From positions 39,256,437 to 39,320,436 of the forward strand of contig NC_090409.1 in the NCBI RefSeq assembly GCF_036365525.1: DNA of 64,000 nt, written 5' to 3'. The notes under the pieces were generated by a model that was not told where the DNA came from, searched no databases, and worked only from the letters and a program-made list of their open reading frames with translations. Shown one piece after another: positions 1 through 64,000 of the stretch; positions within the stretch are counted from its first letter, which is position 1; each line of letters opens with the position of its first letter. The stretch is from Heterodontus francisci (lineage: Eukaryota). Position numbers and translations under genes: made by a program.

Positions 1-15
1 TTCAATCTTTTCCAG

Positions 16-348
16 GTTACCCGTCTGTCCCAGTTTCTGGGTTCCTTGGGGAGCAGGTTGTGCTGCCCTGTATCTACAAAGGGAATGTCCCAGTCTCTGA
101 ATTACAGGTAATTTGGTGGATATTCAATCGTGGAATTTTACACAAATTTATCGATGGGAACGATGATTTAACACAACAAGACCCATGGTTCAGAAACAGA
201 ACAAACCTGTTCAAAGATCAACTGGAACAAGACAACTGGTCAATTATGATCTCTGACCTCAGGCAGTCAGACCAGAATGAGTATCAGTGTGAGATTCAAC
301 AGAGGGAGACTCCAGTCTTTCATCAAGATATTCATCTCTTTGTAACAA
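16..348 (+). CDS. Copy A IgV exon (V-set, B7/BTN type)
   Basis: ttttccag|G acceptor, A|gtgag donor, 333 nt, phase 1-1. Contains [27 protein letters not shown] and DQNEYQC: the canonical V-set Cys/Trp/DxxxYxC pattern plus the B7/BTN-like RTxLF..L..xN.S motif. Confidence 0.92.
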
Positions 349-3300
349 GTGAGAGGTTTCTGTTTCAGGTATTCTGCATTTACTCTCCGATTTTATGGGT
401 ACGGTAGTGCAGTGGTTATGTTACTAGACTAGTAATCCAGAGGCCTGGTCTAATAATCCAGAGAATGTGAGTTCAAATCCCACCATGGCAATTTCAGAAT
501 TTAAATTCAGTTTAAAATAAATCTGGAAATATAAAGTTGGTCCCAATAAAAGTGACCATGAAGCTGTTGGATTGTTGTAAAACCCAACTGGTTCACTAAT
601 GTCCCTCGAGGGAAGGAAACCTGCCGTCCTTACCCGGTCTGGTCTATATGTGACTCCTGTCCCACATTAACCTGGTTGCCTTTTAACTGCCCTCTGAAGT
701 GGCCGAGCAGGTCAATCAGTTTGTATCAAACTACTGGAAAGAAAAACAAGTATAAAACTGAACGGACCACTGGCTGTGACCCAGGAATCGAATCAGGACA
801 CAGCAAAGGCAAACCCACGGTGCTATCAAGCTGCTCTCACTCTCCAGAAATGTGCTACATCTGTCTCCAGATGTTGGGGTGCAGGAAGTGGGGCCCATAG
901 CACCATTTTTCACTCTGCCGACCCTGTTCCTGATCCTTCCTGATCAGTTTTCCCGAGTCTCGTTCCTCCCATGATGTGTTTACCCACAGCCCTATAGAGT
1001 CTTTGAACATTTCTACAGTTTGTTTCACACACAATACTAAACACATGATGTTTTCTTTAGAGCGAGCTCGTACACCGGTACCGGACACACCTGTACCAGG
1101 TAAATCTGTTTCTAAACTACTGCATGTGCTTTTAGCTCTTGTGGTGTACAGTCAGGTGGGAGTGACCCCAGGAGTCCTCAGTATTAAGTCAATGAGGAGT
1201 AATATTGATACACGTATAAACCGTGTTCCACCCAATCCCATGGTTCTCCAAACCGACAAATTATTTTAAAATTCCCGCTCCATTTCAGCGAGCTGTTGGG
1301 CTTAATTGAAGGGAGGCTGTGTGGAAGTGAGCAGAAAGGCATGGCACAATGCTTAATGGGAAATATAGCCAAGTTAGGAATAGTAGCTTTGCTGAGCTTT
1401 GATTTTAAGTAGCAGAAACCACAATGAAATAGTTAAAAGTAAAGGCAGAGCGTGTGAGACTGTAAAGACTAGCCGACACTGGTAATTGCAAGGACATCTG
1501 TTCTTTATGGCCTGATTGTGTGACTCCCTGTGGTTTGGAACAAATGGACTCCTGTGAATCAAATGATGTCCATCCCTGTGTGAGTGATAAGGAGTGATAG
1601 GCCCCTCTTATCTTCGTGAGCTGCCACTACTTGATGTTTCTGCAGACTGAACGAAACACTCAGGAATGTAAACCTAATAGAGATAGCAGGATGCTCCGCA
1701 ATTACTTGTCACAAGGTAGAGACAGACTCATGATCCATGTAGGGAGTGAGACTAGAATGATTATTGATGATTCCTATGCTCTTGCTAATTAGCTTGCTTG
1801 TCCGCTTTCTTTTATCTTGCTGGTACAAAACAATATTTTATTAGTAACAAGTATGTATGGAGAATAGAGTGTATTGTAACCTCAGTAACAGATGTACTGC
1901 ATGTCACCACGTGGGTGAAGTCGAATTGTATCGCACTGATTGGTTAAACAAGGGGGTGTAGCATGAATCTTAATGTATAAACAGTAGTACCTGTATCAAA
2001 AAAACTTCACTTACTCTAGTGGACCAGACAGACTCTGGGTGGAGTCAGTGTCGTTGCATTAGAGTAAGTCAGCCGGCTAAATGCGCAAATAAAGTAATTG
2101 ATTTTCCCGACACATCCGACTCGGTATATTTACTGAACCAGACTGACGGCAAAAAGAACTCAGATTTACAGCTGCTGCTGGTCAGTGTCCAGTTATCTCC
2201 ATTGGAAAGCATGTATCGATCACATTGTGGGGGGATGTGTGTGTGTGAGATTATTGATATCTGACCTCCCACATCCCTCCAGGACTAGAATTGACCAGGG
2301 ATGTGTTTGTACTGGGGATGGTTCTGAAACACTAGGTGCTGACGGTCTCTGCTGTTAGTTTTGTTAGTGTGTCCCAGTCTGTTAACAGCTTCATTCTGTC
2401 TCTAGGTCCTGGACCCTCTACTGGATTGGTAGTTGGATTGGTCATCGCAATTCTTGTTCTTGTTTGCATAATTCTTGTTCTTGTTTGCATAATTCTGGGT
2501 TTTATTCTCGTAATCGGAAAGCAACAAAGATGGTGAGTTCTGGAATGTTCTGCAGTTCCCATTGTTAATTCTAGTTTTGTTTTATTCTATTTGGTGTTGT
2601 GGAAATGTTGTGTGCACTGATACACTTTGTGCTGTGTGGGATGTTTCAATGCTGCATTATCCAGTCACTTCCAGCTTGTTGTCATCCTCTAGCTGCTGAA
2701 CTGAAGGTGAAGAGCAGGAATGTGCGGCTCCCTCAATCACACAGTTAATAGACACTCGCCTAATCTCTGCAGCAAACAACTCACCAGCCTACACCTAAAA
2801 TCCCCTTGTCCCCTCTCCTCTGACTTTTCACCAGCCTCTGATCCTTGCTCTGTTCCCCAGCCACTGACTCCATCCCCCTCCCTGGCCACTGTCTGAGGCT
2901 GAACCAGACTGTTCACAACCTTGAAGTCCTATCAGACCCTGAGCTGAGCTTCCGACACTGTATCGTTTCCATCACTGAGATCTCCTACCTCTACTCCTGT
3001 GATATTCCCCTGTGTGATTTCAGTCCCTGTCTCTCCCCATCTGCTGCTGAAACTCCCGCCTCAGCCCATCTCCTGAAACCCTCATCCGTGCCTTTGTTAT
3101 TTTTGGACTCGACTATTCCAATGTTCCCCCGGCCAATTCCACCTTGCACCCTCCGTAAACTTGAGCTCATCTAAAATTCTGCTGCCCCGTATCCTAACTC
3201 ACACCAAGTCCCATTTACCCATCACTCCTGTTCTCACTGACCTAAATTCATCCTCCTGTTCAAATCCCTCCATTGCCTCACCTCTCCCGATCTCTAATCT

Positions 3301-4385
3301 CCTCCCTGATCTCTGTGCTGCTCCAATTCTGGCCTCTTGCACCCCCCTGTTTTCCATCACTCCACCATTGGCGGCTGTGCCTTTAGCTGCCTGAGCCCTA
3401 AGTTCTAGAATTCCATCCCTAAACCTCTCTGTCCCTCTCTGTCTCTCCTCCTTTCAGACACACCTGAAAACCTACGTCTATATCCGAGCTTTTGATCACC
3501 AGCCCTAATATCTTGGTGCACACATTCTGTTTGATAATTGCTCCTGTGAAGCATCTTGGGATGATAAAGGAGCTATATAAATGCATGTTGTTGTTTAAGC
3601 GCAAATAGAGATTGCATTTTTCAAGTCACCCCCTGTGACCCGGCCATCAGTGGTTTTAATCACTAACAAGGGTATGTTGCATTTCTCTGTCTCCCTCAAC
3701 ATCCACATCTCCCTGCCCACCTCTTGCCCACCTGCCAGTGGGGAGGGGGAACTATTGCAGACTCTCTAACTCTGTCCTCTGACTCTCCCCCATCACAATA
3801 TTTCTGTTTCCGTCAGCCTGTTTGGTCACTGCTGGGTCGGATTTGATCACATCAGGGAATATCCTGTCCATCTGTGTCTCCTCTCAATAATTCAGGATCA
3901 GTCTGGAGAGTACGGACATTCCCAGCCTCCTCCTGTCTGATCTGATCCCCATTATCTTCAGCTCAGTGTTAACCAAGATCCTCATCAATTCTTCTTAATC
4001 TCCAATGTTGAGGTGAGCTGTCATTTTTCTATTGGTCTGGTGCCTCGGTCAGCACAGGTCCTGTGGAGTGTCCAGCTCTTGCCCATTGCCTCCTCTATAA
4101 GCCTCCTCTCCTCTACACTCTGTGCTCCATCACCGTGCAGCTCCTGTGACCCATTTTCCAGCTGCCATTGGTGCCCAGGATGTTGAGTGTAATTTAATTG
4201 GTCTGTGCTCCTGAACAGCTCCTTTACACACTTGTACAAAGTGTTGGATTCTTTTAATGTAACCTGAACTCTGCTGTTTTTTCCCTCCCAGGACAGAGAA
4301 CAAACGCAGCATCAATCGCAATGAAGCATCTAATGTCGTCCCTTTGACAGGGGTGACTTGTTCAGATGAAACACGGGCTTTGTGA
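16..4385 (+). CDS. Copy A (5'-partial): single-IgV B7/butyrophilin/MOG-like type I membrane protein
   Basis: Exons 16-348 (IgV), 1061-1099 (stalk), 2406-2532 (TM), 4292-4385 (tail, stop TGA). All introns GT-AG with consistent phases (1,1,2). Leader exons would lie upstream of the window. Confidence 0.85.
397..820 (+). mobile_element. tRNA-headed SINE/LINE 5' region in the intron after the IgV exon (homologs at about 20670-21092 and 58690-62028 on -)
   Basis: A box TAGTGCAGTGG 405-415 and B box GAGTTCAAATCC 469-480; body similar to 46220-46600. Confidence 0.7.
1061..1099 (+). CDS. Copy A Pro/Thr stalk mini-exon ([13 protein letters not shown])
   Basis: ttttctttag acceptor, G|gtaaat donor, 39 nt in frame; homologous exons in B and C. 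Confidence 0.8.
1320..2170 (+). mobile_element. Solo LTR (851 bp), present only in copy A
   Basis: TGT...ACA termini and 4-bp TSD GCTG (1316-1319, 2171-2174). Empty site in B (about 19975) and C (about 55435). Internal reverse CCAAT about 1939, TATAAA 1976-1981, AATAAA 2088-2093. Confidence 0.8.
2406..2532 (+). CDS. Copy A transmembrane exon
   Basis: tctctag acceptor, TG|gtgagt donor; [42 protein letters not shown]. Confidence 0.85.
2840..3600 (+). mobile_element. L2-like LINE 3' remnant (homologs about 18770-19625 and 54600-54790 on -)
   Basis: Decayed RT C-terminal-like sequence (KLELI..SAARILT) ending in gctatataaatgcatgttgttgtt. Confidence 0.6.
4292..4385 (+). CDS. Copy A cytoplasmic tail exon, truncated by a 1-bp deletion relative to C
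   Basis: Polypyrimidine tract ending ctcccag; (W)[30 protein letters not shown]; phase matches the TM exon. Confidence 0.7.
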
Positions 4386-4775
4386 CAACAGCACCTGAGC
4401 ATCAGAATGGAGCAGCTGGAGAACAAAACCTTCTGGGGAACGGGGCTGTCCAGCACTTACTGAGTTTACACTGCACTGAGCCTGGGTCAGGGAGGGGAAA
4501 ATCAGCCCAGTATTGTGGTTATCCAGTGAATCCTGGTGGAAAGTCTGAGCTCAGGATCGGGATCAACAATCACTTCCCACTCTGCACAAACCCCTCTGAC
4601 CAGCAGAGTCTTGAGATAATCACCCAATGACAGTGTTGTCCCTTTACTAGAAAACCTGTCCGATTGATATTACATTATATCTCAGTGTTACTGATACACA
4701 CTGTGTCCAAACCCAGGACCAACACACAGGAACACACAGGACCAACTTCAGCTGTGTAACCCATTGATCACTCCC

Positions 4776-5727
4776 TGTGTGAGATGGTAACTTCCAAAAT
4801 ATCCGAATGATGAGCGAGTGGTTTTATGAAAGTGACTTTTAAAAATTATTTAATAAAACAAAGGAATTTATAATTAAGCTAAATGTTTTTCAATCAAGAA
4901 GACAGTGAGGGCCGATTAGCTACAGTTTGTCACCTGGTTGGGTTCGGCTTAGAACAGAAGCCATGGCAAAGGGCAGAAATTGACAAGCCCAGTAGCAACA
5001 GAGAACATCTGGGTGGGCAGCGAACTGCCAAGCTGTTTGGTTGTCAGTCAGTGCATGTGTGTGATACCTTCTGGAAGGAGACAAAAGTCAAGTGCTACTA
5101 AAGTGCCAAAGAAGGACAGAAAAAGGAAAGAATTCCAAGGAAGAACAGAAGACTACAACCCAGTGCTTTTACTCTCAGTTCCCTCAAAGACTCTGAAGTT
5201 CAGCATGTTAATTTGTCATGTTCCTGCATTTTAACGAGGCCAGCTAAATTGCTTTTCAACACTGCCTGAAGAGAACTAATTCTGGAAGTTTCTTTAACAG
5301 TTGCTCGGACGTTGGACTGTCTGCTTCTTTGGTGCAGTGAGTTTCATCTGCTATTCTTTTAGGGGTGGACACGTGATCTATTTGTGTTTTTGTCTGTAAC
5401 AGAGCTCTGATCTAAAAATTCTTTTTCTTTTTCCGGTTAACTGATTTATGTATAGGAATGTGTGTGTGAAGGAACAAAGGTAAAGAGGACATTTTAAAAT
5501 CTAACGTTGGATATTTAAAAATTTGATCTGTGATATTGTTTTACTGTATTACTAGTTAAGAATTGTTTTATAATAATCCGTTAATTTTGTTTAGTAAAGA
5601 AACCTGGTTAGTGTGTTTTATTCTGGGGAATTGTTTCAACAAATGGGAAACTTTTAAAGAATATGTTGTGACCTGTGGAGAAGCGGGACTGAATTAACAG
5701 TGCACTCCTCCTGCCTCGGTCCTAACA
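4776..5727 (+). mobile_element. LTR-like element 3' of copy A (homolog about 52496-53442 on -), containing candidate poly(A) signal AATAAA 4852-4857
   Basis: TG...CA ends (tgtg...cctaaca) and AT-rich body; no clean TSD found. Confidence 0.4.
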
Positions 5728-6299
5728 GTGGGAACATCAGGTAGTTTCTGATGAATTTATTAACCTGTTCTCAGTGTGGGTGAAACTGGCAGGGCCCCAT
5801 TTATTGTCCATCTCTGCTTGAACCACTGCAGTCCTTGTAGCGATGGTTCTTCCACAGTGGTGAACATGGGATGTAGATGGGCTATTTGACTGTGGCAGGT
5901 ATCACAGCCTACCTTCTTACTCAAGAGAGGCACCAAGATTTCAACAGGAGAGACAGAGATCAGGAACAAGAAATGTAGGAAGTGTATAAAACATTATCTA
6001 TGACAGCAGTCAGATCCATAATGATTGAATTGAAGAGATAGATATGAAGAGAGGCTGTGAGATATTTCAGTTTAATGTCAGACACTCGCCACTGTAAAGA
6101 TTAGAAATAAGAATCAGCTGTGAGGCAATGTGGACTCAGCTGATATTGTGTGAGATTGCTGAGCTTTTCTATTTCTAATGCAGAGACTGTGTGAATTCTA
6201 TCTGCAATCGATGCAGACACACAGGAGCAGTAGTGTGAAGCTTACACACACACACTCGGCAGTGTGAGCCTGACACATTGGCGCCAGGAGAAGCCCTTG

Positions 6300-6410
6300 C
6301 CGCCAAGGGGTGGGGCCGGGGGCAGGGCGAGAGCTGAGTGACAGGCCGGCCCGGCCGCTGATTGGGCGGTTGGCTCTGACCCCGCCCCCCGGCGCGAGCA
6401 GAATCCGTTG
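6300..6410. promoter_or_regulatory. CpG-rich promoter-like 111-bp block with GC boxes and a CCAAT box
   Basis: ggggccgggg, ctgattggg and ccccgcccc motifs; block absent from the paralogous flank at about 50113. Confidence 0.4.
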
Positions 6411-6785
6411 GAGGGAGAAGGGGTTGAAGTGAATGGAATGAGAGAATGGTGAGAGCAGAGGAGGAGGCCATTCGGCCCGTCTTGTCTGTGCTGGCTCTCT
6501 GTCAGAGCAACTCAGCTAGTCCCACAGCCCCCTGCCTTTTCCCCCGCTAGCCCCCGCACAACATTACTCTTCACATCATTATCCAATTCCCTTTTGAAAG
6601 CCACCATTGAATGTGCCTCCACCACACTCTCAGGCAGCGCATTCCACATCCCAAACACTCGCTGCCCAAAAAAGATCCGCCCTCCCCTCATGTCGCTACA
6701 TGGTTAGTTAATGAGGTGACGAGTTAGAACTGCTTACCCGGTCAGCAGGGCCTGACTCAGGTCTTTGGAATTGGTTTTTACTTAC

Positions 6786-7405
6786 ACACCAAGTGAGCAG
6801 CATGGAGGCCAGCACGATGGCGTACTGCTGCGACAGAGTACTTCACTCGGACAATTTGGTGAGTGAGGGAATTCGGCGCAGGGAGGGAAGAGGTGCTGTT
6901 CTGGTCTTTCACAAGACAAGGAGTGATCTGAGAGTGGGAGCAGGAGACAGTGAGACCAGAGAGCTGAAGTCCAGAGGCATTAATTAGATAAACAGGTAAA
7001 TGATTAGTTAGGGAAGGAAAATCTGCCGTCCTTACCTGGTCTGGTCTACATGTAACTCCAGACCCACAGCAATGTGGTTAACTCTTAACTGCCCTCTGAA
7101 AAGGCCGAGCAAGTCATTCAGTTTTATCAAATAATTGGGGATTATAATCGAGGTGAGAAAGCCACAGCCATGAGGACATTCAATGTGTCTCAGATACTGA
7201 AACAAGGCCAACAGCAACTAAATGGAGTGATCAATGTGTCCTGGGTACTGAAGTAAACTCACTCACAACAATGAGGAAGATCTAGTTTATCCTGAAGTAT
7301 GGATTCCATTAAAAGTCGTGTGTCTTGAGGCCACACGGACAGTCAAACATGTTCCAAATCAGAGCAACATGAGGAGAGAGCCCCAACCAACAGTTCAATG
7401 TATCT
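6786..7405 (-). pseudogene. Two relic exons of an unidentified gene (about 7405-7263 and 6927-6786)
   Basis: Splice-site-like borders (ctcccactctcag, gtgagt, gtaagt); the joined frame is interrupted only by three TGA codons. Homologs at about 11895-12040 and 49118-49740. Confidence 0.3.
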
Positions 7406-8058
7406 CCGAAAGGGAAATTCCAGTTTTTCAGTTTTTTCTATCACTTCAAGACTGTTCCTACATTAAAGAAAGACCTGCATTTATATAGCATCTTTCTTGA
7501 CAATTTACACAGAACAAGATCCCACAAATATCAATGAGATAAATAATAATGAAACCAAAAAGTGCTGGAAACACTCAGCAGTCCTGGCAGCATCTGCGGA
7601 GAACTCTTTTACATCCATTTGAGTGGGCAGATGGAGCCCTCAGTTTAATGACTCATCCAAATGACAGCACCTCTGACAGTGTGGCACTCCCTTCGCACTG
7701 TGCCTCCAATCGTGTAGTACTCCCTCAGCACTGCCCTTCCGACAACACAGCACTCCCTTGATACTGCCCCTGTGCCTCCGCTCCCCAACAGTATTCCAGA
7801 TGACCTGGTCAGTATCACATTGATGTTTGTGGGATCTTGCTGTCCACAAATTGGCTGCTACGTTTCCTACATGACAACAGTGACTACTTCAAAAATAGGC
7901 AGTACTTCATCGGCGATGAAGCACTTTGGGAACGCCTGAGATGCTGGAAGGTGCTATTTAAATGCAAGGCTTGTTTTCAAAGTTGCTTCAAGGTGTCTCT
8001 GTCATGCTGCCCTCTTGGTGGCGCTGTTGCTCAGTTTCTATTGGCCGGTTGAACTGGA

Positions 8059-8071
8059 CGCCATCTACTGG
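8059..8071 (-). promoter_or_regulatory. CTCF core motif CCAGTAGATGGCG
   Basis: Matches the CTCF core consensus CC[AG][CG][CT]AG[AG][TG]GGC[AG] and abuts the 43-bp satellite. Confidence 0.5.
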
Positions 8072-11000
8072 CTGAACCCCTTTAATACAGGAACCAGACT
8101 CTGGGTTGATCTGACCGAATCCCTTTAATACCGGAACCAGACTCTGGGTTAATCTGACCGAATCCCATGAATACAGGAACCAGACTCTGGGTTAATCTGA
8201 CCGAATCCCTTTAATACCGGAACCAGACTCTGGGTTAATCTGACCGAATCCCTTTAATACCGGAACCAGACTCTGGGTTAATCTGACCGAATCCCATTAA
8301 TACAGGAACCAGACTCTGGGTTAATCTGACCGAATCCCTTTAATACCGGAACCAGACTCTGGGTTAATCTGACCGAATCCCTTTAATACCGGAACCAGAC
8401 TCTGGGTTAATCTGACCGAATCCCATTAATACAGGAACCAGACTCTGGGTTGATCTGACCGAATCCCATTAATACAGGAACCAGACTCTGGGTTAATCTG
8501 ACCGAATCCCTTTAATACAGGAACCAGACTCTGGGTTAATCTGACCGAATCCCATTAATACAGGAACCAGACTCTGGGTTAATCTGACCGAATCCCATTA
8601 ATACAGGAACCAGACTCTGGGTTAATCTGACCGAATCCCATTAATACAGGAACCAGACTCTGGGTTAATCTGACCGAATCCCTTTAATACAGGAACCAGA
8701 CTCTGGGTTAATCTGACCGAATCCCATTAATACAGGAACCAGACTCTGGGTTAATCTGACCGAATCCCATTAATACAGGAACCAGACTCTGGGTTGATCT
8801 GACCGAATCCCATTAATACAGGAACCAGACTCTGGGTTAATCTGACCGAATCCCATTAATACAGGAACCAGACTCTGGGTTAATCTGACCGAATCCCTTT
8901 AATACCGGAACCAGACTCTGGGTTAATCTGACCGAATCCCTTTAATACCGGAACCAGACTCTGGGTTAATCTGACCGAATCCCTTTAATACCGGAACCAG
9001 ACTCTGGGTTAATCTGACCGAATCCCTTTAATACAGGAACCAGACTCTGGGTTGATCTGACCGAATCCCATTAATACAGGAACCAGACTCTGGGTTAATC
9101 TGACCGAATCCCATGAATACAGGAACCAGACTCTGGGTTAATCTGACCGAATCCCTTTAATACCGGAACCAGACTCTGGGTTAATCTGACCGAATCCCTT
9201 TAATACCGGAACCAGACTCTGGGTTAATCTGACCGAATCCCATTAATACAGGAACCAGACTCTGGGTTAATCTGACCGAATCCCTTTAATACCGGAACCA
9301 GACTCTGGGTTAATCTGACCGAATCCCTTTAATACCGGAACCAGACTCTGGGTTAATCTGACCGAATCCCATTAATACAGGAACCAGACTCTGGGTTAAT
9401 CTGACCGAATCCCATTAATACAGGAACCAGACTCTGGGTTAATCTGACCGAATCCCTTTAATACCGGAACCAGACTCTGGGTTAATCTGACCGAATCCCA
9501 TTAATACAGGAACCAGACTCTGGGTTAATCTGACCGAATCCCTTTAATACCGGAACCAGACTCTGGGTTAATCTGACCGAATCCCATTAATACAGGAACC
9601 AGACTCTGGGTTAATCTGACCGAATCCCATTAATACAGGAACCAGACTCTGGGTTAATCTGACCGAATCCCTTTAATACAGGAACCAGACTCTGGGTTAA
9701 TCTGACCGAATCCCATTAATACAGGAACCAGACTCTGGGTTGATCTGACTGAACCCCTTCAATACAGGAACCGGACTCTGGGTCGATCCGACTGAACCCC
9801 TTTAATACAGGAACCGGAATCTGGGTCGATCCGACTGAACCCCTTTAATACAGGAACCAGACTCTGGGTTAATCTGACCGAATCCCTTTAATACCGGAAC
9901 CAGACTCTGGGTTAATCTGACCGAATCCCATTAATACAGGAACCAGACTCTGGGTTGATCTGACTGAACCCCTTTAATACAGGAACCGGACTCTGGGTCG
10001 ATCCGACTGAACCCCTTTAATACAGGAACCGGAATCTGGGTCGATCCGGTTGAATCCCTTTAATACAGGAACCGGACTCTGGGTTGATCTGACCGAATCC
10101 CTTTAATACAGGAACCGGACTCTGGGTCGATCCGGTTGAATCCCTTTAATACAGGAACCAGACTCTGGGTCGATCCGGTTGAATCCCTTTAATACAGGAA
10201 CCGGACTCTGGGTCAATCCGACTGAACCCCTTTAATACAGGAACCGGACTCTGGGTCGATCCGACTGAACCCCTTTAATACAGGAACCGGACTCTGGGTC
10301 GATCCGACTAAACCCCTTTAATACGGGAAAAGGACACTGGGTCGATCCGACTGAACCCCTTTAATACGGGAACCGGACTCTGGGTCGATCCGACTGAACC
10401 CCTTTAATACGGGAACCGGACTCTGGGTCGATCTGACTGAACCCCTTTAATACAGGAACCAGACTCTGGGTCGTTCCGACTGAACCCCTTTAATACAGAA
10501 ACCGGTCTCTGGGTCGATCCGACTGAACCCCTTTAATACAGGAACCGGACTCTGGGTCGATCCGACTGAACCCCTTTAATACAGGAACCGGACTCTGGGT
10601 CGATCCAACTGAACCCCTTTAATACAGGAACCGGACTCTGGGTCGATCAGACTGAACCCCTTTAATACAGGAACCGGACTCTGGGTCGATCCGACTGAAC
10701 CCCTTTAATACGGGAACCGGACTCTGGGTCGATCCGACTGAACCCCTTTAATACAGGAACCGGACTCTGGGTCGATCCGACTGAACCCCTTTAATACAGG
10801 AACCGGACTCTGGGTCGATCCGACTGAACCCCTTTAATACAGGAACCGGACAACGGGTCGATCGGACTGAACCCCTTTAATACGGGAACCGGACTCTGCG
10901 TCGATCCGACTGGACCCCTTTAATACAGGAACCGGACTCTGGGTCGATCCGACTGAACCCCTTTAATACGGGAACCGGACTCTGGTTCGATCCGACTGAA

Positions 11001-11347
11001 CCCCTTCAATACAGGAACCGGACTCTGGGTCGATCCGACTGAACCCCTTTAATACGGGAACCAGACTCTGGGTCGATCCGACTGAACCCCTTTAATACAG
11101 GAACCGGACTCTGGGTCGATCCGGCTGAACCCCTTTAATACGGGAACCGGACTCTGGGTCGATCCGGCTGAACCCCTTTAATACAGGAACCGGACTCTGA
11201 GTCGATCCGACTGAACCCCTTTAATACAGGAACCGGACTCTGGGTCGATCCGACTGAACCCCTTTAATACAGGAACCGGACTCTGGGTCGATCCGACTGA
11301 ACCCCTTTAATACAGGAACCGGACTCTGGGTCGATCCGGCTGAACCG
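8072..11347. repeat. 43-bp tandem satellite, about 76 units, two sequence subdomains
   Basis: Unit TAATACAGGAACCAGACTCTGGGTTAATCTGACCGAATCCCTT up to about 9740, then variant ...CCGGACTCTGGGTCGATCCGACTGAACCCCTT. Confidence 0.97.
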
Positions 11348-11864
11348 CTGTATTTCTGCGGGAGAATTATCATCCCTTCATTATTCTTGGTATGAACACC
11401 ATATCCCAGCCCCTCCAATGACCCTGTGGCTAAAGGACCATCTGGTGCCCTAAGGGAAAAGATCCCTCAGCCAGAGCAGCAGCTAATATTGATCTCAGTG
11501 CTCTGAGTGAGAGAGGGGAATGAGTGGCTGGTGTTCCTGTCCTGATCCCTGTCTGGAAACTCCTGCTGGACATCAGGATTAGGCTGAGATGCAATGTTAA
11601 ATAAGCTGCTGAATCTAAAGGAGTTGTTTAACAAGGCTCTGCTCCCAGCATCGAGCCTTCCTACACAGTGAATGTAGCAACAGAGAAAGGGCCACAACAC
11701 AGCAGGCCAAATGTTCCAACCCTCACCTAGGTGAGTCCTTCCTGGTTTATTTATCAATTTTTAGTATTTAACCAATACACAAAACAGATTATCTGGTCAC
11801 TTATCTCTCTGCTACTTGTGGGAACTTGCTGTGTGTAAATTGGTGAGAAAGACACTGCATAAAT

Positions 11865-12165
11865 GGGAGAAACTGAAACTGGAATTTATCTTTCGGAGAT
11901 ACATTGAACTGTTGGTTGGGGCTCTCTCCTCATGTTGCTCTGATTTGGAACATGTTTGACTGTCCCTGTGACCTCAAGACACACGGCTTTTAATGGAATC
12001 CATACTTCAGGATAAACTAGATCTTCCTCATTGTTGTGAGTGAGTTTACTTCAGTACCCAGGACACATTGATCACTCCATTTAGTTGCTGTTGGCCTTCT
12101 TTCAGTATCTGAGACACATTGAATGTCCTCAAGGCTTTGGCTTTTTCACCTCTATTATAATCCCC
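11865..12165. repeat. Remnant of the duplicated downstream flank belonging to copy B
   Basis: Inverted copy of about 7135-7435 and direct copy of about 49095-49390. Confidence 0.85.
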
Positions 12166-12424
12166 ACTTGTTACCTCTACCCCGGTGAGCAGAGGTGAGA
12201 ATTCCAGTCTCTGAATACTGGGTTCACATCCAGCAGGGAACTGGTACCCGATGGGAGCGGAGAGTCAACCCACCACCCATTGTATCTACCCAGACCCTCC
12301 TGGTAGGGCGTTGTTAGTCAGGATAAGGACCTGTCCATATAAAGAAAGAGTCTTCCTTATGGAGCACAATCTACTGGGTGTAAAAGCAGTGGAAGGAATC
12401 AGCTGCCTCATTTTAAAATGATAT

Positions 12425-15400
12425 ATTAATTCCTGAGATGTGGGTGTCACTGACAAGGCTGGTATTTATTGTCCATCCAGAGATGCCCCTTGTGAAGGTG
12501 GTGCTGGGTCTTCTTCAACCGTTTCAGTCCCGTGTGGTGAAGGTGCTCCCGCAGTGCCGTTAGGGAGGGAGATCCAGGATTTTGACCCAGTGACGATGAA
12601 GGAACGGCCGATATATCTCCAAGTTGGGACGGTGTGTGTGTGTGACTCGGATGGGAACATGGATGCGAGAAGTATCACAGGTAAGGCAGATGAACTTAGA
12701 GCTTGGATTAGTACTTGGAAATATGATGTTGTTGCTATTACAGAGACTTGGTTGAGGGAAGGGCAGGATTGGCAGCTAAATGTTCCAGCCTTTAGAAGCT
12801 TCAGGCGCGATAGAGGGGGATGTTAAAGGGGTTGGGGAGTTGCATTACTGGTTAACTAGAATATCACAGCTGTACTGCGGGAGGACACCTCGGAGGGGTC
12901 ATGTAGCGAGTCAATATGGGTAGAGCTCAGGAATAGGAAGCGTGCAGTGACGATGTTGGGGGTTTACTACAGGCCTCCCAACAGCCAGCGGGAGGTAGAG
13001 GAGAAGATATGTAGACAGATTTTGGAAAGATGTAAAGGTAACAGGGTTGTGGTGGTGGGTGATTTTAACTTCCCCTATATTGACTGGGGCTCACTTAGTG
13101 CTAGGGGCTTGGATGGGGCAGAATTTGTGAGGAGCATCCAGGAGGGCTTCTTGAAACAATATGTAGATAGTCCAACCAGGGATGGGGCCATTCTGGACCT
13201 GGTATTGGGGAATGAGCCCGGCCAGGTGGTTTAAGTTTTAGTGGGGGAGCATTTCGGGAGCAGTGACCATAATTCCATAAGTTTTAAGGTACTTGTGGAT
13301 AAGGATAAGAGTAGTCCTCGGGTGCAGGTGCTAAATTGGGGGAAGGCTAATTATTACAATATTAGGCAGGAACTGAAGAATTTAGATTGGGGGCGGCTGT
13401 TTGAGGGTAAATCAACATCTGACATGTGGGAGTCTTTCAAATGTCAGCTGATTAGAATCCAGGACCAGAATGTTCCTGTGAGGAAGACAGACAAGTTTGG
13501 CAAGTTTCGGGAAGCTTGGATAACACGGGATATTGTCAGCCTAGTCAAAAAGAAAAAGGAAGCATTTGTAAGGGCTGGAAGGCTAGGAACAGACGAAGCA
13601 CTTGAGGAATATAAAGACAGTAGGAAGGAACTTAAGCAAGGAGTTAGGAGGGCTAAAAGGGGTCATGAAAAGTCATTGGCAAACAGGATTAAGGAGAATC
13701 CCAAGGCTTTTTATACATATATAAAGAGCAGGAGGGTAACCAGGGAAAGGGTTGGCCCACTCAAGGACAGAGATGGGAATCTATGTGTGGAGCCAGAAGA
13801 AATGGGTGAGGTGCTAAATAAGTACTTTGCATCAGTATTCACCAAAGAGAAGGACTTGGTGGATGATGAGCCTAGGGAAGGGAGTGCAGACAGTCTCAGT
13901 CATCTCATTATCAAAAAGGAGGAGGTTTTGGGTGTCTTGCAAAGCATTAAGGTGGATAAGTCCCCTGGAACAACGCGAGAATATGAGGGAGGCAAGGGAA
14001 GAAATTGCTGGGGCCTTGACAGAAATCTTTGCATCCTCATTGGCTACAGGTGAGGTCCCAGAGGACTGGAGAATAGTCAATGTTGTTCCTTTGTTTAAGA
14101 AGGGTGGCAAGGATAATCCAGGAAATTATAGGCCGGTGAGCCTTACGTCAGTGGTAGGGGAACTATTGGAGAGGATTATTCGGGACAGGATTTACTCCCA
14201 TTTGGAAACAAACAAACTTATTAGCGAGAGGCAGCATGGTTTTGTGAAGGGGAGGTCGTGTCTTACTAATTTGATTGAGTTTTTTGAGGAAGTGACGAAG
14301 ATGATTGATGAGGGAAGGGCGGTGGATGTTGTCTATATGGACTTTAGTAAAGCCTTTGACAAGGTCCCACATGGCAGACTGGTACAAAAGGTGAAGTCAC
14401 GCGGGATCAGAGGTGAGCTGGCAAGATGGATACAGAACTGGCTCGGTCATAGAAGACAGAGGGTATCAGTGGATGGGTGTTTTTCTGAATGGAGGGATGT
14501 GACTAGTGGTGTTCCGCAGGGATCAGTGCTGGGACCTTTGCTGTTTGTAGTATATATAAATGATTTGGAGTAAAATGTAGCTGGTCTGATTAGTAAGTTT
14601 GCGGACGACACAAAGGTTGGTGGAGTTGCCGATAACGATGAGGATTGTCAGAGGATACAGCAGGATATAGATCGGTTGGAGACTTGGGCAGAGAAATGGC
14701 AGATGGAGTTTAATCCGGACAAATGTGAAGTAATGCATTTTGGAAGGACTAATGCAGGTGGGAGGTATACAATAAATGGCAGAACCCTTAGGAGTATTGA
14801 CAGACAGAGAGATCTGGGCGTACATGTCCACAGGTCACTGAAAGTGGCAACGCAGGTGGGTAAGGTAGTCAAGAAGGCATACGGCATGCTTGCCTTCATC
14901 TGTTGGGGCATAGAGTATAAAAATTGGCAAGTCATGCTGCAGCTGTACAGAACCTTAGTTAGCTCACACTTAGAATATTGCGTGCAATTCTGGTCGCCAC
15001 ACTACCAGAAGGACGTGGAGGCTTTGGAGAGGGTACAGAGGAGGTTTACCAGGATGTTGCCTGGTCTGGAGGGCATTAGCTATGAGGAGAGGTTGGGAAA
15101 ACTCAGATTGTTTTCACTGGAACGACGGGGGTGGAGGGGCGACATGATAGAGGTTTACAAAGTTATGAGCGGCATGGACAGAGTGGATAGTCAGAAGCTT
15201 TTCCCAGGGTGGAAGAGTCAGTTACGAGGGGACATAGGTTGAAGGTGCGAGGGGCAAAGTTTAGAGGGGATGTGTGAGGCAAGTTTTTTTTTTTACACAG
15301 AGGGTGGCGAGTGCCTGAAACTTGCTGCCAGGGGAGGTGGTGGAAGCAGATACGATAGCGACGTTTAAGAGACATCTTGACAAATACATGAATAGGAAGG

Positions 15401-15600
15401 GAATAGAGGGATACGGACCCCGGAAGTGCAGAAAGTGTTAGTTTAGGCAGGCATCAAGATCGGCGCAGGCTTGGAGGGCCGAATGGCCTGTTCCTGTGCT
15501 GTACTGTTCTTTGTTCTTTGTGTTCCCATGCTCCTGCTGCCCTTGTCCTTCTAGGGGAGGCGGGAGGTTGTGGGTTTGTGAGGTTTTGTTGAAGAATGTG
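12425..15600 (-). mobile_element. Decayed family-2 LINE 3' fragment, split by a CR1 insertion
   Basis: Segments 12425-12661 and 15522-15600 are adjacent parts of the reverse complement of the 17150-17460 tail. Confidence 0.65.
12662..15521 (+). mobile_element. CR1 (HER1-like) LINE, ORF2 endonuclease plus RT, disrupted
   Basis: APE motifs (ITETW, YRPP, GDFN, SDH) and RT motifs (NYRPVSL, DFSKAFD, QGSVLGP, FADD) with stops and frameshifts; 3' tail ggccgaatggcc...tgttctttgttctttg. Confidence 0.95.
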
Positions 15601-16089
15601 GGACTGGGAACAGAAGAGAAAGAAGACTTGTTATCCTCCTTGTCCTGTCACCCTCCTCTAGGAAACCTCAATTTCAGACACCTTCTACTAGCCTGTTTTC
15701 CTCATCAGCTACTACCTGATGCCTCCCCCAGAATTCCCCCTGTCCAGGGGCACCTGAACCAATCGAAAAATGGCAAACAGTGGAAGTGAGGAGGGTTCCG
15801 GCTGGCCAGAGGGATTTGATACATCACTGGCACCACACATCACAGGGCACCTGGTGACTGCAGAATGGTCTGGAGTCACTGGCCTCAGGAAAAGCTGTCA
15901 CTCAAAAAAATTTGTTTGTTTAATGTTTATTGGGAAATTTAAAGTATGTATAATCACAAAATTGTTTTAAAATGGGATTTGGGGAATTGTTTCCCGAGGA
16001 TGAGGTGTTGAAGAACAAGTCTGGATCCCTGGGATATTTTTTAGCTGCTGTTGTATCTTGATGTGTGAACAGTATTCCAGTGTTCCTGT

Positions 16090-17479
16090 ATCCAACCCGG
16101 CCAACTACCGCCCCAATAGCCTACTCTCAATAATCAGTAAAGTGATGGAAGGTGTCATCACCAGTGCCATCAAGCGGCACTTGCTTAGCAACAACCTGCT
16201 CAGTGATGCTCAGTTTGGGTTCTGCCAGGGCCACTCAGCTCCTGACCTCATTACAGCCTTGGTTCAAACATGGACAAAAGAGCTGAACTCAAGAGGTGAG
16301 GTGAGAATGACTGCCCTTGATATCAAGGCAGCATTTGACCGAGTATGGCATCAAGGAGCCCAAACAAAACTGAGGTCAATGGGAATCAGGGGGAAAACCC
16401 TCTGCTGGCTGGAGTCATACCTAGCGCAAAGGAAGATGGTTGTGGTTGTTGGAGGTCAATCATTTGAGCTCCAGGACATCACTGCAGGAGTTCCTCAGGA
16501 TAGTGTCCTAGGCCCAACCATCTTCAGCTGCTTCATCAATGACCTTCCTTCAATCATAAGGTCAGAAGTGGGGATGTTCGCTGATGATTGCACAATGTTC
16601 AACACCATTCATGACTCCTCAGATACTGAAGCAGTCCGTGTAGAAATGCAGCAAGACCTGGACAATATCCAGGCTTGGGCTGTTAAGTGGCAAGTAACAT
16701 TCGCGCCACACAAGTGTCAGGCAATGACCATCTCCAACAAGAGAGAATCTAACCATCTCCCCTTGACATTCAACGGCATGACCATCGCTGAATCCCCCAC
16801 TTTCAACATCCTAGGGGCTACCATTGACCAGAAACTGAACTGGAGTAGCCATATAAATACCGTGGCTACAAGAGCAGGTCAGAAGCTAGGAATCCTGAGG
16901 CGAGTAACTCACCTCCTGACTCCCCAAAGCCTGTCCACCATCTACAAGGCACAAGTCAGGAGTGTGATGGAATACTCTCCACTTGCCTGGATGGGTGCAG
17001 CTCCAACAACACTCAAGAAGCTCGACACCATCCAGGACAAAGCAGCCCGCTTGACTGTCACCTCATGTACAAACATTCACTCCCTCCACCACCGACGCAC
17101 AGTGGCAGCAGTGTGTACCATCTACAAGATGCACTGCAGCAACGCACCAAAGCTCCTTAGACAGCACCTTCCAAACACGCAACCTCTACCAACTAGAAGG
17201 ACAAGGGCAGCAAATACATGGGAACACCACCACCTGCGAGTTCCCCTCCAAGTCACACACCATCCTGACTTGGAACTATATCGCCATTCCTTCACTGTCG
17301 CTGGGTCAAAATCCTGGAACTCCCTTCCCAACAGCACTGTGAGTGTACCTACCCCACATGGACTGCAGCGGTTCAAGAAGGCAGCTCACCACCACCTTCT
17401 CAAGGGCAATTAGGGATGGGCAATAAATGCTGGCCTGGTCAGTGATGCCCACATCCCACGAACAAATCTAAAAAAAAAA
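16090..17479 (+). mobile_element. 5'-truncated CR1/L2-group LINE ('family 2') with an open RT frame and poly(A) tail
   Basis: 451-aa ORF 16058-17413 (DIKAAFDRVWH, FADD); 3' UTR gggcaataaatgctggcc...cccacatccc followed by an A tract at 17469-17479. Confidence 0.92.
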
Positions 17480-17654
17480 TAACCACAATACTGGGCTGAT
17501 TTTCCCCTCCCTGACCCAGGCTCAGTGCAGTGTAAACTCAGTTAGTGCTGGACAGCCCCGTTCCCCAGAAGGTTTTGTTCTCCAGCTGCTCCATTCTGAT
17601 GCTCAGGTGCTGTTGTCACAAGGTCCCGGGTTTCACCTGAACAAGTCACCCCTG

Positions 17655-17715
17655 TCAAAGGACATCATTCGATGCTGCATTTTGATTGATGCTGTATCGA
17701 TTTTGAACACAATTC
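17655..17715 (-). CDS. Copy B cytoplasmic tail exon, short because of a frameshift
   Basis: (W)[19 protein letters not shown]; one C missing relative to A and C (gtcctttga vs gtccctttga). Confidence 0.7.
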
Positions 17716-20700
17716 CTGGGAGAGAAAAAAACAGCAGAGTTCAGGTTACATTAAAAGAATCCAACACTTTGTACAAGTGTGTAAAGGAGCTGTTCAGGAA
17801 CACAGACCGATTAAATTACACTCAACATCCTGGGCACCAATGGCAGCTGGAAAATGGGTCACAGGAGCTGCACAGTGATGGAGCACAGAGTGTAGAGGAG
17901 AGGAGGCTTATAGAGGAGGCAATGGGCAAGAGCTGGACACTCCACAGGACCTGTGCTGACCGAGGCACCAGACCAATAGAAAAATGACAGCTCACCTCAA
18001 CATTGGAGATTAAGAAGAATTGATGAGGATCTCGGTTAACACTGAGCTGAAGATGATGGGGATCAGATCAGACAGGAGGAGGCTGGGAATGTCCGTACTC
18101 TCCAGACTGATCCTGAATTATAGAGAGGAGTCACAGATGGACAGGATATTCCCTGATGTTAAGTTCAGTTCAGTTCAGTGATACAGCACTGAAACAGGCC
18201 CTTCGGCCCACCGAGTCTGTGCCGACCATCAACCACCCATTTATACTAATCCTACAGTAATTCCATATTCCTACCACATCCCCACCTGTCCCTATATTTC
18301 CCTACCGCCTACCTATACTCGGGGCAATTACTAATGGCCAATTTACCTATCAACCTGCAAGTCTTTGGCATGTGGGAGGAAACCGGAGCACCCGGAGGAA
18401 ACCCACGCAGACACAGGGAGAACATGCAAACTCCACACAGGCAGTACCCGGAATTAAACCAGGGTCGCTAGAGCTGTGAGGCTGCGGTGCTAACCACTGC
18501 GCCACTGTGCCGCCCCTGTGATCAAACCCGACCCAGCAGTGACCAAACAGGCTGACGGAGGCAGAAATATCGAAATGGGCGAGAGTCAGTGATCAGAGTT
18601 AGAGAGTCTGCAATAGTTCCCCCTCCCCACTGGCAGGTGGGTAAGAGGTGGGCAGGGAGATGTGGATGTTGAGGGAGACAGAGAAATGCAGCATATCCTT
18701 GTTAGTGATCAAAACCACAGATGGCCGGGTCACAGGGGGTGGTTTGAAAAATGTAACCACAAATAGAGATTGAACAACAACATGCATTTATATAGCTCCT
18801 TTATCATCCCAAGGTGCTTCACAGGAGCAATTATCAAACAGAATGTGTGCACTGAGATATTAGGGCTGGTGATGTAGGTTTTCAGGCGGGTCTGAAAGGA
18901 GGAGGGACAGAGAGGGACAGAGAGGTTTATTGATGGAATTCTAGAACCCAGGACTCAGGCAGCTAAAGGCACAGCCGCCAATGGTGGAGTGATGGAAATC
19001 AGGGGGGGTGCACAAGAGGCCAGAATTGGAGCAGCACAGAGATCAGGGAGGACATTAGAGATAGGGAGGGGTGAGGCAATGGAGGGATTTGAACAGGAGG
19101 ATGAATGTAGGTCAGTGAGAACAGGGGTGATAGGGGCACGGCTGCTCCCTATCCACCCTAAGTTGAAGGGTCAGTTACGAGGGGTCACAAGTTTAAGGTG
19201 AGGGGCAGGAGGTTTAAGGGGGATTTGAGGAAGAACTTTTTTTTACCCAGAGGGTGGTGACGGTCTGGAATGCTCTGCCTGGGAGGGTGGTAGACACATG
19301 TTGCCTCACATCCTTTAAAAAGTACCTGGATGAGCACGTCATAACATTCAAGGCTATGGGCCAAGTGCTGACAAATGGGATTAGGTAGACAGGTCAGGTG
19401 TTTTAATGCATCGGTACAGACTCGATGGGCCGAAGGGCCTCTTCTGCACTGTTTTATTCTGTGATTTAGTGATGGGTAAATGGGACTTGGTGTGAGTTAG
19501 GATACGGGGCAGCAGAATTTTAGATGAGCTCAAGTTTATGGAGAGTGTCAGGTGGAATTGGCCGGGGGAACATTGGAATAGTCGAGTCCAGAGATAACAA
19601 AGGCACGGATGAGGGTTTCATGAAATGCAACATTGAAACATCCCACACAGCACAAAGTGTATCAGTGTACACAACATTTCCACAACACCAAATATAATAA
19701 AACAAAACTAGAAATAACAATGGGAACTGCAGAACATTCCAGAACTCACCATCTTTGTTTCTTTCGAATAATGAAAAGGACAATTACAGCAATGAGAAGA
19801 AGAAGAATTGCGATGACCAATCCAACTACTGCTCCAGTAGAGAGTCCAGGATCTAGAGACAGAATGAAGCTGTTAACAGACTGGGACACACTAACAAAAC
19901 TAACAGAGAACTTCAGAATGTCACACAGATACAGTCACCGATACATGCTTTCCAAACGAGATAACTGGACACTGCCCAGCAGCCTCCCTTCAATTAAACC
20001 CAACATCCCGCTGAAATAGGAGCGGAAATTTTAAAATAATTTGCCGGTTGGGAAATCCACGGGATTGGGTGGAACGTGGTTTATACACAGATCAATATTA
20101 CTCCTCATTGACTTCATACTGAGGACTCCCGGGGTCACCCCCACCTGACTGTGTACGAGAGCTAAAAACACATGCAGTAGTTTAGAAACTGATTTACCTG
20201 GTACAGGTGTGTCCGGTACAGGTGTGTCCGGTACAGGTGTACGAGCTCGCTCTGAAGAAAACATCATGTGTTCAGTATTGTGTGTGAAACAAACTGCAGA
20301 AATATTCAAAGACTCTATCGGGCTGTAGGGAAACACATCCCGGGAGGAACGAGACTCGGGTCAAACTGATCAGGAAGGATCAGGAACAGGGTCGGCAGAG
20401 TGAAAAATCCAACAGGATTGCATTCACTTTGAGGGGGAGAATGGAAGTTTTCCCAGAGTTACCCCCAGCAGGATCATTCCCAGCAGACTACACCCACCTG
20501 TGGAGAGAATTCCCACAGGAACCTGGGCCGACTGGGATACACTTTCAAGGTAAGTGCACTGGGTCCTGTAAAGGCTGCCTGAGAGGTGCTATGGGCCCCA
20601 CCTCCTGCACCCCAACATCTGGAGACAGATGTAGCACGTTTCTGGAGAGTGAGAGCAGCTTGATAGCACCGTGGGTTTGCCTTTGCTGTGTCCTGATTCG

Positions 20701-23700
20701 ATGTCTGGGTCACAGCCAGTGGGCCGTTCAGTTTTATTCTTGTTTTTCTTTCTAGTAGTTTGATACAAACTGATTGAAGTGGCCGAGCAGGTCAGAGGGC
20801 AGTTAAAAGGCAACCAGGTTAATGTGGGACAGGAGTCACATATAGACCAGACCGGGTAAGGACGGCAGGTTTCCTTCCCTAGAGGGACATCAGTGAACCA
20901 GTTGGGTTTTACAACAATCCAACAGCTTCATGGTCACTTTTATTGGGACCAACTTTATATTTCCAGATTTATTTTAAACTGAATTTCAATTCTGAAAGTG
21001 CCATGGTGGGATTTGAACTCACGTTCTCTGGATTATTAGTCCAGGCCTCTGGATTACTAGTCTAGTAACATAACCACTGCACTACCGTACCCATAAAATC
21101 AGAGAGTAAATGCAGAATACCTGAAACAGAAACCTCTCACCTGTGACAGAGAGATGAACATCTTGATGAAAGACTGGAGTCTCCCTCTGTTGAATCTCAC
21201 ATCGATACTCATTCTGGTCTGACTGCCTGAGGTCAGAGATCATAATTGACCAGTTGCCTTGTTCCAGTTGATCTTTGAACAGGTTTGTTCTGTTTCTGAA
21301 CCGTGGGTCTTGTACTGTTAAATCATCGTTCCCATCGATAAATTTGTGTAAAACTCCATTCCTGAATATCCACCAAATTACCTGCAACTCAGAGACTGGG
21401 ACATTCCCTTTGTAGATACAGGGCAGCACAACCTGCTCCCCAAGGAACCCAGAAACTGGGACAGGCGAGTAACCTGGAAAAGATTGGAAGAATTTATCCA
21501 CAGATATAACCTCCCTGCTGGTACATTCCATCCCAAACTTCACATGGTTACACTGCGATGCTTGATTTACAAGAAGCACTGATCAGTAACTCACTGCTTT
21601 CATTTCTGTGGGAAGGTTAAAGGTCAGGCATTAAGGGCCTTCAACTAAAACCAGCTTGTGCTGGATATTTGTATCCACAGAGCAGCTGGACAGCACTTTG
21701 AATTGTGTGTTTCCCATTGTACACATGCTGGGAGAACACATCAGGATATTGGTCACCCTGCCCACCTCCCCCCTTTGGGAGAACAATGACAGACTGGGGG
21801 TGCACAATGTGAGGTGGAGCTCAGGAGCAGAAAACTGACCCTGAAATGTAAAGACAGGAACAGATGGGGGAGGGGGTACCCGAGGATGTGGAAAGGGCTT
21901 TGGACAGGTTGGGGGGACAATGACGGACGAGTACACTGTGTAGGGGGTGAGGCAGCACCTGATGGTCTGAAAGGGGCCGAGGCAATGTGGATCCTCACCT
22001 CCCTCCACCACGAACACAAGAAATGGGAGCAGGAGTCGGCCATTCAGCCCCTCAAGTCTGCCCTGCAGTTCATTAAGATTATGGCGGATCTGTCCCAGGC
22101 TTCAACTCCTCTTTCGGGCCTGCTCCGCATCACCCTCAGCTCCAAGATTTCAAAAATCTCCTTATATATCTCTTGAAATAGTGACCCAGCCTCCACAACT
22201 CTGAGGTAGAGAATTCCAGACATTCATCACCCTGGGAGAGAAGAAATCCCTTCCCATCTCAGTTTTAAATGTGTGACCCCTTATTCTGTAACTATGTCCC
22301 CTCGTTCGAGATTCCCCCACCAGCAGGAACATATTCTCAACATCTACCCTGTCAAGCCCCCTTAGAATCTTATATGTTTCTATAAGATCACCTCTCATTC
22401 ATCTAAACTTCCATGAATAAAGGCCTAACCTGTTTAGCCGTTCTTGATAAAACTACCCCGTCATTAAAGGAATCAGCCTCGTAAATCTTTTCTGAACTGC
22501 CCCCAATGCTAGTTATATCCTTCCTTAAATACAGGGACCAAAACTATTAACAGTACTCCAGGTGCGGCCTCACCAACACCCTGTACATTTGTAACAAGAC
22601 TTCCCTATTTTTAAACTCTATCCCCCAAGCAATAAAGACCAAAATTCCATCTGCCTTCCTAATTATTTGCTGCACCTACATCCTAACCTTTTGTGTTTCA
22701 TGTACAAGAACACCCAGATCCCTCTGTACTGCAGTATTTTGTAGTCTTTCTCCATCTAAATAATAATCTGCCTTTTTATTCTTCCTGCCAAAGTGGATGA
22801 CCTTTCACTTTCCCACATTGAACTCCATCTGCCAAGTTTTGCCCACTCACTTAACCTATCTATATCCCTTTGCAGATTCTGTGTCCTCATCACAACATGC
22901 CTTTCCACCTATTTTTGCATCGTCAGCAAATTTGGACACACTACACTCTGTCCCTTCCTCCAAGTCATTGATATAGATAGTAAATAGTTGAGGCCCTCGG
23001 ACCGATCCTTGTGGAACCCCACTAGTTACAACTTTCCAATCTGAAAAAGACTCATCAACCCTAACTCTGTGCCTTCTGTGTGTTAGCCAATCCTCAATCC
23101 ATGCCAACACATTACCCCAATACCCTGAGCTTGTATTTTGTGCAATAACCTTTTATGTGGCACCTTATTGAACACATTCTGAAAATCCAAATACACAACA
23201 TCTACAGGTTCCTCTTTATCCACTCTGCTTGTTATATCCTCAAAGAACTCGAACAAATTTGTCAAACATGATTTCCCTTTCATAAAACCATGTTGACTCT
23301 GTTTGATTGCATTATATTTTTTCTAAATGTCCTGCTGTTTCTTCCTTCATAATGGATTCTAGTATTTTCCCAATGACAGATGTTAAGCTAACTGGTCTAT
23401 AATTTCCTGCTTTCTGTCTCCCTCCTTTCTTGAATAGGGGGGGTCACATTAGCGGTTTTCCAATCTGCTGGTACCCGACTGGAATCCAGTGAGTTTTGGT
23501 ATATTATGATCAATGCCTCCACTATCTCTGCAGCCACTTCCTTTAAAACCCTTGGATGCAGGCCATCAGGTCCTGGCGACTTGTCTGCCTTTTGTCCCAA
23601 GAGTTTGTCCAGCAGCTTTATCGGCTTAAAAGTCTGCCACTGCTCATCAACTGACTTTACTTTTCGTCTATTTTCCCAGCCCGAACCTGTCAGACCTTGC

Positions 23701-25988
23701 TCCTCAACCCGATACGGCCAGACTTTGCCCCCTCCCTGGACCCAAAACCCAATCCTCAGTCCTGATGACCCTACTCCCCATGCTCAGAGGCAATTCCCAG
23801 TTCTATTCCAGACTCCTGATCCCAGTGCTCAGGACCCCATCCCAGTACCACTGGATCCCAGTCACCCATCCCAGTGTTACCGAGTGTTACTCAGTGTCCA
23901 CATTCCACTGTTCACATCACAGGGATTATTCTGAAGACATTAAGAGCAGTGGATGTGGTGTATATGGATTTTAGCAAGGCGTTTGATAAGGTTCCCCATG
24001 GTAGGCTCATTCAGAAAGTAAGGAGGCATGGGATACAGGGAAAGTTGGCTGCATGGATACAAAATTGGCTGGCCCATGGAAGACAGAGGGTGGTAGTAGA
24101 TGGAAAGTATTCAACATGGAGCTCGGTGACCAGTGGTGTTCCGCAGGGATCTGTTCTGGGACCTCTGCTCTTTGTGATTTTTATAAATGACTTGGGTGAG
24201 GAAGTTGAAGGCTGGGTTAGCAAGTTTGCCGATGACACGAAGGTTGCTGGAGTTGTGGATAGTGTGGAAGGCTGTTGTAGGTTGCAACGGGACATTGACA
24301 GGATGCAGAGCTGGGCTGAGAAGTGGCAGATGGAGTTCAACCTGGAAAAGTGTGAAGTGATTCATTTTGGAAGGTCGAATTTGAATACAGAATACAGGCT
24401 TAAAGACAGGATTCTTGGCAGTGTGGAGGAACAGAGGGATCTTGGGGTCCATGTCCATAGATCGCTCAAAGTTGCCACCCAAGTTGATAGGGTTGTTAAG
24501 AAGGCGTATGGTGTGTTGGCTTTCATTAACAAGGGGATTGAGTTTAAGAGCCGTGAGGTTATGCTGCAGCTCTATAAGGCCCTGGTTCGACCACACTTGG
24601 AATATTGTGTTCAGTTCTGGTCGCCTCATTATAGGAAGGATGTGGAAGCTTTATTGAGGGTGCAGAGGAGATTTACCAGGATGCTGCCTGGACTGGAGGG
24701 CATGTCTTACGAAGAAAGATTGAGGGAGCTCAGGCTTTTCTCATTGGAGCGAAGATGGATGAGAGGTGACTTGATAGAGGGGTACAAGATGATGAGAGGC
24801 ATAGATAGAGTGGATAGCCAGAGACTTTTTCCCAGGGTGGAAAGGGCTATTACCAGGGGGCATAATTTTAAGGTGATTGGAGGAAGGTTTCGGGGAGATG
24901 TCAGAGGTAGGTTCTTTACACAGAGAGTGGTGGGTGCGTGGAATGCGTTGCCAGTGGTGGTAGTAGAAGCGGATACATTAGGGACATTTAAGCAACTCTT
25001 GGATAGGTACATGGATGACAGCAGAATGAAGGGTAGGTAGTTAGTTTGATCTTCGAGTAGGTTAAAGGTTCGGCACAACATCGTGGGCCGAAGGGCCTGT
25101 ACTGTGCGATGTTCTATTAACTGCCTTCCTTTCAGGTCTCATGATCATTATGTGTAATGTGAACCGACTGTGTCCACTCCCTCAATGGGCCCACTCACAG
25201 TGAACACAGCACCTTAAAGCAAAATGAATTCCTGATATAATGAAGACTATTCCCCAGTAATATACACATTACTGATTTCAGTCCCAGACACCCAGACAAA
25301 TGTTCTTTCCAGGAGATAGCTAACTGCAGTCTGCATAAATTCACAAGGTTAACACCATCCAGGAAGATAAATCCTGATATAATCCATGTCACCAGCAGCC
25401 CCGAGCTCTGCTGAAATGTGAGAGCAGTCACAGCGTTTACCTGAAACAGCAGCAACAGCATTTAGCAGCAGCAGCAGGAGGAGGGGTTTCTGTAAGTTGG
25501 GTCCCTGCAACAAAAAAACACAGTTACCCCCCTTTACCACAGTTTCTTGCTGCTCATGTCCATTTCTGAGCCGGGACAGGACACAGTCCATGGTCCCGCT
25601 CCCCATTACTGACCCTCCTCCCTCCCGGCTCTGAGACACATTGAGACCGGGAGCAGCCCTGACACAGTCCATGGTCCCACTCCCCATTACTGACCCCCCT
25701 CCCCCCGGCTCTGAGACACATTGAGACCGGGAACAGCCCTGACACAGTCCATGGTCCCTCTCCCCATTACTGACCTCCCTCCCTCCCGGCTCTGAGACAC
25801 ATTTAGACCGGGAGCAGCCCTGACACAGTCCATGGTCCCGCTCCCCATTACTGACCCCCCTCCCTCCCACCCGGCTCTGAGACACATTGAGACCGGGAGC
25901 AGCCCTGACACAGCCCATGGTCCCTCTCCCCATTACTGACCGCCTGGGTGTGAGACACTGACAGTACCTGCAGTGCTTTTCCATCCAT
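17655..25988 (-). CDS. Copy B: complete single-IgV B7/BTN-like membrane protein, about 211 aa
   Basis: Exons 25988-25968 (MDGKALQ), 25504-25441 ([21 protein letters not shown]), 21473-21141 (IgV), 20251-20198 (stalk), 19852-19750 (TM), 17715-17655 (tail). All GT-AG, phases 0,1,1,1,2; 636 nt in total. Confidence 0.85.
18160..18516 (-). mobile_element. Full-length tRNA-derived V-SINE (HE1-like), present only in copy B
   Basis: Head ggggcggcacagtggcgcagtggttagc, V-SINE core gtgggtttcctccgggtgctccggtttcctcccaca, CR1-type tail with (tgaac)n, TSD tgt; empty site in A and C. Confidence 0.9.
19140..19466 (+). mobile_element. CR1 3' fragment inside the L2 remnant of copy B
   Basis: RGHKFKV-like and QRVV..WNALP coding remnant plus gggccgaagggcc tail. 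Confidence 0.75.
19750..19852 (-). CDS. Copy B transmembrane exon
   Basis: [34 protein letters not shown]; tctag acceptor, gtgagt donor. Confidence 0.85.
20198..20251 (-). CDS. Copy B stalk exon ([18 protein letters not shown])
   Basis: 54 nt; ttcttcag acceptor, gtaaat donor. Confidence 0.8.
21141..21473 (-). CDS. Copy B IgV exon
   Basis: 333 nt, phase 1-1; [22 protein letters not shown] and DQNEYRC. Confidence 0.92.
22010..23600 (-). mobile_element. Older CR1 LINE, RT region and 3' end, decayed
   Basis: Fragmented ORFs: [35 protein letters not shown]. Confidence 0.9.
23945..25117 (+). mobile_element. 5'-truncated CR1 LINE with an open RT frame
   Basis: ORF 23874-25040 from [14 protein letters not shown] to the C-terminus; CR1 3' tail. 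Confidence 0.95.
25441..25504 (-). CDS. Copy B signal-peptide exon
   Basis: ttgcag acceptor, G|gtaaac donor, poly-Leu core ending AVAAVS; identical layout at 62861-62924. Confidence 0.85.
25565..25945. repeat. Minisatellite of about 80-bp unit (about 4.7 units) in intron 1 of copy B
   Basis: ccggctctgagacacattgagaccggg...ccccattactgacc recurs at 25625, 25705, 25786 and 25871. Confidence 0.9.
25968..25988 (-). CDS. Copy B first coding exon (MDGKALQ)
   Basis: ATG GAT GGA AAA GCA CTG CAG|gtactg; phase 0 fits the leader exon; conserved at 63273-63293 and 33501-33521. Confidence 0.65.
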
Positions 25989-26199
25989 TGCCCCGATTCT
26001 GGATCATCCCCTCCCGGAGACAGGAGACTGGGAATCAGCTGCTCAGCTGTTGTCAGATAACAGTGCCAGTTATACCTTCCAACACAAGGACCAAGTGGGC
26101 GGGGTCGAGACAGAGGGGGAAAAAAAATCAGTCCCGGTCCCTGTGTCGGAGTCCAGACAGAGGGGGAAATCAGTCTCGGCCACTGCGCCTGTGTCGATG

Positions 26200-26770
26200 T
26201 CGGGTAGGTATACCCACAGTGCTGTTAGGAAGGGAGTTCCAGGGTTTTGACCCAGCGACAGTGATGGAACAGCGATTATAGTTCCAAGTCAGGATGGTGT
26301 GTGACTTGGAGGGGAACTTGCAGGTGGTGGTGTTCCCATGCATCTGCTGCCCTTGTCCTTCTAGGTGGTAGAGGTCGTGAGTCTGGAAGGTGCTGTTTAA
26401 AAGGAGCCTTGGTGAGTTGCTGCAGTGCATCTTATAGATGGTACACACTGCTGTCACTGTGCAGTGGTGGAGGGAGTGAATGTTTGGGGATGGGGTGCCA
26501 ATCAAGCGGGCTGCTTTGTCCTGGATGGTGTCGAGCTTCTTGAGTGTTGTTGGAGCTGCACCCATCCAGGCAAGTGGAGAGTATTCCATCACACTCCTGA
26601 CTTTTACCTTATAGATGGTGGACAGGCTTTGGGGAGGCAGGAGGTGAGTTACTCGCCGCAGGATTCCCAGTCTTTGACCTGCTCTTGTAGCCATGGTATT
26701 TCTGTGATTGGTCCAGTTCAGTTTCTGGTTAATGCTGACCCCCCCAGGATGTTGATTCTGGGGGATAGTT
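26200..26770 (-). mobile_element. Family-2 LINE RT C-terminal fragment
   Basis: ORF 26170-26694 closely matches the C-terminal part of 16058-17413. Confidence 0.9.
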
Positions 26771-27164
26771 CAAAGTCAGGTGAGTGACCTGGAAGGGAAC
26801 ATGCTTACACCAACTGCACCGTTTTTCTATCCTTGCTTATATGAATATATATATATTTTTTCCACTTGTTTTGCTCTCTGCAATTCTTCAAATTAAATTT
26901 TAGATTCCACAGTGATAGAATATTACAAACAAGCCTGGCCTCAGCCTGGACAGAAACAAAACAAATTGACTGGAATTATAAACTCTATCCTGCTTTCCAG
27001 TCACTGACATTTTTATCAGAACTGGTCAAAGTATTTTTCTGGTTTTTGATTTCAGTATTTTACTGTCATCTTGTTTTAGCTCAATTGCTACTGGTGGGTT
27101 CTCATGTCAATCAGTGTAGCCCCACCCCACCCCACCACATCCAGCAGGTGGACTTTATGCTAAT

Positions 27165-30100
27165 CATAGAAAGGTTACGACCCTCAAAGAAGCCACTTGG
27201 CCCATCGTGTCTGTGCCCACCAAAAAAAGAGCCACCCAGCTTAATCACATCTTCCAGCATTTGGTCTGTAGCCCTTATAGATTATGGCACTTGAGGTGCA
27301 TATCAAGGCACCTTTTCAATGAGTTGAGGGTTTCTGCCTCAATTGCCTGTTCAGGCAGCGAGTTCCAGACCCCACCACCCTCTGTGTGAACAGTTTTTCC
27401 TTGTCTCCCCTCTAATTCTTCCATCAATCACTTTCAACCTGTGCTCCCTTGTCACTGACTTGTCTGCTCAGGTAAATAGAGCCTCCCCATCCACTCTATC
27501 CAGGCCCGTCAGAATTTTATATATCTCAAATCAAATCTCCCCTTAGCCTTCTCTGTTCCAAAGGGAACAACCCCAGCCTATCCAATCTTTCCTCATAGCT
27601 GTATTTTTCCAGTCCCGGCAACATCCTAGTAAATCTCCACTGTACCCTCCAGTGCAATTCCACCCTTTCTGTAATGAGGTGACCAGAACTGCACACAGTA
27701 CTCCAATTGTGGCCTAACCAATGAGTTATACAGTTCCAGCATAACCTCCCTGCTCTTATATTCTATACTTCAGCTAATAAAGAAAATAATTCCATATGCA
27801 TTCTTAACCACCTTATCGACCTGTCCTGCTACCTTCAGGGATCTGTGGACATTCACTCCAAGGTCCCTCACTTCCTCTGCACTTCACAGTATTCTCCCAT
27901 TAATCGTGTATTCCTTTGCCTTGTTTGACCTCTCCAAATGCATCACCTCACACTTCTCCAAGTTGAATTACATTTGCCATTTTTCTCCCCACCTGCCCAG
28001 ACCATTGACATCTTCCTACAGTCTACAGCTATCCTCCTCCCTATCTACCACACGGCCAGTTTTTGTGTCGTCTGCAAATTACTTGATCATACCCCCTAAC
28101 ATTTATGTCCAAATCGTTAATATATACCACAAAAAACAGGGGACCCAATACTGAGCCCTGCAGAATGCCACTGGAGACAACCTTCCACCTTCCAATTACC
28201 TTGTGTTTCCTGCCACTGAGTCAATTTTGTATCCAGCTTGCTACATTTCCCTGGATCCCATTGGCTTTTATTTTTCTGACCAGTCTGCCATGTGGGACCT
28301 TGTCAAAAACCTTGCTAAAATCCATGTAGACCACATCAACTGCACTACCTTCATCTATCCTCCTTGTTATTTCTTCAGAAGAATTCAAATTCTCAGACAC
28401 GATTTTCCATTAATAAATCCATGCTGACTATCCTTGATTAATCCATATCCTTCTAAGGTGACAGTTTATCCTGTCTCTCAGAATTCATTCCACTAATTTG
28501 CATACTATCGGAGGTTAAATTGACTGGTCTGGAATTACTCAGTCTTTATGCCCTCTCTTTGCTTTCCTAATTTCCTTTTTGATTTCACCCTCCACTTTCT
28601 GTCGTATTGAGTTCAGTGTCAGACATAAGCTTTCCTTCTCTGCCTTATCTTACTCTGTGAGCTCATTGACATCCACCAGGCTCTAGATTTGGCCGTCCCA
28701 CCCTTTTTCTTTGTGGGAACATGTTTACTCTGAACCACTTGAATCTCCCCTTTGCCTACATATCTACTCTTCTACCTCCCTCTGTCTGTTTGGGGATCTG
28801 TAGTACATTCCTAGCAGTGATTGTCCCTTTTTGTTCCTTAGATCAATCCATGTGGCCTCATTTGATGAACCTTCCAACATATCATCCCTCCTCACAGTTG
28901 TAATAGTTTCCTCAACCAAAATTGCCACTTCCCCTCCTTTCTTATCCCCCTTCCGATTGAGTCTGAAAACCCTGTGACCAGGAACATTGAGCTGCCATTC
29001 CTGTCCCTCTTTAAGCCATGTTTCTGTAATAGCTATGATATCATACTGTCAGGTGTCTATCTGTGCCCTCAGCTCATCTGCTTTATTTGCCATCCTCCAT
29101 GCAATGAAATAGTTAGCCTGGAGCACTGCCAAACTCTTCTTTTCCAATCTTTGTTTCCTCGGCCTTCCAGACTCATCCACTAATTTTCTGCCTTCCGTTT
29201 TCATTTCTGATTTTGCCCCAACAGAGTCTACGCTCTGGTCCCCATCCTTCGCTAAACAAGTTTAAACGCTCCCCAACAGCACTGGCAAAATGTCCTGCAA
29301 GGAACTCAGTCCTGGCTCTGTACAAGTGCAACCCATCCAGGCTATACTGGTCCCAATGTCCTAAGAATCTAAAGCCCTCCCTCCTGCACCAACTTTCTAG
29401 CCATGCATTCATCTGTCTTATTCTCCTATTCCTGTACTCACTTGCACTTGGCACTGGGAGTAATTGGGAGATTACTACTTTTGAGGTCCTGCTTGCTAAC
29501 TTCTTACCTAGTTCAGTGAACTCTTTGATACCAATGAAGTACACAGAAAGAGGGATGTGGTCCTGTACAATGAGGATCATAACTGCTGGATGTTCACCCT
29601 CCCTCTTCAGGGTGCTCTGCAGCCGCTCAGTGACATCCTTGACCCTGGCACCAGGGAGGCAACACACCATCCTGGATTCACATCTGCAGCCACAGAAACA
29701 CCTGTCTATTCCTCTATCAAATCTCCTATCACTATCTCCTTGTGCCCCCCTGTACAACTGATCCACCCATGGTACCATGGCCTTGGCTCTGGCGGCACTC
29801 CCCAGATGAACCATCACGTTCCTCAGTATTCAGAACGGAATACCTGTTGGTCAGAGAGATGCACTCGGGGGTCTCCTACACTGACATTTCTCTTGACTTT
29901 CTGGTGGTCACCCATTCCCTCTCTCCCTGCATACCTGTAAGCTGTTGGGTGACCATAATTATAAAAATGCTATCTATGAATCTCTCATACTCATGGATGC
30001 ACCACAGTGACCCCAGCTGTTGCTCAAGTTCCAAAACCCAGAGCTCAAGCTGCTGCAACTGATGATACTTCCTGCACATATAGTTATCCAGCACACGGGA

Positions 30101-30680
30101 AGTTTCCTGAAGTTTCCACTCAGCACAGGATGTGCACTCCAGAAGTTGGAGCAGCCCTGTCATTCCTCTATTTAAATAGTAATCTTGGTACTACAATTAA
30201 ACCCTGCTGCCACGAATACTAAAATCCCACCAGTAGTAATAATAACCTTAATGCTGCTAATACTAAACTTTACCAATATTAATATTTACCACTATTAATA
30301 TACCCGACGAATGTTGCTGCTCTAGCCATAGTCCCAAAGGACCACAGGCATCTCTCCCCATTAGAGAGAGACAACGGGTGATGTATAGCTTGAGGGTCAC
30401 CACTCCAAGTGTGGGGCAAGGTGAGGAGGCAGGCCTGTGTGAGCTACCACAACTGGTACGGGGATTTTATACCAGTACTAAATACTACCATTATAACATT
30501 ACCAACAGTAATAAACCCGATTTAAAAATAAAAAGACCAGCTGCCCACTTATTACTTGTTATTAATACTTATTAACATTTTTAAACTCCCAGTTGTTTAA
30601 TCAGACCCGAAGCAGCAAATACTCACCAGCCGATCAACTCACCGCTTTCCTGTAATGTCACGGGTTGATTTCTCTCTTTC
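27165..30680 (-). mobile_element. Long decayed CR1 LINE including ORF1 (Cys-rich region and SGNH-esterase-like domain) and internally deleted ORF2
   Basis: ORF1 remnants CTSC..YMCRKY..LELWVLELEQQL (29876-30163) and CCLPGARVKDV..DGLHL (29173-29817); RT and 3' tail remnants 27165-28550. Confidence 0.8.
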
Positions 30681-30739
30681 AAACTCCAGTGTGTGTAGCC
30701 AGGAGGTTCCTTGCAGGTCCACCACCGCTCCCTGCAGGT

Positions 30740-31233
30740 AATGAATGAGTTGCATTTGGAAATATGACGTCAGGGAATACAGCTTCAGCCAATGGGAAGC
30801 GGGTGGGTGGGGTGTAAATCATCACTGCCTTGATTGACATGGCGGTGGGCCAATAGGAATACAGTGTGCAGCAGCTGAGTGTGACAGTTTGGTGTGACAT
30901 CGGAGTGTCTCTTGCCCGCTCCCTTCGTCACTCTCCCACTTCGCCACTTCTCTGGGCAGGCAATGGCGAGCAGCCACTGCACAAGGTCCTCCCGCCATAG
31001 TATTCTGAGAGTGTGGCTCCCTCTCAGGCTGGAAGCACCAAAATATGGTTTTGCTGTGTAATGCAAATGTACGTTGTATGCAAGAGGGAATGGAAGGGTT
31101 GTGAGACAAATCACTTTCAGTATTGCAGGAAACAGATTTATTTTGCACTTTCTGGAATGTCGATTTGGAATATTTTTGTAATGTATTTTTCACAGATTTT
31201 TATGAATAAAGTACACTTTTGGGGAAAAAAAAA
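30740..31233 (+). mobile_element. Putative internally deleted L1/Tx1-type element (promoter-like 5' part, ATG, 3' UTR, poly(A))
   Basis: CRE TGACGTCA 30765-30772, CCAAT at 30789 and 30850, ATG 30963, AATAAA 31205 and A tract 31225-31233; an inverted copy of the 3' part lies at about 31383-31540. Confidence 0.4.
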
Positions 31234-31569
31234 CAGGGAGCAGCTGGGAGTGACGGGATGCAGCAGTGAGAAGGCGGGTGCTGGAGAGAGCGGGATATTA
31301 ATAATTTATGTTATATCTTAGATTGCAATGAATGGTAAAAAGAAAGCCTGACCTCAGCTGGACAGAATCAAAGCAAATGTGACTTTTTCCAAAAATTTAC
31401 TTGATTCATATAAATCTGTAAAAAAATACATTTCAATACAGTGCAAACCAGTTCCAAATTGACATTCCAGAAAGTGCAAAAGAAATCAGTTTTCTTCAAG
31501 ACAGAGGATGAGTTGCCTCACAACCCTTCCATTCCATTTGACACACAAATTGACTGGAATTATAAACTC

Positions 31570-32910
31570 AAACCTTTGACCTCGCCAGCCAACGTGATCT
31601 CTTCAGACTATTGGCAAAGATCAGATGTCCACCAAAGCTACTAAGTATCATCACCTCATTCCATGACAATATGAAAGGCACAATTCAGCATAGCGGCGCC
31701 TCATCAGAGCCCTTTCCTATCCTGAGTGGCGTGAAACAGGGCTGTGTTCTCGCACCTACACTGTTTGGGATCTTCTTCTCCCTGCTGCTCTCACATGTGT
31801 TCAAGTCTTCAGAAGAAGGAATTTTCCTCCACACAAGATCAGGGGGCATGTTGTTCAACCTTGCCTGTCTAAGAGCCAAGACCAAAGTACGGAAGGTCCT
31901 CATCAGGGAACTCCTCTTTGCTGATGATGCTGCTTTAACATCTCACACTGAAGAGTGTCTGCATATACTCATCGACAGGATTGCGGCTGTCTGCAATGAA
32001 TTTGGCCTAACCATTAGCCTCAAGAAAACGAACATCATGGGACAGGACGTCAGAAATGCTCCATCCATTAATATCGGTGACCACTCTCTGGAAGTGGTTC
32101 AAGAGTTCACCTACCTAGGCTCAACTGTCACCAGTAACCTGTCTCTAGATGCAGAAATCAACAAGCGCATGGGAAAGGCTTCCACTGCTGTGTCCGGACT
32201 CGCCAAGAGAGTGTGGGAAAATGGCGCACTGACACGGAACACAAAAGTCCGAGTATATCAAGCCTGTGTCATCAGTACCTTGCTGTATGGCAGCGAGGCC
32301 TGGACAACGTATGTCAGCCAAGAGCGACGTCTCAATTCATTCCATCTTCGCTGCCTCTGGAGAATACTTGGCACCAGGTGGCACGACCGTATCTCCAACA
32401 CAGAAGTCCTCGAGGCGGCCAACATCCCCAGCTTATACACACTACTGAGTCAGCGGCGCTTGAGATGGCTTGGCCATGTGAGCCGCATGGAAGATGGCAG
32501 GATCCCCAAAGACACATTGTACAGTGAGCTAGTCACTGGTATCAGACCCACCGGCCGTCCATGGCTCCGCTATAAAGACGTCTGCAAACGTGACATGAAA
32601 TCCTGTGACATTGACCACAAGTCGTGGGAGTCACTTGCCAGCGATTACCAGAGCTGACGGGCAGCCATAAAGGCGGGGCTGAAGTGTTGCGAGTCGAAGA
32701 GACTTAGCAGTTGGCAGGAAAAAAGACAGAAGCGCAAGGAGAGAGCCAACTGTGTAACAGCCCCGACAACCAATTTTATCTGCAGCACCTGTGGAAGAGT
32801 CTGTCACTCTAGAATAGGCCTTTATCGCCACTCCAGGCGCTGCTCCACAAACCACTGACCACATCCAGGCGCTTACCCATTGTCTCTCGAGACAAGGGGG
32901 TCAAAGAAGA
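31570..32910 (+). mobile_element. 5'-truncated RTE-clade LINE
   Basis: GVKQGCVLAPTLF, LLFADDAAL, YGSEAW and RLRWLGHVSRM..RIPK motifs, then a C-terminal CxxC..H remnant; the empty site is visible in the related sequence at 26961-27000. Confidence 0.92.
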
Positions 32911-33221
32911 TCCTGCTTTCCACTCAATGAGGTTTTATTACAACTGCTTAAAGTATTTATTTCACAATTTTGTTGTTTTAGCTCAATTTCTTTTGGGACA
33001 TTGTAATGTCAAACAGCGCAGACCCGCCCCTTGCAGAGCAGCACATCATTGCTCAGCAGTCAGGAAACGGCTGCTGTTTTCAGTTAAATCCACACTGAAC
33101 AGATAGCCCCTTGTCCGCCTTCTGATGAACTTCATTTCCTGCACCATCTGCTCTGCGTTGTAAACTGATTAAAAACAAATAGGCAGCAACCGCAAACAGC
33201 AGCATTTATCAGCAAGGAGCC

Positions 33222-33480
33222 GCTCCCCATGACTGACCTCCCGGCTCTGAGACACATTGAGACCGGGAGCAGCCCTGACACAGTCCATGGTCCCTCTCCC
33301 CATTACTGACCTCCCCTCCCTCCCAGCTCTGAGACACATTGAGACCGGGAGCAGCCCTGACACAGTCCATGGTCCCTCTCCCCATTACTGACCCCCCTCC
33401 CTCCCGGCTCTGAGACACATTGAGACCGGGAGCAGCCCTGACACAGTCCATGGTCCCGCTCCCCATTACTGACCCCCCGG
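33222..33480. repeat. Second array of the 80-bp minisatellite (about 3 units)
   Basis: Same unit as 25565-25945. Confidence 0.9.
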
Positions 33481-33500
33481 GTGTGAGACACTGACAATAC

Positions 33501-33521
33501 CTGCAACACTTTTCCATCCAT
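33501..33521 (-). other. Orphan duplicate of exon 1 (MDGKVLQ)
   Basis: ATG GAT GGA AAA GTG TTG CAG|gtattg, with flanks homologous to 25945-26045; no intact leader or IgV exon of its own. Confidence 0.65.
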
Positions 33522-34079
33522 TGCCCCGATCCTGGATCATCTCCTCCCGGAGACAGGGAAGCTGCTGCTCAGGGGCAGAAACAGCAGACTGAGAGAGAAA
33601 GGACAGAGCAGTTTCCTAACGTTCACCGGCCAATCATGTGCGAGTCCGCTCTGTCCATCAGGCCTCTGCCCGCCCACTATAAACACCCCTTCTCCTGATC
33701 TCTGATCACCTGCTGAGGATTTCTTCAGTTGCTTTTATGACACCAGATGTCCGGATTTCTGATCAATTGTTTTATTATTTCTAACGCACCTGCTGAGTAT
33801 TTCCAATACAAACAAGAAATGCTGGAAATACTCAGCAGGCCTAGCAGCATTTGTACAAAGAGAAACAGAGTTAACGTTTGAGCTCAGTGACCCTTCATCA
33901 GAACCGACAATTTTCTTTTATTCATTCACTGGATGTGGGCGTCACTGGCCAGACCAGAATTTATTGTCCATCCCTAATTGCCCTTGAGAAGATGGTGGTG
34001 AGCTGCCTTCTTGAACCACTGCTGTCCATCTGGGGTAGGTACACCCACAGTGCTGTTAGGAAGGGAGTTCCAGGATTTT

Positions 34080-34593
34080 GACCCATGCGGGTACCCATAG
34101 CAACACCTTTTACTTGAAGGAGGTGAGTGGAGTTGAAGGAGAAGTTGTTCAATGTGAGAACAAGTTCAGTCAGGCGGAGGAGGGTGGTGGTGGATGGGGA
34201 CTGGTTGGACCTCTGTTGAAGGAAGAAGCGGAGAGCCCTCATCATTATGGTGGGGGATGGAGGTGTAGAGAGAGTGGACGTCCATCGTGAAGAGGAGGCG
34301 GTTGGGGCCAGGAAACTGGAAATTGTCAAGATGGTGTTGGACGTCAGAAGAGTCAAGGATGTGGGTGGGAAGAAATTGGACCAGCGGAGAAAAGATAGTC
34401 AGGATAGGAAGAAATAAGTTTAGTGGGGCAGGAACAGACTGAAACAATGGGTCTGCCGGGACAGTCCTGTTTGTGGATTTTGGGAAGGAGGTAGAAGCAG
34501 GCTGTCCGGTGTTGTGGGACTATGAGGTTGGAAGCTGTAGAGGGAAGATCACCAGGGGAGATGAGGTCAGTGACAGTCCTGTGGACAGTCTCC
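34080..34593 (-). mobile_element. Penelope-like element RT fragment
   Basis: FYLLPKIHK..PGRPIVS, TMDVHSLYTSIPH and NNFSFN...KGVAMGTRMG motifs. Confidence 0.85.
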
Positions 34594-34629
34594 ATTATAT
34601 TTGGTGTTGTGGAAATGTTGTGTGCACTG

Positions 34630-35015
34630 GACGAACTGACAAAGGCCGTCAGGTCCTTCAAGACAAGTAAAACTCCCAGAAGTGACAGCTTACCGGTTGA
34701 GTTGTATTCGGCCCTGTGGGACTGGATCGGCCCAGACCTGCTGGAAGTATACGAGAGTATGCTTCTGGCCGGCAGCAATCAATGGGTGGGAATCAGAAAG
34801 TTTCTCGATCCAATCTGGCGTCAGACAGGGCTGTCCTCTCTCCCTGTCCTGTTTGTTTGCTGTATCGAACCCTCTGCTGAGTCTATTCGGAAGGATGCGA
34901 GCATAAGAGGGGTGACAATCCCAGGCAGCGGAGTCACTCCGGTTAAAACCTCCCTGTACATGGATGACGTCGCTGTCTTCTGCTTGGATCAGCTGTTCGT
35001 TCGCAGACTGATGAA
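34630..35015 (+). mobile_element. L1/Tx1-clade RT fragment
   Basis: KTPRSDSLPVELY, SGVRQGCPLS and SLYMDDV motifs. Confidence 0.8.
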
Positions 35016-35139
35016 TTAATTTAATTAAATTCAAACAAGGAAGAATGAAAGAGTTCTCCATGTTCCACATAATTTAGAAAGGGAGATGACTGAAATATTT
35101 GTCCTGATTTTCACCTGGGTGGGTGGGAAAGTGCGGTGG

Positions 35140-38100
35140 AGCCCGGTAACAGGTGAGGAACCCGGTAACAGGTGAGGAACCCGGTAAAAGGTGAGGAACC
35201 CGGTAACAGGTGAGGAACCCGGTAAAAGGTGAGGAACCCGGTAACAGGTGAGGAACTTGGTAACAGGTGAGGAACCCAGTAAAAGGTGAGGAACTTGGTA
35301 ACAGGTGAGGAACACGGTATCAGGTGAGGAACCCGGTAACAGGTGAGGAACACGGTAACAGGTTAGGAACCCGGTAAAAGGTGAGGAACCCGGTAACAGG
35401 TGAGGAACCCAGTAAAAGGTGAGGAACCCGGTAACAGGTGAGGAACACGGTATCAGGTGAGGAACCCGGTAACAGGTGAGGAACCCGGTAACAGGTGAGG
35501 AACCTGGTAACAGGTGTGAGGAACCCAGTAACAGGTGAGGAACCTGGTAACAGGTGAGGAACCCGGTAAAAGGTGAGGAGCCCGGTAACAGGTGAGGAAC
35601 CCGGTAAAAGGTGAGGAACCTGGTAACAGGTGAGGAACCCAGTAAAAGGTGAGGAGCCCGGTAACAGGTGAGGAACCCGGTAACAGGTGAGGAACCCCGG
35701 TAACAGGTGAGGAACCCAGTAACAGGTGAGGAGCCCGGTAACAGGTGAGGAACCCAGTAACAGGTGAGGAACCCGGTAAAAGGTGAGGAACCTGGTAACA
35801 GGTGAGGAACCCGGTAACAGGTGAGGAACCTGGTAACAGGTGAGGAACCCAGTAAAAGGTGAGGAACCCGGTAACAGGTGAGGAACCCGGTAACAGGTGA
35901 GGAACCCAGTAAAAGGTGAGGAGCCCGGTAACAGGTGAGGAGCCTGGTAACAGGTGAGGAACCCGGTAAAAGGTGAGGAGCCCGGTAACAGGTGAGGAAC
36001 CCGGTAACAGGTGAGGAACCCCGGTAACAGGTGAGGAACCCAGTAACAGGTGAGGAGCCCGGTATCAGGTGAGGAACCCAGTAACAGGTGAGGAACCCGG
36101 TAAAAGGTGAGGAACCTGGTAACAGGTGAGGAACCCGGTAAAAGTTGAGGAACCCGGTAACAGGTGAGGAACCTGGTAACAGGTGAGGAACCCGGTAAAA
36201 GGTGAGGAACCCAGTAACAGGTGAGGAACCTGGTAACAGGTGAGGAACCCGGTAAAAGGTGAGGAGCCCGGTAACAGGTGAGGAACCCCGGTAACAGGTG
36301 AGGAACCCAGTAAAACGTGAGGAACCCGGTAACAGGTGAGGAACCCAGTAAAAGGTGAGGAACCCGGTAACAGGTGAGGAACACGGTATCAGGTGAGGAA
36401 CCCGGTAACAGGTGAGGAACCCGGTAAAAGGTGAGGAACCCGGTAAAAGGTGTGAGGAACCCGGTAACAGGTGAGGAACCCAGTAAAAGGTGAGGAACCC
36501 GGTAACAGGTGAGGAACACGGTATCAGGTGAGGAACCCGGTAACAGGTGAGGAACACGGTATCAGGTGAGGAACCCGGTAACAGGTGAGGAACCCGGTAA
36601 CAGGTGAGGAACACGGTATCAGGTGAGGAACACGGTATCAGGTGAGGAACACGGTAACAGGTGAGGAACCCGGTAAAAGGTGAGGAACCCGGTAAAAGGT
36701 GTGAGGAACCCGGTAACAGGTGAGGAACACGGTATCAGGTGAGGAACCCGGTAACAGGTGAGGAACACGGTATCAGGTGAGGAACCCGGTAACAGGTGAG
36801 GAACCCGGTAACAGGTGAGGAACACGGTATCAGGTGAGGAACACGGTAACAGGTGAGGAACACGGTATCAGGTGAGGAACACGGTAACAGGTGAGGAACA
36901 CGGTATCAGGTGAGGAACACGGTATCAGGTGAGGAACCCGGTAACAGGTGAGGAACCCGGTAAAAGGTGTGAGGAACCCAGTAACAGGTGAGGAACCCGG
37001 TAAAAGGTGAGGAGCCCGGTAAAAGGTGTGAGGAACCCAGTAACAGGTGAGGAACCCGGTAAAAGGTGAGGAACCTGGTAACAGGTGAGGAACCCGGTAA
37101 AAGGTGAGGAACCTGGTAACAGGTGAGGAACCCAGTAACAGGTGAGGAACCCGGTAAAAGGTGAGGAACCTGGTAACAGGTGAGGAACCCGGTAACAGGT
37201 GAGGAACCCGGTAAAAGGTGAGGAGCCCGGTAACAGGTGAGGAACCCAGTAACAGGTGAGGAACCCGGTAACAGGTGAGGAGCCTGGTAACAGGTGAGGA
37301 ACCCGGTAACAGGTGTGAGGAACCCGGTAACAGGTGAGGAATCCGGTAACAGGTGAGGAACCCGGTAACAGGTGAGGAGCCTGGTAACAGGTGAGGAACC
37401 CGGTAACAGGTGTGAGGAACCCGGTAACAGGTGAGGAACCCGGTAACAGGTGAGGAGCCTGGTAACAGGTGAGGAACCCGGTAACAGGTGTGAGGAACCC
37501 GGTAACAGGTGAGGAATCCGGTAACAGGTGAGGAACCCGGTAACAGGTGTGAGGAGCTTGGTAACAGGTGAGGAACGTGGTAACAGGTGAGGTACCCGGT
37601 AACAGGTGAGGAACCCGGTAACAGGTGAGGAACCCGGTAACAGGTGTGAGGAACCCGGTAACAGGTGAGGAACCCGGTAACAGGTGAGGAACCCGGTAAC
37701 AGGTGTGAGGAACCCGGTAACAGGTGTGAGGAACCCGGTAACAGGTGAGGAACCCGGTAACAGGTGTGAGGAACCCGGTAACAGGTGAGGAACACAGAGG
37801 TATTAGCAATTTTGGAAAGTGTGAAAATAGATAAGTCCCCTGGGCCAGATGGGATTTATCCTAGCATTCTCTGGGAAGCCAGGGAGGAGATTGCAGAGCC
37901 ATTGTTGTTGATCTTTATGTCGTCATTGTCGACAGGAGTAGTGCCGGAAGACTGGAGGATAGCAAATGTTGACCCCTTGTTCAAGAAGGGGAGTAGAGAC
38001 AGCCCTGGTAATTATAGACCTGTGAGCCTTACTTCGGTTGTGGGTAAAATGTTGGAAAAGGTGAAAAGAGATAGGATTTATAATCATCTTGAAAAGAATA

Positions 38101-40576
38101 AGTTCATTTGCGATAGTCAGCACGGTTTTGTGAAAGGTAGGTCGTGCCTCACAAACCTTATTGAGTTTTTCGAGAAGGTGACCAAACAGGTGGATGAGGG
38201 TAAAGCCGTGGATGTGGTGTATATGGATTTCAGTAAGGCGTTTGATAAGGTTCCCCACGGTAGGCTATTGCAGAAAATACGGAAGTATGGGGTTGAAGGT
38301 GATTTAGAGCTTTGGATCAGAAATTGCCGAGCTGAAAGAAGACAGAGGGTGGTGGTTGATGGCAAATGTTCATCCTGGAGTTTAGTTACTAGTGGTGTAC
38401 TGCAAGGTTCTGTTTTGGGGCCATTGCTGTTTGTCATTTTTATAAATGACCTGGATGAGGGTGTAGAAGGGTGGGTTAGTAAATTTGCGGATGACACGAA
38501 GGTCGGTGGAGTTGTGGATAGTGTCGAAGGGTGTTGTAGGGTACAGAGGGACATAGATAGGCTGCAGAGCTGGGCTGAGAGATGGCAAATGGAGTTTAAT
38601 GCGGAGAAGTGTGAGGTGATTCACTTTGGAAGGAGTAACAGCAATGCAGAGTACTGGGCTAATGGGAAGATTCTTGGTAGTGTAGATGAGTAGAGAGATC
38701 TTGGAGTCCAGCTACATAAATCCCTGAAAGTTGCTACCCAGGTTAATAGGGCTGTTAAGAAGGCATATGGTGTGTTAGCTTTTATTAGTAGGGGGATCGA
38801 GTTTCGGAGCCACGAGGTCATGATGCAGCTGTACAAAACTCTGGTGAGGCCGCACCTTGAGTATTGCATGCAGTTCTGGTCACCGCATTATAGGAAGGAT
38901 GTGGAAGCTTTGGAAAGGGTGCAGAGGAGATTTACTAGGATGTTGCCTGGTATGGAGGGAAGGTCTTACGAGGAAAGGCTGAGGGACTTGGGGTTGTTTT
39001 CGTTAGAGAGAAGGAGGAGGAGAGGTGACTTAATAGAGACATACAAGATAATCAGAGGGTTAGATAGGGTGGATAGTGAGAGTCTTTTTCCTCGGATGAT
39101 GATGGCAAACACGAGGGGACATAGCTATAAGTTGAGGGGTGAAAGATATAGGACAGATGTCAGAGGTAGTTTCTTTACGCAGAGAGTAGTAGGGGCGTGG
39201 AATGCCCTGCCTGCAACAGTAGTAGACTCGCCAACTTTAAGGGCATTTAAGTGGTCATTGGATAGACATATGGATGAAAATGGAATAGTGTAGGTCAGAT
39301 GGTTTCACAGGTCGGCGCAACATCGAGGGCCGAAGGGCCTGTACTGCACTGTAATGTTCTAATTCTAAAAAACAGGTGTGAGGAACCCGGTAACAGGTGA
39401 GGAACCCGGTAAAAGGTGTGAGGAACCCGGTAACAGGTGAGGAACCCATTAACAGGTGAGGAACCCGGTAACAGGTGTGAGGAACCCGGTGACAGGTGAG
39501 GAACCCAGTAACAGGTGTGTGGAACCCGGTAACAGGTGTGTGGAACCCGGTAACAGGTGTGAGGAACCCGGTGACAGGTGAGGAACCCGGTAACAGGTGA
39601 GGAACCCATTAACAGATGAGGAACCCGTTAACAGGTGAGGAACCCGGTAACAGGTGAGGAACCCGGTAATAGGTGTGAGGAACCCGGTAACAGGTGTGAG
39701 GAACCCGGTGACAGGTGAGGAACCCAGTAACAGGTGTGAGGAACCCATTAACAGATGAGGAACCCGTTAACAGGTGAGGAACCCGGTAACAGGTGAGGAA
39801 CCCGGTAACAGGTGTGAGGAACCCGGTAACAGGTGTGAGGAACTGGTCACAGGTGAGGAACCCAGTAACAGGTGTGAGGAACCCGTTAACAGATGAGGAA
39901 CCCGTTAACAGGTGTGGAACCCGGTAACAGGTGTGAGGAACTGGTCACAGGTGAGGAACCCAGTAACAGGTGTGAGGAACCCGTTAACAGATGAGGAACC
40001 CGTTAACAGGTGAGGAACCCGGTAACAGGTGAGGAACCCGTTAACAGGTGAGGAACCCGGTAACAGGTGAGGAACCCGGTAACAGGTGAGGAACCCGGTA
40101 ACAGGTGTTAGGAACCCGGTAACAGGTGTGAGGAACCCGGTGACAGGTGAGGAACCCAGTAACAGGTGTGAGGAACCCATTAACAGGTGAGGAACCCGGT
40201 AACAGGTGAGGAACCCATTAACAGATGAGGAACCCGTTAACAGGTGAGGAACCCGGTAACAGGTGAGGAACCCGGTAACAGGTGTGAGGAACCCGGTAAC
40301 AGGTGTGAGGAACCCGGTAACAGGTGTGAGGAACCCGGTAACAGGTGTTAGGAACCCGGTAACAGGTGTGAGGAACCCGGTGACAGGTGAGGAACCCAGT
40401 AACAGGTGTGAGGAACCCATTAACAGGTGAGGAACCCGGTAACAGGTGAGGAACCCATTAACAGATGAGGAACCCGTTAACAGGTGAGGAACCCGGTAAC
40501 AGGTGAGGAACCCGGTAACAGGTGTGAGGAACCCGGTAACAGGTGTGAGGAACTGGTCACAGGTGAGGAACCCAGC
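35140..40576. repeat. 19-bp satellite GGTAACAGGTGAGGAACCC (with 20/21-bp variants), roughly 200 units, split by a CR1
   Basis: Period 19 read directly (cccggt at 35161, 35180, 35199); arrays at 35140-37794 and 39372-40576. Confidence 0.97.
37795..39371 (+). mobile_element. 5'-truncated CR1 LINE inserted in the 19-bp satellite
   Basis: RT ORFs 37785-38693 and 38772-39293 separated by one in-frame TAG; tail tgttctaattctaa. Confidence 0.95.
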
Positions 40577-41089
40577 AAGGTTCTTTCACCATTGAATTCA
40601 ATCTATGCAGAGTTCTACCTGGCAAATGACCATCTTGACTACCTGACCTATTGTTATTCTTTTGCCCCACCCCCGCTTTATTTGTTTAAAACCTATTACA
40701 TTTCTAATCTTTTCCAGTTCTGATGAAAGGTCACTGACCTGAAAGGTTAACTCTATTTCTCTCTTTACAGCTGCTGCCAGACCTGCTGAGTATTTCCAGC
40801 ATTTTTTATTTGTTATTGAAGTAGCAGCTGCATTTTCCTGATAACCTGCTCCCTGTGCACAAGGCTCCGCCCCGGGTAAAATCTGGTCGCTGGCGTAAAA
40901 CGCGCGGTATCCTGTCTGTCGCCCATTGTACTCTCCGCCCGATTTTCCGCTCCATTGACCTCAACAGAACTGAATAGCAGGTGGAGCACATGTCATTGGT
41001 CACTGCAATAGCGCAGACTTTACCCTCGGGACTGAGATGGTTTTGTACTCATGTCTGTCAAAAGTCTGGAAAATTAGCCAAGTGTTGTA

Positions 41090-42130
41090 ACCAATGGAGA
41101 TTTTTGTTAGATAAGGGGATTAGGGAGTCGGAAACAAGGCAGGAAATGCAGTTAACCTGCAGATCAGCTGTGAGAGAATCGAATGGCGGAACAGACTGGA
41201 GGGGCTGAATGGCCTCCTCCTGTTCCTGTGTTCCTTCCTATTCCAAAGAAAGAACTCATTTTTCCTTGGGTGATTTTGTTGTCAATGATATTTTTATTTT
41301 TGGTAACTATGCCAACTGTTTAAAATTGTTGAAATTGTCACATGGATGAAATGGGCAGACACATGGCAGATGTAATTGAATGCAGAGAGGTGTGTGATCT
41401 TGCAGAAGGGGGAGAGGATGTACAAAGTAAATGGTAGAATTTTAAATTGTGTATAGGAACAGAGAGAGAGTTGGAGGAAAAATTCCTTGAAGGTCTAGTT
41501 GATGCAGCTGTTAGTCAGCATAGAGATGGTGATCTTTATAAATAGAGACATCTAGTACCAAAACAGACCTTTATAAATCACTGGTTAGGCCTCAGCTGGA
41601 GTATTGTGTCCATTTTTGGGTTGCAGACTTTCGGATGGTTGTTAAGGCCTTGGAGTGGGTTTAGTGCAGATTTACCAGTTGATATCAGGGATCGAGTGAT
41701 TTCTGTTATGTGGGTAGACTGGAGAACCTGCAATAGATCTCGTTAGAAAACAACCAAGTTTAAGAGGAGATTTAATCGAGGCGTTCAAACTCATGAGGGG
41801 GTTTTGAGGGGGTAAATGAGGAGAAACTGTTCCCAGTGGTAGGAGGGTCAGTAACCAGAGGGACACAGATTGAGGATATTCGGTAAAAGAACCAGAGGGG
41901 GAGATGAGGAGAATTTTTTTGACACAGTCAGTTGTTGTGATCTGGAACGCGCTGCCTGAAAGGGCGGTGGAAGCAGATTCAATAGTAACTTTCAAAAGGG
42001 GAATTGGAGAAATACTGGAAGGGGGAAGATTTGCAGGAGGATGGGGAAAAGAGCAGGGCACTGGGACTCTTCAAAGAGCTAGTAAAGGCACGATGAGCCG
42101 AATGGCCTCCTTCTGTGCTGAACGATTTGA
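41090..42130 (+). mobile_element. Old CR1 3' fragments
   Basis: Decayed matches to QLEYCV and WNALPERAVEADS, plus two gaatggcctcc tails. Confidence 0.75.
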
Positions 42131-45100
42131 TCGCTTCTAGCTCTTTGATATTGTGAAATACCTGTCCATCACATTTCTCTATTCGGTGCTTGGACATTTT
42201 CGCTGCCAGGCAATATTTATACCTGGTTATTGGCGACATCAGTGAGTCACAAATGAGCCTTGGCAGTGCAGAGAGATGGTGGAGACCGCCACCTATTTAA
42301 TATTGACATTTTACCACCATATTCAGAGCAGTTTGGGAGGAACCGGGGCCTCTGGATTGGTCAACCCAGGAGACGCCCCTTCCAGTTTCAACCTTGAAGG
42401 AAGGAGGTAGAAGTATCATTTTTTCAAAAAAACTACGTCACGTACAAAATCATGTGAGAATTTACCAGAGAGAAGAGCAATACATGTGGAAGATATCCAC
42501 ACCAATAAACTCCTGTTAAATATCAGCAAACTGGCCTTCATTCCTGATCAGAACAGGAGCAAGTGGAACTTCAGAGCAAATAGTTCCTGCAAAGCTGATC
42601 CAATTCTGCTCCATTTGACAAGTGCTACCAGCTCCTTTGCAAATTTCAGACAGGAAGCAAAGAAAAATGTGCTTCAATCGATGGAGGGAGATGTTTGTTC
42701 TTTTTGTTTAACCTGCTCTGAGGTTGTGTTTCTAATCAGAGTGCGCTTCCACCCCAGCACTGATACAATGACATTTGCAATCATCTAAACCGGTGGGTCA
42801 TGTACAGCAAACAGCATCTTTGAAGAACATAGACAACTGCCCAGAGACTGGTGGCTCCAGAGAGGACACTACAGGGCACAAGGCCCCCAGGAGAGACAGC
42901 ATGAGCCGAGCATTCTCAACACGCAATTCCAAAGGTGTTAAGACATTGACTGCCTTCCGGCAATGATGTTCACCTTGTGGCTGAGTTACTGAACTTCCTC
43001 ATTCCTCTCCGGCAAAGCTGAGATTCAGCTTGAATTGCTTGTGTCTTTCCTTGTTATTTCAGCAGATTCTCTGCTTCCTTTGTTCACCACGAACTGAAAC
43101 GACAGCAACTGGGATCTTACCCAGCAAGCAGAAAATAAAGGCCAGTCTCCTGAAAGCAAAGAGTTGAGTTATTCCAGTAGTTAGTGTTTGGTGAGAAAGA
43201 GGACATCTGCCCTCATATATTCTGCTCATTTTATTTTGGACATGGGCTGACCTCCATTGTTTGACAGACAGTGAATCATTTTCTAGGGAAGGGACATTAC
43301 AGCGAGTCGAACCCATAACTGTGACAAAACACTTTAACAAGCAGGCAGACATGTTGTCCCGTATAGATACAAACACAGTTTTAAATTGAGGAGCAATGAA
43401 TTAGAAGGATTTTACTGGATTTTATTGGAAGGTTGGGAGCAGTTTGCGATTTTGTGAATAGCGACTTATAAAATCTTCGTGATTGAAGATTTGATGAACA
43501 TTGAGGTAATGATATTATCTCTGCCCCCATTAACTGTTTGTTCCTCCTTATGTCCTCACACTTTAGGCTGTGGGAAACCCTCTTTGTCCTTTCAGTCCCA
43601 CAGTTGGAATACACCCTCTTCCTGTCTCTGAATCTTCCTGATAATCTTATATCTTATTTGCTTGGAAGTTATGTAACAGACCCCTCTCTGTGATTGGTGT
43701 ATCGGTTGTTTCACCTGCTCTGTCTTTCTCTATTTTTCTTTCCAAATTTAATCAAACGCCTAACTTTCACTCCTCTGTTCTGATGACCATTGCACACTGG
43801 AAAGGTTTTAATCCAGTCTGCCGCCCTTTGCAGATGTTAAGCGGCTCCTGGTTCCCCGCGTGACTGTGCATTTATGGTTAAAGTATCTCTTGTTCCTTAA
43901 GTCTTTGAAATCGATCGGAGAACCGGTTAGTCGCAATTGTCCGACTTCTAGTGGGCGATGGTTTCAAACATAAACTCCAGAAATGGGCAGAATGGAGAAA
44001 AGTAAAGATGTAACTCTCCAATTTACAGCCGCTGCAATTGTATTTCCAAACTGAATGGTTCTCCCAGTCTTTATCTATCTATCGAACACACTGCAGTGAG
44101 GGGTGAGTTTTATCGACATTGCACAGAATTACAGCATTTTATTCTGCTTTTTCCTACTTGGTAAATCTACATGAAGCAACGTTTAGCCGGGAGTTGTAGC
44201 CTGGTTCGGAAAACACACTGGAATATCCAAATTCCAACTGCATTGGTTATTTCACAGACATGTGATATAAGTTCTGGTTTTGTGTAGCAGGTCACTAACA
44301 GTTTTGAACTACAAGTTACTCTCCATTCAGTTTTCATTTAGTTAGATCAAGCTCGGACATAAAAAAGCATTTTCATTTCGGGATCCATGAGACGTCCTGT
44401 GGATGTAATTCCCTCCTGTTACTGAGGGGTTATTTCAACCTGACATTTAATAAATCTGGGAACAGACCTGGAGCCTGTTCCATGCTGGAAATGTCACTGT
44501 GCTAGCTTCTCCTGACAAACCGCTCTCCATGTAGAAATGGAACGGCACAGCCCGGCTATTTACCCATTTGGGGGTGACTCGCTTTTTCTCTCTGAAAGGG
44601 AAGAGAAAGTACTTGTCACACCTGAAAAAGTCCAGCTCTTTCGGAAGGAAGCACTTTCTCCAAAGTGCCACTGACAATGGTTTGGATTTTCACTGCATGT
44701 ATTGCTGTTCACTCTGGGAGGTTTGTCAGCATGTCACATGGTTTTGTATTTGAGCTGCTTTTGAAAAAGTGCTTCGACTCCCTGATATTATACTTGGAAA
44801 TATGAGACTTTGTTTTTATTCGTTCATGGGATGTGAGCGTCGCTGGCAAGGCCAGTATTTATTGTTCATCCTAAAAATAATAATAGGGGCCCTTTAAGGC
44901 TCAAACGTTTGACAAATTGGACTTTTTGTCGCTGTATTTATGGTTGGATTTGAGAATCTGTGTGCGCTGTTCATTCTGTTGGTCCTGGAAACATGCAAAG
45001 CAAACATGATCCACTGTGCACGGTTAAGTGAAGGCCCTTATTTTCAAGAGGATTATAGAGTACTCCAGCATTGTTATCACATTGTACAGTTAAATTAATC

Positions 45101-45186
45101 TTCTTTAATCCTGAATCAACATTATACATTGGGAGCTGAATTAATGTCGATCTAAACCCCCCACCATCTATTGAAGAGGTAACCCT

Positions 45187-45414
45187 TGTCATGATTGTAT
45201 GTGTGAGCTGGAGTATTAGAGACTATACGGTACTTGGAAGGGAAACTGAAAGTAGGTTTGTATTTTGGGGAAAATACCTGACCCGAGGGCTGTTGTAAAG
45301 TCAGATAGGCATATGCTGCAGTAGTAAATATAAATCTTTAATAAAGCTTGTTAAACCTTTGTTGCAGTTAAATCTGTGACTTCAAGTGTGATTCTTTGAA
45401 CCTGAGATGTGACA
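45187..45414 (+). mobile_element. Possible short solo LTR
   Basis: TGTCA...TGACA inverted termini and AATAAA near 45340; TSD imperfect (accct vs atgct). Confidence 0.3.
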
Positions 45415-46219
45415 ATGCTCAGGAAAGTTTAACTACAATGTGCCTCCACCTGGTGACGAAATGGTGGAAGTGCTAAACTCCTGTCCCATCGCCACAATCG
45501 ATGTTGTTTTAAGTCAAAATCCTTTCTCCCATCGCTTACAATACTGAAAACCTTTGCACTTGCTCAGTCTGCTGCAGTTCAGCCAAATCCCATTGTATTT
45601 ACAGAACCTGTCTGTGATTGAGAAGTGAATGTCTGTGCAGCAAGTCTGTGAACGAGAGAAAGATTAATTAAATGAGTGAAGTACAAGACAAAAAATTCAT
45701 TCATTGTTGGCTGTGGGCTCGATGCAGAACAAAGGATTCCAAAGAGTCTGTAGAGTGGGTTTGCAATGAAATATATACTTAAATGTGTAGCGTCAGGAAT
45801 GAGATGTAGTTTACAATTAGTGTGGAAAGTCTCCTCTGTTATGTAACTTATCCCCACAGGCAAATGATAGAATTTTAGAACAAATAAGGAAATCCCTCAG
45901 TCTAGCATTTCTATATCCGCTCTGAGGAAGAGCGACCCAATCAATCCCGCTCCCTTGCCAGCTCCCCATTCACTCCCATGTTTTTCCCTTTTCAAATGCA
46001 TATCCAAATCCCGTCTGAAATATAACAGGGAATCAGCCTCCACCGCCCATTCAGATGGTGAATTCCAGATCATAACAATTCTCTGTGTAACAGATAATGA
46101 GAGAGAGCAGAGGAGAGAGAGAGAGAATACCAGAGCAGGAGAGAGAAATGGATGGAGCAACAGAGAAATAGATATGGAGAGAAAGCAACAGAGAGGGAGA
46201 GTTGGAGATTGGAACTGAG

Positions 46220-47610
46220 AGTGGTATTGTCACTGGACTAGTAACCCAGAGACCCAGGATATTGCTCTGGGGACATGGGTTTGAATCCCACCACAGCAGA
46301 AGGTGGAATTCGAATTCAATTAATAAATCTGGAATTAATAGCTAGTCTAATAACAGCCATGTAACCATGTCAATTGTTGTAAAAACCCATCTGGTTAACT
46401 AATGTTCTGTAGGGAAGGAAATCTGCCATCCTTACCTGGTCTGGCCGACATGACACATGTGGTTGACCCTTAATTGGCCTAGCAAGCTACTCAGTTGCAT
46501 CAAACTGCTACAAAGTCAATAAGGAATTAAACTGGACGGACCACCCGGCATCGACCTAGGCATCGGAAATTACAACAGCAAACCCAGCCCTCTCGACCTC
46601 GCAAAGTCCCCCTTACTAACATCTGGGAGCTTGTGCCAAAGTTGGGAGAGCTGTCCCACAGACTAGTCAAGCAGCAGCCTTACATAGTCATACTCACTGA
46701 ATGATACCTCTCAGACAATATCTCAGACACTGCCATCACCATCCCCGGGTATGTCCTGTCCCACCAGCAGGACAGACCCACCAGAGGTGGGGACACAATG
46801 GTATACTGTAGGGAGGGTGGTGCCCTGGGAGTCCTCAACATCGATTCCGGACCCCATGAAGTCTCATGGCATCAGGTCAAATATGGGCAAGGTAACCTCC
46901 TACTGATTATCACGTAGTGCCATCCCTCATCTGATGAGTCAGTACTCCATGGTGTACACCACTTGGAGGAAGCACTGAGGGTGGGGAATGTACTCTGAGT
47001 GGGGGACTTCAATGTCCATCACTAAGAGTGGCTCAGGAGCGCCAATACTGACTGAGCTGGCCGAGTCCTCAAGGACATAGATGCTGGACTGAGTATGTGG
47101 CAGGTGGTGAGGGAACCAATAAGAGGGAAAAACATACTTGACCTCGTCCTCACCAATTTACCTGTTGCTGATGCATCTGTCCATGACAGTATTGGTAGGA
47201 GTGACCACCGCACAGTCCTGGTGGAGATGAAATCCCACCTTCACACTGAGGATACCCACCATCGTGCTAAATGGGATAGATTTCGAGCAGATCCAGCAAT
47301 GTAAAACTGGGCATCCACGAGGTGCTGTGAGCCATCATCAGCAGCAGAATTGTACTCGACCACAATCTGTAACCTCATGGCCCGGCAAATCCCCCCACTC
47401 TACCATTACCATCAAGCTGGGGAACCAACCCTGGTTCAATGAAGAGTGCAGGAGACCATGCCAGGAGCAGCAACAGGCATACCTCAAAATGAGGTGTCAG
47501 CCTGGTGAAGCTACAACACAGGACAAGACCACCTTCTTAAGGGCAATTAGATATGGGAAATAGATGCTGGTGGAGACAGCGACACCCACATCCCATGACG
47601 AATAAAAAAA
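46220..47610 (+). mobile_element. Family-2 LINE with tRNA-like head, APE endonuclease region, internal deletion and 3' tail
   Basis: B-box-like gggtttgaatccc about 46277, SINE-like body, then VILTE..IPGY..DRPTRGG..GDFN..LDLVLTN..SDH, joined at about 47525 to the family-2 tail and A tract. Confidence 0.8.
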
Positions 47611-48063
47611 CCTATCCACCCATTCCACCAACTTGTCAATGTCCTCTTGCAGTTCTACACTCTCCTCCTCACAGTTCACAATGCTTGCAAGTTCCATATC
47701 ATCTGCAAACATTGAAATTCTGCCCTGTACACCAAGGCCCAGGTCATTAATATATATCAGGAAAAGCAAGGGTCCCAACATTGATCCCTGGGGAACCCCA
47801 CTACAAACCTTCCTCCAGCCCAAAAAAACATCCATTAACCACTACTCTTTGTTCCCTGTCACTCAGCCGATTCCGTATCCATGTTGCTACTGTCCCTATT
47901 ATTCCATGAACTATAACTTTGTGCATAATGTCTGTTGTGTGGCACTGTATCAAACACCTTTTGAAAGTCCAGGTATTGCACTGATCTCATCAACCCTCTC
48001 TGTTATCTCCTCAAAAAAGCCCAGCAAGTTAGTTAAACATGATTTTCCCTGAAGAAATACATG
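47611..48063 (-). mobile_element. CR1 RT fragment
   Basis: SGVPQGSMLGPLLFLIYINDL..FADD. Confidence 0.85.
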
Positions 48064-51000
48064 CAATAAAAGTGACCATGAAGCTGTTGGATTGTTGTAA
48101 AACCCAACTAGTTCACTAATGTCCCTCGAGGGAAGGAAAGCTGCCGTCCTTACCCGGTCTGGTCTTTATGTGACTCCAGTCCCACATTAACCTGGGCGAC
48201 TTTTAACTGCCCTCTTACCTGCTCGGCCACTTCAATCAGTTTGTATCAAACCACGAGAAAGAAAAAGAATAAAACCTACCTGAAATGTTTCAAACCACCT
48301 CTTGTATTGAAGGGGTTCAGTCAGATCAACCCAGAGTCTGGTTCCTGTATTAAAGGGATTCGGTCAGATCAACCCAGAGTCTGGTTCCTGTATTAAAGTG
48401 GTTCAGTCAGATCAACCCAGAGTCTGGTTCCTGTATTAAAGGGGTTCAGCCAGTAGATGGCCCCACTGTCCAGTTCAACCGGCCAATAGAAACTGAGCAA
48501 CAGCGCCAAGAGGGCGGCATTCCAGAGACACCTTGAAGCAACTTTGAAAACAAGCCTTGCATTTAAATAGCACCTTCCAGCATCTCAGGCGTTCCCAAAG
48601 TGCTTCATAGCCGATGAAGTACTGCCTATTTTTGAAGCAGTCACTGTTGTAATGTAGAAAACGTGGCAGCCAAATTTGTGGACAGCAAGATCCCACAAAC
48701 ATCAATGTGATACTGACCAGGTCATCTGGAATACTGTGGGGGAGCGGGAGCACAGGGGCAGTATCAAGGGAGTGCTGTGTTGTCGGAAGGGCAGTACTGA
48801 GGGAGTACTACACGATTGGAGGCACAGTGCGAAGGGAGTGCCACACTGTCAGAGGTGCTGTCATTTGGATGAGTCATTAAACTGAGGGCTCCATCTGCCC
48901 ACTCAAATGGATGTAAAAGAGTTCTCCGCAGATGCTGCCAGGACTGCTGAGTGTTTCCAGCACTTTTTGGTTTTATTATTATTTATCTCATTGATATTTG
49001 TGGGATCTTGCTCTGTGTAAATTGTCAAGAAAGATGCTGTATAAATGCAGGTCTTTCTTTAATGTAGGAACAGTCTTGAAGTAATAGAAAAAACTGAAAA
49101 ACTGGAATTTCCCTTTCGGAGATACATTGAACTGTTGGTTGGGGCTCTCTCCTCGTGTTGCTCTGATTTGGAACATGTTTGACTGTCCGTGTGGCCTCAA
49201 GACACACGACTTTTAATGGAATCCATACTTCAGGATAAACTAGATCTTCCTCATTGTTGTGAGTGAGTTTACTTCAGTACCCAGGACACATTGATCACTC
49301 CATTTAGTTGCTGTTGTCCTTGTTTCAGTATCTGAGACACATTGAATGTCCTCATGGCTGTGGCTTTCTCACCTCGATTATAATCCCCAATTATTTGATA
49401 AAACTGAATGACTTGCTCGGCCTTTTCAGAGGGCAGTTAAGAGTTAACCACATTGCTGTGGGTCTGGAGTTACTTGTAGACCAGACCAGGTAAGGACGGC
49501 AGATTTTCCTTCCCTAACTAATCATTTACCTGTTTATCTAATGACTGCCTCTGGACTTCAGCTCTCTGGTCTCACTGTCTCCTGCTCCCACTCTCGGATC
49601 ACTCCTTGTCTTGTGAAAGACCAGAACAGCACCTCTTCCCTCCCTGCGCCGAATTCCCTCACTCACCAAATTGTCCGAGTGAAGTACTCTGTTGCAGCAG
49701 TACGCCATCGTGCTGGCCTCCATGCTGCTCACTTGGTGTGTAAGTAAAAACCAATTCCAAAGACCTGAATCAGGCCCTGCTGACTGGGTAAGCAGTTCTA
49801 ACTCGTCACCTCATTAACTAACCGTGTAGCGACATGAGGGGAGGGCGGATCTTTTTTGGGCAGCGAGTGTTTGGGATGTGGAATGCGCTGCCTGAGAGTG
49901 TGGTGGAGGCACATTCAATGGTGGCTTTCAAAAGGGAATTGGATAATGATGTGGAGTAAAGTTGTGCCAGGGCTAGGGGAGGTAAAGGCGGGGGGCAGTG
50001 GGACTAGCTGAGTTGCTCTGACAGAGAGCCAGCACAGACAGGATGGGCCGAATGGCCTCCTCCTCTGCTCTCACCATTCTCTCATTCCATTCACTTCAAC
50101 CCCTTCTCCCTCCAAGGGCTTCTCCTGGCGCCAGTGTGTCAGGCTCACACTGCCGAGTGTGTGTGTGTAAGCTTCACACTACTGCTCCTGTGTGTCTGCA
50201 TAGATTGCAGATAGAATTCACACAGTCTCTGCATTAGAAATAGAAAAGCTCAGCAATCTCACACAATATCAGCTGAGTCCACATTGCCTCACAGCTGATT
50301 CTTATTTCTAATCTTTACAGTGGCGAGTGTCTGACATTAAACTGAAATATCCCACAGCCTCTCTTCATATCTATCTCTTCAATTCAATCATTATGGATCT
50401 GACTGCTGTCATATATAATGTTTTATACACTTCCTACATTTCCTGTTCCTGATCTCTGTCTCTCCTGTTGAAATCTTGGCGCCTCTCTCGGGGAAGGAGC
50501 TCGGCTGTGATGCCTCCCACAGTCAAATAGCCTGTCTACATCCAGTGTGACACCAGAAAGCGCCTGGAGACTGCAGAACCGTCTGGAACGAAGGTCTTGG
50601 CCATAAACGAGTTTGTTTTGGTGTGTAATGTTTATTGGACAATATATTTAAAATTTGTACAACAAAGGGATTTGGGGGAAGTGGTTCCTGAAGATCAGGT
50701 GTTGAGGAACAAGTCTGGATCCCTGATAATGAGTTACTCTGTCAACCTCCTGATTGATCTAATGCTGGGTCAGAGGGGTTTGATCTGGTTAGGCCCCATC
50801 TGGAGTCACTGTGTTCAGTCTGGGCACCGCCCCTCAGGATGGATATATTGCCCGTGGAGAAGGTGCAGCGCAGATTCAGCAGAATGATACTGAGTGGAAA
50901 GGGTTAAATTACAAGGACAGGTTGCACAGATGAGGCTTGTATTCCCTTTTCTATCAAAAATTAAAAGGTGATCTAATCGCTGTGTTTAAGGTAATTAAAG

Positions 51001-53752
51001 GATTTGACAGGATAAATAGGAGAGCCAACACAGATTAGATGGGCTGAACAGCCTCATTCTGAGCTGTAACTATTGTTTAATTGAGTTCTCTCCCCCTACA
51101 TGCCCCATCCAGGTCAATATCCCTGAACCAACATCACTTTAAATAAAACTGATGATCTGAATCATTATCACTTTGCTGTCCATGGGATCTTGCTGTGCAC
51201 AAGGTAGCTGTTGCATTTCCTACATTACAACAGTAACTACATTTGAAAAAGTACTTCCCTGACTGTGAAACACTTTGGGAATGTCCTGAGGTGGTGAAAG
51301 ACGCTGTATAAATGTAAACTCTTTCTTTTATAGAGAGTTTCAGAAATGCTCACACTATCAAAGCTCGACAGTCCTGTCACATCCAGTCTTGAACAGTGGG
51401 GAACAATTAAACAACAGGAGGAGGAGGCTCCATGAACATCCCCATCCTCAGTGATGGGGGAGCCCAGCACCAGTGAAAAAGACCAGGCTGAAGTGATCAC
51501 AACCATCTTCAGCTGGAAGTGCCGACTGGATGATCCATCCCGGCCTCTTCCTGAGATCCCACAATCACAGATACCGTCATCAGACAATTCAATTCACTCC
51601 AGTTAGGATCAAGAGACTTCCTGCCTGTACACAGCAGCATCTCTGTTCAGGCAGTGACGGACAGAGTCATTAAACATAACAAGACTGTACATTCACTAAT
51701 ATTAACACTGACTTCTCTTTAATCAGAGATTAAATCAAAAACTACATATAGAAAAGTAACATTAATTATACAGAATAGAGGTACAGATATAGACAAAATC
51801 TATAGGACTCAGTTTCAATTGTAGAAAACATGTATAAAATATTTACAGTATAAATTACACATAAAAACAGTGACAATGAGGAACTGGACTGCAGAGAGGG
51901 AGATCGGAGTCCAAGATATACAAATCATTAAAAGCTGGTGAACAGGCACAGATCCTTGAATTAATAAACATTGCTCGAGTGCAAAAGTGAGGACTTTCTG
52001 GTAAACCTTCATAAATTCACCAGTTTCAGCCTCAGCTGGAGTATTGAGTCTGGGGATCACACTTTAGGGAGGATGTCAAGGCTTTGGAGAGGAGATTTAC
52101 TAGAATGGTTCCAGGGTGAGAGACTTCAGTAACAGAAACCACAGAAGGAGCCCATTCAGCCCATCGTGTCAGCACAGCCGAAAAAAACTGGCCGCCCAAT
52201 ATAATATGTGGAGAGACTGGAGAAGCCACAGGCAGTTTCAATCTGTAAAATATCTAGAAGATGGAATCTGTATATAAACAGTTACTGGCAATAATGTCGC
52301 TGCTGGTTTTGCCCAGTGGATGCTGCTGCACAGAGAGTTTCTGAAGCCTCTTCCCATGTTCACCACTGTGGGAGAACCATCGCTACAAGGACTGCAGTGG
52401 TTCAAGTAGAGATGGACAATAAATGGGGCCCTGCCAGTATCACCCACACTGAGAACAGGTTAATAAATGCATCAGAAACTACCTGATGTTCCCACTGTTT
52501 GGACCGAGGCGGGAGGAGTGCACTGTTAATTCAGTCCCGCTTCTCCACAGATCACAACATATTCTTTAAGTTTTCCATTTGTTGAAACAATTCCCCAGAA
52601 TAAAACACACTAACCAGGTTTCTTTACCAAACAAAATTAACAGATTATAAAACAATTCTTAACTAGTAATACAGTAAAACAATATCACAGATCAAATTTT
52701 TAAATATCCAATATTAGATTTTAAAATGTCCCCTTTACCTTAGTTCCTTCACACTCACACATTCCTATACATAAATCAGTTAACCGGAAAAAGAAAAAGA
52801 ATTTAGATTAGAGCTCTGTTACAGACAAAAACACAAATAGATCACGTGTCCACCCCAAAAAGAATAGCAGATGAGACTCACTGCACCAAAGAAGCACACA
52901 GTCCAACGTCTGAGCAACTGTTACAGAATCTTCCAGAATTAGTTCTCTTCAGGCAGTGTTGAAAAGCAATTTAGCTGGCCTTGTTAAAATGCAGGAACAT
53001 GACAAATTAACATGCTGAACTTCAGAGTCTTTGAGGGAATTGAGAGTAAAAGCACTGGGTTGTAGTCCTCTGTTCTTCCTTGGAATTCTTTCCTGATTCT
53101 GTCCTTCTTTGACACTTTAGTAGCACTTGACTTTTGTCTCCCTCCAGAAGGTACCACACACATGCACTGACTGACAACCAAACAGCTTGGCAGTTCGCTG
53201 CCCACCCAGATGTTCTCTGTTGTTACTGGGCTTGTCAATTTCTGCCCTTTGCCATGGCTTCTGTTCAAATCAGAGCCCAACCAGGTGACAAACTGTTGCC
53301 AATTGGCCCTCAGTGTCTTCTTGATTGAAAAACATTTAGCTTAATTATAAATTCCTTTATTTTATTAAATAATTTTTTAAAAGTCACTTTCATAAAACCA
53401 CTCGCTCATAAAGAGGATATTTTGGAAGTTACCATCTCACACAGGGAGTGATCAATGGGTTACACAGCTGAAGTTGGTCCTGTGTGTTCCTGAGACTGGG
53501 TTTGGACACAGTGTGTATCAGTAATACTGGGATATAATGTAATATCAATCAGACAGGTTTTCTAGTAAAGGGACAACACTTTCACTGGGTGATTATCTCA
53601 AGACTCTGCTGGTCAGAGGGGTTTGTACAGAGTGGGAAGTGATTGTTGATCCCAATCCTGAGCTCAGACTTTCCACCAGGATTCACTGGATAACCACAAT
53701 ACTGGGCTGATTTTCCCCTCCCTGACCCAGGCTCAGTGCAGTGTAAAGTCAG

Positions 53753-53927
53753 TTAGTGCTGGACAGCCCCGTTCCCCAGAAGGTTTTGTTCTCCAGCTGC
53801 TCCATTCTGATGCTCAGGTGCTGTTGTGAAACATGGGACCTTGTGACCTGAACAAGTCACCCCTGTCAAAGGGACGACATTAGATGCTTCATTTTGATTG
53901 ATGCTGTGATGATTTTGAACACAATTC
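53753..53927 (-). CDS. Copy C cytoplasmic tail exon
   Basis: (W)[57 protein letters not shown]. Confidence 0.72.
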
Positions 53928-56900
53928 CTGGGAGAGAAAAACAGCAGAGTTCAGGTTACATTAAAAGAATCCAACACTTTGTACAAGTGTGTAAAGGAGC
54001 TGTTCAGGAGCACAGACCGATTAAATTACACTCAACATCCTGGGCACCAATGGCAGCTGGAAAATGGGTCACAGGAGCTGCACGGTGATGGAGCACAGAG
54101 TGTAGAGGAGAGGAGGCTTATAGAGGAGGCAATGGGCAAGAGCTGGACACTCCATGGGACCTGTGCTGACCGAGGCACCAGACCAATAGAAAAATGACAA
54201 CTCACCTCAACATTGGAGATTAAGAAGAATTGATGAAGATCTCGGTTAACACTGAACTGAAGATGATGGGGATCAGATCAGACAGGAGGAGGCTGGTAAT
54301 GTCCGTACTCTCCAGTCTGATCCTGTATTATTGAAAGGAGCCACAGATGGACAGGATATTCCCGGATGTGATCAAACCCGACCCAGCAGTGACCAAACAG
54401 GCTGACGGAGACAGAAATATTGGGATGGGGGAAAAGAGTCAGAGGACAGAGTTAGAGAATCTGCAATAGTTTCCCCCCCACAACTGGCAGATAGGTAAGA
54501 GATGGGCAGGGAGATGTGGATGTTGAGGGAGGCAGAGAAATGCAACATATTTTATTGTTAGTGATCAAAACCACTGATGGTCAGGTCAAGGGATGAGAGT
54601 GGACACAGGGTATATCACAGAAGCGGAGGTAGGTGGTATTGGAGTGATGGGAGAGAATATGGAGTCAGAAGCTCAGCTCAGGGTCTGATAGGACTCCGAG
54701 GTTGTGAACAGTCTGGTTCAGCCTCAGACAGTGGCCAGGGAGGGGGATGGAGTCAGTGACTGGGGAACAGAGCAAGGATCAGAGGCTGATGAAAAGTCAG
54801 AGGAGAGGGGACAAGGGGATTTTAGGTGTAGGCTGGTGAGTTGTTTGCTGCAGAGATTAGACGAGTGTCTATTAACTGTGTGATAGAGGGAGCCGCACAT
54901 TCCTGCTCTTCACCTTCAGTTCAGCAGCTAGAGGATGACAACAAGCTGGAAGTGACTGGATAATGCAGAATTGAAACATCCCACACAGCACAAAGTGTAT
55001 CAGTGCACACAACATTTCCACAACACCAAATATAATAAAACAAAACTAGAATTAACAATGGGAACTGCAGAACATTCCAGAACTCACCATCTTTGTCGCT
55101 TTAGGAAAACCAGAATTATGCAAAGAAGAACAAGAATTATGCAAATAAGAACAAGAATTGCGATGACCAATCCAACTACTGCTCCAGTAGAGGGTCCAGG
55201 AGCTAAAGACAGAATGAAGCCGTTAACAGACTGGGACACACTAACAAAACTAACAGCAGAGACTGTCAGCACCTAGTGTTTCAGAACCATCCCCAGTACA
55301 AACACATCCCTGGTCAATTCTAGTCCTGGAGGAATGCGGGAGACTAAATATTAATAATCTCACACACACACACACTGCCCCACAGTCTGATAGATACATG
55401 CTTTCCAATGGAGATAACTGGACACTGACCAGCAGCAGCTTCCCTTCAATTAAACCCAACAGCTCGCTGAAATAGAGCAGGAATTTTAAACTCGTGAAAA
55501 TCACAGGATTGGATGGATGCTGGTTTACATCCAGCTCCTGGAGTTCCCGGAAAGATGGGAAAAGATTTGGAAGGTGACAACACATTAAAGGATTTGGGAG
55601 GGGAAAGGGAGGTAGGAGATGGGACAGTAGTTTCCGAAGGTTAAGGGTTATTTTTTTGAGGATAGCGATGATCTCGCCAGATTTACAGGAGAGGCAGATA
55701 ACACCTGGAGACAAGCATTTACAATATCGACTAACATTACAACCAAGAGGGAAAGGTGGGTGTTCGGTAGTTTAGCAGGAACAGGATCAAGGGAACAGGA
55801 GGTGGGTCTCATGGACATGATGAGCTCAAACAGGGAATGAGTGGAAATAGGAGAGAAACCAGAGAAAGATGGGAGTTCAGGGTTAGGGCAGGATTATAGG
55901 AAGTTTGGCCAGGTGTGCTAGTGGAAGGGAGGGACACGACAGAGGCAGCTTTTCGAATGGTCTCGAACTTAGTGACAGAACAGTCCATGAGCTCCTCGCA
56001 CGTATTGTTGGACTTATTACCCATTCAGTGTGAGCATATGTAAAATCTAAAAACACATGCAGTAGTTTAGAAACAGATTTACCTGGTACAGGTGTGTTCA
56101 ATACAGGTGTGTTCAGTACAGGTGTACGAGTTCGCTCTAAAGAAAACATCATGTGTTTAGCATTGTGTGTGACGGTAGACAGGCAATTGCTCACACCTGA
56201 AGATCTAATACATAGTTTACAACAAAAATGCATTTCTTTAATGTAAAAAATCCCAGCAAGGAAAGTGTTCCAACCGTGGCTAACAAAAGAAATCAAAGAT
56301 TGTATTAGAGCAAAGGAAGAGGCGTATAAAGTTGCCAAAAACATGTTAATCCTGAGGATTGGGAACATTTCAAAATTCTGCAAAGGAGGACCGGGAAAAA
56401 GATTAAGAAAGGGAAATAGAATAGGAGAGTAAATTAGCGAGAAACATAAAAACAGACTGTAAAAGCTTCTCCAGATCTGTAAAACAGAAAAGATTAGTAA
56501 AGACAAATGTGGGTCCATTACAAACAGACTTAGGAGAATTTATAATTGGGAACAAGGAAATGGCAGAGAAAATAAAACAAATACTTTGTGTCTGTCTTCA
56601 CAGAGGAAAATACTAAAAAGCTCCCAGAAATAATGGAGAATCAAGGGACTAGTGTCAACAAGGAACTGCAAGATACCAATATTAATAAACAAGTACAAGA
56701 GAAATTAGTGGGACTGAAAGTAGATAAATCCTCTGGACCTGATGATCTACATCCCAGCATGTTGAAAGAGGTGGCTGTAGAGATAGTTGATGCATTAGTG
56801 GTCATCTTTCAAAATTCTGTAGACTCTGGAATGGTTCCCGCAGACTGGAAGGTGGTAAATGTAACCCAACTGTTTAAGAAAGGAGGGAGAGAGAAAACAG

Positions 56901-59900
56901 GGAACTACAGACCTGTTAGCCTAGACATCAGTCATCGGGAAAATGCTAGAATCTACAATAAAGGATGTGATAACTGGACACTTCGAAAATAATGGTAGGA
57001 TTGGGCAGAGTCAACCTGGATTTATGAAAGGGAAATCATGTTTTATAAACCTGTTGGAGTTTTTTTTTTGAGATGTAACTAACAGAATAGAAAAGGGAGG
57101 GAAGAGGTGGATGTGCGATATCTGGATTTGAAGAAAACCTCTGATAAAGTCCCACACAAGAGGTTGGTAAACAAAATGAGAACACATGGGATTGGAGTGA
57201 ATCTACTGGCAGGGATTGAGAACTGGTTAACAGACAGAAAACAGAGAGTCGGAATAAATGGGTCATTTCCAGGTTGGCAGGTTGTTACAAGTGGGATACT
57301 ACAAGGAACAGTGCTTGGGCCCAGCTATTCACAATCTAGATCAATGATTTGGATGTGGAGATTAAATGTAATATTTCCAAGTTTGCACAAGACAAAAAAC
57401 TAGGTGGAAGTGAGAGTTGTGAGGAGGATGCAAAGAGGCTTCAAGGAGATATGGAGAGGTTAAGCAAGTGGGCAAAAGATTGGAGAAATGTGAGGTAATC
57501 CACTTTGGGAGGGAAAACAGAAATACAGAGTATTTCTTAAACAGTGAGAGGCTGGGAATGTTGAATTTCAAAAGGACTTGGGTGTCCTTGTTCATGAGTC
57601 ACTGAAAGCTAACATGCTGGTACAGCAAGCAATTAAAGCAGCTAATGGTATGTTGGTTTTTATTACAAGAGGATTTGAGTATAGGAGTAAAGACTGCATT
57701 AATATAGAGCCTTGGTGAGACTGCATCTGGAGTATTGTGTAGTTTTAGTCTCATTACCAAAGGAAAGATACACTTGCCACAAAGAGAGTGCAACGAAGGT
57801 TCACCAAACTAATTCCCGGGATGGAGGGATTGTCTGATGAGGAAAGATTAAATGGACTCGGCCTTTATTCTCTAGAGTTTAGAAGAATGAGAGGTGATCT
57901 CATTCAAACATACAAAATTCTTACAGGTCTCGACAGGGTAGATGTAGGAAGGATGTCTCCCCAGGCTGGGGGTGGGGGTCTAGAACCAGGGGACACAGTC
58001 TCAGAATAAGAGGTAAGCCATTTAGGACTGAGATGAGGAGGAATTTCTTCACTCAGAGGGTGGTGAATCTTCAGAATTCTCTGCCCCAGAGGGCAGTGGA
58101 GGCTCAATCATTGAGTATGTTCAAGACTGAGATCGACAGATTTCTACATATTAAAAATATCAAGGGTTACGGGGGTAGTGCAGGAAAATGGTGTTGAAGC
58201 AGAAGATCAGCCATGATCTCATTGAATGTCGGAACAGGCTCGAAGGGCTGAATGGCCTCCTCTTGCTCCTATTTCTTATGTAAACTGCAGAAATGTTCAA
58301 ATACTCTATCGGGCTGTAGTGAAACACATCCCGGGAGGAACGAGACTCGGGACAAACAGATCAGGAAGGATCAGGAACAGGGTCGGCAGAGTGAAAAATC
58401 CAACAGGATTGCATTCACTTTGAGGGGGAGAATGGAAGTTTTCCTGAGTTACCCCCAGCAGGATCATTCCCAGCAGACTACACCCACCTGTGGAGAGAAT
58501 TCCCACAGGATCCTGGGCCGACTGGGATACACTTTCAAGGTAAGTGCACTGGGTCTTGTAAAGGCTGCCTGAGAGGTGCTATGGACCCCACCTCCTTCAC
58601 CCCAACATCTGGAGACAGATGTAGCATGTTTTTGGAGAGTGAGAGCAGCTTAATAGCACCGTTAACTCCTTCCATCACCCAGTTTAGCAGCTCTGTCCTT
58701 CAGGGCTCAGCCAGCTCGGTCAGTGGTGGTATTACAGAGTGACCCTTGGTGATAGACAGTGAAGTCCCCACTCAGTACATTCTGTGTCCTTGTTACCCTC
58801 AGTGCTTCCTCCAAGTGGTGTTCAACGTGGAGGAGAACTGATTCATCAGCTGAGGGAGGGCAGGAGGTGATAATCAGCAGGAGGTCTCCAGGCCCATGTT
58901 TGACCTGAAGCTGTGAGATTTCATGGGGCTCAGAGTCAATGTTGAGGAGTCCTGGAGTCACTCCCTCCTGACTGTATACCACTGTGTCCCCACCACTGGT
59001 GGGTCTGTCCTGCCAGTGGGACAGGACATACCCAGGGATGGTGATCGAGGAGTCTGGGATGTCGGGTTGATTCTGTGACTATGACTGTCTCACAAATCTC
59101 TCCCAACATGGACACCAGTCTCCAGATGTCAGTGAGGGGGACTTTGCAGTGTCAAAAGGGCTGGGTTAGCCTTTGCTGTGTCCTGATTCGATATCTGGGT
59201 CACAGCCAGTGGTCCGTTCAGTTTTATTCTTGTTTTTCTTTCTGGTGGTTTGATACAAACTGATTGAAGTGACCGAGCAAATCAGAGGGCAGTTAAAAGT
59301 CAACCAGGTTAATGTGGGACTGGAGTCACATATAGACCAGACCAGGTAAGGATGGCAGGTTTCCTTCCCGAGAGGGACATTAGTGAACCAGTTGGGTTTT
59401 ACAACAATTCAACAGCTTCATGGTCACTTTTATTGGGACCAACTTTATATTTCCAGATTTATTTTAAACTGAATTTCAATTCTGAAAGTGGGATTCCATG
59501 GTGGGATTTGAACTCACATTCTCTGGATTATTTTTTTTAATTCATCCATGGGATGTGGGCGTCACTGGCCAGGCCAGGATTTATTGCCCATCCCTAATTG
59601 CCCTTGAGAAGGTGGTGGTGAGCTGCCTTCTTGAACCGCTGCAGTCCATGTGGGGTAGGTACACCCACAGTGCTGTTCGGAAGGGAGTTCTAGGATTTTG
59701 ACCCAGCGACAGTGAAGGAACGGCGATATAGTTCCAAGTCAGGATGGTGTGTGACTTGGAGGGGAACTTGCAGGTGGTGGTGTTCCCATGTATTTGCTGC
59801 CCTTGTCCTTCTAGTTGGTAGAGGTCACGGGTTTGGAAGGTGCTGTCTAAGGAGCCTTGGTGCATTGCTGCAGTGCATCTTGTAGATGGTACACACTGCT

Positions 59901-62900
59901 GCCACTGTGCGTTGGTGGTGGAGGGAGTGAATGTTTGTAGATGGGGTGCCAATCAAGCGGGCTGCTTTGTCCTGGATGGTGTCGAGCTTCTTGAGTGTTG
60001 TTGGAGCTGCACCCATCCAGGCAAGTGGAGAGTATTCCATCACACTCCTGACTTGTGCCTTGTAGATGGTGGACAGGCTTTGGGGAGTCAGGAGGTGAGT
60101 TACTCGCCTCAGGATTCCAAGCCTCTGACCTGCTCTTGTAGCCATGGTATTTATATGGCTACTCCAGTTCAGTTTCTGGTCAATGGTAGCCCCTAGGATG
60201 TTGATAGTGGGGGATTCAGCGATGGTAATGCCGTTGAATGTCAAGGGGAGATGGTTAGATTCTCTCTTGTTGGAGATGGTGATTGCCTGGCACTTGTGTG
60301 GTGCGAATGTTACTTGCCACTTAACAGCCCAAGCCTGGATATTGTCCAGGTCTTGCTGCATTTCTACACGGACTGCTTCAGTATCTGAGGAGTCACGAAT
60401 GGTGCTGAACATTGTGCAATCACCAGCGAACATCCCCACTTCTGAACTTATGATTGAAAGAAGGTCATTGATGAAGCAGCTGAAGATGGTTGGGCCTCGG
60501 ACACTACCCTGAGGAATTAGAATTAGAACATTACAGCGCAGTGCAGGCCCTTCGGCCCTCGATGTTGCGCCGATCTGTGAAACCATCTGACCTACACTAT
60601 TCCATTTTCATCCATATGTCTATCCAATGACCACTTAAATGCCCTTAAAGTTGGCGAGTCTACTACTGTTGCAGGCAGGGCGTTCCACCCCCCTACTACT
60701 CTCTGAGTAAAGAAACTAACTCTGACATCTGTCCTATATCTATCACCCCTTAACTTAAAGCTATGTCCCCTCGTGTTTGCCATCACCATCCGAGGAAAAA
60801 GACTCTCACTATCCAACCTATCTAACCCTCTGATTATCTTATATGTCTCTATTAAGTCACCTCTCCTCCTCCTTCTCTCCAATGAAAACAACCTCAAGTC
60901 CCTCAGCCTTCCCTCCATACCAGGCAACATCCTAGTAAATCTCCTCTGCACCCTTTCCATAGCTTCCACATCCTTCCTATAATGCAGTGACCAGAACTGC
61001 ACGCAATACTCCAGGTGCGGTCTCACCAGAGTTTTGTACACCTGCAGCATGACCTCGTGGCTCCGAAACTCGATCCCCCTACTAATAAAAGCTAACACAC
61101 CATATGCCTTCTTAACAGCCCTATTAACCTGGGTAGCAACCTTCAGGGAATTATGCACCTGGACACCAAGATCTCTCTGTTCATCTACGCTACCAAGAAT
61201 CTTCCCATTAGCCCAGTACTCTGCATTGCTGTTACTCCTTCCAAAGTGAATCACCTCACACTTTTCCGCATTAAACTCCATTTGCCATCTCTCAGCCCAG
61301 CTCTGCAGCCTATCTATGTCCCTCTGTACCCTACAACATCCTTTGGCACTATCCACAACTCCACCGACCTTAGTGTCATCCGCAAATTTACTAACCCACC
61401 CTTCTACACCCTCTTCCAGGTCATTTATAAAAATGACAAACAGCAGTGGCCCCAAAACAGATCCTTGCGGTAGACCACTCGTAACTAAACTCCAGGATGA
61501 ACATTTGCCATCAACCACCACCCTCTGTCTTCTTTCAGCTAGCCAATTTCTGATCCAAAGCTCTAAATCACCTTCAACCCCATACTTCCGTATTTTCTGC
61601 AATAGCCTACCATGGGGAACCTTATCAAACGCCTTACTGAAATCCATATACACCACATCCACGTCTTTACCCTCATCCACCTGTTTGGTCACCTTCTCGA
61701 AAAACTCAATAAGGTTTGTGAGGCACGACCTACCCGTCACAAAACCGTGCTGACTATCGCTAATGAGGAACTCCTGCAGTGATGTCCTGGAGCTCAGATG
61801 ATTGACCTCCAACAACCACAACCATCTTCCTTTGTGCTAGGTATGACTTCAGCCAGCGGAGGGTTTTCCCCGATTCCCATCGACCTCAGTTTTGCGAGGG
61901 CTCCTTGATGCCATATTCGGTCAAATGCTGCCTTGATGTCAACGGCAGTCACTCTCACCTCACCTCTGGATTACTAGTCCAGGCCTCTGGATTACTAGTC
62001 TAGTAACATAACCACTGCACTACCGTACCAATAAAATCAGAGTAAATGCAGAATACCTGAAACAGAAACTTCTCACCTGTTACAGAGAGATCAACATCTT
62101 GATGAAAGACAACATCTGCCCTCTTGTAAAACTGGCACACATACTTGTACTGGTCTGACTGCCTGAGGTCAGAGATCATAACTGACCAGTTGCCTTGTTC
62201 CAGTTGATCTTTGAACAGGTTTGTTCTGTTTCTGAACCGTGGGTCTTGTAGTGCCAACTCATCATTTCCATTGGCAAATCTGTGTAAAACTCCACGCTTG
62301 AATATCCACCAAATTACCTGGAAATCAGAGACCGGGACATTCTCTTTGTAGACACAGGGCAGCACAACATGCTCCCCAAGGAACCCAGAAACTGGGACAG
62401 ACGAGTAACCTGGAAAAGATTGAAAGTATTTATCCACAGATATAACCTCCCTGCTGGTACATTCCATCCCAAGCTTCACATGGTTACACTGCGATGCTTG
62501 ATTTACAAGAAGCACTGATCAGTAACTCACTGCTTTCATTTCTGTGGGAAGGTTAAAGGTCAGGCATTAAGGGCCTTCAACTAAAACCAGCTTGTGCTGG
62601 ATATTTGTATCCACAGAGCAGCTGGACAGCACTTTGAATCGTGTGTTTCCCATTGTACACATGCTGGGAGAACACATCAGGATATTGGTCACCCTGCCCA
62701 CCTCCCCCCTTTGGGAGAACAATGACAGACCAGTGAACTGGCAGTGAGATCCCCAAACAAACACTGGATTTGGGACTGAGGTTTACAGAATCACCCAGGC
62801 TTCAACACTGAACCAACTAATCCGAGCTCTGCTGAACGTGAGAGCAGTCACAGCGCTTACCTGAAACAGCAGCAACAGCATTTAGCAGCAGCAGGAGGAG

Positions 62901-63293
62901 GAGGAGTTTCTGTAAGTTGGGTCCCTGCAACAAGAAAACACAGTTACCCCCCTTTACCACAGTTTCTTGCTGCTCATGTCCATTTCTGAACCGGACTGTG
63001 TCACTGTGTCCCCCACCCCTGGGTGTAGATTAACAGCTAGGTGTTTATTTTCAGTTTAAACACAGTTTCTCTCGCTCCATCTCCTGTCTGACATTTCTCC
63101 TTTTATAAATGAGACCCTGCCCCAGGGTCAGGAAGACAAAGCCCCGAAATAGAACAAACTCTTCCCCTTTTTAGAGGGAGACAAACAATAAAGAGGCGAA
63201 TCCTCGGGGAGAGAAAGGAAAGTTTCCCCCACATCCCCCTCCCTCTCCCCGGGTGTGAGACACTGACAATACCTGCAGCGCTTTTCCATCCAT
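53753..63293 (-). CDS. Copy C: complete single-IgV B7/BTN-like membrane protein, about 253 aa, full-length tail
   Basis: Exons 63293-63273, 62924-62861, 62409-62077, 56136-56083, 55202-55088 and 53927-53753 (TAA). All GT-AG, phases 0,1,1,1,2; 762 nt in total. AATAAA on - at 53356-53366. Confidence 0.87.
55088..55202 (-). CDS. Copy C transmembrane exon
   Basis: [38 protein letters not shown]. Confidence 0.85.
56083..56136 (-). CDS. Copy C stalk exon (ERTRTPVLNTPVLNTPVP)
   Basis: 54 nt; ttttctttag acceptor, gtaaat donor. Confidence 0.8.
56173..58281 (+). mobile_element. Decayed CR1 LINE present only in copy C, about 36 nt from the stalk-exon acceptor
   Basis: DKSSGPDDLHP, NYRPVSL and RGDLIQTYKI motifs with CR1 tail; empty site in B at about 20287. 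Confidence 0.9.
59531..61963 (-). mobile_element. Family-2 LINE with 10-bp TSD, carrying a nested CR1
   Basis: TSD CTCTGGATTA at 59521-59530 and 61964-61973; T tract at 59531; RT ORF 59825-60510. Confidence 0.9.
60517..61763 (-). mobile_element. Nested CR1 with 7-bp TSD
   Basis: TSD TGAGGAA at 60510-60516 and 61764-61770; open RT frame, very similar to 38110-39371. Confidence 0.93.
62077..62409 (-). CDS. Copy C IgV exon
   Basis: 333 nt, phase 1-1; [22 protein letters not shown] and DQYKYVC. Confidence 0.92.
62861..62924 (-). CDS. Copy C signal-peptide exon ([21 protein letters not shown])
   Basis: ttgcag acceptor, G|gtaagc donor. Confidence 0.85.
63273..63293 (-). CDS. Copy C first coding exon (MDGKALQ)
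   Basis: ATG GAT GGA AAA GCG CTG CAG|gtattg. Confidence 0.65.
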
Positions 63294-63407
63294 TCTCCCG
63301 AACCCTGATCATCCCCTCTCGGAGACGGGAGACAGGGAATCTGCTGCTCAACCCGGATCGGCCAACTGCGCCTGTTATACTTTGAAACACAGGGACGATA
63401 GGGGTAT

Positions 63408-64000
63408 GGTCCAGACAGAGGGGAATCAGTCCCGGTCCCCGTGTCTGTGTCTCTGTCCAGACAGAGGGGGGATCAGTCCCAGTCCCTGTGTCTGGGTTCA
63501 GACAGAGGGGGATCAGTCCTGGTCCCTGTGTCTGGGTCCAGACAGAGGGGAATCAGTCCTAGCCCCTGTGTCTGGGTCCAGACAGAGGGGGATCAGTCCT
63601 GGTCCCAGTGTCTGGGTTCAGACAGAGGGGGATCAGTCCGAGTCCCTGTGTCTGGGTCCAGACAGAGGGGGATCAGTCCCAGTCCCCGTGTCTGGGTCCA
63701 GACAGAGGGGGATCAGTCCCAGTCCCCGTGTCTGTGTCAGGGTCCAGACAGAGGGGTATCAGTCCCGGTCCCTGTGTCTGGGTCCAGACAGAGGATGATC
63801 AGTCTGGGTCCCTGTGTCTGGGTCCAGACAGAGAGGGATCAGTCCCGGTCCCTGTATCTGGGTCCAGACAGAGGGGGATCAGTCCCGGTCCCTGTATCTG
63901 GGTCCAGACAGAGGGGGATCAGTCCTAGTCCCTGTGTCTGGGTCCAGACAGAGGGGGATCAGTCCTGGTCCCTGTGTCTGGGTCCAGACATAGGGGGATC
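63408..64000. repeat. 40-bp minisatellite immediately upstream of copy C
   Basis: Unit GTCCAGACAGAGGGGGATCAGTCCCGGTCCCTGTGTCTGG (gacagagggg at 63501, 63541, 63581, 63621, 63661); runs off the window. A remnant of about 2 units lies at 26107-26180, upstream of copy B. Confidence 0.95.

What the first reader, a model, noticed from the sequence alone, without database searches (positions are those of the whole stretch)
16..63293. Clustered, diversifying family of single-IgV B7/butyrophilin-like surface proteins in a shark-like genome
Seen: three paralogs share a six-exon plan (MDGKALQ mini-exon, poly-Leu leader, one IgV, Pro/Thr stalk mini-exon, TM, tail) with no IgC exon, no B30.2 domain, no ITIM/ITAM and no charged TM residue. 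Known: the Q...RTxLF...L..GN.S signature is typical of B7-family and butyrophilin V domains; B7 ligands normally also have a C domain, while single-V relatives (MOG, chicken BG) are fewer. Inference: a lineage-specific, birth-and-death immune ligand or receptor cluster in which V-domain surface, stalk, TM and tail all vary between copies. This is the best candidate for an undescribed system here.
Basis: partly seen in the sequence, partly recalled or inferred. Interest (0 to 1): 0.8.

Follow-up and report, generated by a model that had tools for sequence, protein, structure and literature searches.

The report
Shark single-V B7-like gene cluster
This stretch of horn shark DNA holds three recently duplicated genes of a shark-only family of small surface proteins, each with one antibody-like domain resembling the immune checkpoint ligands B7-H4, B7-H3 and PD-L1; databases already predict the family, but I found no study of it.

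Summary
The window is Heterodontus francisci (horn shark). It holds three paralogous genes: g1 on the + strand at 16-4385, g2 on the - strand at 33521/25988-17655, and g3 on the - strand at 63293-53753.

All three follow one plan: start mini-exon, poly-Leu leader, one IgV exon, Pro/Thr stalk mini-exon, TM exon, tail exon. There is no IgC exon, no B30.2 domain, no ITIM/ITAM and no charged TM residue. My exon translations match RefSeq models.

- **Domain type:** the V domain is B7-type. Its best solved relatives are B7-H4, B7-H3 and PD-L1, and the predicted fold has TM 0.88 to B7-H4 IgV.
- **Distribution:** the family is multi-copy in 12 shark species. I found it in no ray, chimaera or bony vertebrate. 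A family-specific cytoplasmic tail marks it.
- **Horn shark copies:** their V domains form one clade.
- **Divergence:** V exons are islands of divergence (12.6% against about 2% in flanking introns). The changes sit in two patches on the C-C' and F-G strands. Synonymous sites are raised too and dN/dS is about 1. This fits segmental exchange or retention of old V lineages; positive selection is not shown.
- **Decay:** two of the three genes (g1, g2) have frameshift-truncated tails.

Function is inferred.

The scan has already reported this same cluster on neighbouring DNA (s1-871838, s1-874320 and others). I found no paper describing it.

The parts
16..348 (+). g1 IgV exon (phase 1-1, 333 nt)
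   Evidence: Pfam V-set; AG/GT borders; translation identical to the V domain of RefSeq P0004. Carries G72D at a Gly that is otherwise invariant in the family.
1061..1099 (+). g1 stalk mini-exon ([12 protein letters not shown], 39 nt, phase 1-1)
   Evidence: matches P0004
2406..2532 (+). g1 TM exon (127 nt, phase 1-2; contains a 7-residue internal duplication)
4292..4385 (+). g1 tail coding part. A 1-nt deletion gives a stop after ...SDETRAL. The ancestral tail end is still readable out of frame up to about 4456.
33501..33521 (-). Distal extra copy of exon 1 (MDGKVLQ, GT donor). RefSeq model P0003 of g2 uses this copy.
25968..25988 (-). g2 proximal exon 1 (MDGKALQ)
25441..25504 (-). g2 leader exon 2 ([21 protein letters not shown])
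   Evidence: matches P0003
21141..21473 (-). g2 IgV exon
   Evidence: (100% identical to P0003)
20198..20251 (-). g2 stalk mini-exon (54 nt; has one more 15-nt TPVPD unit than g1)
19750..19852 (-). g2 TM exon (103 nt)
17655..17715 (-). g2 tail coding part. A 1-nt deletion gives a stop after ...SNDVL. The ancestral tail is still readable out of frame down to 17545.
63273..63293 (-). g3 exon 1 (MDGKALQ); a TATA-like GTATAAC lies about 85 nt upstream
62861..62924 (-). g3 leader exon 2
62077..62409 (-). g3 IgV exon (V sub-lineage B; divergent patches at exon nt 112-159 and 261-299)
56083..56136 (-). g3 stalk mini-exon (RTRTPVLNTPVLNTPVP)
   Evidence: matches P0012
55088..55202 (-). g3 TM exon (115 nt)
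53753..53927 (-). g3 tail exon coding part. Full-length 57-residue family tail ending ...TTAPEHQNGAAGEQNLLGNGAVQH, then the stop.

Best explanation
**What is shown**
- The window holds three tandem or inverted paralogs of a shark-specific multigene family within the B7/butyrophilin superfamily.
- Each gene encodes a small (about 210-255 aa) type I membrane glycoprotein built from a signal peptide, one B7-type IgV domain, a short Pro/Thr stalk with a variable number of 5-residue units, one TM helix and a tyrosine-motif-free cytoplasmic tail.
- g3 is intact. g1 and g2 each have an independent 1-nt deletion that truncates the conserved tail.
- The copies arose by recent duplication and then diverged through LINE/SINE insertion, stalk-repeat and TM-repeat changes, and patchy replacement of V-exon segments.
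- The variable residues lie on the C-C' and F-G strands, which belong to one sheet of the domain.

**What is inferred**
- The proteins act as cell-surface ligands or co-signalling partners. Skipping the TM exon, as in RefSeq isoforms, would give soluble forms.
- A receptor on shark lymphocytes or NK-like cells probably reads their GFCC' face. That is the face B7 ligands use, and the logic resembles butyrophilin-like, Skint or chicken BG molecules.
- The conserved tail probably serves sorting or adaptor binding, not ITIM/ITAM signalling.
- Diversity among copies is made mainly by short-tract gene conversion or recombination between cluster members, together with gene birth and death.
For: - **Gene anatomy and paralogy:**
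- **Match to RefSeq horn shark proteins:**
- **V-set and B7 type:** Pfam. PDB phmmer gives B7-H4 V 5.9e-14, CD276 1e-17 summed over two V domains, PD-L1 1e-10, plus MOG and BTN1A1. The AlphaFold model has pLDDT 95.4. Foldseek's top hit is B7-H4 IgV 4gos at TM 0.88, then PD-L1.
- **No IgC:**. A canonical horn shark CD276-like protein on another scaffold does have a C2-set domain.
- **Family limits:** the word search gave 72 hits, all from sharks. The exhaustive HMMER search, rescored per domain, gave 195 bits or more for members and 86 or less for the next relatives. Those are teleost or sturgeon BTNL2/CD276/VTCN1-like proteins and the horn shark's own CD276-like protein.
- **Tail motifs:** found only in shark proteins.
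- **V tree:** the family is one clade (SH-aLRT 91), the horn shark copies are one clade (93), and g3 falls in a separate sub-lineage (99).
- **Islands of divergence:** g2 against g3 shows 42/333 differences in the exon and 9/434 in the flanking intron (Fisher 5e-9). Synonymous sites show 10/71 (p 5e-5). Nineteen or twenty differences fall in one 39-nt window (permutation p <= 5e-5).
- **Variable positions:** they map to C-C' and F-G.
- **Module reassortment among horn shark paralogs:**
- **Soluble isoform:** the TM-skipped frame of the g3 tail exon reproduces the C-terminus of P0012.
Against:
- The RefSeq models are predictions.
- dN/dS near 1 is also what relaxed constraint gives. g1 carries G72D at an invariant Gly, and g1 and g2 have truncated tails, so some copies may be dying.
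- No receptor, cell type or tissue is known.
- The ligand-versus-receptor call rests on analogy alone.
Confidence: 0.72

Rival explanations
1. The copies in this window are mostly decaying duplicates (nascent pseudogenes) of a family whose working members lie elsewhere in the cluster. Their V-exon differences are neutral drift.
For: - dN/dS is 0.86-1.16.
- g1 and g2 have frameshift-truncated tails.
- g1 has G72D at an invariant Gly.
- The loci are riddled with LINE/SINE insertions.
Against: - All three V exons are open over 333 nt and have intact splice sites.
- Exon divergence is 3-7 times intron divergence and falls in two patches. Drift does not produce that.
- g2's V domain departs at no conserved position, and g3 is fully intact.
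- RefSeq models all three as coding.
Confidence: 0.15
2. The proteins are receptors, not ligands. They would be germline-encoded variable recognition receptors, like NITR, CD300/TREM or NKp30, whose variable C-C' and F-G face binds pathogen or self ligands.
For: - A single V domain with hypervariability in the loop region equivalent to CDR3 (F-G), including length variation.
- A multigene cluster with rapid turnover.
Against: - No charged TM residue to recruit an ITAM adaptor, and no ITIM/ITAM/ITSM in the tail.
- No J-like G-strand motif.
- The sequence and fold neighbours are B7 ligands, not receptor V domains.
Confidence: 0.13

Closest known systems
B7-H4 (VTCN1), B7-H3 (CD276) and PD-L1 IgV domains
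   Same: - B7-type V sequence signature: FRNRT.LF.DQL..GN.S followed by D...Y.C, with two conserved N-glycosylation sequons.
- Same fold: TM 0.88 to 4gos, and 24-28% identity in the fold alignments.
- Type I membrane protein with phase-1 Ig exon borders.
   Different: - No membrane-proximal IgC domain.
- A family-specific 57-residue tail.
- A tandem multigene family confined to sharks, not single conserved orthologues.
- Horn shark has a separate canonical V-V-C CD276-like gene on another scaffold.
Chicken BG genes (B7/butyrophilin superfamily, MHC-linked multigene family)
   Same: - One extracellular IgV plus TM, with no IgC and no B30.2.
- A tandem cluster with copy turnover, and hybrids formed between the extracellular and intracellular parts (PMC8813856; module table).
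   Different: - BG tails are very long heptad-repeat coiled coils, and BG chains are disulphide-linked dimers.
- The shark tail is short with no heptads, and the ectodomain has only the two canonical Ig cysteines.
- The two are not closest relatives by sequence.
MOG (myelin-oligodendrocyte glycoprotein)
   Same: A single IgV of the BTN/B7 type. PDB phmmer hits reach 1e-9, and RefSeq names several members 'MOG-like'.
   Different: By established knowledge, MOG is a conserved single-copy gene with a second hydrophobic segment. The shark family is multi-copy and clusters by shark order, with one TM and a different tail.
Teleost and sturgeon multi-V 'BTNL2-like / CD276-like / VTCN1-like' proteins
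   Same: These are the nearest non-shark relatives by profile score, at 60-86 bits per V domain. They are also clustered multigene families.
   Different: They usually carry 2-11 V-type stretches per predicted protein, have unrelated tails, and lack the shark tail motif. They form the outgroup clade in the V tree.

Membership tests
B7 family (CD80/CD86, PD-L1/L2, B7-H3, B7-H4 and others) | N-terminal IgV domain with B7-type sequence and fold | tested here: met
B7 family (CD80/CD86, PD-L1/L2, B7-H3, B7-H4 and others) | Membrane-proximal IgC (C1/C2-set) domain | tested here: not met
   No IgC exon between the V and TM exons or anywhere else in the window. All family proteins carry only PF07686-type hits.
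B7 family (CD80/CD86, PD-L1/L2, B7-H3, B7-H4 and others) | Type I membrane protein with a short tail; Ig exons bounded by phase-1 introns | tested here: met
B7 family (CD80/CD86, PD-L1/L2, B7-H3, B7-H4 and others) | Location in the MHC or an MHC paralogous region | not tested
   The only lead is an unchecked scan note (s1-872335) that places the class III marker VWA7 1.64 Mb away on the same piece.
B7 family (CD80/CD86, PD-L1/L2, B7-H3, B7-H4 and others) | Binds a CD28-family or other lymphocyte receptor | not testable with these tools
   Needs binding assays.
Butyrophilins (BTN/BTNL) | IgV-IgC ectodomain plus an intracellular B30.2 (PRY-SPRY) domain | tested here: not met
   No IgC. The tail is 57 residues or fewer, with no Pfam domain.
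Chicken BG | Single IgV plus TM without IgC | tested here: met
Chicken BG | Very long heptad-repeat (coiled-coil) cytoplasmic tail; disulphide-linked dimers | tested here: not met
   The tail is 20-57 residues without heptads, and there is no unpaired ectodomain Cys. BG features are taken from PMC8813856.
MOG | Conserved single-copy orthologue with a second hydrophobic segment after the TM | tested here: not met
   Multi-copy, with clades that follow shark orders. One hydrophobic segment only.
Shark single-V B7-like family (RefSeq-predicted, unnamed) | V domain scoring far above all other IgV domains against the family profile (members 195 bits or more, others 86 or less) | tested here: met
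   The V domains of g1, g2 and g3 are identical to those of P0004, P0003 and P0012.
Shark single-V B7-like family (RefSeq-predicted, unnamed) | Family-specific tail ...PLTGVTC...TTAPEHQ.GAAGEQNLLGNGAVQH | tested here: met
   Intact in g3. In g1 and g2 the motif is present in the DNA but put out of frame by 1-nt deletions.

The most novel reading that the evidence does not exclude
The cluster may be the shark counterpart of the butyrophilin-like, Skint and BG systems. It would be an MHC-linked array of a dozen or more germline-encoded single-V B7-like ligands. Gene conversion between cluster members would keep their GFCC' recognition face diverse. Gamma-delta T cells, NAR-TCR cells or NK-like cells would read that face. 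Soluble and tail-less variants would act as modulators. The same leader-stalk-TM-tail cassette would also display a non-Ig, Cys-rich ectodomain.
Probability: 0.2. Interest if true: 0.8.

Novelty: new variant of a known kind. Interest (0 to 1): 0.5.

Why it matters
Sharks are the oldest living lineage with antibody, TCR and MHC-based immunity, and their co-signalling ligands are barely charted.

This is a shark-only, rapidly turning-over family of V-only B7-like proteins. It has a variable recognition face and a conserved private tail. That shows the B7/butyrophilin superfamily independently produced 'minimal' single-V multigene clusters at least twice: chicken BG and this family.

It also gives concrete candidates for ligands of shark gamma-delta or innate-like lymphocytes.

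On a practical level, the RefSeq names for these genes are misleading and should be unified. They include MOG-like, VTCN1-like, CD276 homolog, ICOS ligand-like, CD86-like and sodium channel beta-4-like.

Tried and rejected
- **RNA evidence.** No read evidence could therefore be obtained.
- **DNA of other cluster members.** I could not fetch the DNA, scaffold positions or flanking genes of other members, so the MHC linkage and full-cluster gene-conversion tests were not done.
- **Joined models.** Exons were translated and searched singly, and then compared with database proteins that the searches returned.
- **Scans that gave nothing useful.** The NCBIfam scan found nothing, as expected for a bacterial and archaeal library. 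The atlas search with the tail gave no usable look-alike.
- **Literature.** Six searches and five papers read produced no description of this family. Flajnik et al. 2012 (PMC3709836) is not held.
- **Rejected: assembly or haplotype duplication.** The copies differ in TE content and in their TM and stalk exons.
- **Rejected: a hidden IgC exon**.
- **Rejected: a fourth gene at 33.5 kb.** Only an exon-1 copy is there.
- **Not shown: simple positive selection.** dS is raised as well.
- **Out of range.** The search of earlier findings does not accept coordinates beyond the window.
Full report
**What is there**

ORF listing and direct reading show three V-set Ig exons: 16-348 (+), 21473-21141 (-) and 62409-62077 (-). 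Pfam PF07686 E-values are 8e-9 to 2e-13.

Each V exon is followed on its own strand by three more exons:
- a 39-54 nt Pro/Thr 'stalk' exon made of 15-nt units (TPVPD or TPVLN, one to two extra copies);
- a TM exon of 103-127 nt;
- a tail exon.

All borders are AG/GT, and the phases are 1-1 (V), 1-1 (stalk) and 1-2 (TM). g2 and g3 also have, inside the window, a 21-nt first exon (MDGKALQ) and a 64-nt poly-Leu leader exon. The first two exons of g1 lie left of the window.

A self-comparison shows the three loci are 88-96% identical, introns included. They differ by LINE and SINE insertions. For example, the V-stalk intron is 0.7-0.9 kb in g1 and g2 but 5.9 kb in g3, and intron 2 is 0.45 kb in g3 but 4 kb in g2. 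They are real paralogs and not assembly duplicates. g1 and g2 lie tail to tail.

tblastn with family proteins and with canonical V-C B7-like proteins finds no further V exon and no IgC exon in the window. One extra copy of exon 1 (MDGKVLQ, with a GT donor) lies at 33521-33501.

**Identity of the genome and gene models**

I searched with the V exon alone, inside its natural open reading frame.

That search returned horn shark (Heterodontus francisci) RefSeq proteins from one 44.09-Mb scaffold. My single-exon translations equal the following:
- P0003 (211 aa, 'VTCN1-like X1') for g2;
- P0004 (222 aa, 'MOG-like X6') for g1;
- P0012 (182 aa) for the V and stalk of g3.

P0003 uses the distal exon 1 at 33521, not the proximal one.

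P0012 lacks the TM exon. Reading the g3 tail exon in the frame that TM skipping produces gives exactly its C-terminus (GIVFKIITASIKMKHLMSSL). The exon phases therefore predict a soluble isoform.

These are predicted models. I could not obtain read evidence:
- The look-up of sequencing runs gave no run on record as RNA;

**What kind of V domain**

Against solved structures, the best single-domain match is the human B7-H4 IgV (5.9e-14). CD276/B7-H3, PD-L1, MOG, JAML and BTN1A1 follow. The shared motif runs from FRNRTNLF through DQLEQGNWS to the D...Y.C of strand F.

An AlphaFold model built on a 35-sequence alignment has mean pLDDT 95.4. Its nearest solved folds are B7-H4 IgV (4gos, TM 0.88) and PD-L1 IgV.

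The horn shark also has a canonical CD276-like gene on another scaffold with V-V-C2 domains. The absence of IgC here is therefore a property of this family, not of shark B7s in general.

**The family and its limits**

A profile of 28 members found 72 proteins by word search, all from sharks. The genera are Heterodontus, Carcharodon, Cetorhinus, Rhincodon, Chiloscyllium (two species), Hemiscyllium, Stegostoma, Scyliorhinus (two species), Mustelus and Pristiophorus. The RefSeq names are a dozen unrelated ones.

The claim 'shark-only' rests on the absence of relatives, so I ran the exhaustive HMMER search. It returned 4594 hits at E <= 1e-3, which is simply the size of the IgV world. Rescoring per domain showed a clean gap:
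- every protein at 195 bits or more is a shark family member;
- the next V domains score 86 bits or less;
- those belong to teleost or sturgeon 'BTNL2-like / CD276-like / VTCN1' proteins, often with many V stretches, and to the horn shark's own CD276-like protein.

No ray, skate or chimaera protein appeared.

The tail (...PLTGVTC...TTAPEHQ.GAAGEQNLLGNGAVQH) is strongly conserved across sharks and occurs in no non-shark hit. It has no Pfam match and no atlas look-alike.

A maximum-likelihood tree of 81 V domains gives the following:
- the family forms one clade against the outgroup (SH-aLRT 91);
- all 12 distinct horn shark V domains form one clade (93), and Pristiophorus forms another (98);
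- orectolobiform and lamniform species share several sub-lineages.

This is birth-and-death turnover, or concerted evolution, at the level of shark orders. No one-to-one orthology to a characterised gene exists.

**How the three copies differ**

*V exons.* Between g2 and g3 the V exon differs at 42 of 333 sites, while 434 nt of flanking intron differ at 9 (Fisher p 5e-9). Synonymous sites are also raised (10 of 71, p 5e-5), and dN/dS is 0.86-1.16.

The differences are not spread evenly. Thirteen fall in exon nt 112-159 (C-C') and 19-20 fall in nt 261-299 (F-G). That is half of all sites in the second patch (permutation p <= 5e-5), and it includes multi-hit codons and a silent change.

Recent point mutation under positive selection cannot produce this. 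It fits either short-tract replacement from a divergent paralog, or old V lineages kept while the introns were homogenised. This pattern is well known in MHC and other immune multigene families.

In agreement, g3's V belongs to a sub-lineage shared with three other horn shark genes (SH-aLRT 99), while g1 and g2 belong to another. Across horn shark paralogs, F-G types, TM types and tail sub-types occur in most combinations.

Across the whole family, variability peaks at V positions 34-40 and 87-104. The D-E region with the B7 signature is nearly invariant. In the model, strands C (29-35), C' (39-45), F (87-95) and G (98-109) form one sheet. From established structures of B7 complexes, this is the receptor-binding face of B7 ligands.

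*Tails.* g3 encodes the full 57-residue tail. g1 and g2 each have a different 1-nt deletion that stops translation early (...SDETRAL and ...SNDVL). The rest of the ancestral tail is still readable out of frame at 100% identity, so the lesions are recent. The g2 deletion shortens a C run and could in principle be an assembly error. The g1 lesion is more complex.

g1 also has Asp at an otherwise invariant Gly of the GNWS motif.

**Most likely mechanism**

Shown: a real, compact, recently duplicated set of genes for V-only B7-like type I membrane proteins. They have a conserved framework, a variable C-C'/F-G face and a private conserved tail.

Inferred:
- They are surface ligands or co-signalling partners, and soluble ones when the TM exon is skipped. 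A receptor on lymphoid or NK-like cells would read them, in the manner of butyrophilin-like, Skint or chicken BG molecules.
- The tail, which lacks Tyr motifs but carries an ExxLL-type dileucine and two conserved Cys, probably serves sorting or adaptor binding.

I put about 0.9 on the identity and evolutionary description, and about 0.35 on the ligand mechanism.

Two rivals remain:
- The copies here are mostly decaying duplicates. I rate this 0.15. The intact V exons and the patchy excess of exon divergence argue against it.
- The proteins are receptors, not ligands. I rate this 0.13. The neutral TM, the motif-free tail and the B7-ligand-like fold argue against it.

**Comparison with what is known**

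The family is a member of the B7/butyrophilin superfamily by its V domain. It fails the IgC criterion of canonical B7s and the IgC plus B30.2 criteria of butyrophilins.

The closest architectural analogue is chicken BG. BG has a single V and TM, sits in a tandem cluster, and forms recombinant hybrids of its outer and inner parts (PMC8813856). However, BG has a long coiled-coil tail and forms disulphide-linked dimers, and neither feature is present here.

'MOG-like' is a naming accident.

I found no paper describing the family. Flajnik et al. 2012 on B7 evolution is not held.

**Relation to earlier scan notes**

The scan has already reported this same cluster on neighbouring DNA:
- s1-871838 (+124 kb, followed up);
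- s1-874320 (+258 kb, followed up);
- s1-873607, s1-873621, s1-872428 and s1-872947;
- s1-874071, which overlaps the left edge of this window.

My own tests agree with their main points: shark-only, predicted in RefSeq under many names, and V exons as islands of divergence. Note s1-872335 places the MHC class III marker VWA7 1.64 Mb away on the same piece. I could not test this linkage.

**Verdict**

This is a new variant of a known kind, and it is already present in databases as unnamed predictions. Interest is 0.5.

Noticed in passing
not in the window; proteins P0069, P0071, P0143, P0177, P0070 (other sharks): Some shark proteins carry this family's leader, stalk, TM and conserved tail, but a Cys-rich non-Ig ectodomain with no Pfam match. 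The ectodomain appears to have been swapped on the same phase-1 exon scaffold. No such exon exists in this window.
   Followed up: partly
window 33501-33521 (-): An extra copy of exon 1 (MDGKVLQ) lies 7.5 kb upstream of g2's own exon 1. RefSeq model P0003 uses it. Its similarity to the other two promoters stops about 70 nt upstream, and it lacks their TATA-like GTATAAC. It is either an alternative promoter or a relic of a lost gene.
   Followed up: partly
window 35138-37793 and 39378-40573: A 19-bp satellite (about 138 and 60 copies) with strong GC skew, split by a LINE reverse-transcriptase insertion at about 37785-39293. It creates long spurious ORFs on the - strand.
   Followed up: no
window 25580-25941, 33237-33478, 63408-64000: Minisatellites sit next to each exon 1. 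An 81-bp unit lies in intron 1 of g2 and after the distal exon-1 copy. A 40-bp unit (14.5 or more copies, running off the window) lies upstream of g3.
   Followed up: no
window about 7313-7405 (+), 11989-11897 (-), 49212-49120 (-): A dispersed repeat with an ORF containing MYLRKG. It matches the alternative first exon of RefSeq family models P0006 and P0011 and the N-terminus of P0071. It may be a repeat-derived alternative first exon or promoter.
   Followed up: no
proteins P0047 (horn shark), P0001, P0002, P0049-P0054: RefSeq models with two family-type V domains (V-stalk-V-TM). P0007, P0009, P0011 and P0047 share an identical TM and tail behind different V exons. This is either exon duplication, or read-through with shared downstream exons. 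It cannot be resolved without the DNA.
   Followed up: partly
I did not analyse it further and sent it to no search tool afterwards.
   Followed up: no

Follow-up and report, generated by a model that had tools for sequence, protein, structure and literature searches.

Genes and V exons at the locus

The window, i.e. the whole stretch of 64,000 nucleotides of Heterodontus francisci DNA that was analysed, contains three V exons, referred to as copies A, B and C (Table 1). The predicted gene product consists of a leader, one IgV domain, a stalk, a transmembrane helix and a cytoplasmic tail without ITIM or ITAM. Exon joints were derived from contigs of four runs, three of which were guessed to be RNA, and any paralog may be the source of these contigs. 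The joints lead from the V exon to the stalk and from there to the transmembrane exon, and the homologs contain either one V domain or two; no IgC domain was found. Stalk repeats differ in number among the paralogs, the length of the transmembrane segment varies by short in-frame repeats, and the tails of four genes (A, B, L004 and L008) are shortened.

Table 1. Features of copies A, B and C and of their surroundings, in window positions.
Feature	Position	Strand	Remarks
Copy A V exon	16..348	+	B-like cassette at 276-314
Copy B V exon	21141..21473	-	B-type cassette at 21175-21213
Copy C cytoplasmic-tail coding exon	53753..53927	-	57 aa, no tyrosine; approximate joint in 1/4 runs
Copy C transmembrane exon	55088..55202	-	Helix without charged residue; joint to stalk exon in 4/4 runs
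Pro/Thr-rich stalk exon	56083..56136	-	54 nt, variable short repeats; V-exon joint at this site in 3/4 runs
Reverse-transcriptase-like repeat	60517..61965	-	About 100 nt beyond the V exon; common to five C-type copies; presumably a LINE fragment
Copy C V exon	62077..62409	-	IgV, Pfam V-set; spliced joints in contigs of presumed RNA runs
C-type F-G cassette	62111..62149	-	V-domain codons 87-99 (F strand, F-G turn, beginning of G); in L001-L005
Synonymous peak, V-exon codons 47-57	62237..62269		pS 0.31, pN 0.09; adjoins the C' variable sites
Second variable segment	62270..62302	-	C-C' loop and C' strand, codons 36-46; pS 0.17, pN 0.20 (17 unique exons)
Leader-V intron	62410..62727	-	4/318 nt differ between B and C; mean difference 0.0094 at -150..-6 (17 loci)
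Copy C signal-peptide exon	62861..62924	-	Joined to the V exon in 4/4 runs
Long tandem repeat arrays	8068-11352, 35138-37793, 39371-40578, 63408-64000		Periods about 43, 19 and variable

A preliminary description of this DNA had assigned the V domain to the B7 type, and this assignment was borne out. The domain carries the marks of a V-set domain (two Cys, the C-strand Trp, and B7-family V domains as the closest ones), matches Pfam V-set with an E-value of 2e-11 and gives a model with a pLDDT of 94, for which Foldseek returned B7-H4 and PD-L1 as best matches (TM 0.88 for B7-H4; identity across the fold matches 21-30%). By sequence, the V domain matched CD276, B7-H4, MOG, PD-L1 and butyrophilins, and the ESM Atlas returned generic V-set clusters only. 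The V domains of B7-H4, PD-L1, B7-H3 and MOG are the best sequence or fold matches, but the shark genes have no IgC domain and are present in 19 copies. The canonical B7 ligand ectodomain of the CD80/PD-L1/B7-H3 type (IgV plus IgC) was rejected because IgC is missing. Orthology to CD276 was rejected as well, because another locus (L028) reaches 139 bits to CD276 versus 56 bits for the cluster V domain. With this better match 2.1 Mb off, the database labels 'CD276 homolog' and 'MOG-like' are no proof of orthology. L028 (G000:C39:41718809), which is likely the CD276 ortholog, and L027 (C39:38582495), another B7-type V exon, flank the cluster.

An assignment to the butyrophilins was discarded because the tails comprise 19-57 aa encoded by a single exon in 19/19 genes, and neither IgC nor B30.2 is present. 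Paired immune receptors of the CD300, TREM or SIRP type were discarded because ITIM and a basic transmembrane residue are missing: in the 19 genes no Lys or Arg lies within the transmembrane helix, where one His (L004) and one Asp (L010) were found. Tyrosine is absent from 17 of the 19 tails, and the other two have one each, outside the ITIM pattern. The lack of ITIM, ITAM and a basic transmembrane residue suggests, from the architecture, that the products are putative ligands or decoys and not signalling receptors.

The cluster comprises 22 V exons with 72-100% identity, which lie within 0.47 Mb of contig C39 (out of 64 own-genome matches). None of the 22 exons contains a stop, and each of the three exon indels is in frame. 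A tail-bearing query gave 21 matches, 19 of which are tail exons in the cluster region; 19 tail exons and 22 V exons fit 19 genes, three of them with two V exons. Transmembrane and tail exons are present in all 19 genes. In the two-V genes (L012+L022, L013+L020 and L014+L021, at 39.21, 39.35 and 39.52 Mb of C39) the V exons are 2.3 kb apart, with the short F-G type first and then the long one, and two-V forms occur in other sharks too. Identical exons (L007 and L008; L012-L014) are possible assembly duplicates. Other full-length V matches in the genome, outside the 22 exons, are at best 26-38% identical. A second large set of V exons, with about 25 matches at 28-38% identity, was observed on G000:C29 (5.5-12.1 Mb) and C1207, and we take it to be butyrophilin-like. 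Named relatives of the family belong to 12 shark species, galeomorphs and one sawshark. The closest ones (93-97%) are labelled Heterodontus francisci and are perhaps models of the same genome, hence not independent. Ray or chimaera relatives were not found among 43, 76 and 59 matches of word-limited searches, which is a weak absence.

Divergence of the F-G segment and mosaic V exons

In copy C the F-G patch reads YKYVCQFYKRADV on the minus strand. Compared with the 13-residue counterpart in copy B, 19 of 39 nt and 10 of 13 residues are changed and Y, C and R are retained, exactly as had been described. The V reading frame of 330 nt holds 42 B/C differences in all, and when these were scattered at random, 19 fell within one 39-nt window in 0 of 100,000 placements. 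The edges of the patch are sharp, as codons 77-86 and 100-105 are the same in B and C. Sequencing error was ruled out as the source, because the same 13 residues are found in 5 of the 22 paralogous V exons. The near-identity of the flanking intron could be confirmed for the leader-V intron upstream (Table 1), and the C-C' and C'-C'' variants cited for copies A, B and C were correct. The neighbouring framework of 22 residues, described as nearly identical, does not differ between B and C; copy A departs from it at two residues (W57 and D72).

Five of the 19 patch differences between B and C are synonymous, a point absent from the preliminary description. This corresponds to a pS of 5/8.6 = 0.58 and a pN of 14/30.4 = 0.46, and the pN/pS of the patch is 0.79 for B/C and 0.93 for the 17 unique exons. 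Positive selection over the whole patch had been proposed, and with both ratios below 1 this proposal could not be upheld. The synonymous excess is significant, with 5 of about 9 synonymous sites changed (binomial p=8e-5) against a 6% background taken from homologous gene segments that are 87-97%, mostly 92-97%, identical.

For the divergence profile, the 22 exons were collapsed to 17 unique ones, and codons 97-104 were masked in the seven long forms. Among these 17 exons, pS and pN were 0.231 and 0.214 at codons 87-99, 0.166 and 0.200 at codons 36-46, 0.311 and 0.086 at codons 47-57, and 0.060 and 0.022 at codons 58-86. The upstream intron differs by 0.009 at -150..-6 (17 loci), and the intron between the V exon and the repeat insertion, with a difference of 0.039, is still homogenised. 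The segment thus displays a peak of divergence, i.e. a local rise of both pS and pN between homogenised flanks. As pS increases along with the variable loops, the variable segments are best read as old haplotype blocks and not as a recent selected burst.

Five F-G types are present in the cluster: L001-L005 carry the C-type, six exons the B-type, and L016-L022 a long form with four additional residues, while one type is confined to L010 and another to L012-L014. Parts of the C-type cassette recur in other types, YKR in the long forms and VVF-QDV in L010. An unseen paralog had been considered as donor of the patch; it is not needed, since four other genes of the cluster have the C-type patch. 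The exchange of segments between paralogs, which had also been considered, was corroborated. A PHI-type permutation test was significant (p=0.0002; 58 informative sites, 17 unique exons), and in AU tests of four exon segments 11 of 12 cross-segment trees were rejected (p<0.01), keeping in mind that a segment's own tree wins by construction. The KRGV C-C' loop was seen in combination with three F-G types, five C-C' loops accompany the B-type F-G, and the C-type cassettes are found on three different backbones. Copy C itself has a C-type V domain, yet its transmembrane and tail peptides equal those of the B-type L006.

Variation on the fold, codon models and other sharks

Side-chain directions were assigned by strand parity from the secondary structure of the model, without coordinates, with the core anchors of general Ig folds. 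The comparison of faces covered 71 unique domains, 18 from this genome and 53 from 11 other species; four unparsed domains and the proteins labelled with the closest species were excluded. Within the other shark species, variation at outward positions was 0.49 on the front and 0.14 on the back (p=5e-4), and in this genome 0.37 and 0.07 (p=0.02). The proposed focus of variation on outward positions of the GFCC' face was therefore observed, with the face defined by strand parity and not by coordinates. In this genome, no variation was seen at the inward F-strand residues Y89 and C91, nor at positions 30, 32 and 34 on the front of the C strand. N-glycan sequons are present at N60 in 63 of 71 domains and at N73 in 67 of 71. 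With a residue offset, the PD-L1 counterparts of V90 and R43 are Arg113 and Gln66, both interface residues according to PMC5341541.

Codon models were our own (F3x4, branch lengths from M0, rescaled). With one tree, a class with an omega of 3.0 at 30% of sites was obtained (p=9e-6 for M1a/M2a, 1e-6 for M8a/M8), and in the patch V90, Q92, Y94, K95, A97, D98 and V99 were flagged. With four segment trees, omega was 1.9 and significance marginal (p=0.06 for M1a/M2a, 0.018 for M8a/M8, 0.08 with multi-hit rates). The one-tree signal is inflated because of recombination. For the site models that had been named as a check on selection, a class with omega above 1 including V90, Y94, A97 and D98 thus stood, as these four remained flagged with segment trees, but its p-value weakened from about 1e-5 to 0.02-0.06. 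Four of the 17 flagged sites (V19, Y20, F29 and V76) lie off the front face, and these too remained flagged with segment trees. Multi-hit rates gained 3-5 log units over the plain one-tree fit; under segment trees this gain shrank to about 1 log unit and the double-hit rate to 0-0.004. Taken together, the models suggest positive selection at sites of the V domain, marginally so with segment trees. In a converting gene cluster, a naive site-model test exaggerates positive selection.

Framework and F-G trees were calculated from the first 57 domains. In the former, all frameworks of this genome fall into a single clade (100/96); in the latter, its short forms join those of catshark, although weakly (83/81). 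A single clade for the F-G forms of this genome was not rejected (AU p=0.092), so a trans-species F-G clade is not significant. Short and long F-G forms occur together both here and in Scyliorhinus canicula. Five pairs were picked by hand for comparison: sequences of one F-G type reach 78-81% identity when catshark is set against white or basking shark, i.e. across orders, versus 30-41% for different F-G types inside one species. Judged from these sequences, F-G types seem to have been retained across shark orders. The exact C-type cassette was found in no other species among 53 domains, so that the age of the patch is gauged by its synonymous changes alone.

Origin of the F-G versions and their possible role

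The patch of copy C is one of five F-G versions in mosaic V exons, and we regard it, with moderate confidence, as an old cassette of the binding face that is kept distinct by selection amid conversion. Gene conversion and unequal crossing-over would homogenise framework and introns and reshuffle the loops, while selection would act against conversion tracts that overwrite a cassette; the patch itself would be old. Every combination of F-G, C-C' and C'-C'' segments may have its own putative specificity, and the copies would bind different putative partners.

Other origins of the patch were considered. Recent positive selection could have built it by point mutation on the C lineage, in the style of a host-pathogen arms race, and both the one-tree M2a/M8 result (omega 3.0, 30% of sites, p 1e-5 to 1e-6) and a patch pN about 35 times the difference of the upstream intron would agree with this. 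However, synonymous divergence is equally high, recombination inflates the one-tree test (with segment trees, omega is 1.9), and five paralogs have one and the same C-type patch at the protein level. We consider this origin unlikely, and a recent selective burst as sole cause was rejected, as pS is at least as high as pN. We also doubt that the patch is a neutral island, in which relaxed exposed loops, once diverged, mechanically resist conversion with the aid of the downstream repeat, and the diversity is functionless. A pN/pS of about 1 in the variable segments, the marginal segment-tree tests and the insertion about 100 nt downstream, common to the five C-type copies, are consistent with such an island. 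Against it stand the conservation of equally exposed back-face positions (for which glycans and packing may account), the conservation of single F-G types between shark orders, the homogenised intron between exon and insertion (0.039), and 22 exons without stops.

Shark antibody genes are subject to a tandem-substitution mutator, and germline leakage of such an activity might make patches by local hypermutation. The B/C differences do fall in runs of adjacent bases, four of the five synonymous changes lie in codons with a residue change too, and multi-hit rates raise the one-tree fit by 3-5 log units. Nevertheless, hypermutation by tandem hits was rejected, because the multi-hit rates vanish under segment trees (double-hit rate 0-0.004, about 1 log unit), and F-G types appear to persist between species; we regard local hypermutation as barely credible. 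A single transfer of the patch from a distant gene that is not part of the cluster would explain the sharp edges, with codons 77-86 and 100-105 identical in B and C. It is very unlikely, however, given that the best full-length V matches beyond the 22 exons are only 26-38% identical, that the cassette has YKR as in the long forms and VVF-QDV as in L010, and that the cluster has five F-G types.

As far as the cited accounts go, the mechanism of an old cassette kept distinct amid conversion is already known, from chicken BG and from the divergence peak of opsins. Chicken BG genes, members of the B7/butyrophilin family, exchange cassettes between paralogs (PMC5043582). In the part of that literature used here, the BG genes resemble the shark cluster in several respects: both are tandem arrays that encode membrane proteins with a V domain, both change in copy number and contain hybrid genes, and in both short cassettes pass from one paralog to another. 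Of these traits, hybrid genes and exchanged cassettes were indeed found in the shark array. According to the same source, BG cassettes are CDR1/CDR2-equivalent loops, whereas the shark cassettes are C-C', C'-C'' and F-G, and BG proteins form Cys-linked dimers and have repeated cytoplasmic exons, whereas the shark genes have one tail exon. A BG-type Cys in the CDR1-equivalent loop was not found at residues 19-32 of 57 domains. Unlike chicken BG, the shark types appear to persist across shark orders. In human red/green opsin genes, exon 5 forms a peak of divergence under gene conversion, which was read as selection against conversion (PMC3924837). From what this account describes, opsin exon 5 resembles the shark patch as a short, divergent functional segment with little-diverged flanking introns; the opsins are one gene pair, whereas the shark cluster has many paralogs and several cassettes.

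The putative partner bound by the GFCC' face most likely varies itself, be it a family of lymphocyte receptors or an adhesin of some pathogen. To our knowledge, no ligand has been identified for shark gamma-delta T cells or for their CD28-like receptors, and a B7-like family that is expanded across sharks, has a diversified GFCC' face and lacks a signalling tail offers a concrete ligand candidate. Alternatively, the family may be a record of a long conflict with a shark pathogen. In BTNL3/BTN3A, which are gamma-delta TCR ligands, the CFG face of the IgV domain is the receptor-binding surface, as seen in BTNL3 (PMC6868513); compared with these proteins, as far as that source describes them, the shark genes lack IgC and B30.2. 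CD28-family receptors were reported in sharks, according to the excerpt considered (PMC11599192), and are candidate partners of the cluster proteins. It is tempting to speculate, although we hold it to be rather improbable, that the cluster is a germline-diversified repertoire of B7-like ligands in sharks, with old F-G, C-C' and C'-C'' cassettes combined by conversion and each resulting face matched to one family of shark gamma-delta TCR, NAR-TCR or CD28-like V domains. On this view, cartilaginous fish would have their own equivalent of the BTNL/Skint selecting ligands, one that is built from another gene lineage and located on the CD276 chromosome. A description of this shark family was not found in the literature listings and abstract openings searched. 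The five cassettes are a ready-made panel for binding tests.

Parts of the family were also observed in other contexts. In five proteins of other sharks (P0070, P0071, P0072, P0075 and P0076) the family's transmembrane segment and tail are combined with a Cys-containing ectodomain without Pfam match. A 42% match to this ectodomain lies at G000:C39:40936303-40936524, 1.3 Mb from the cluster, and points to a possible ectodomain swap. Lone fragments of tail and V exons of the family are present on other contigs (G000:C1:216009471 and C19:31119375).
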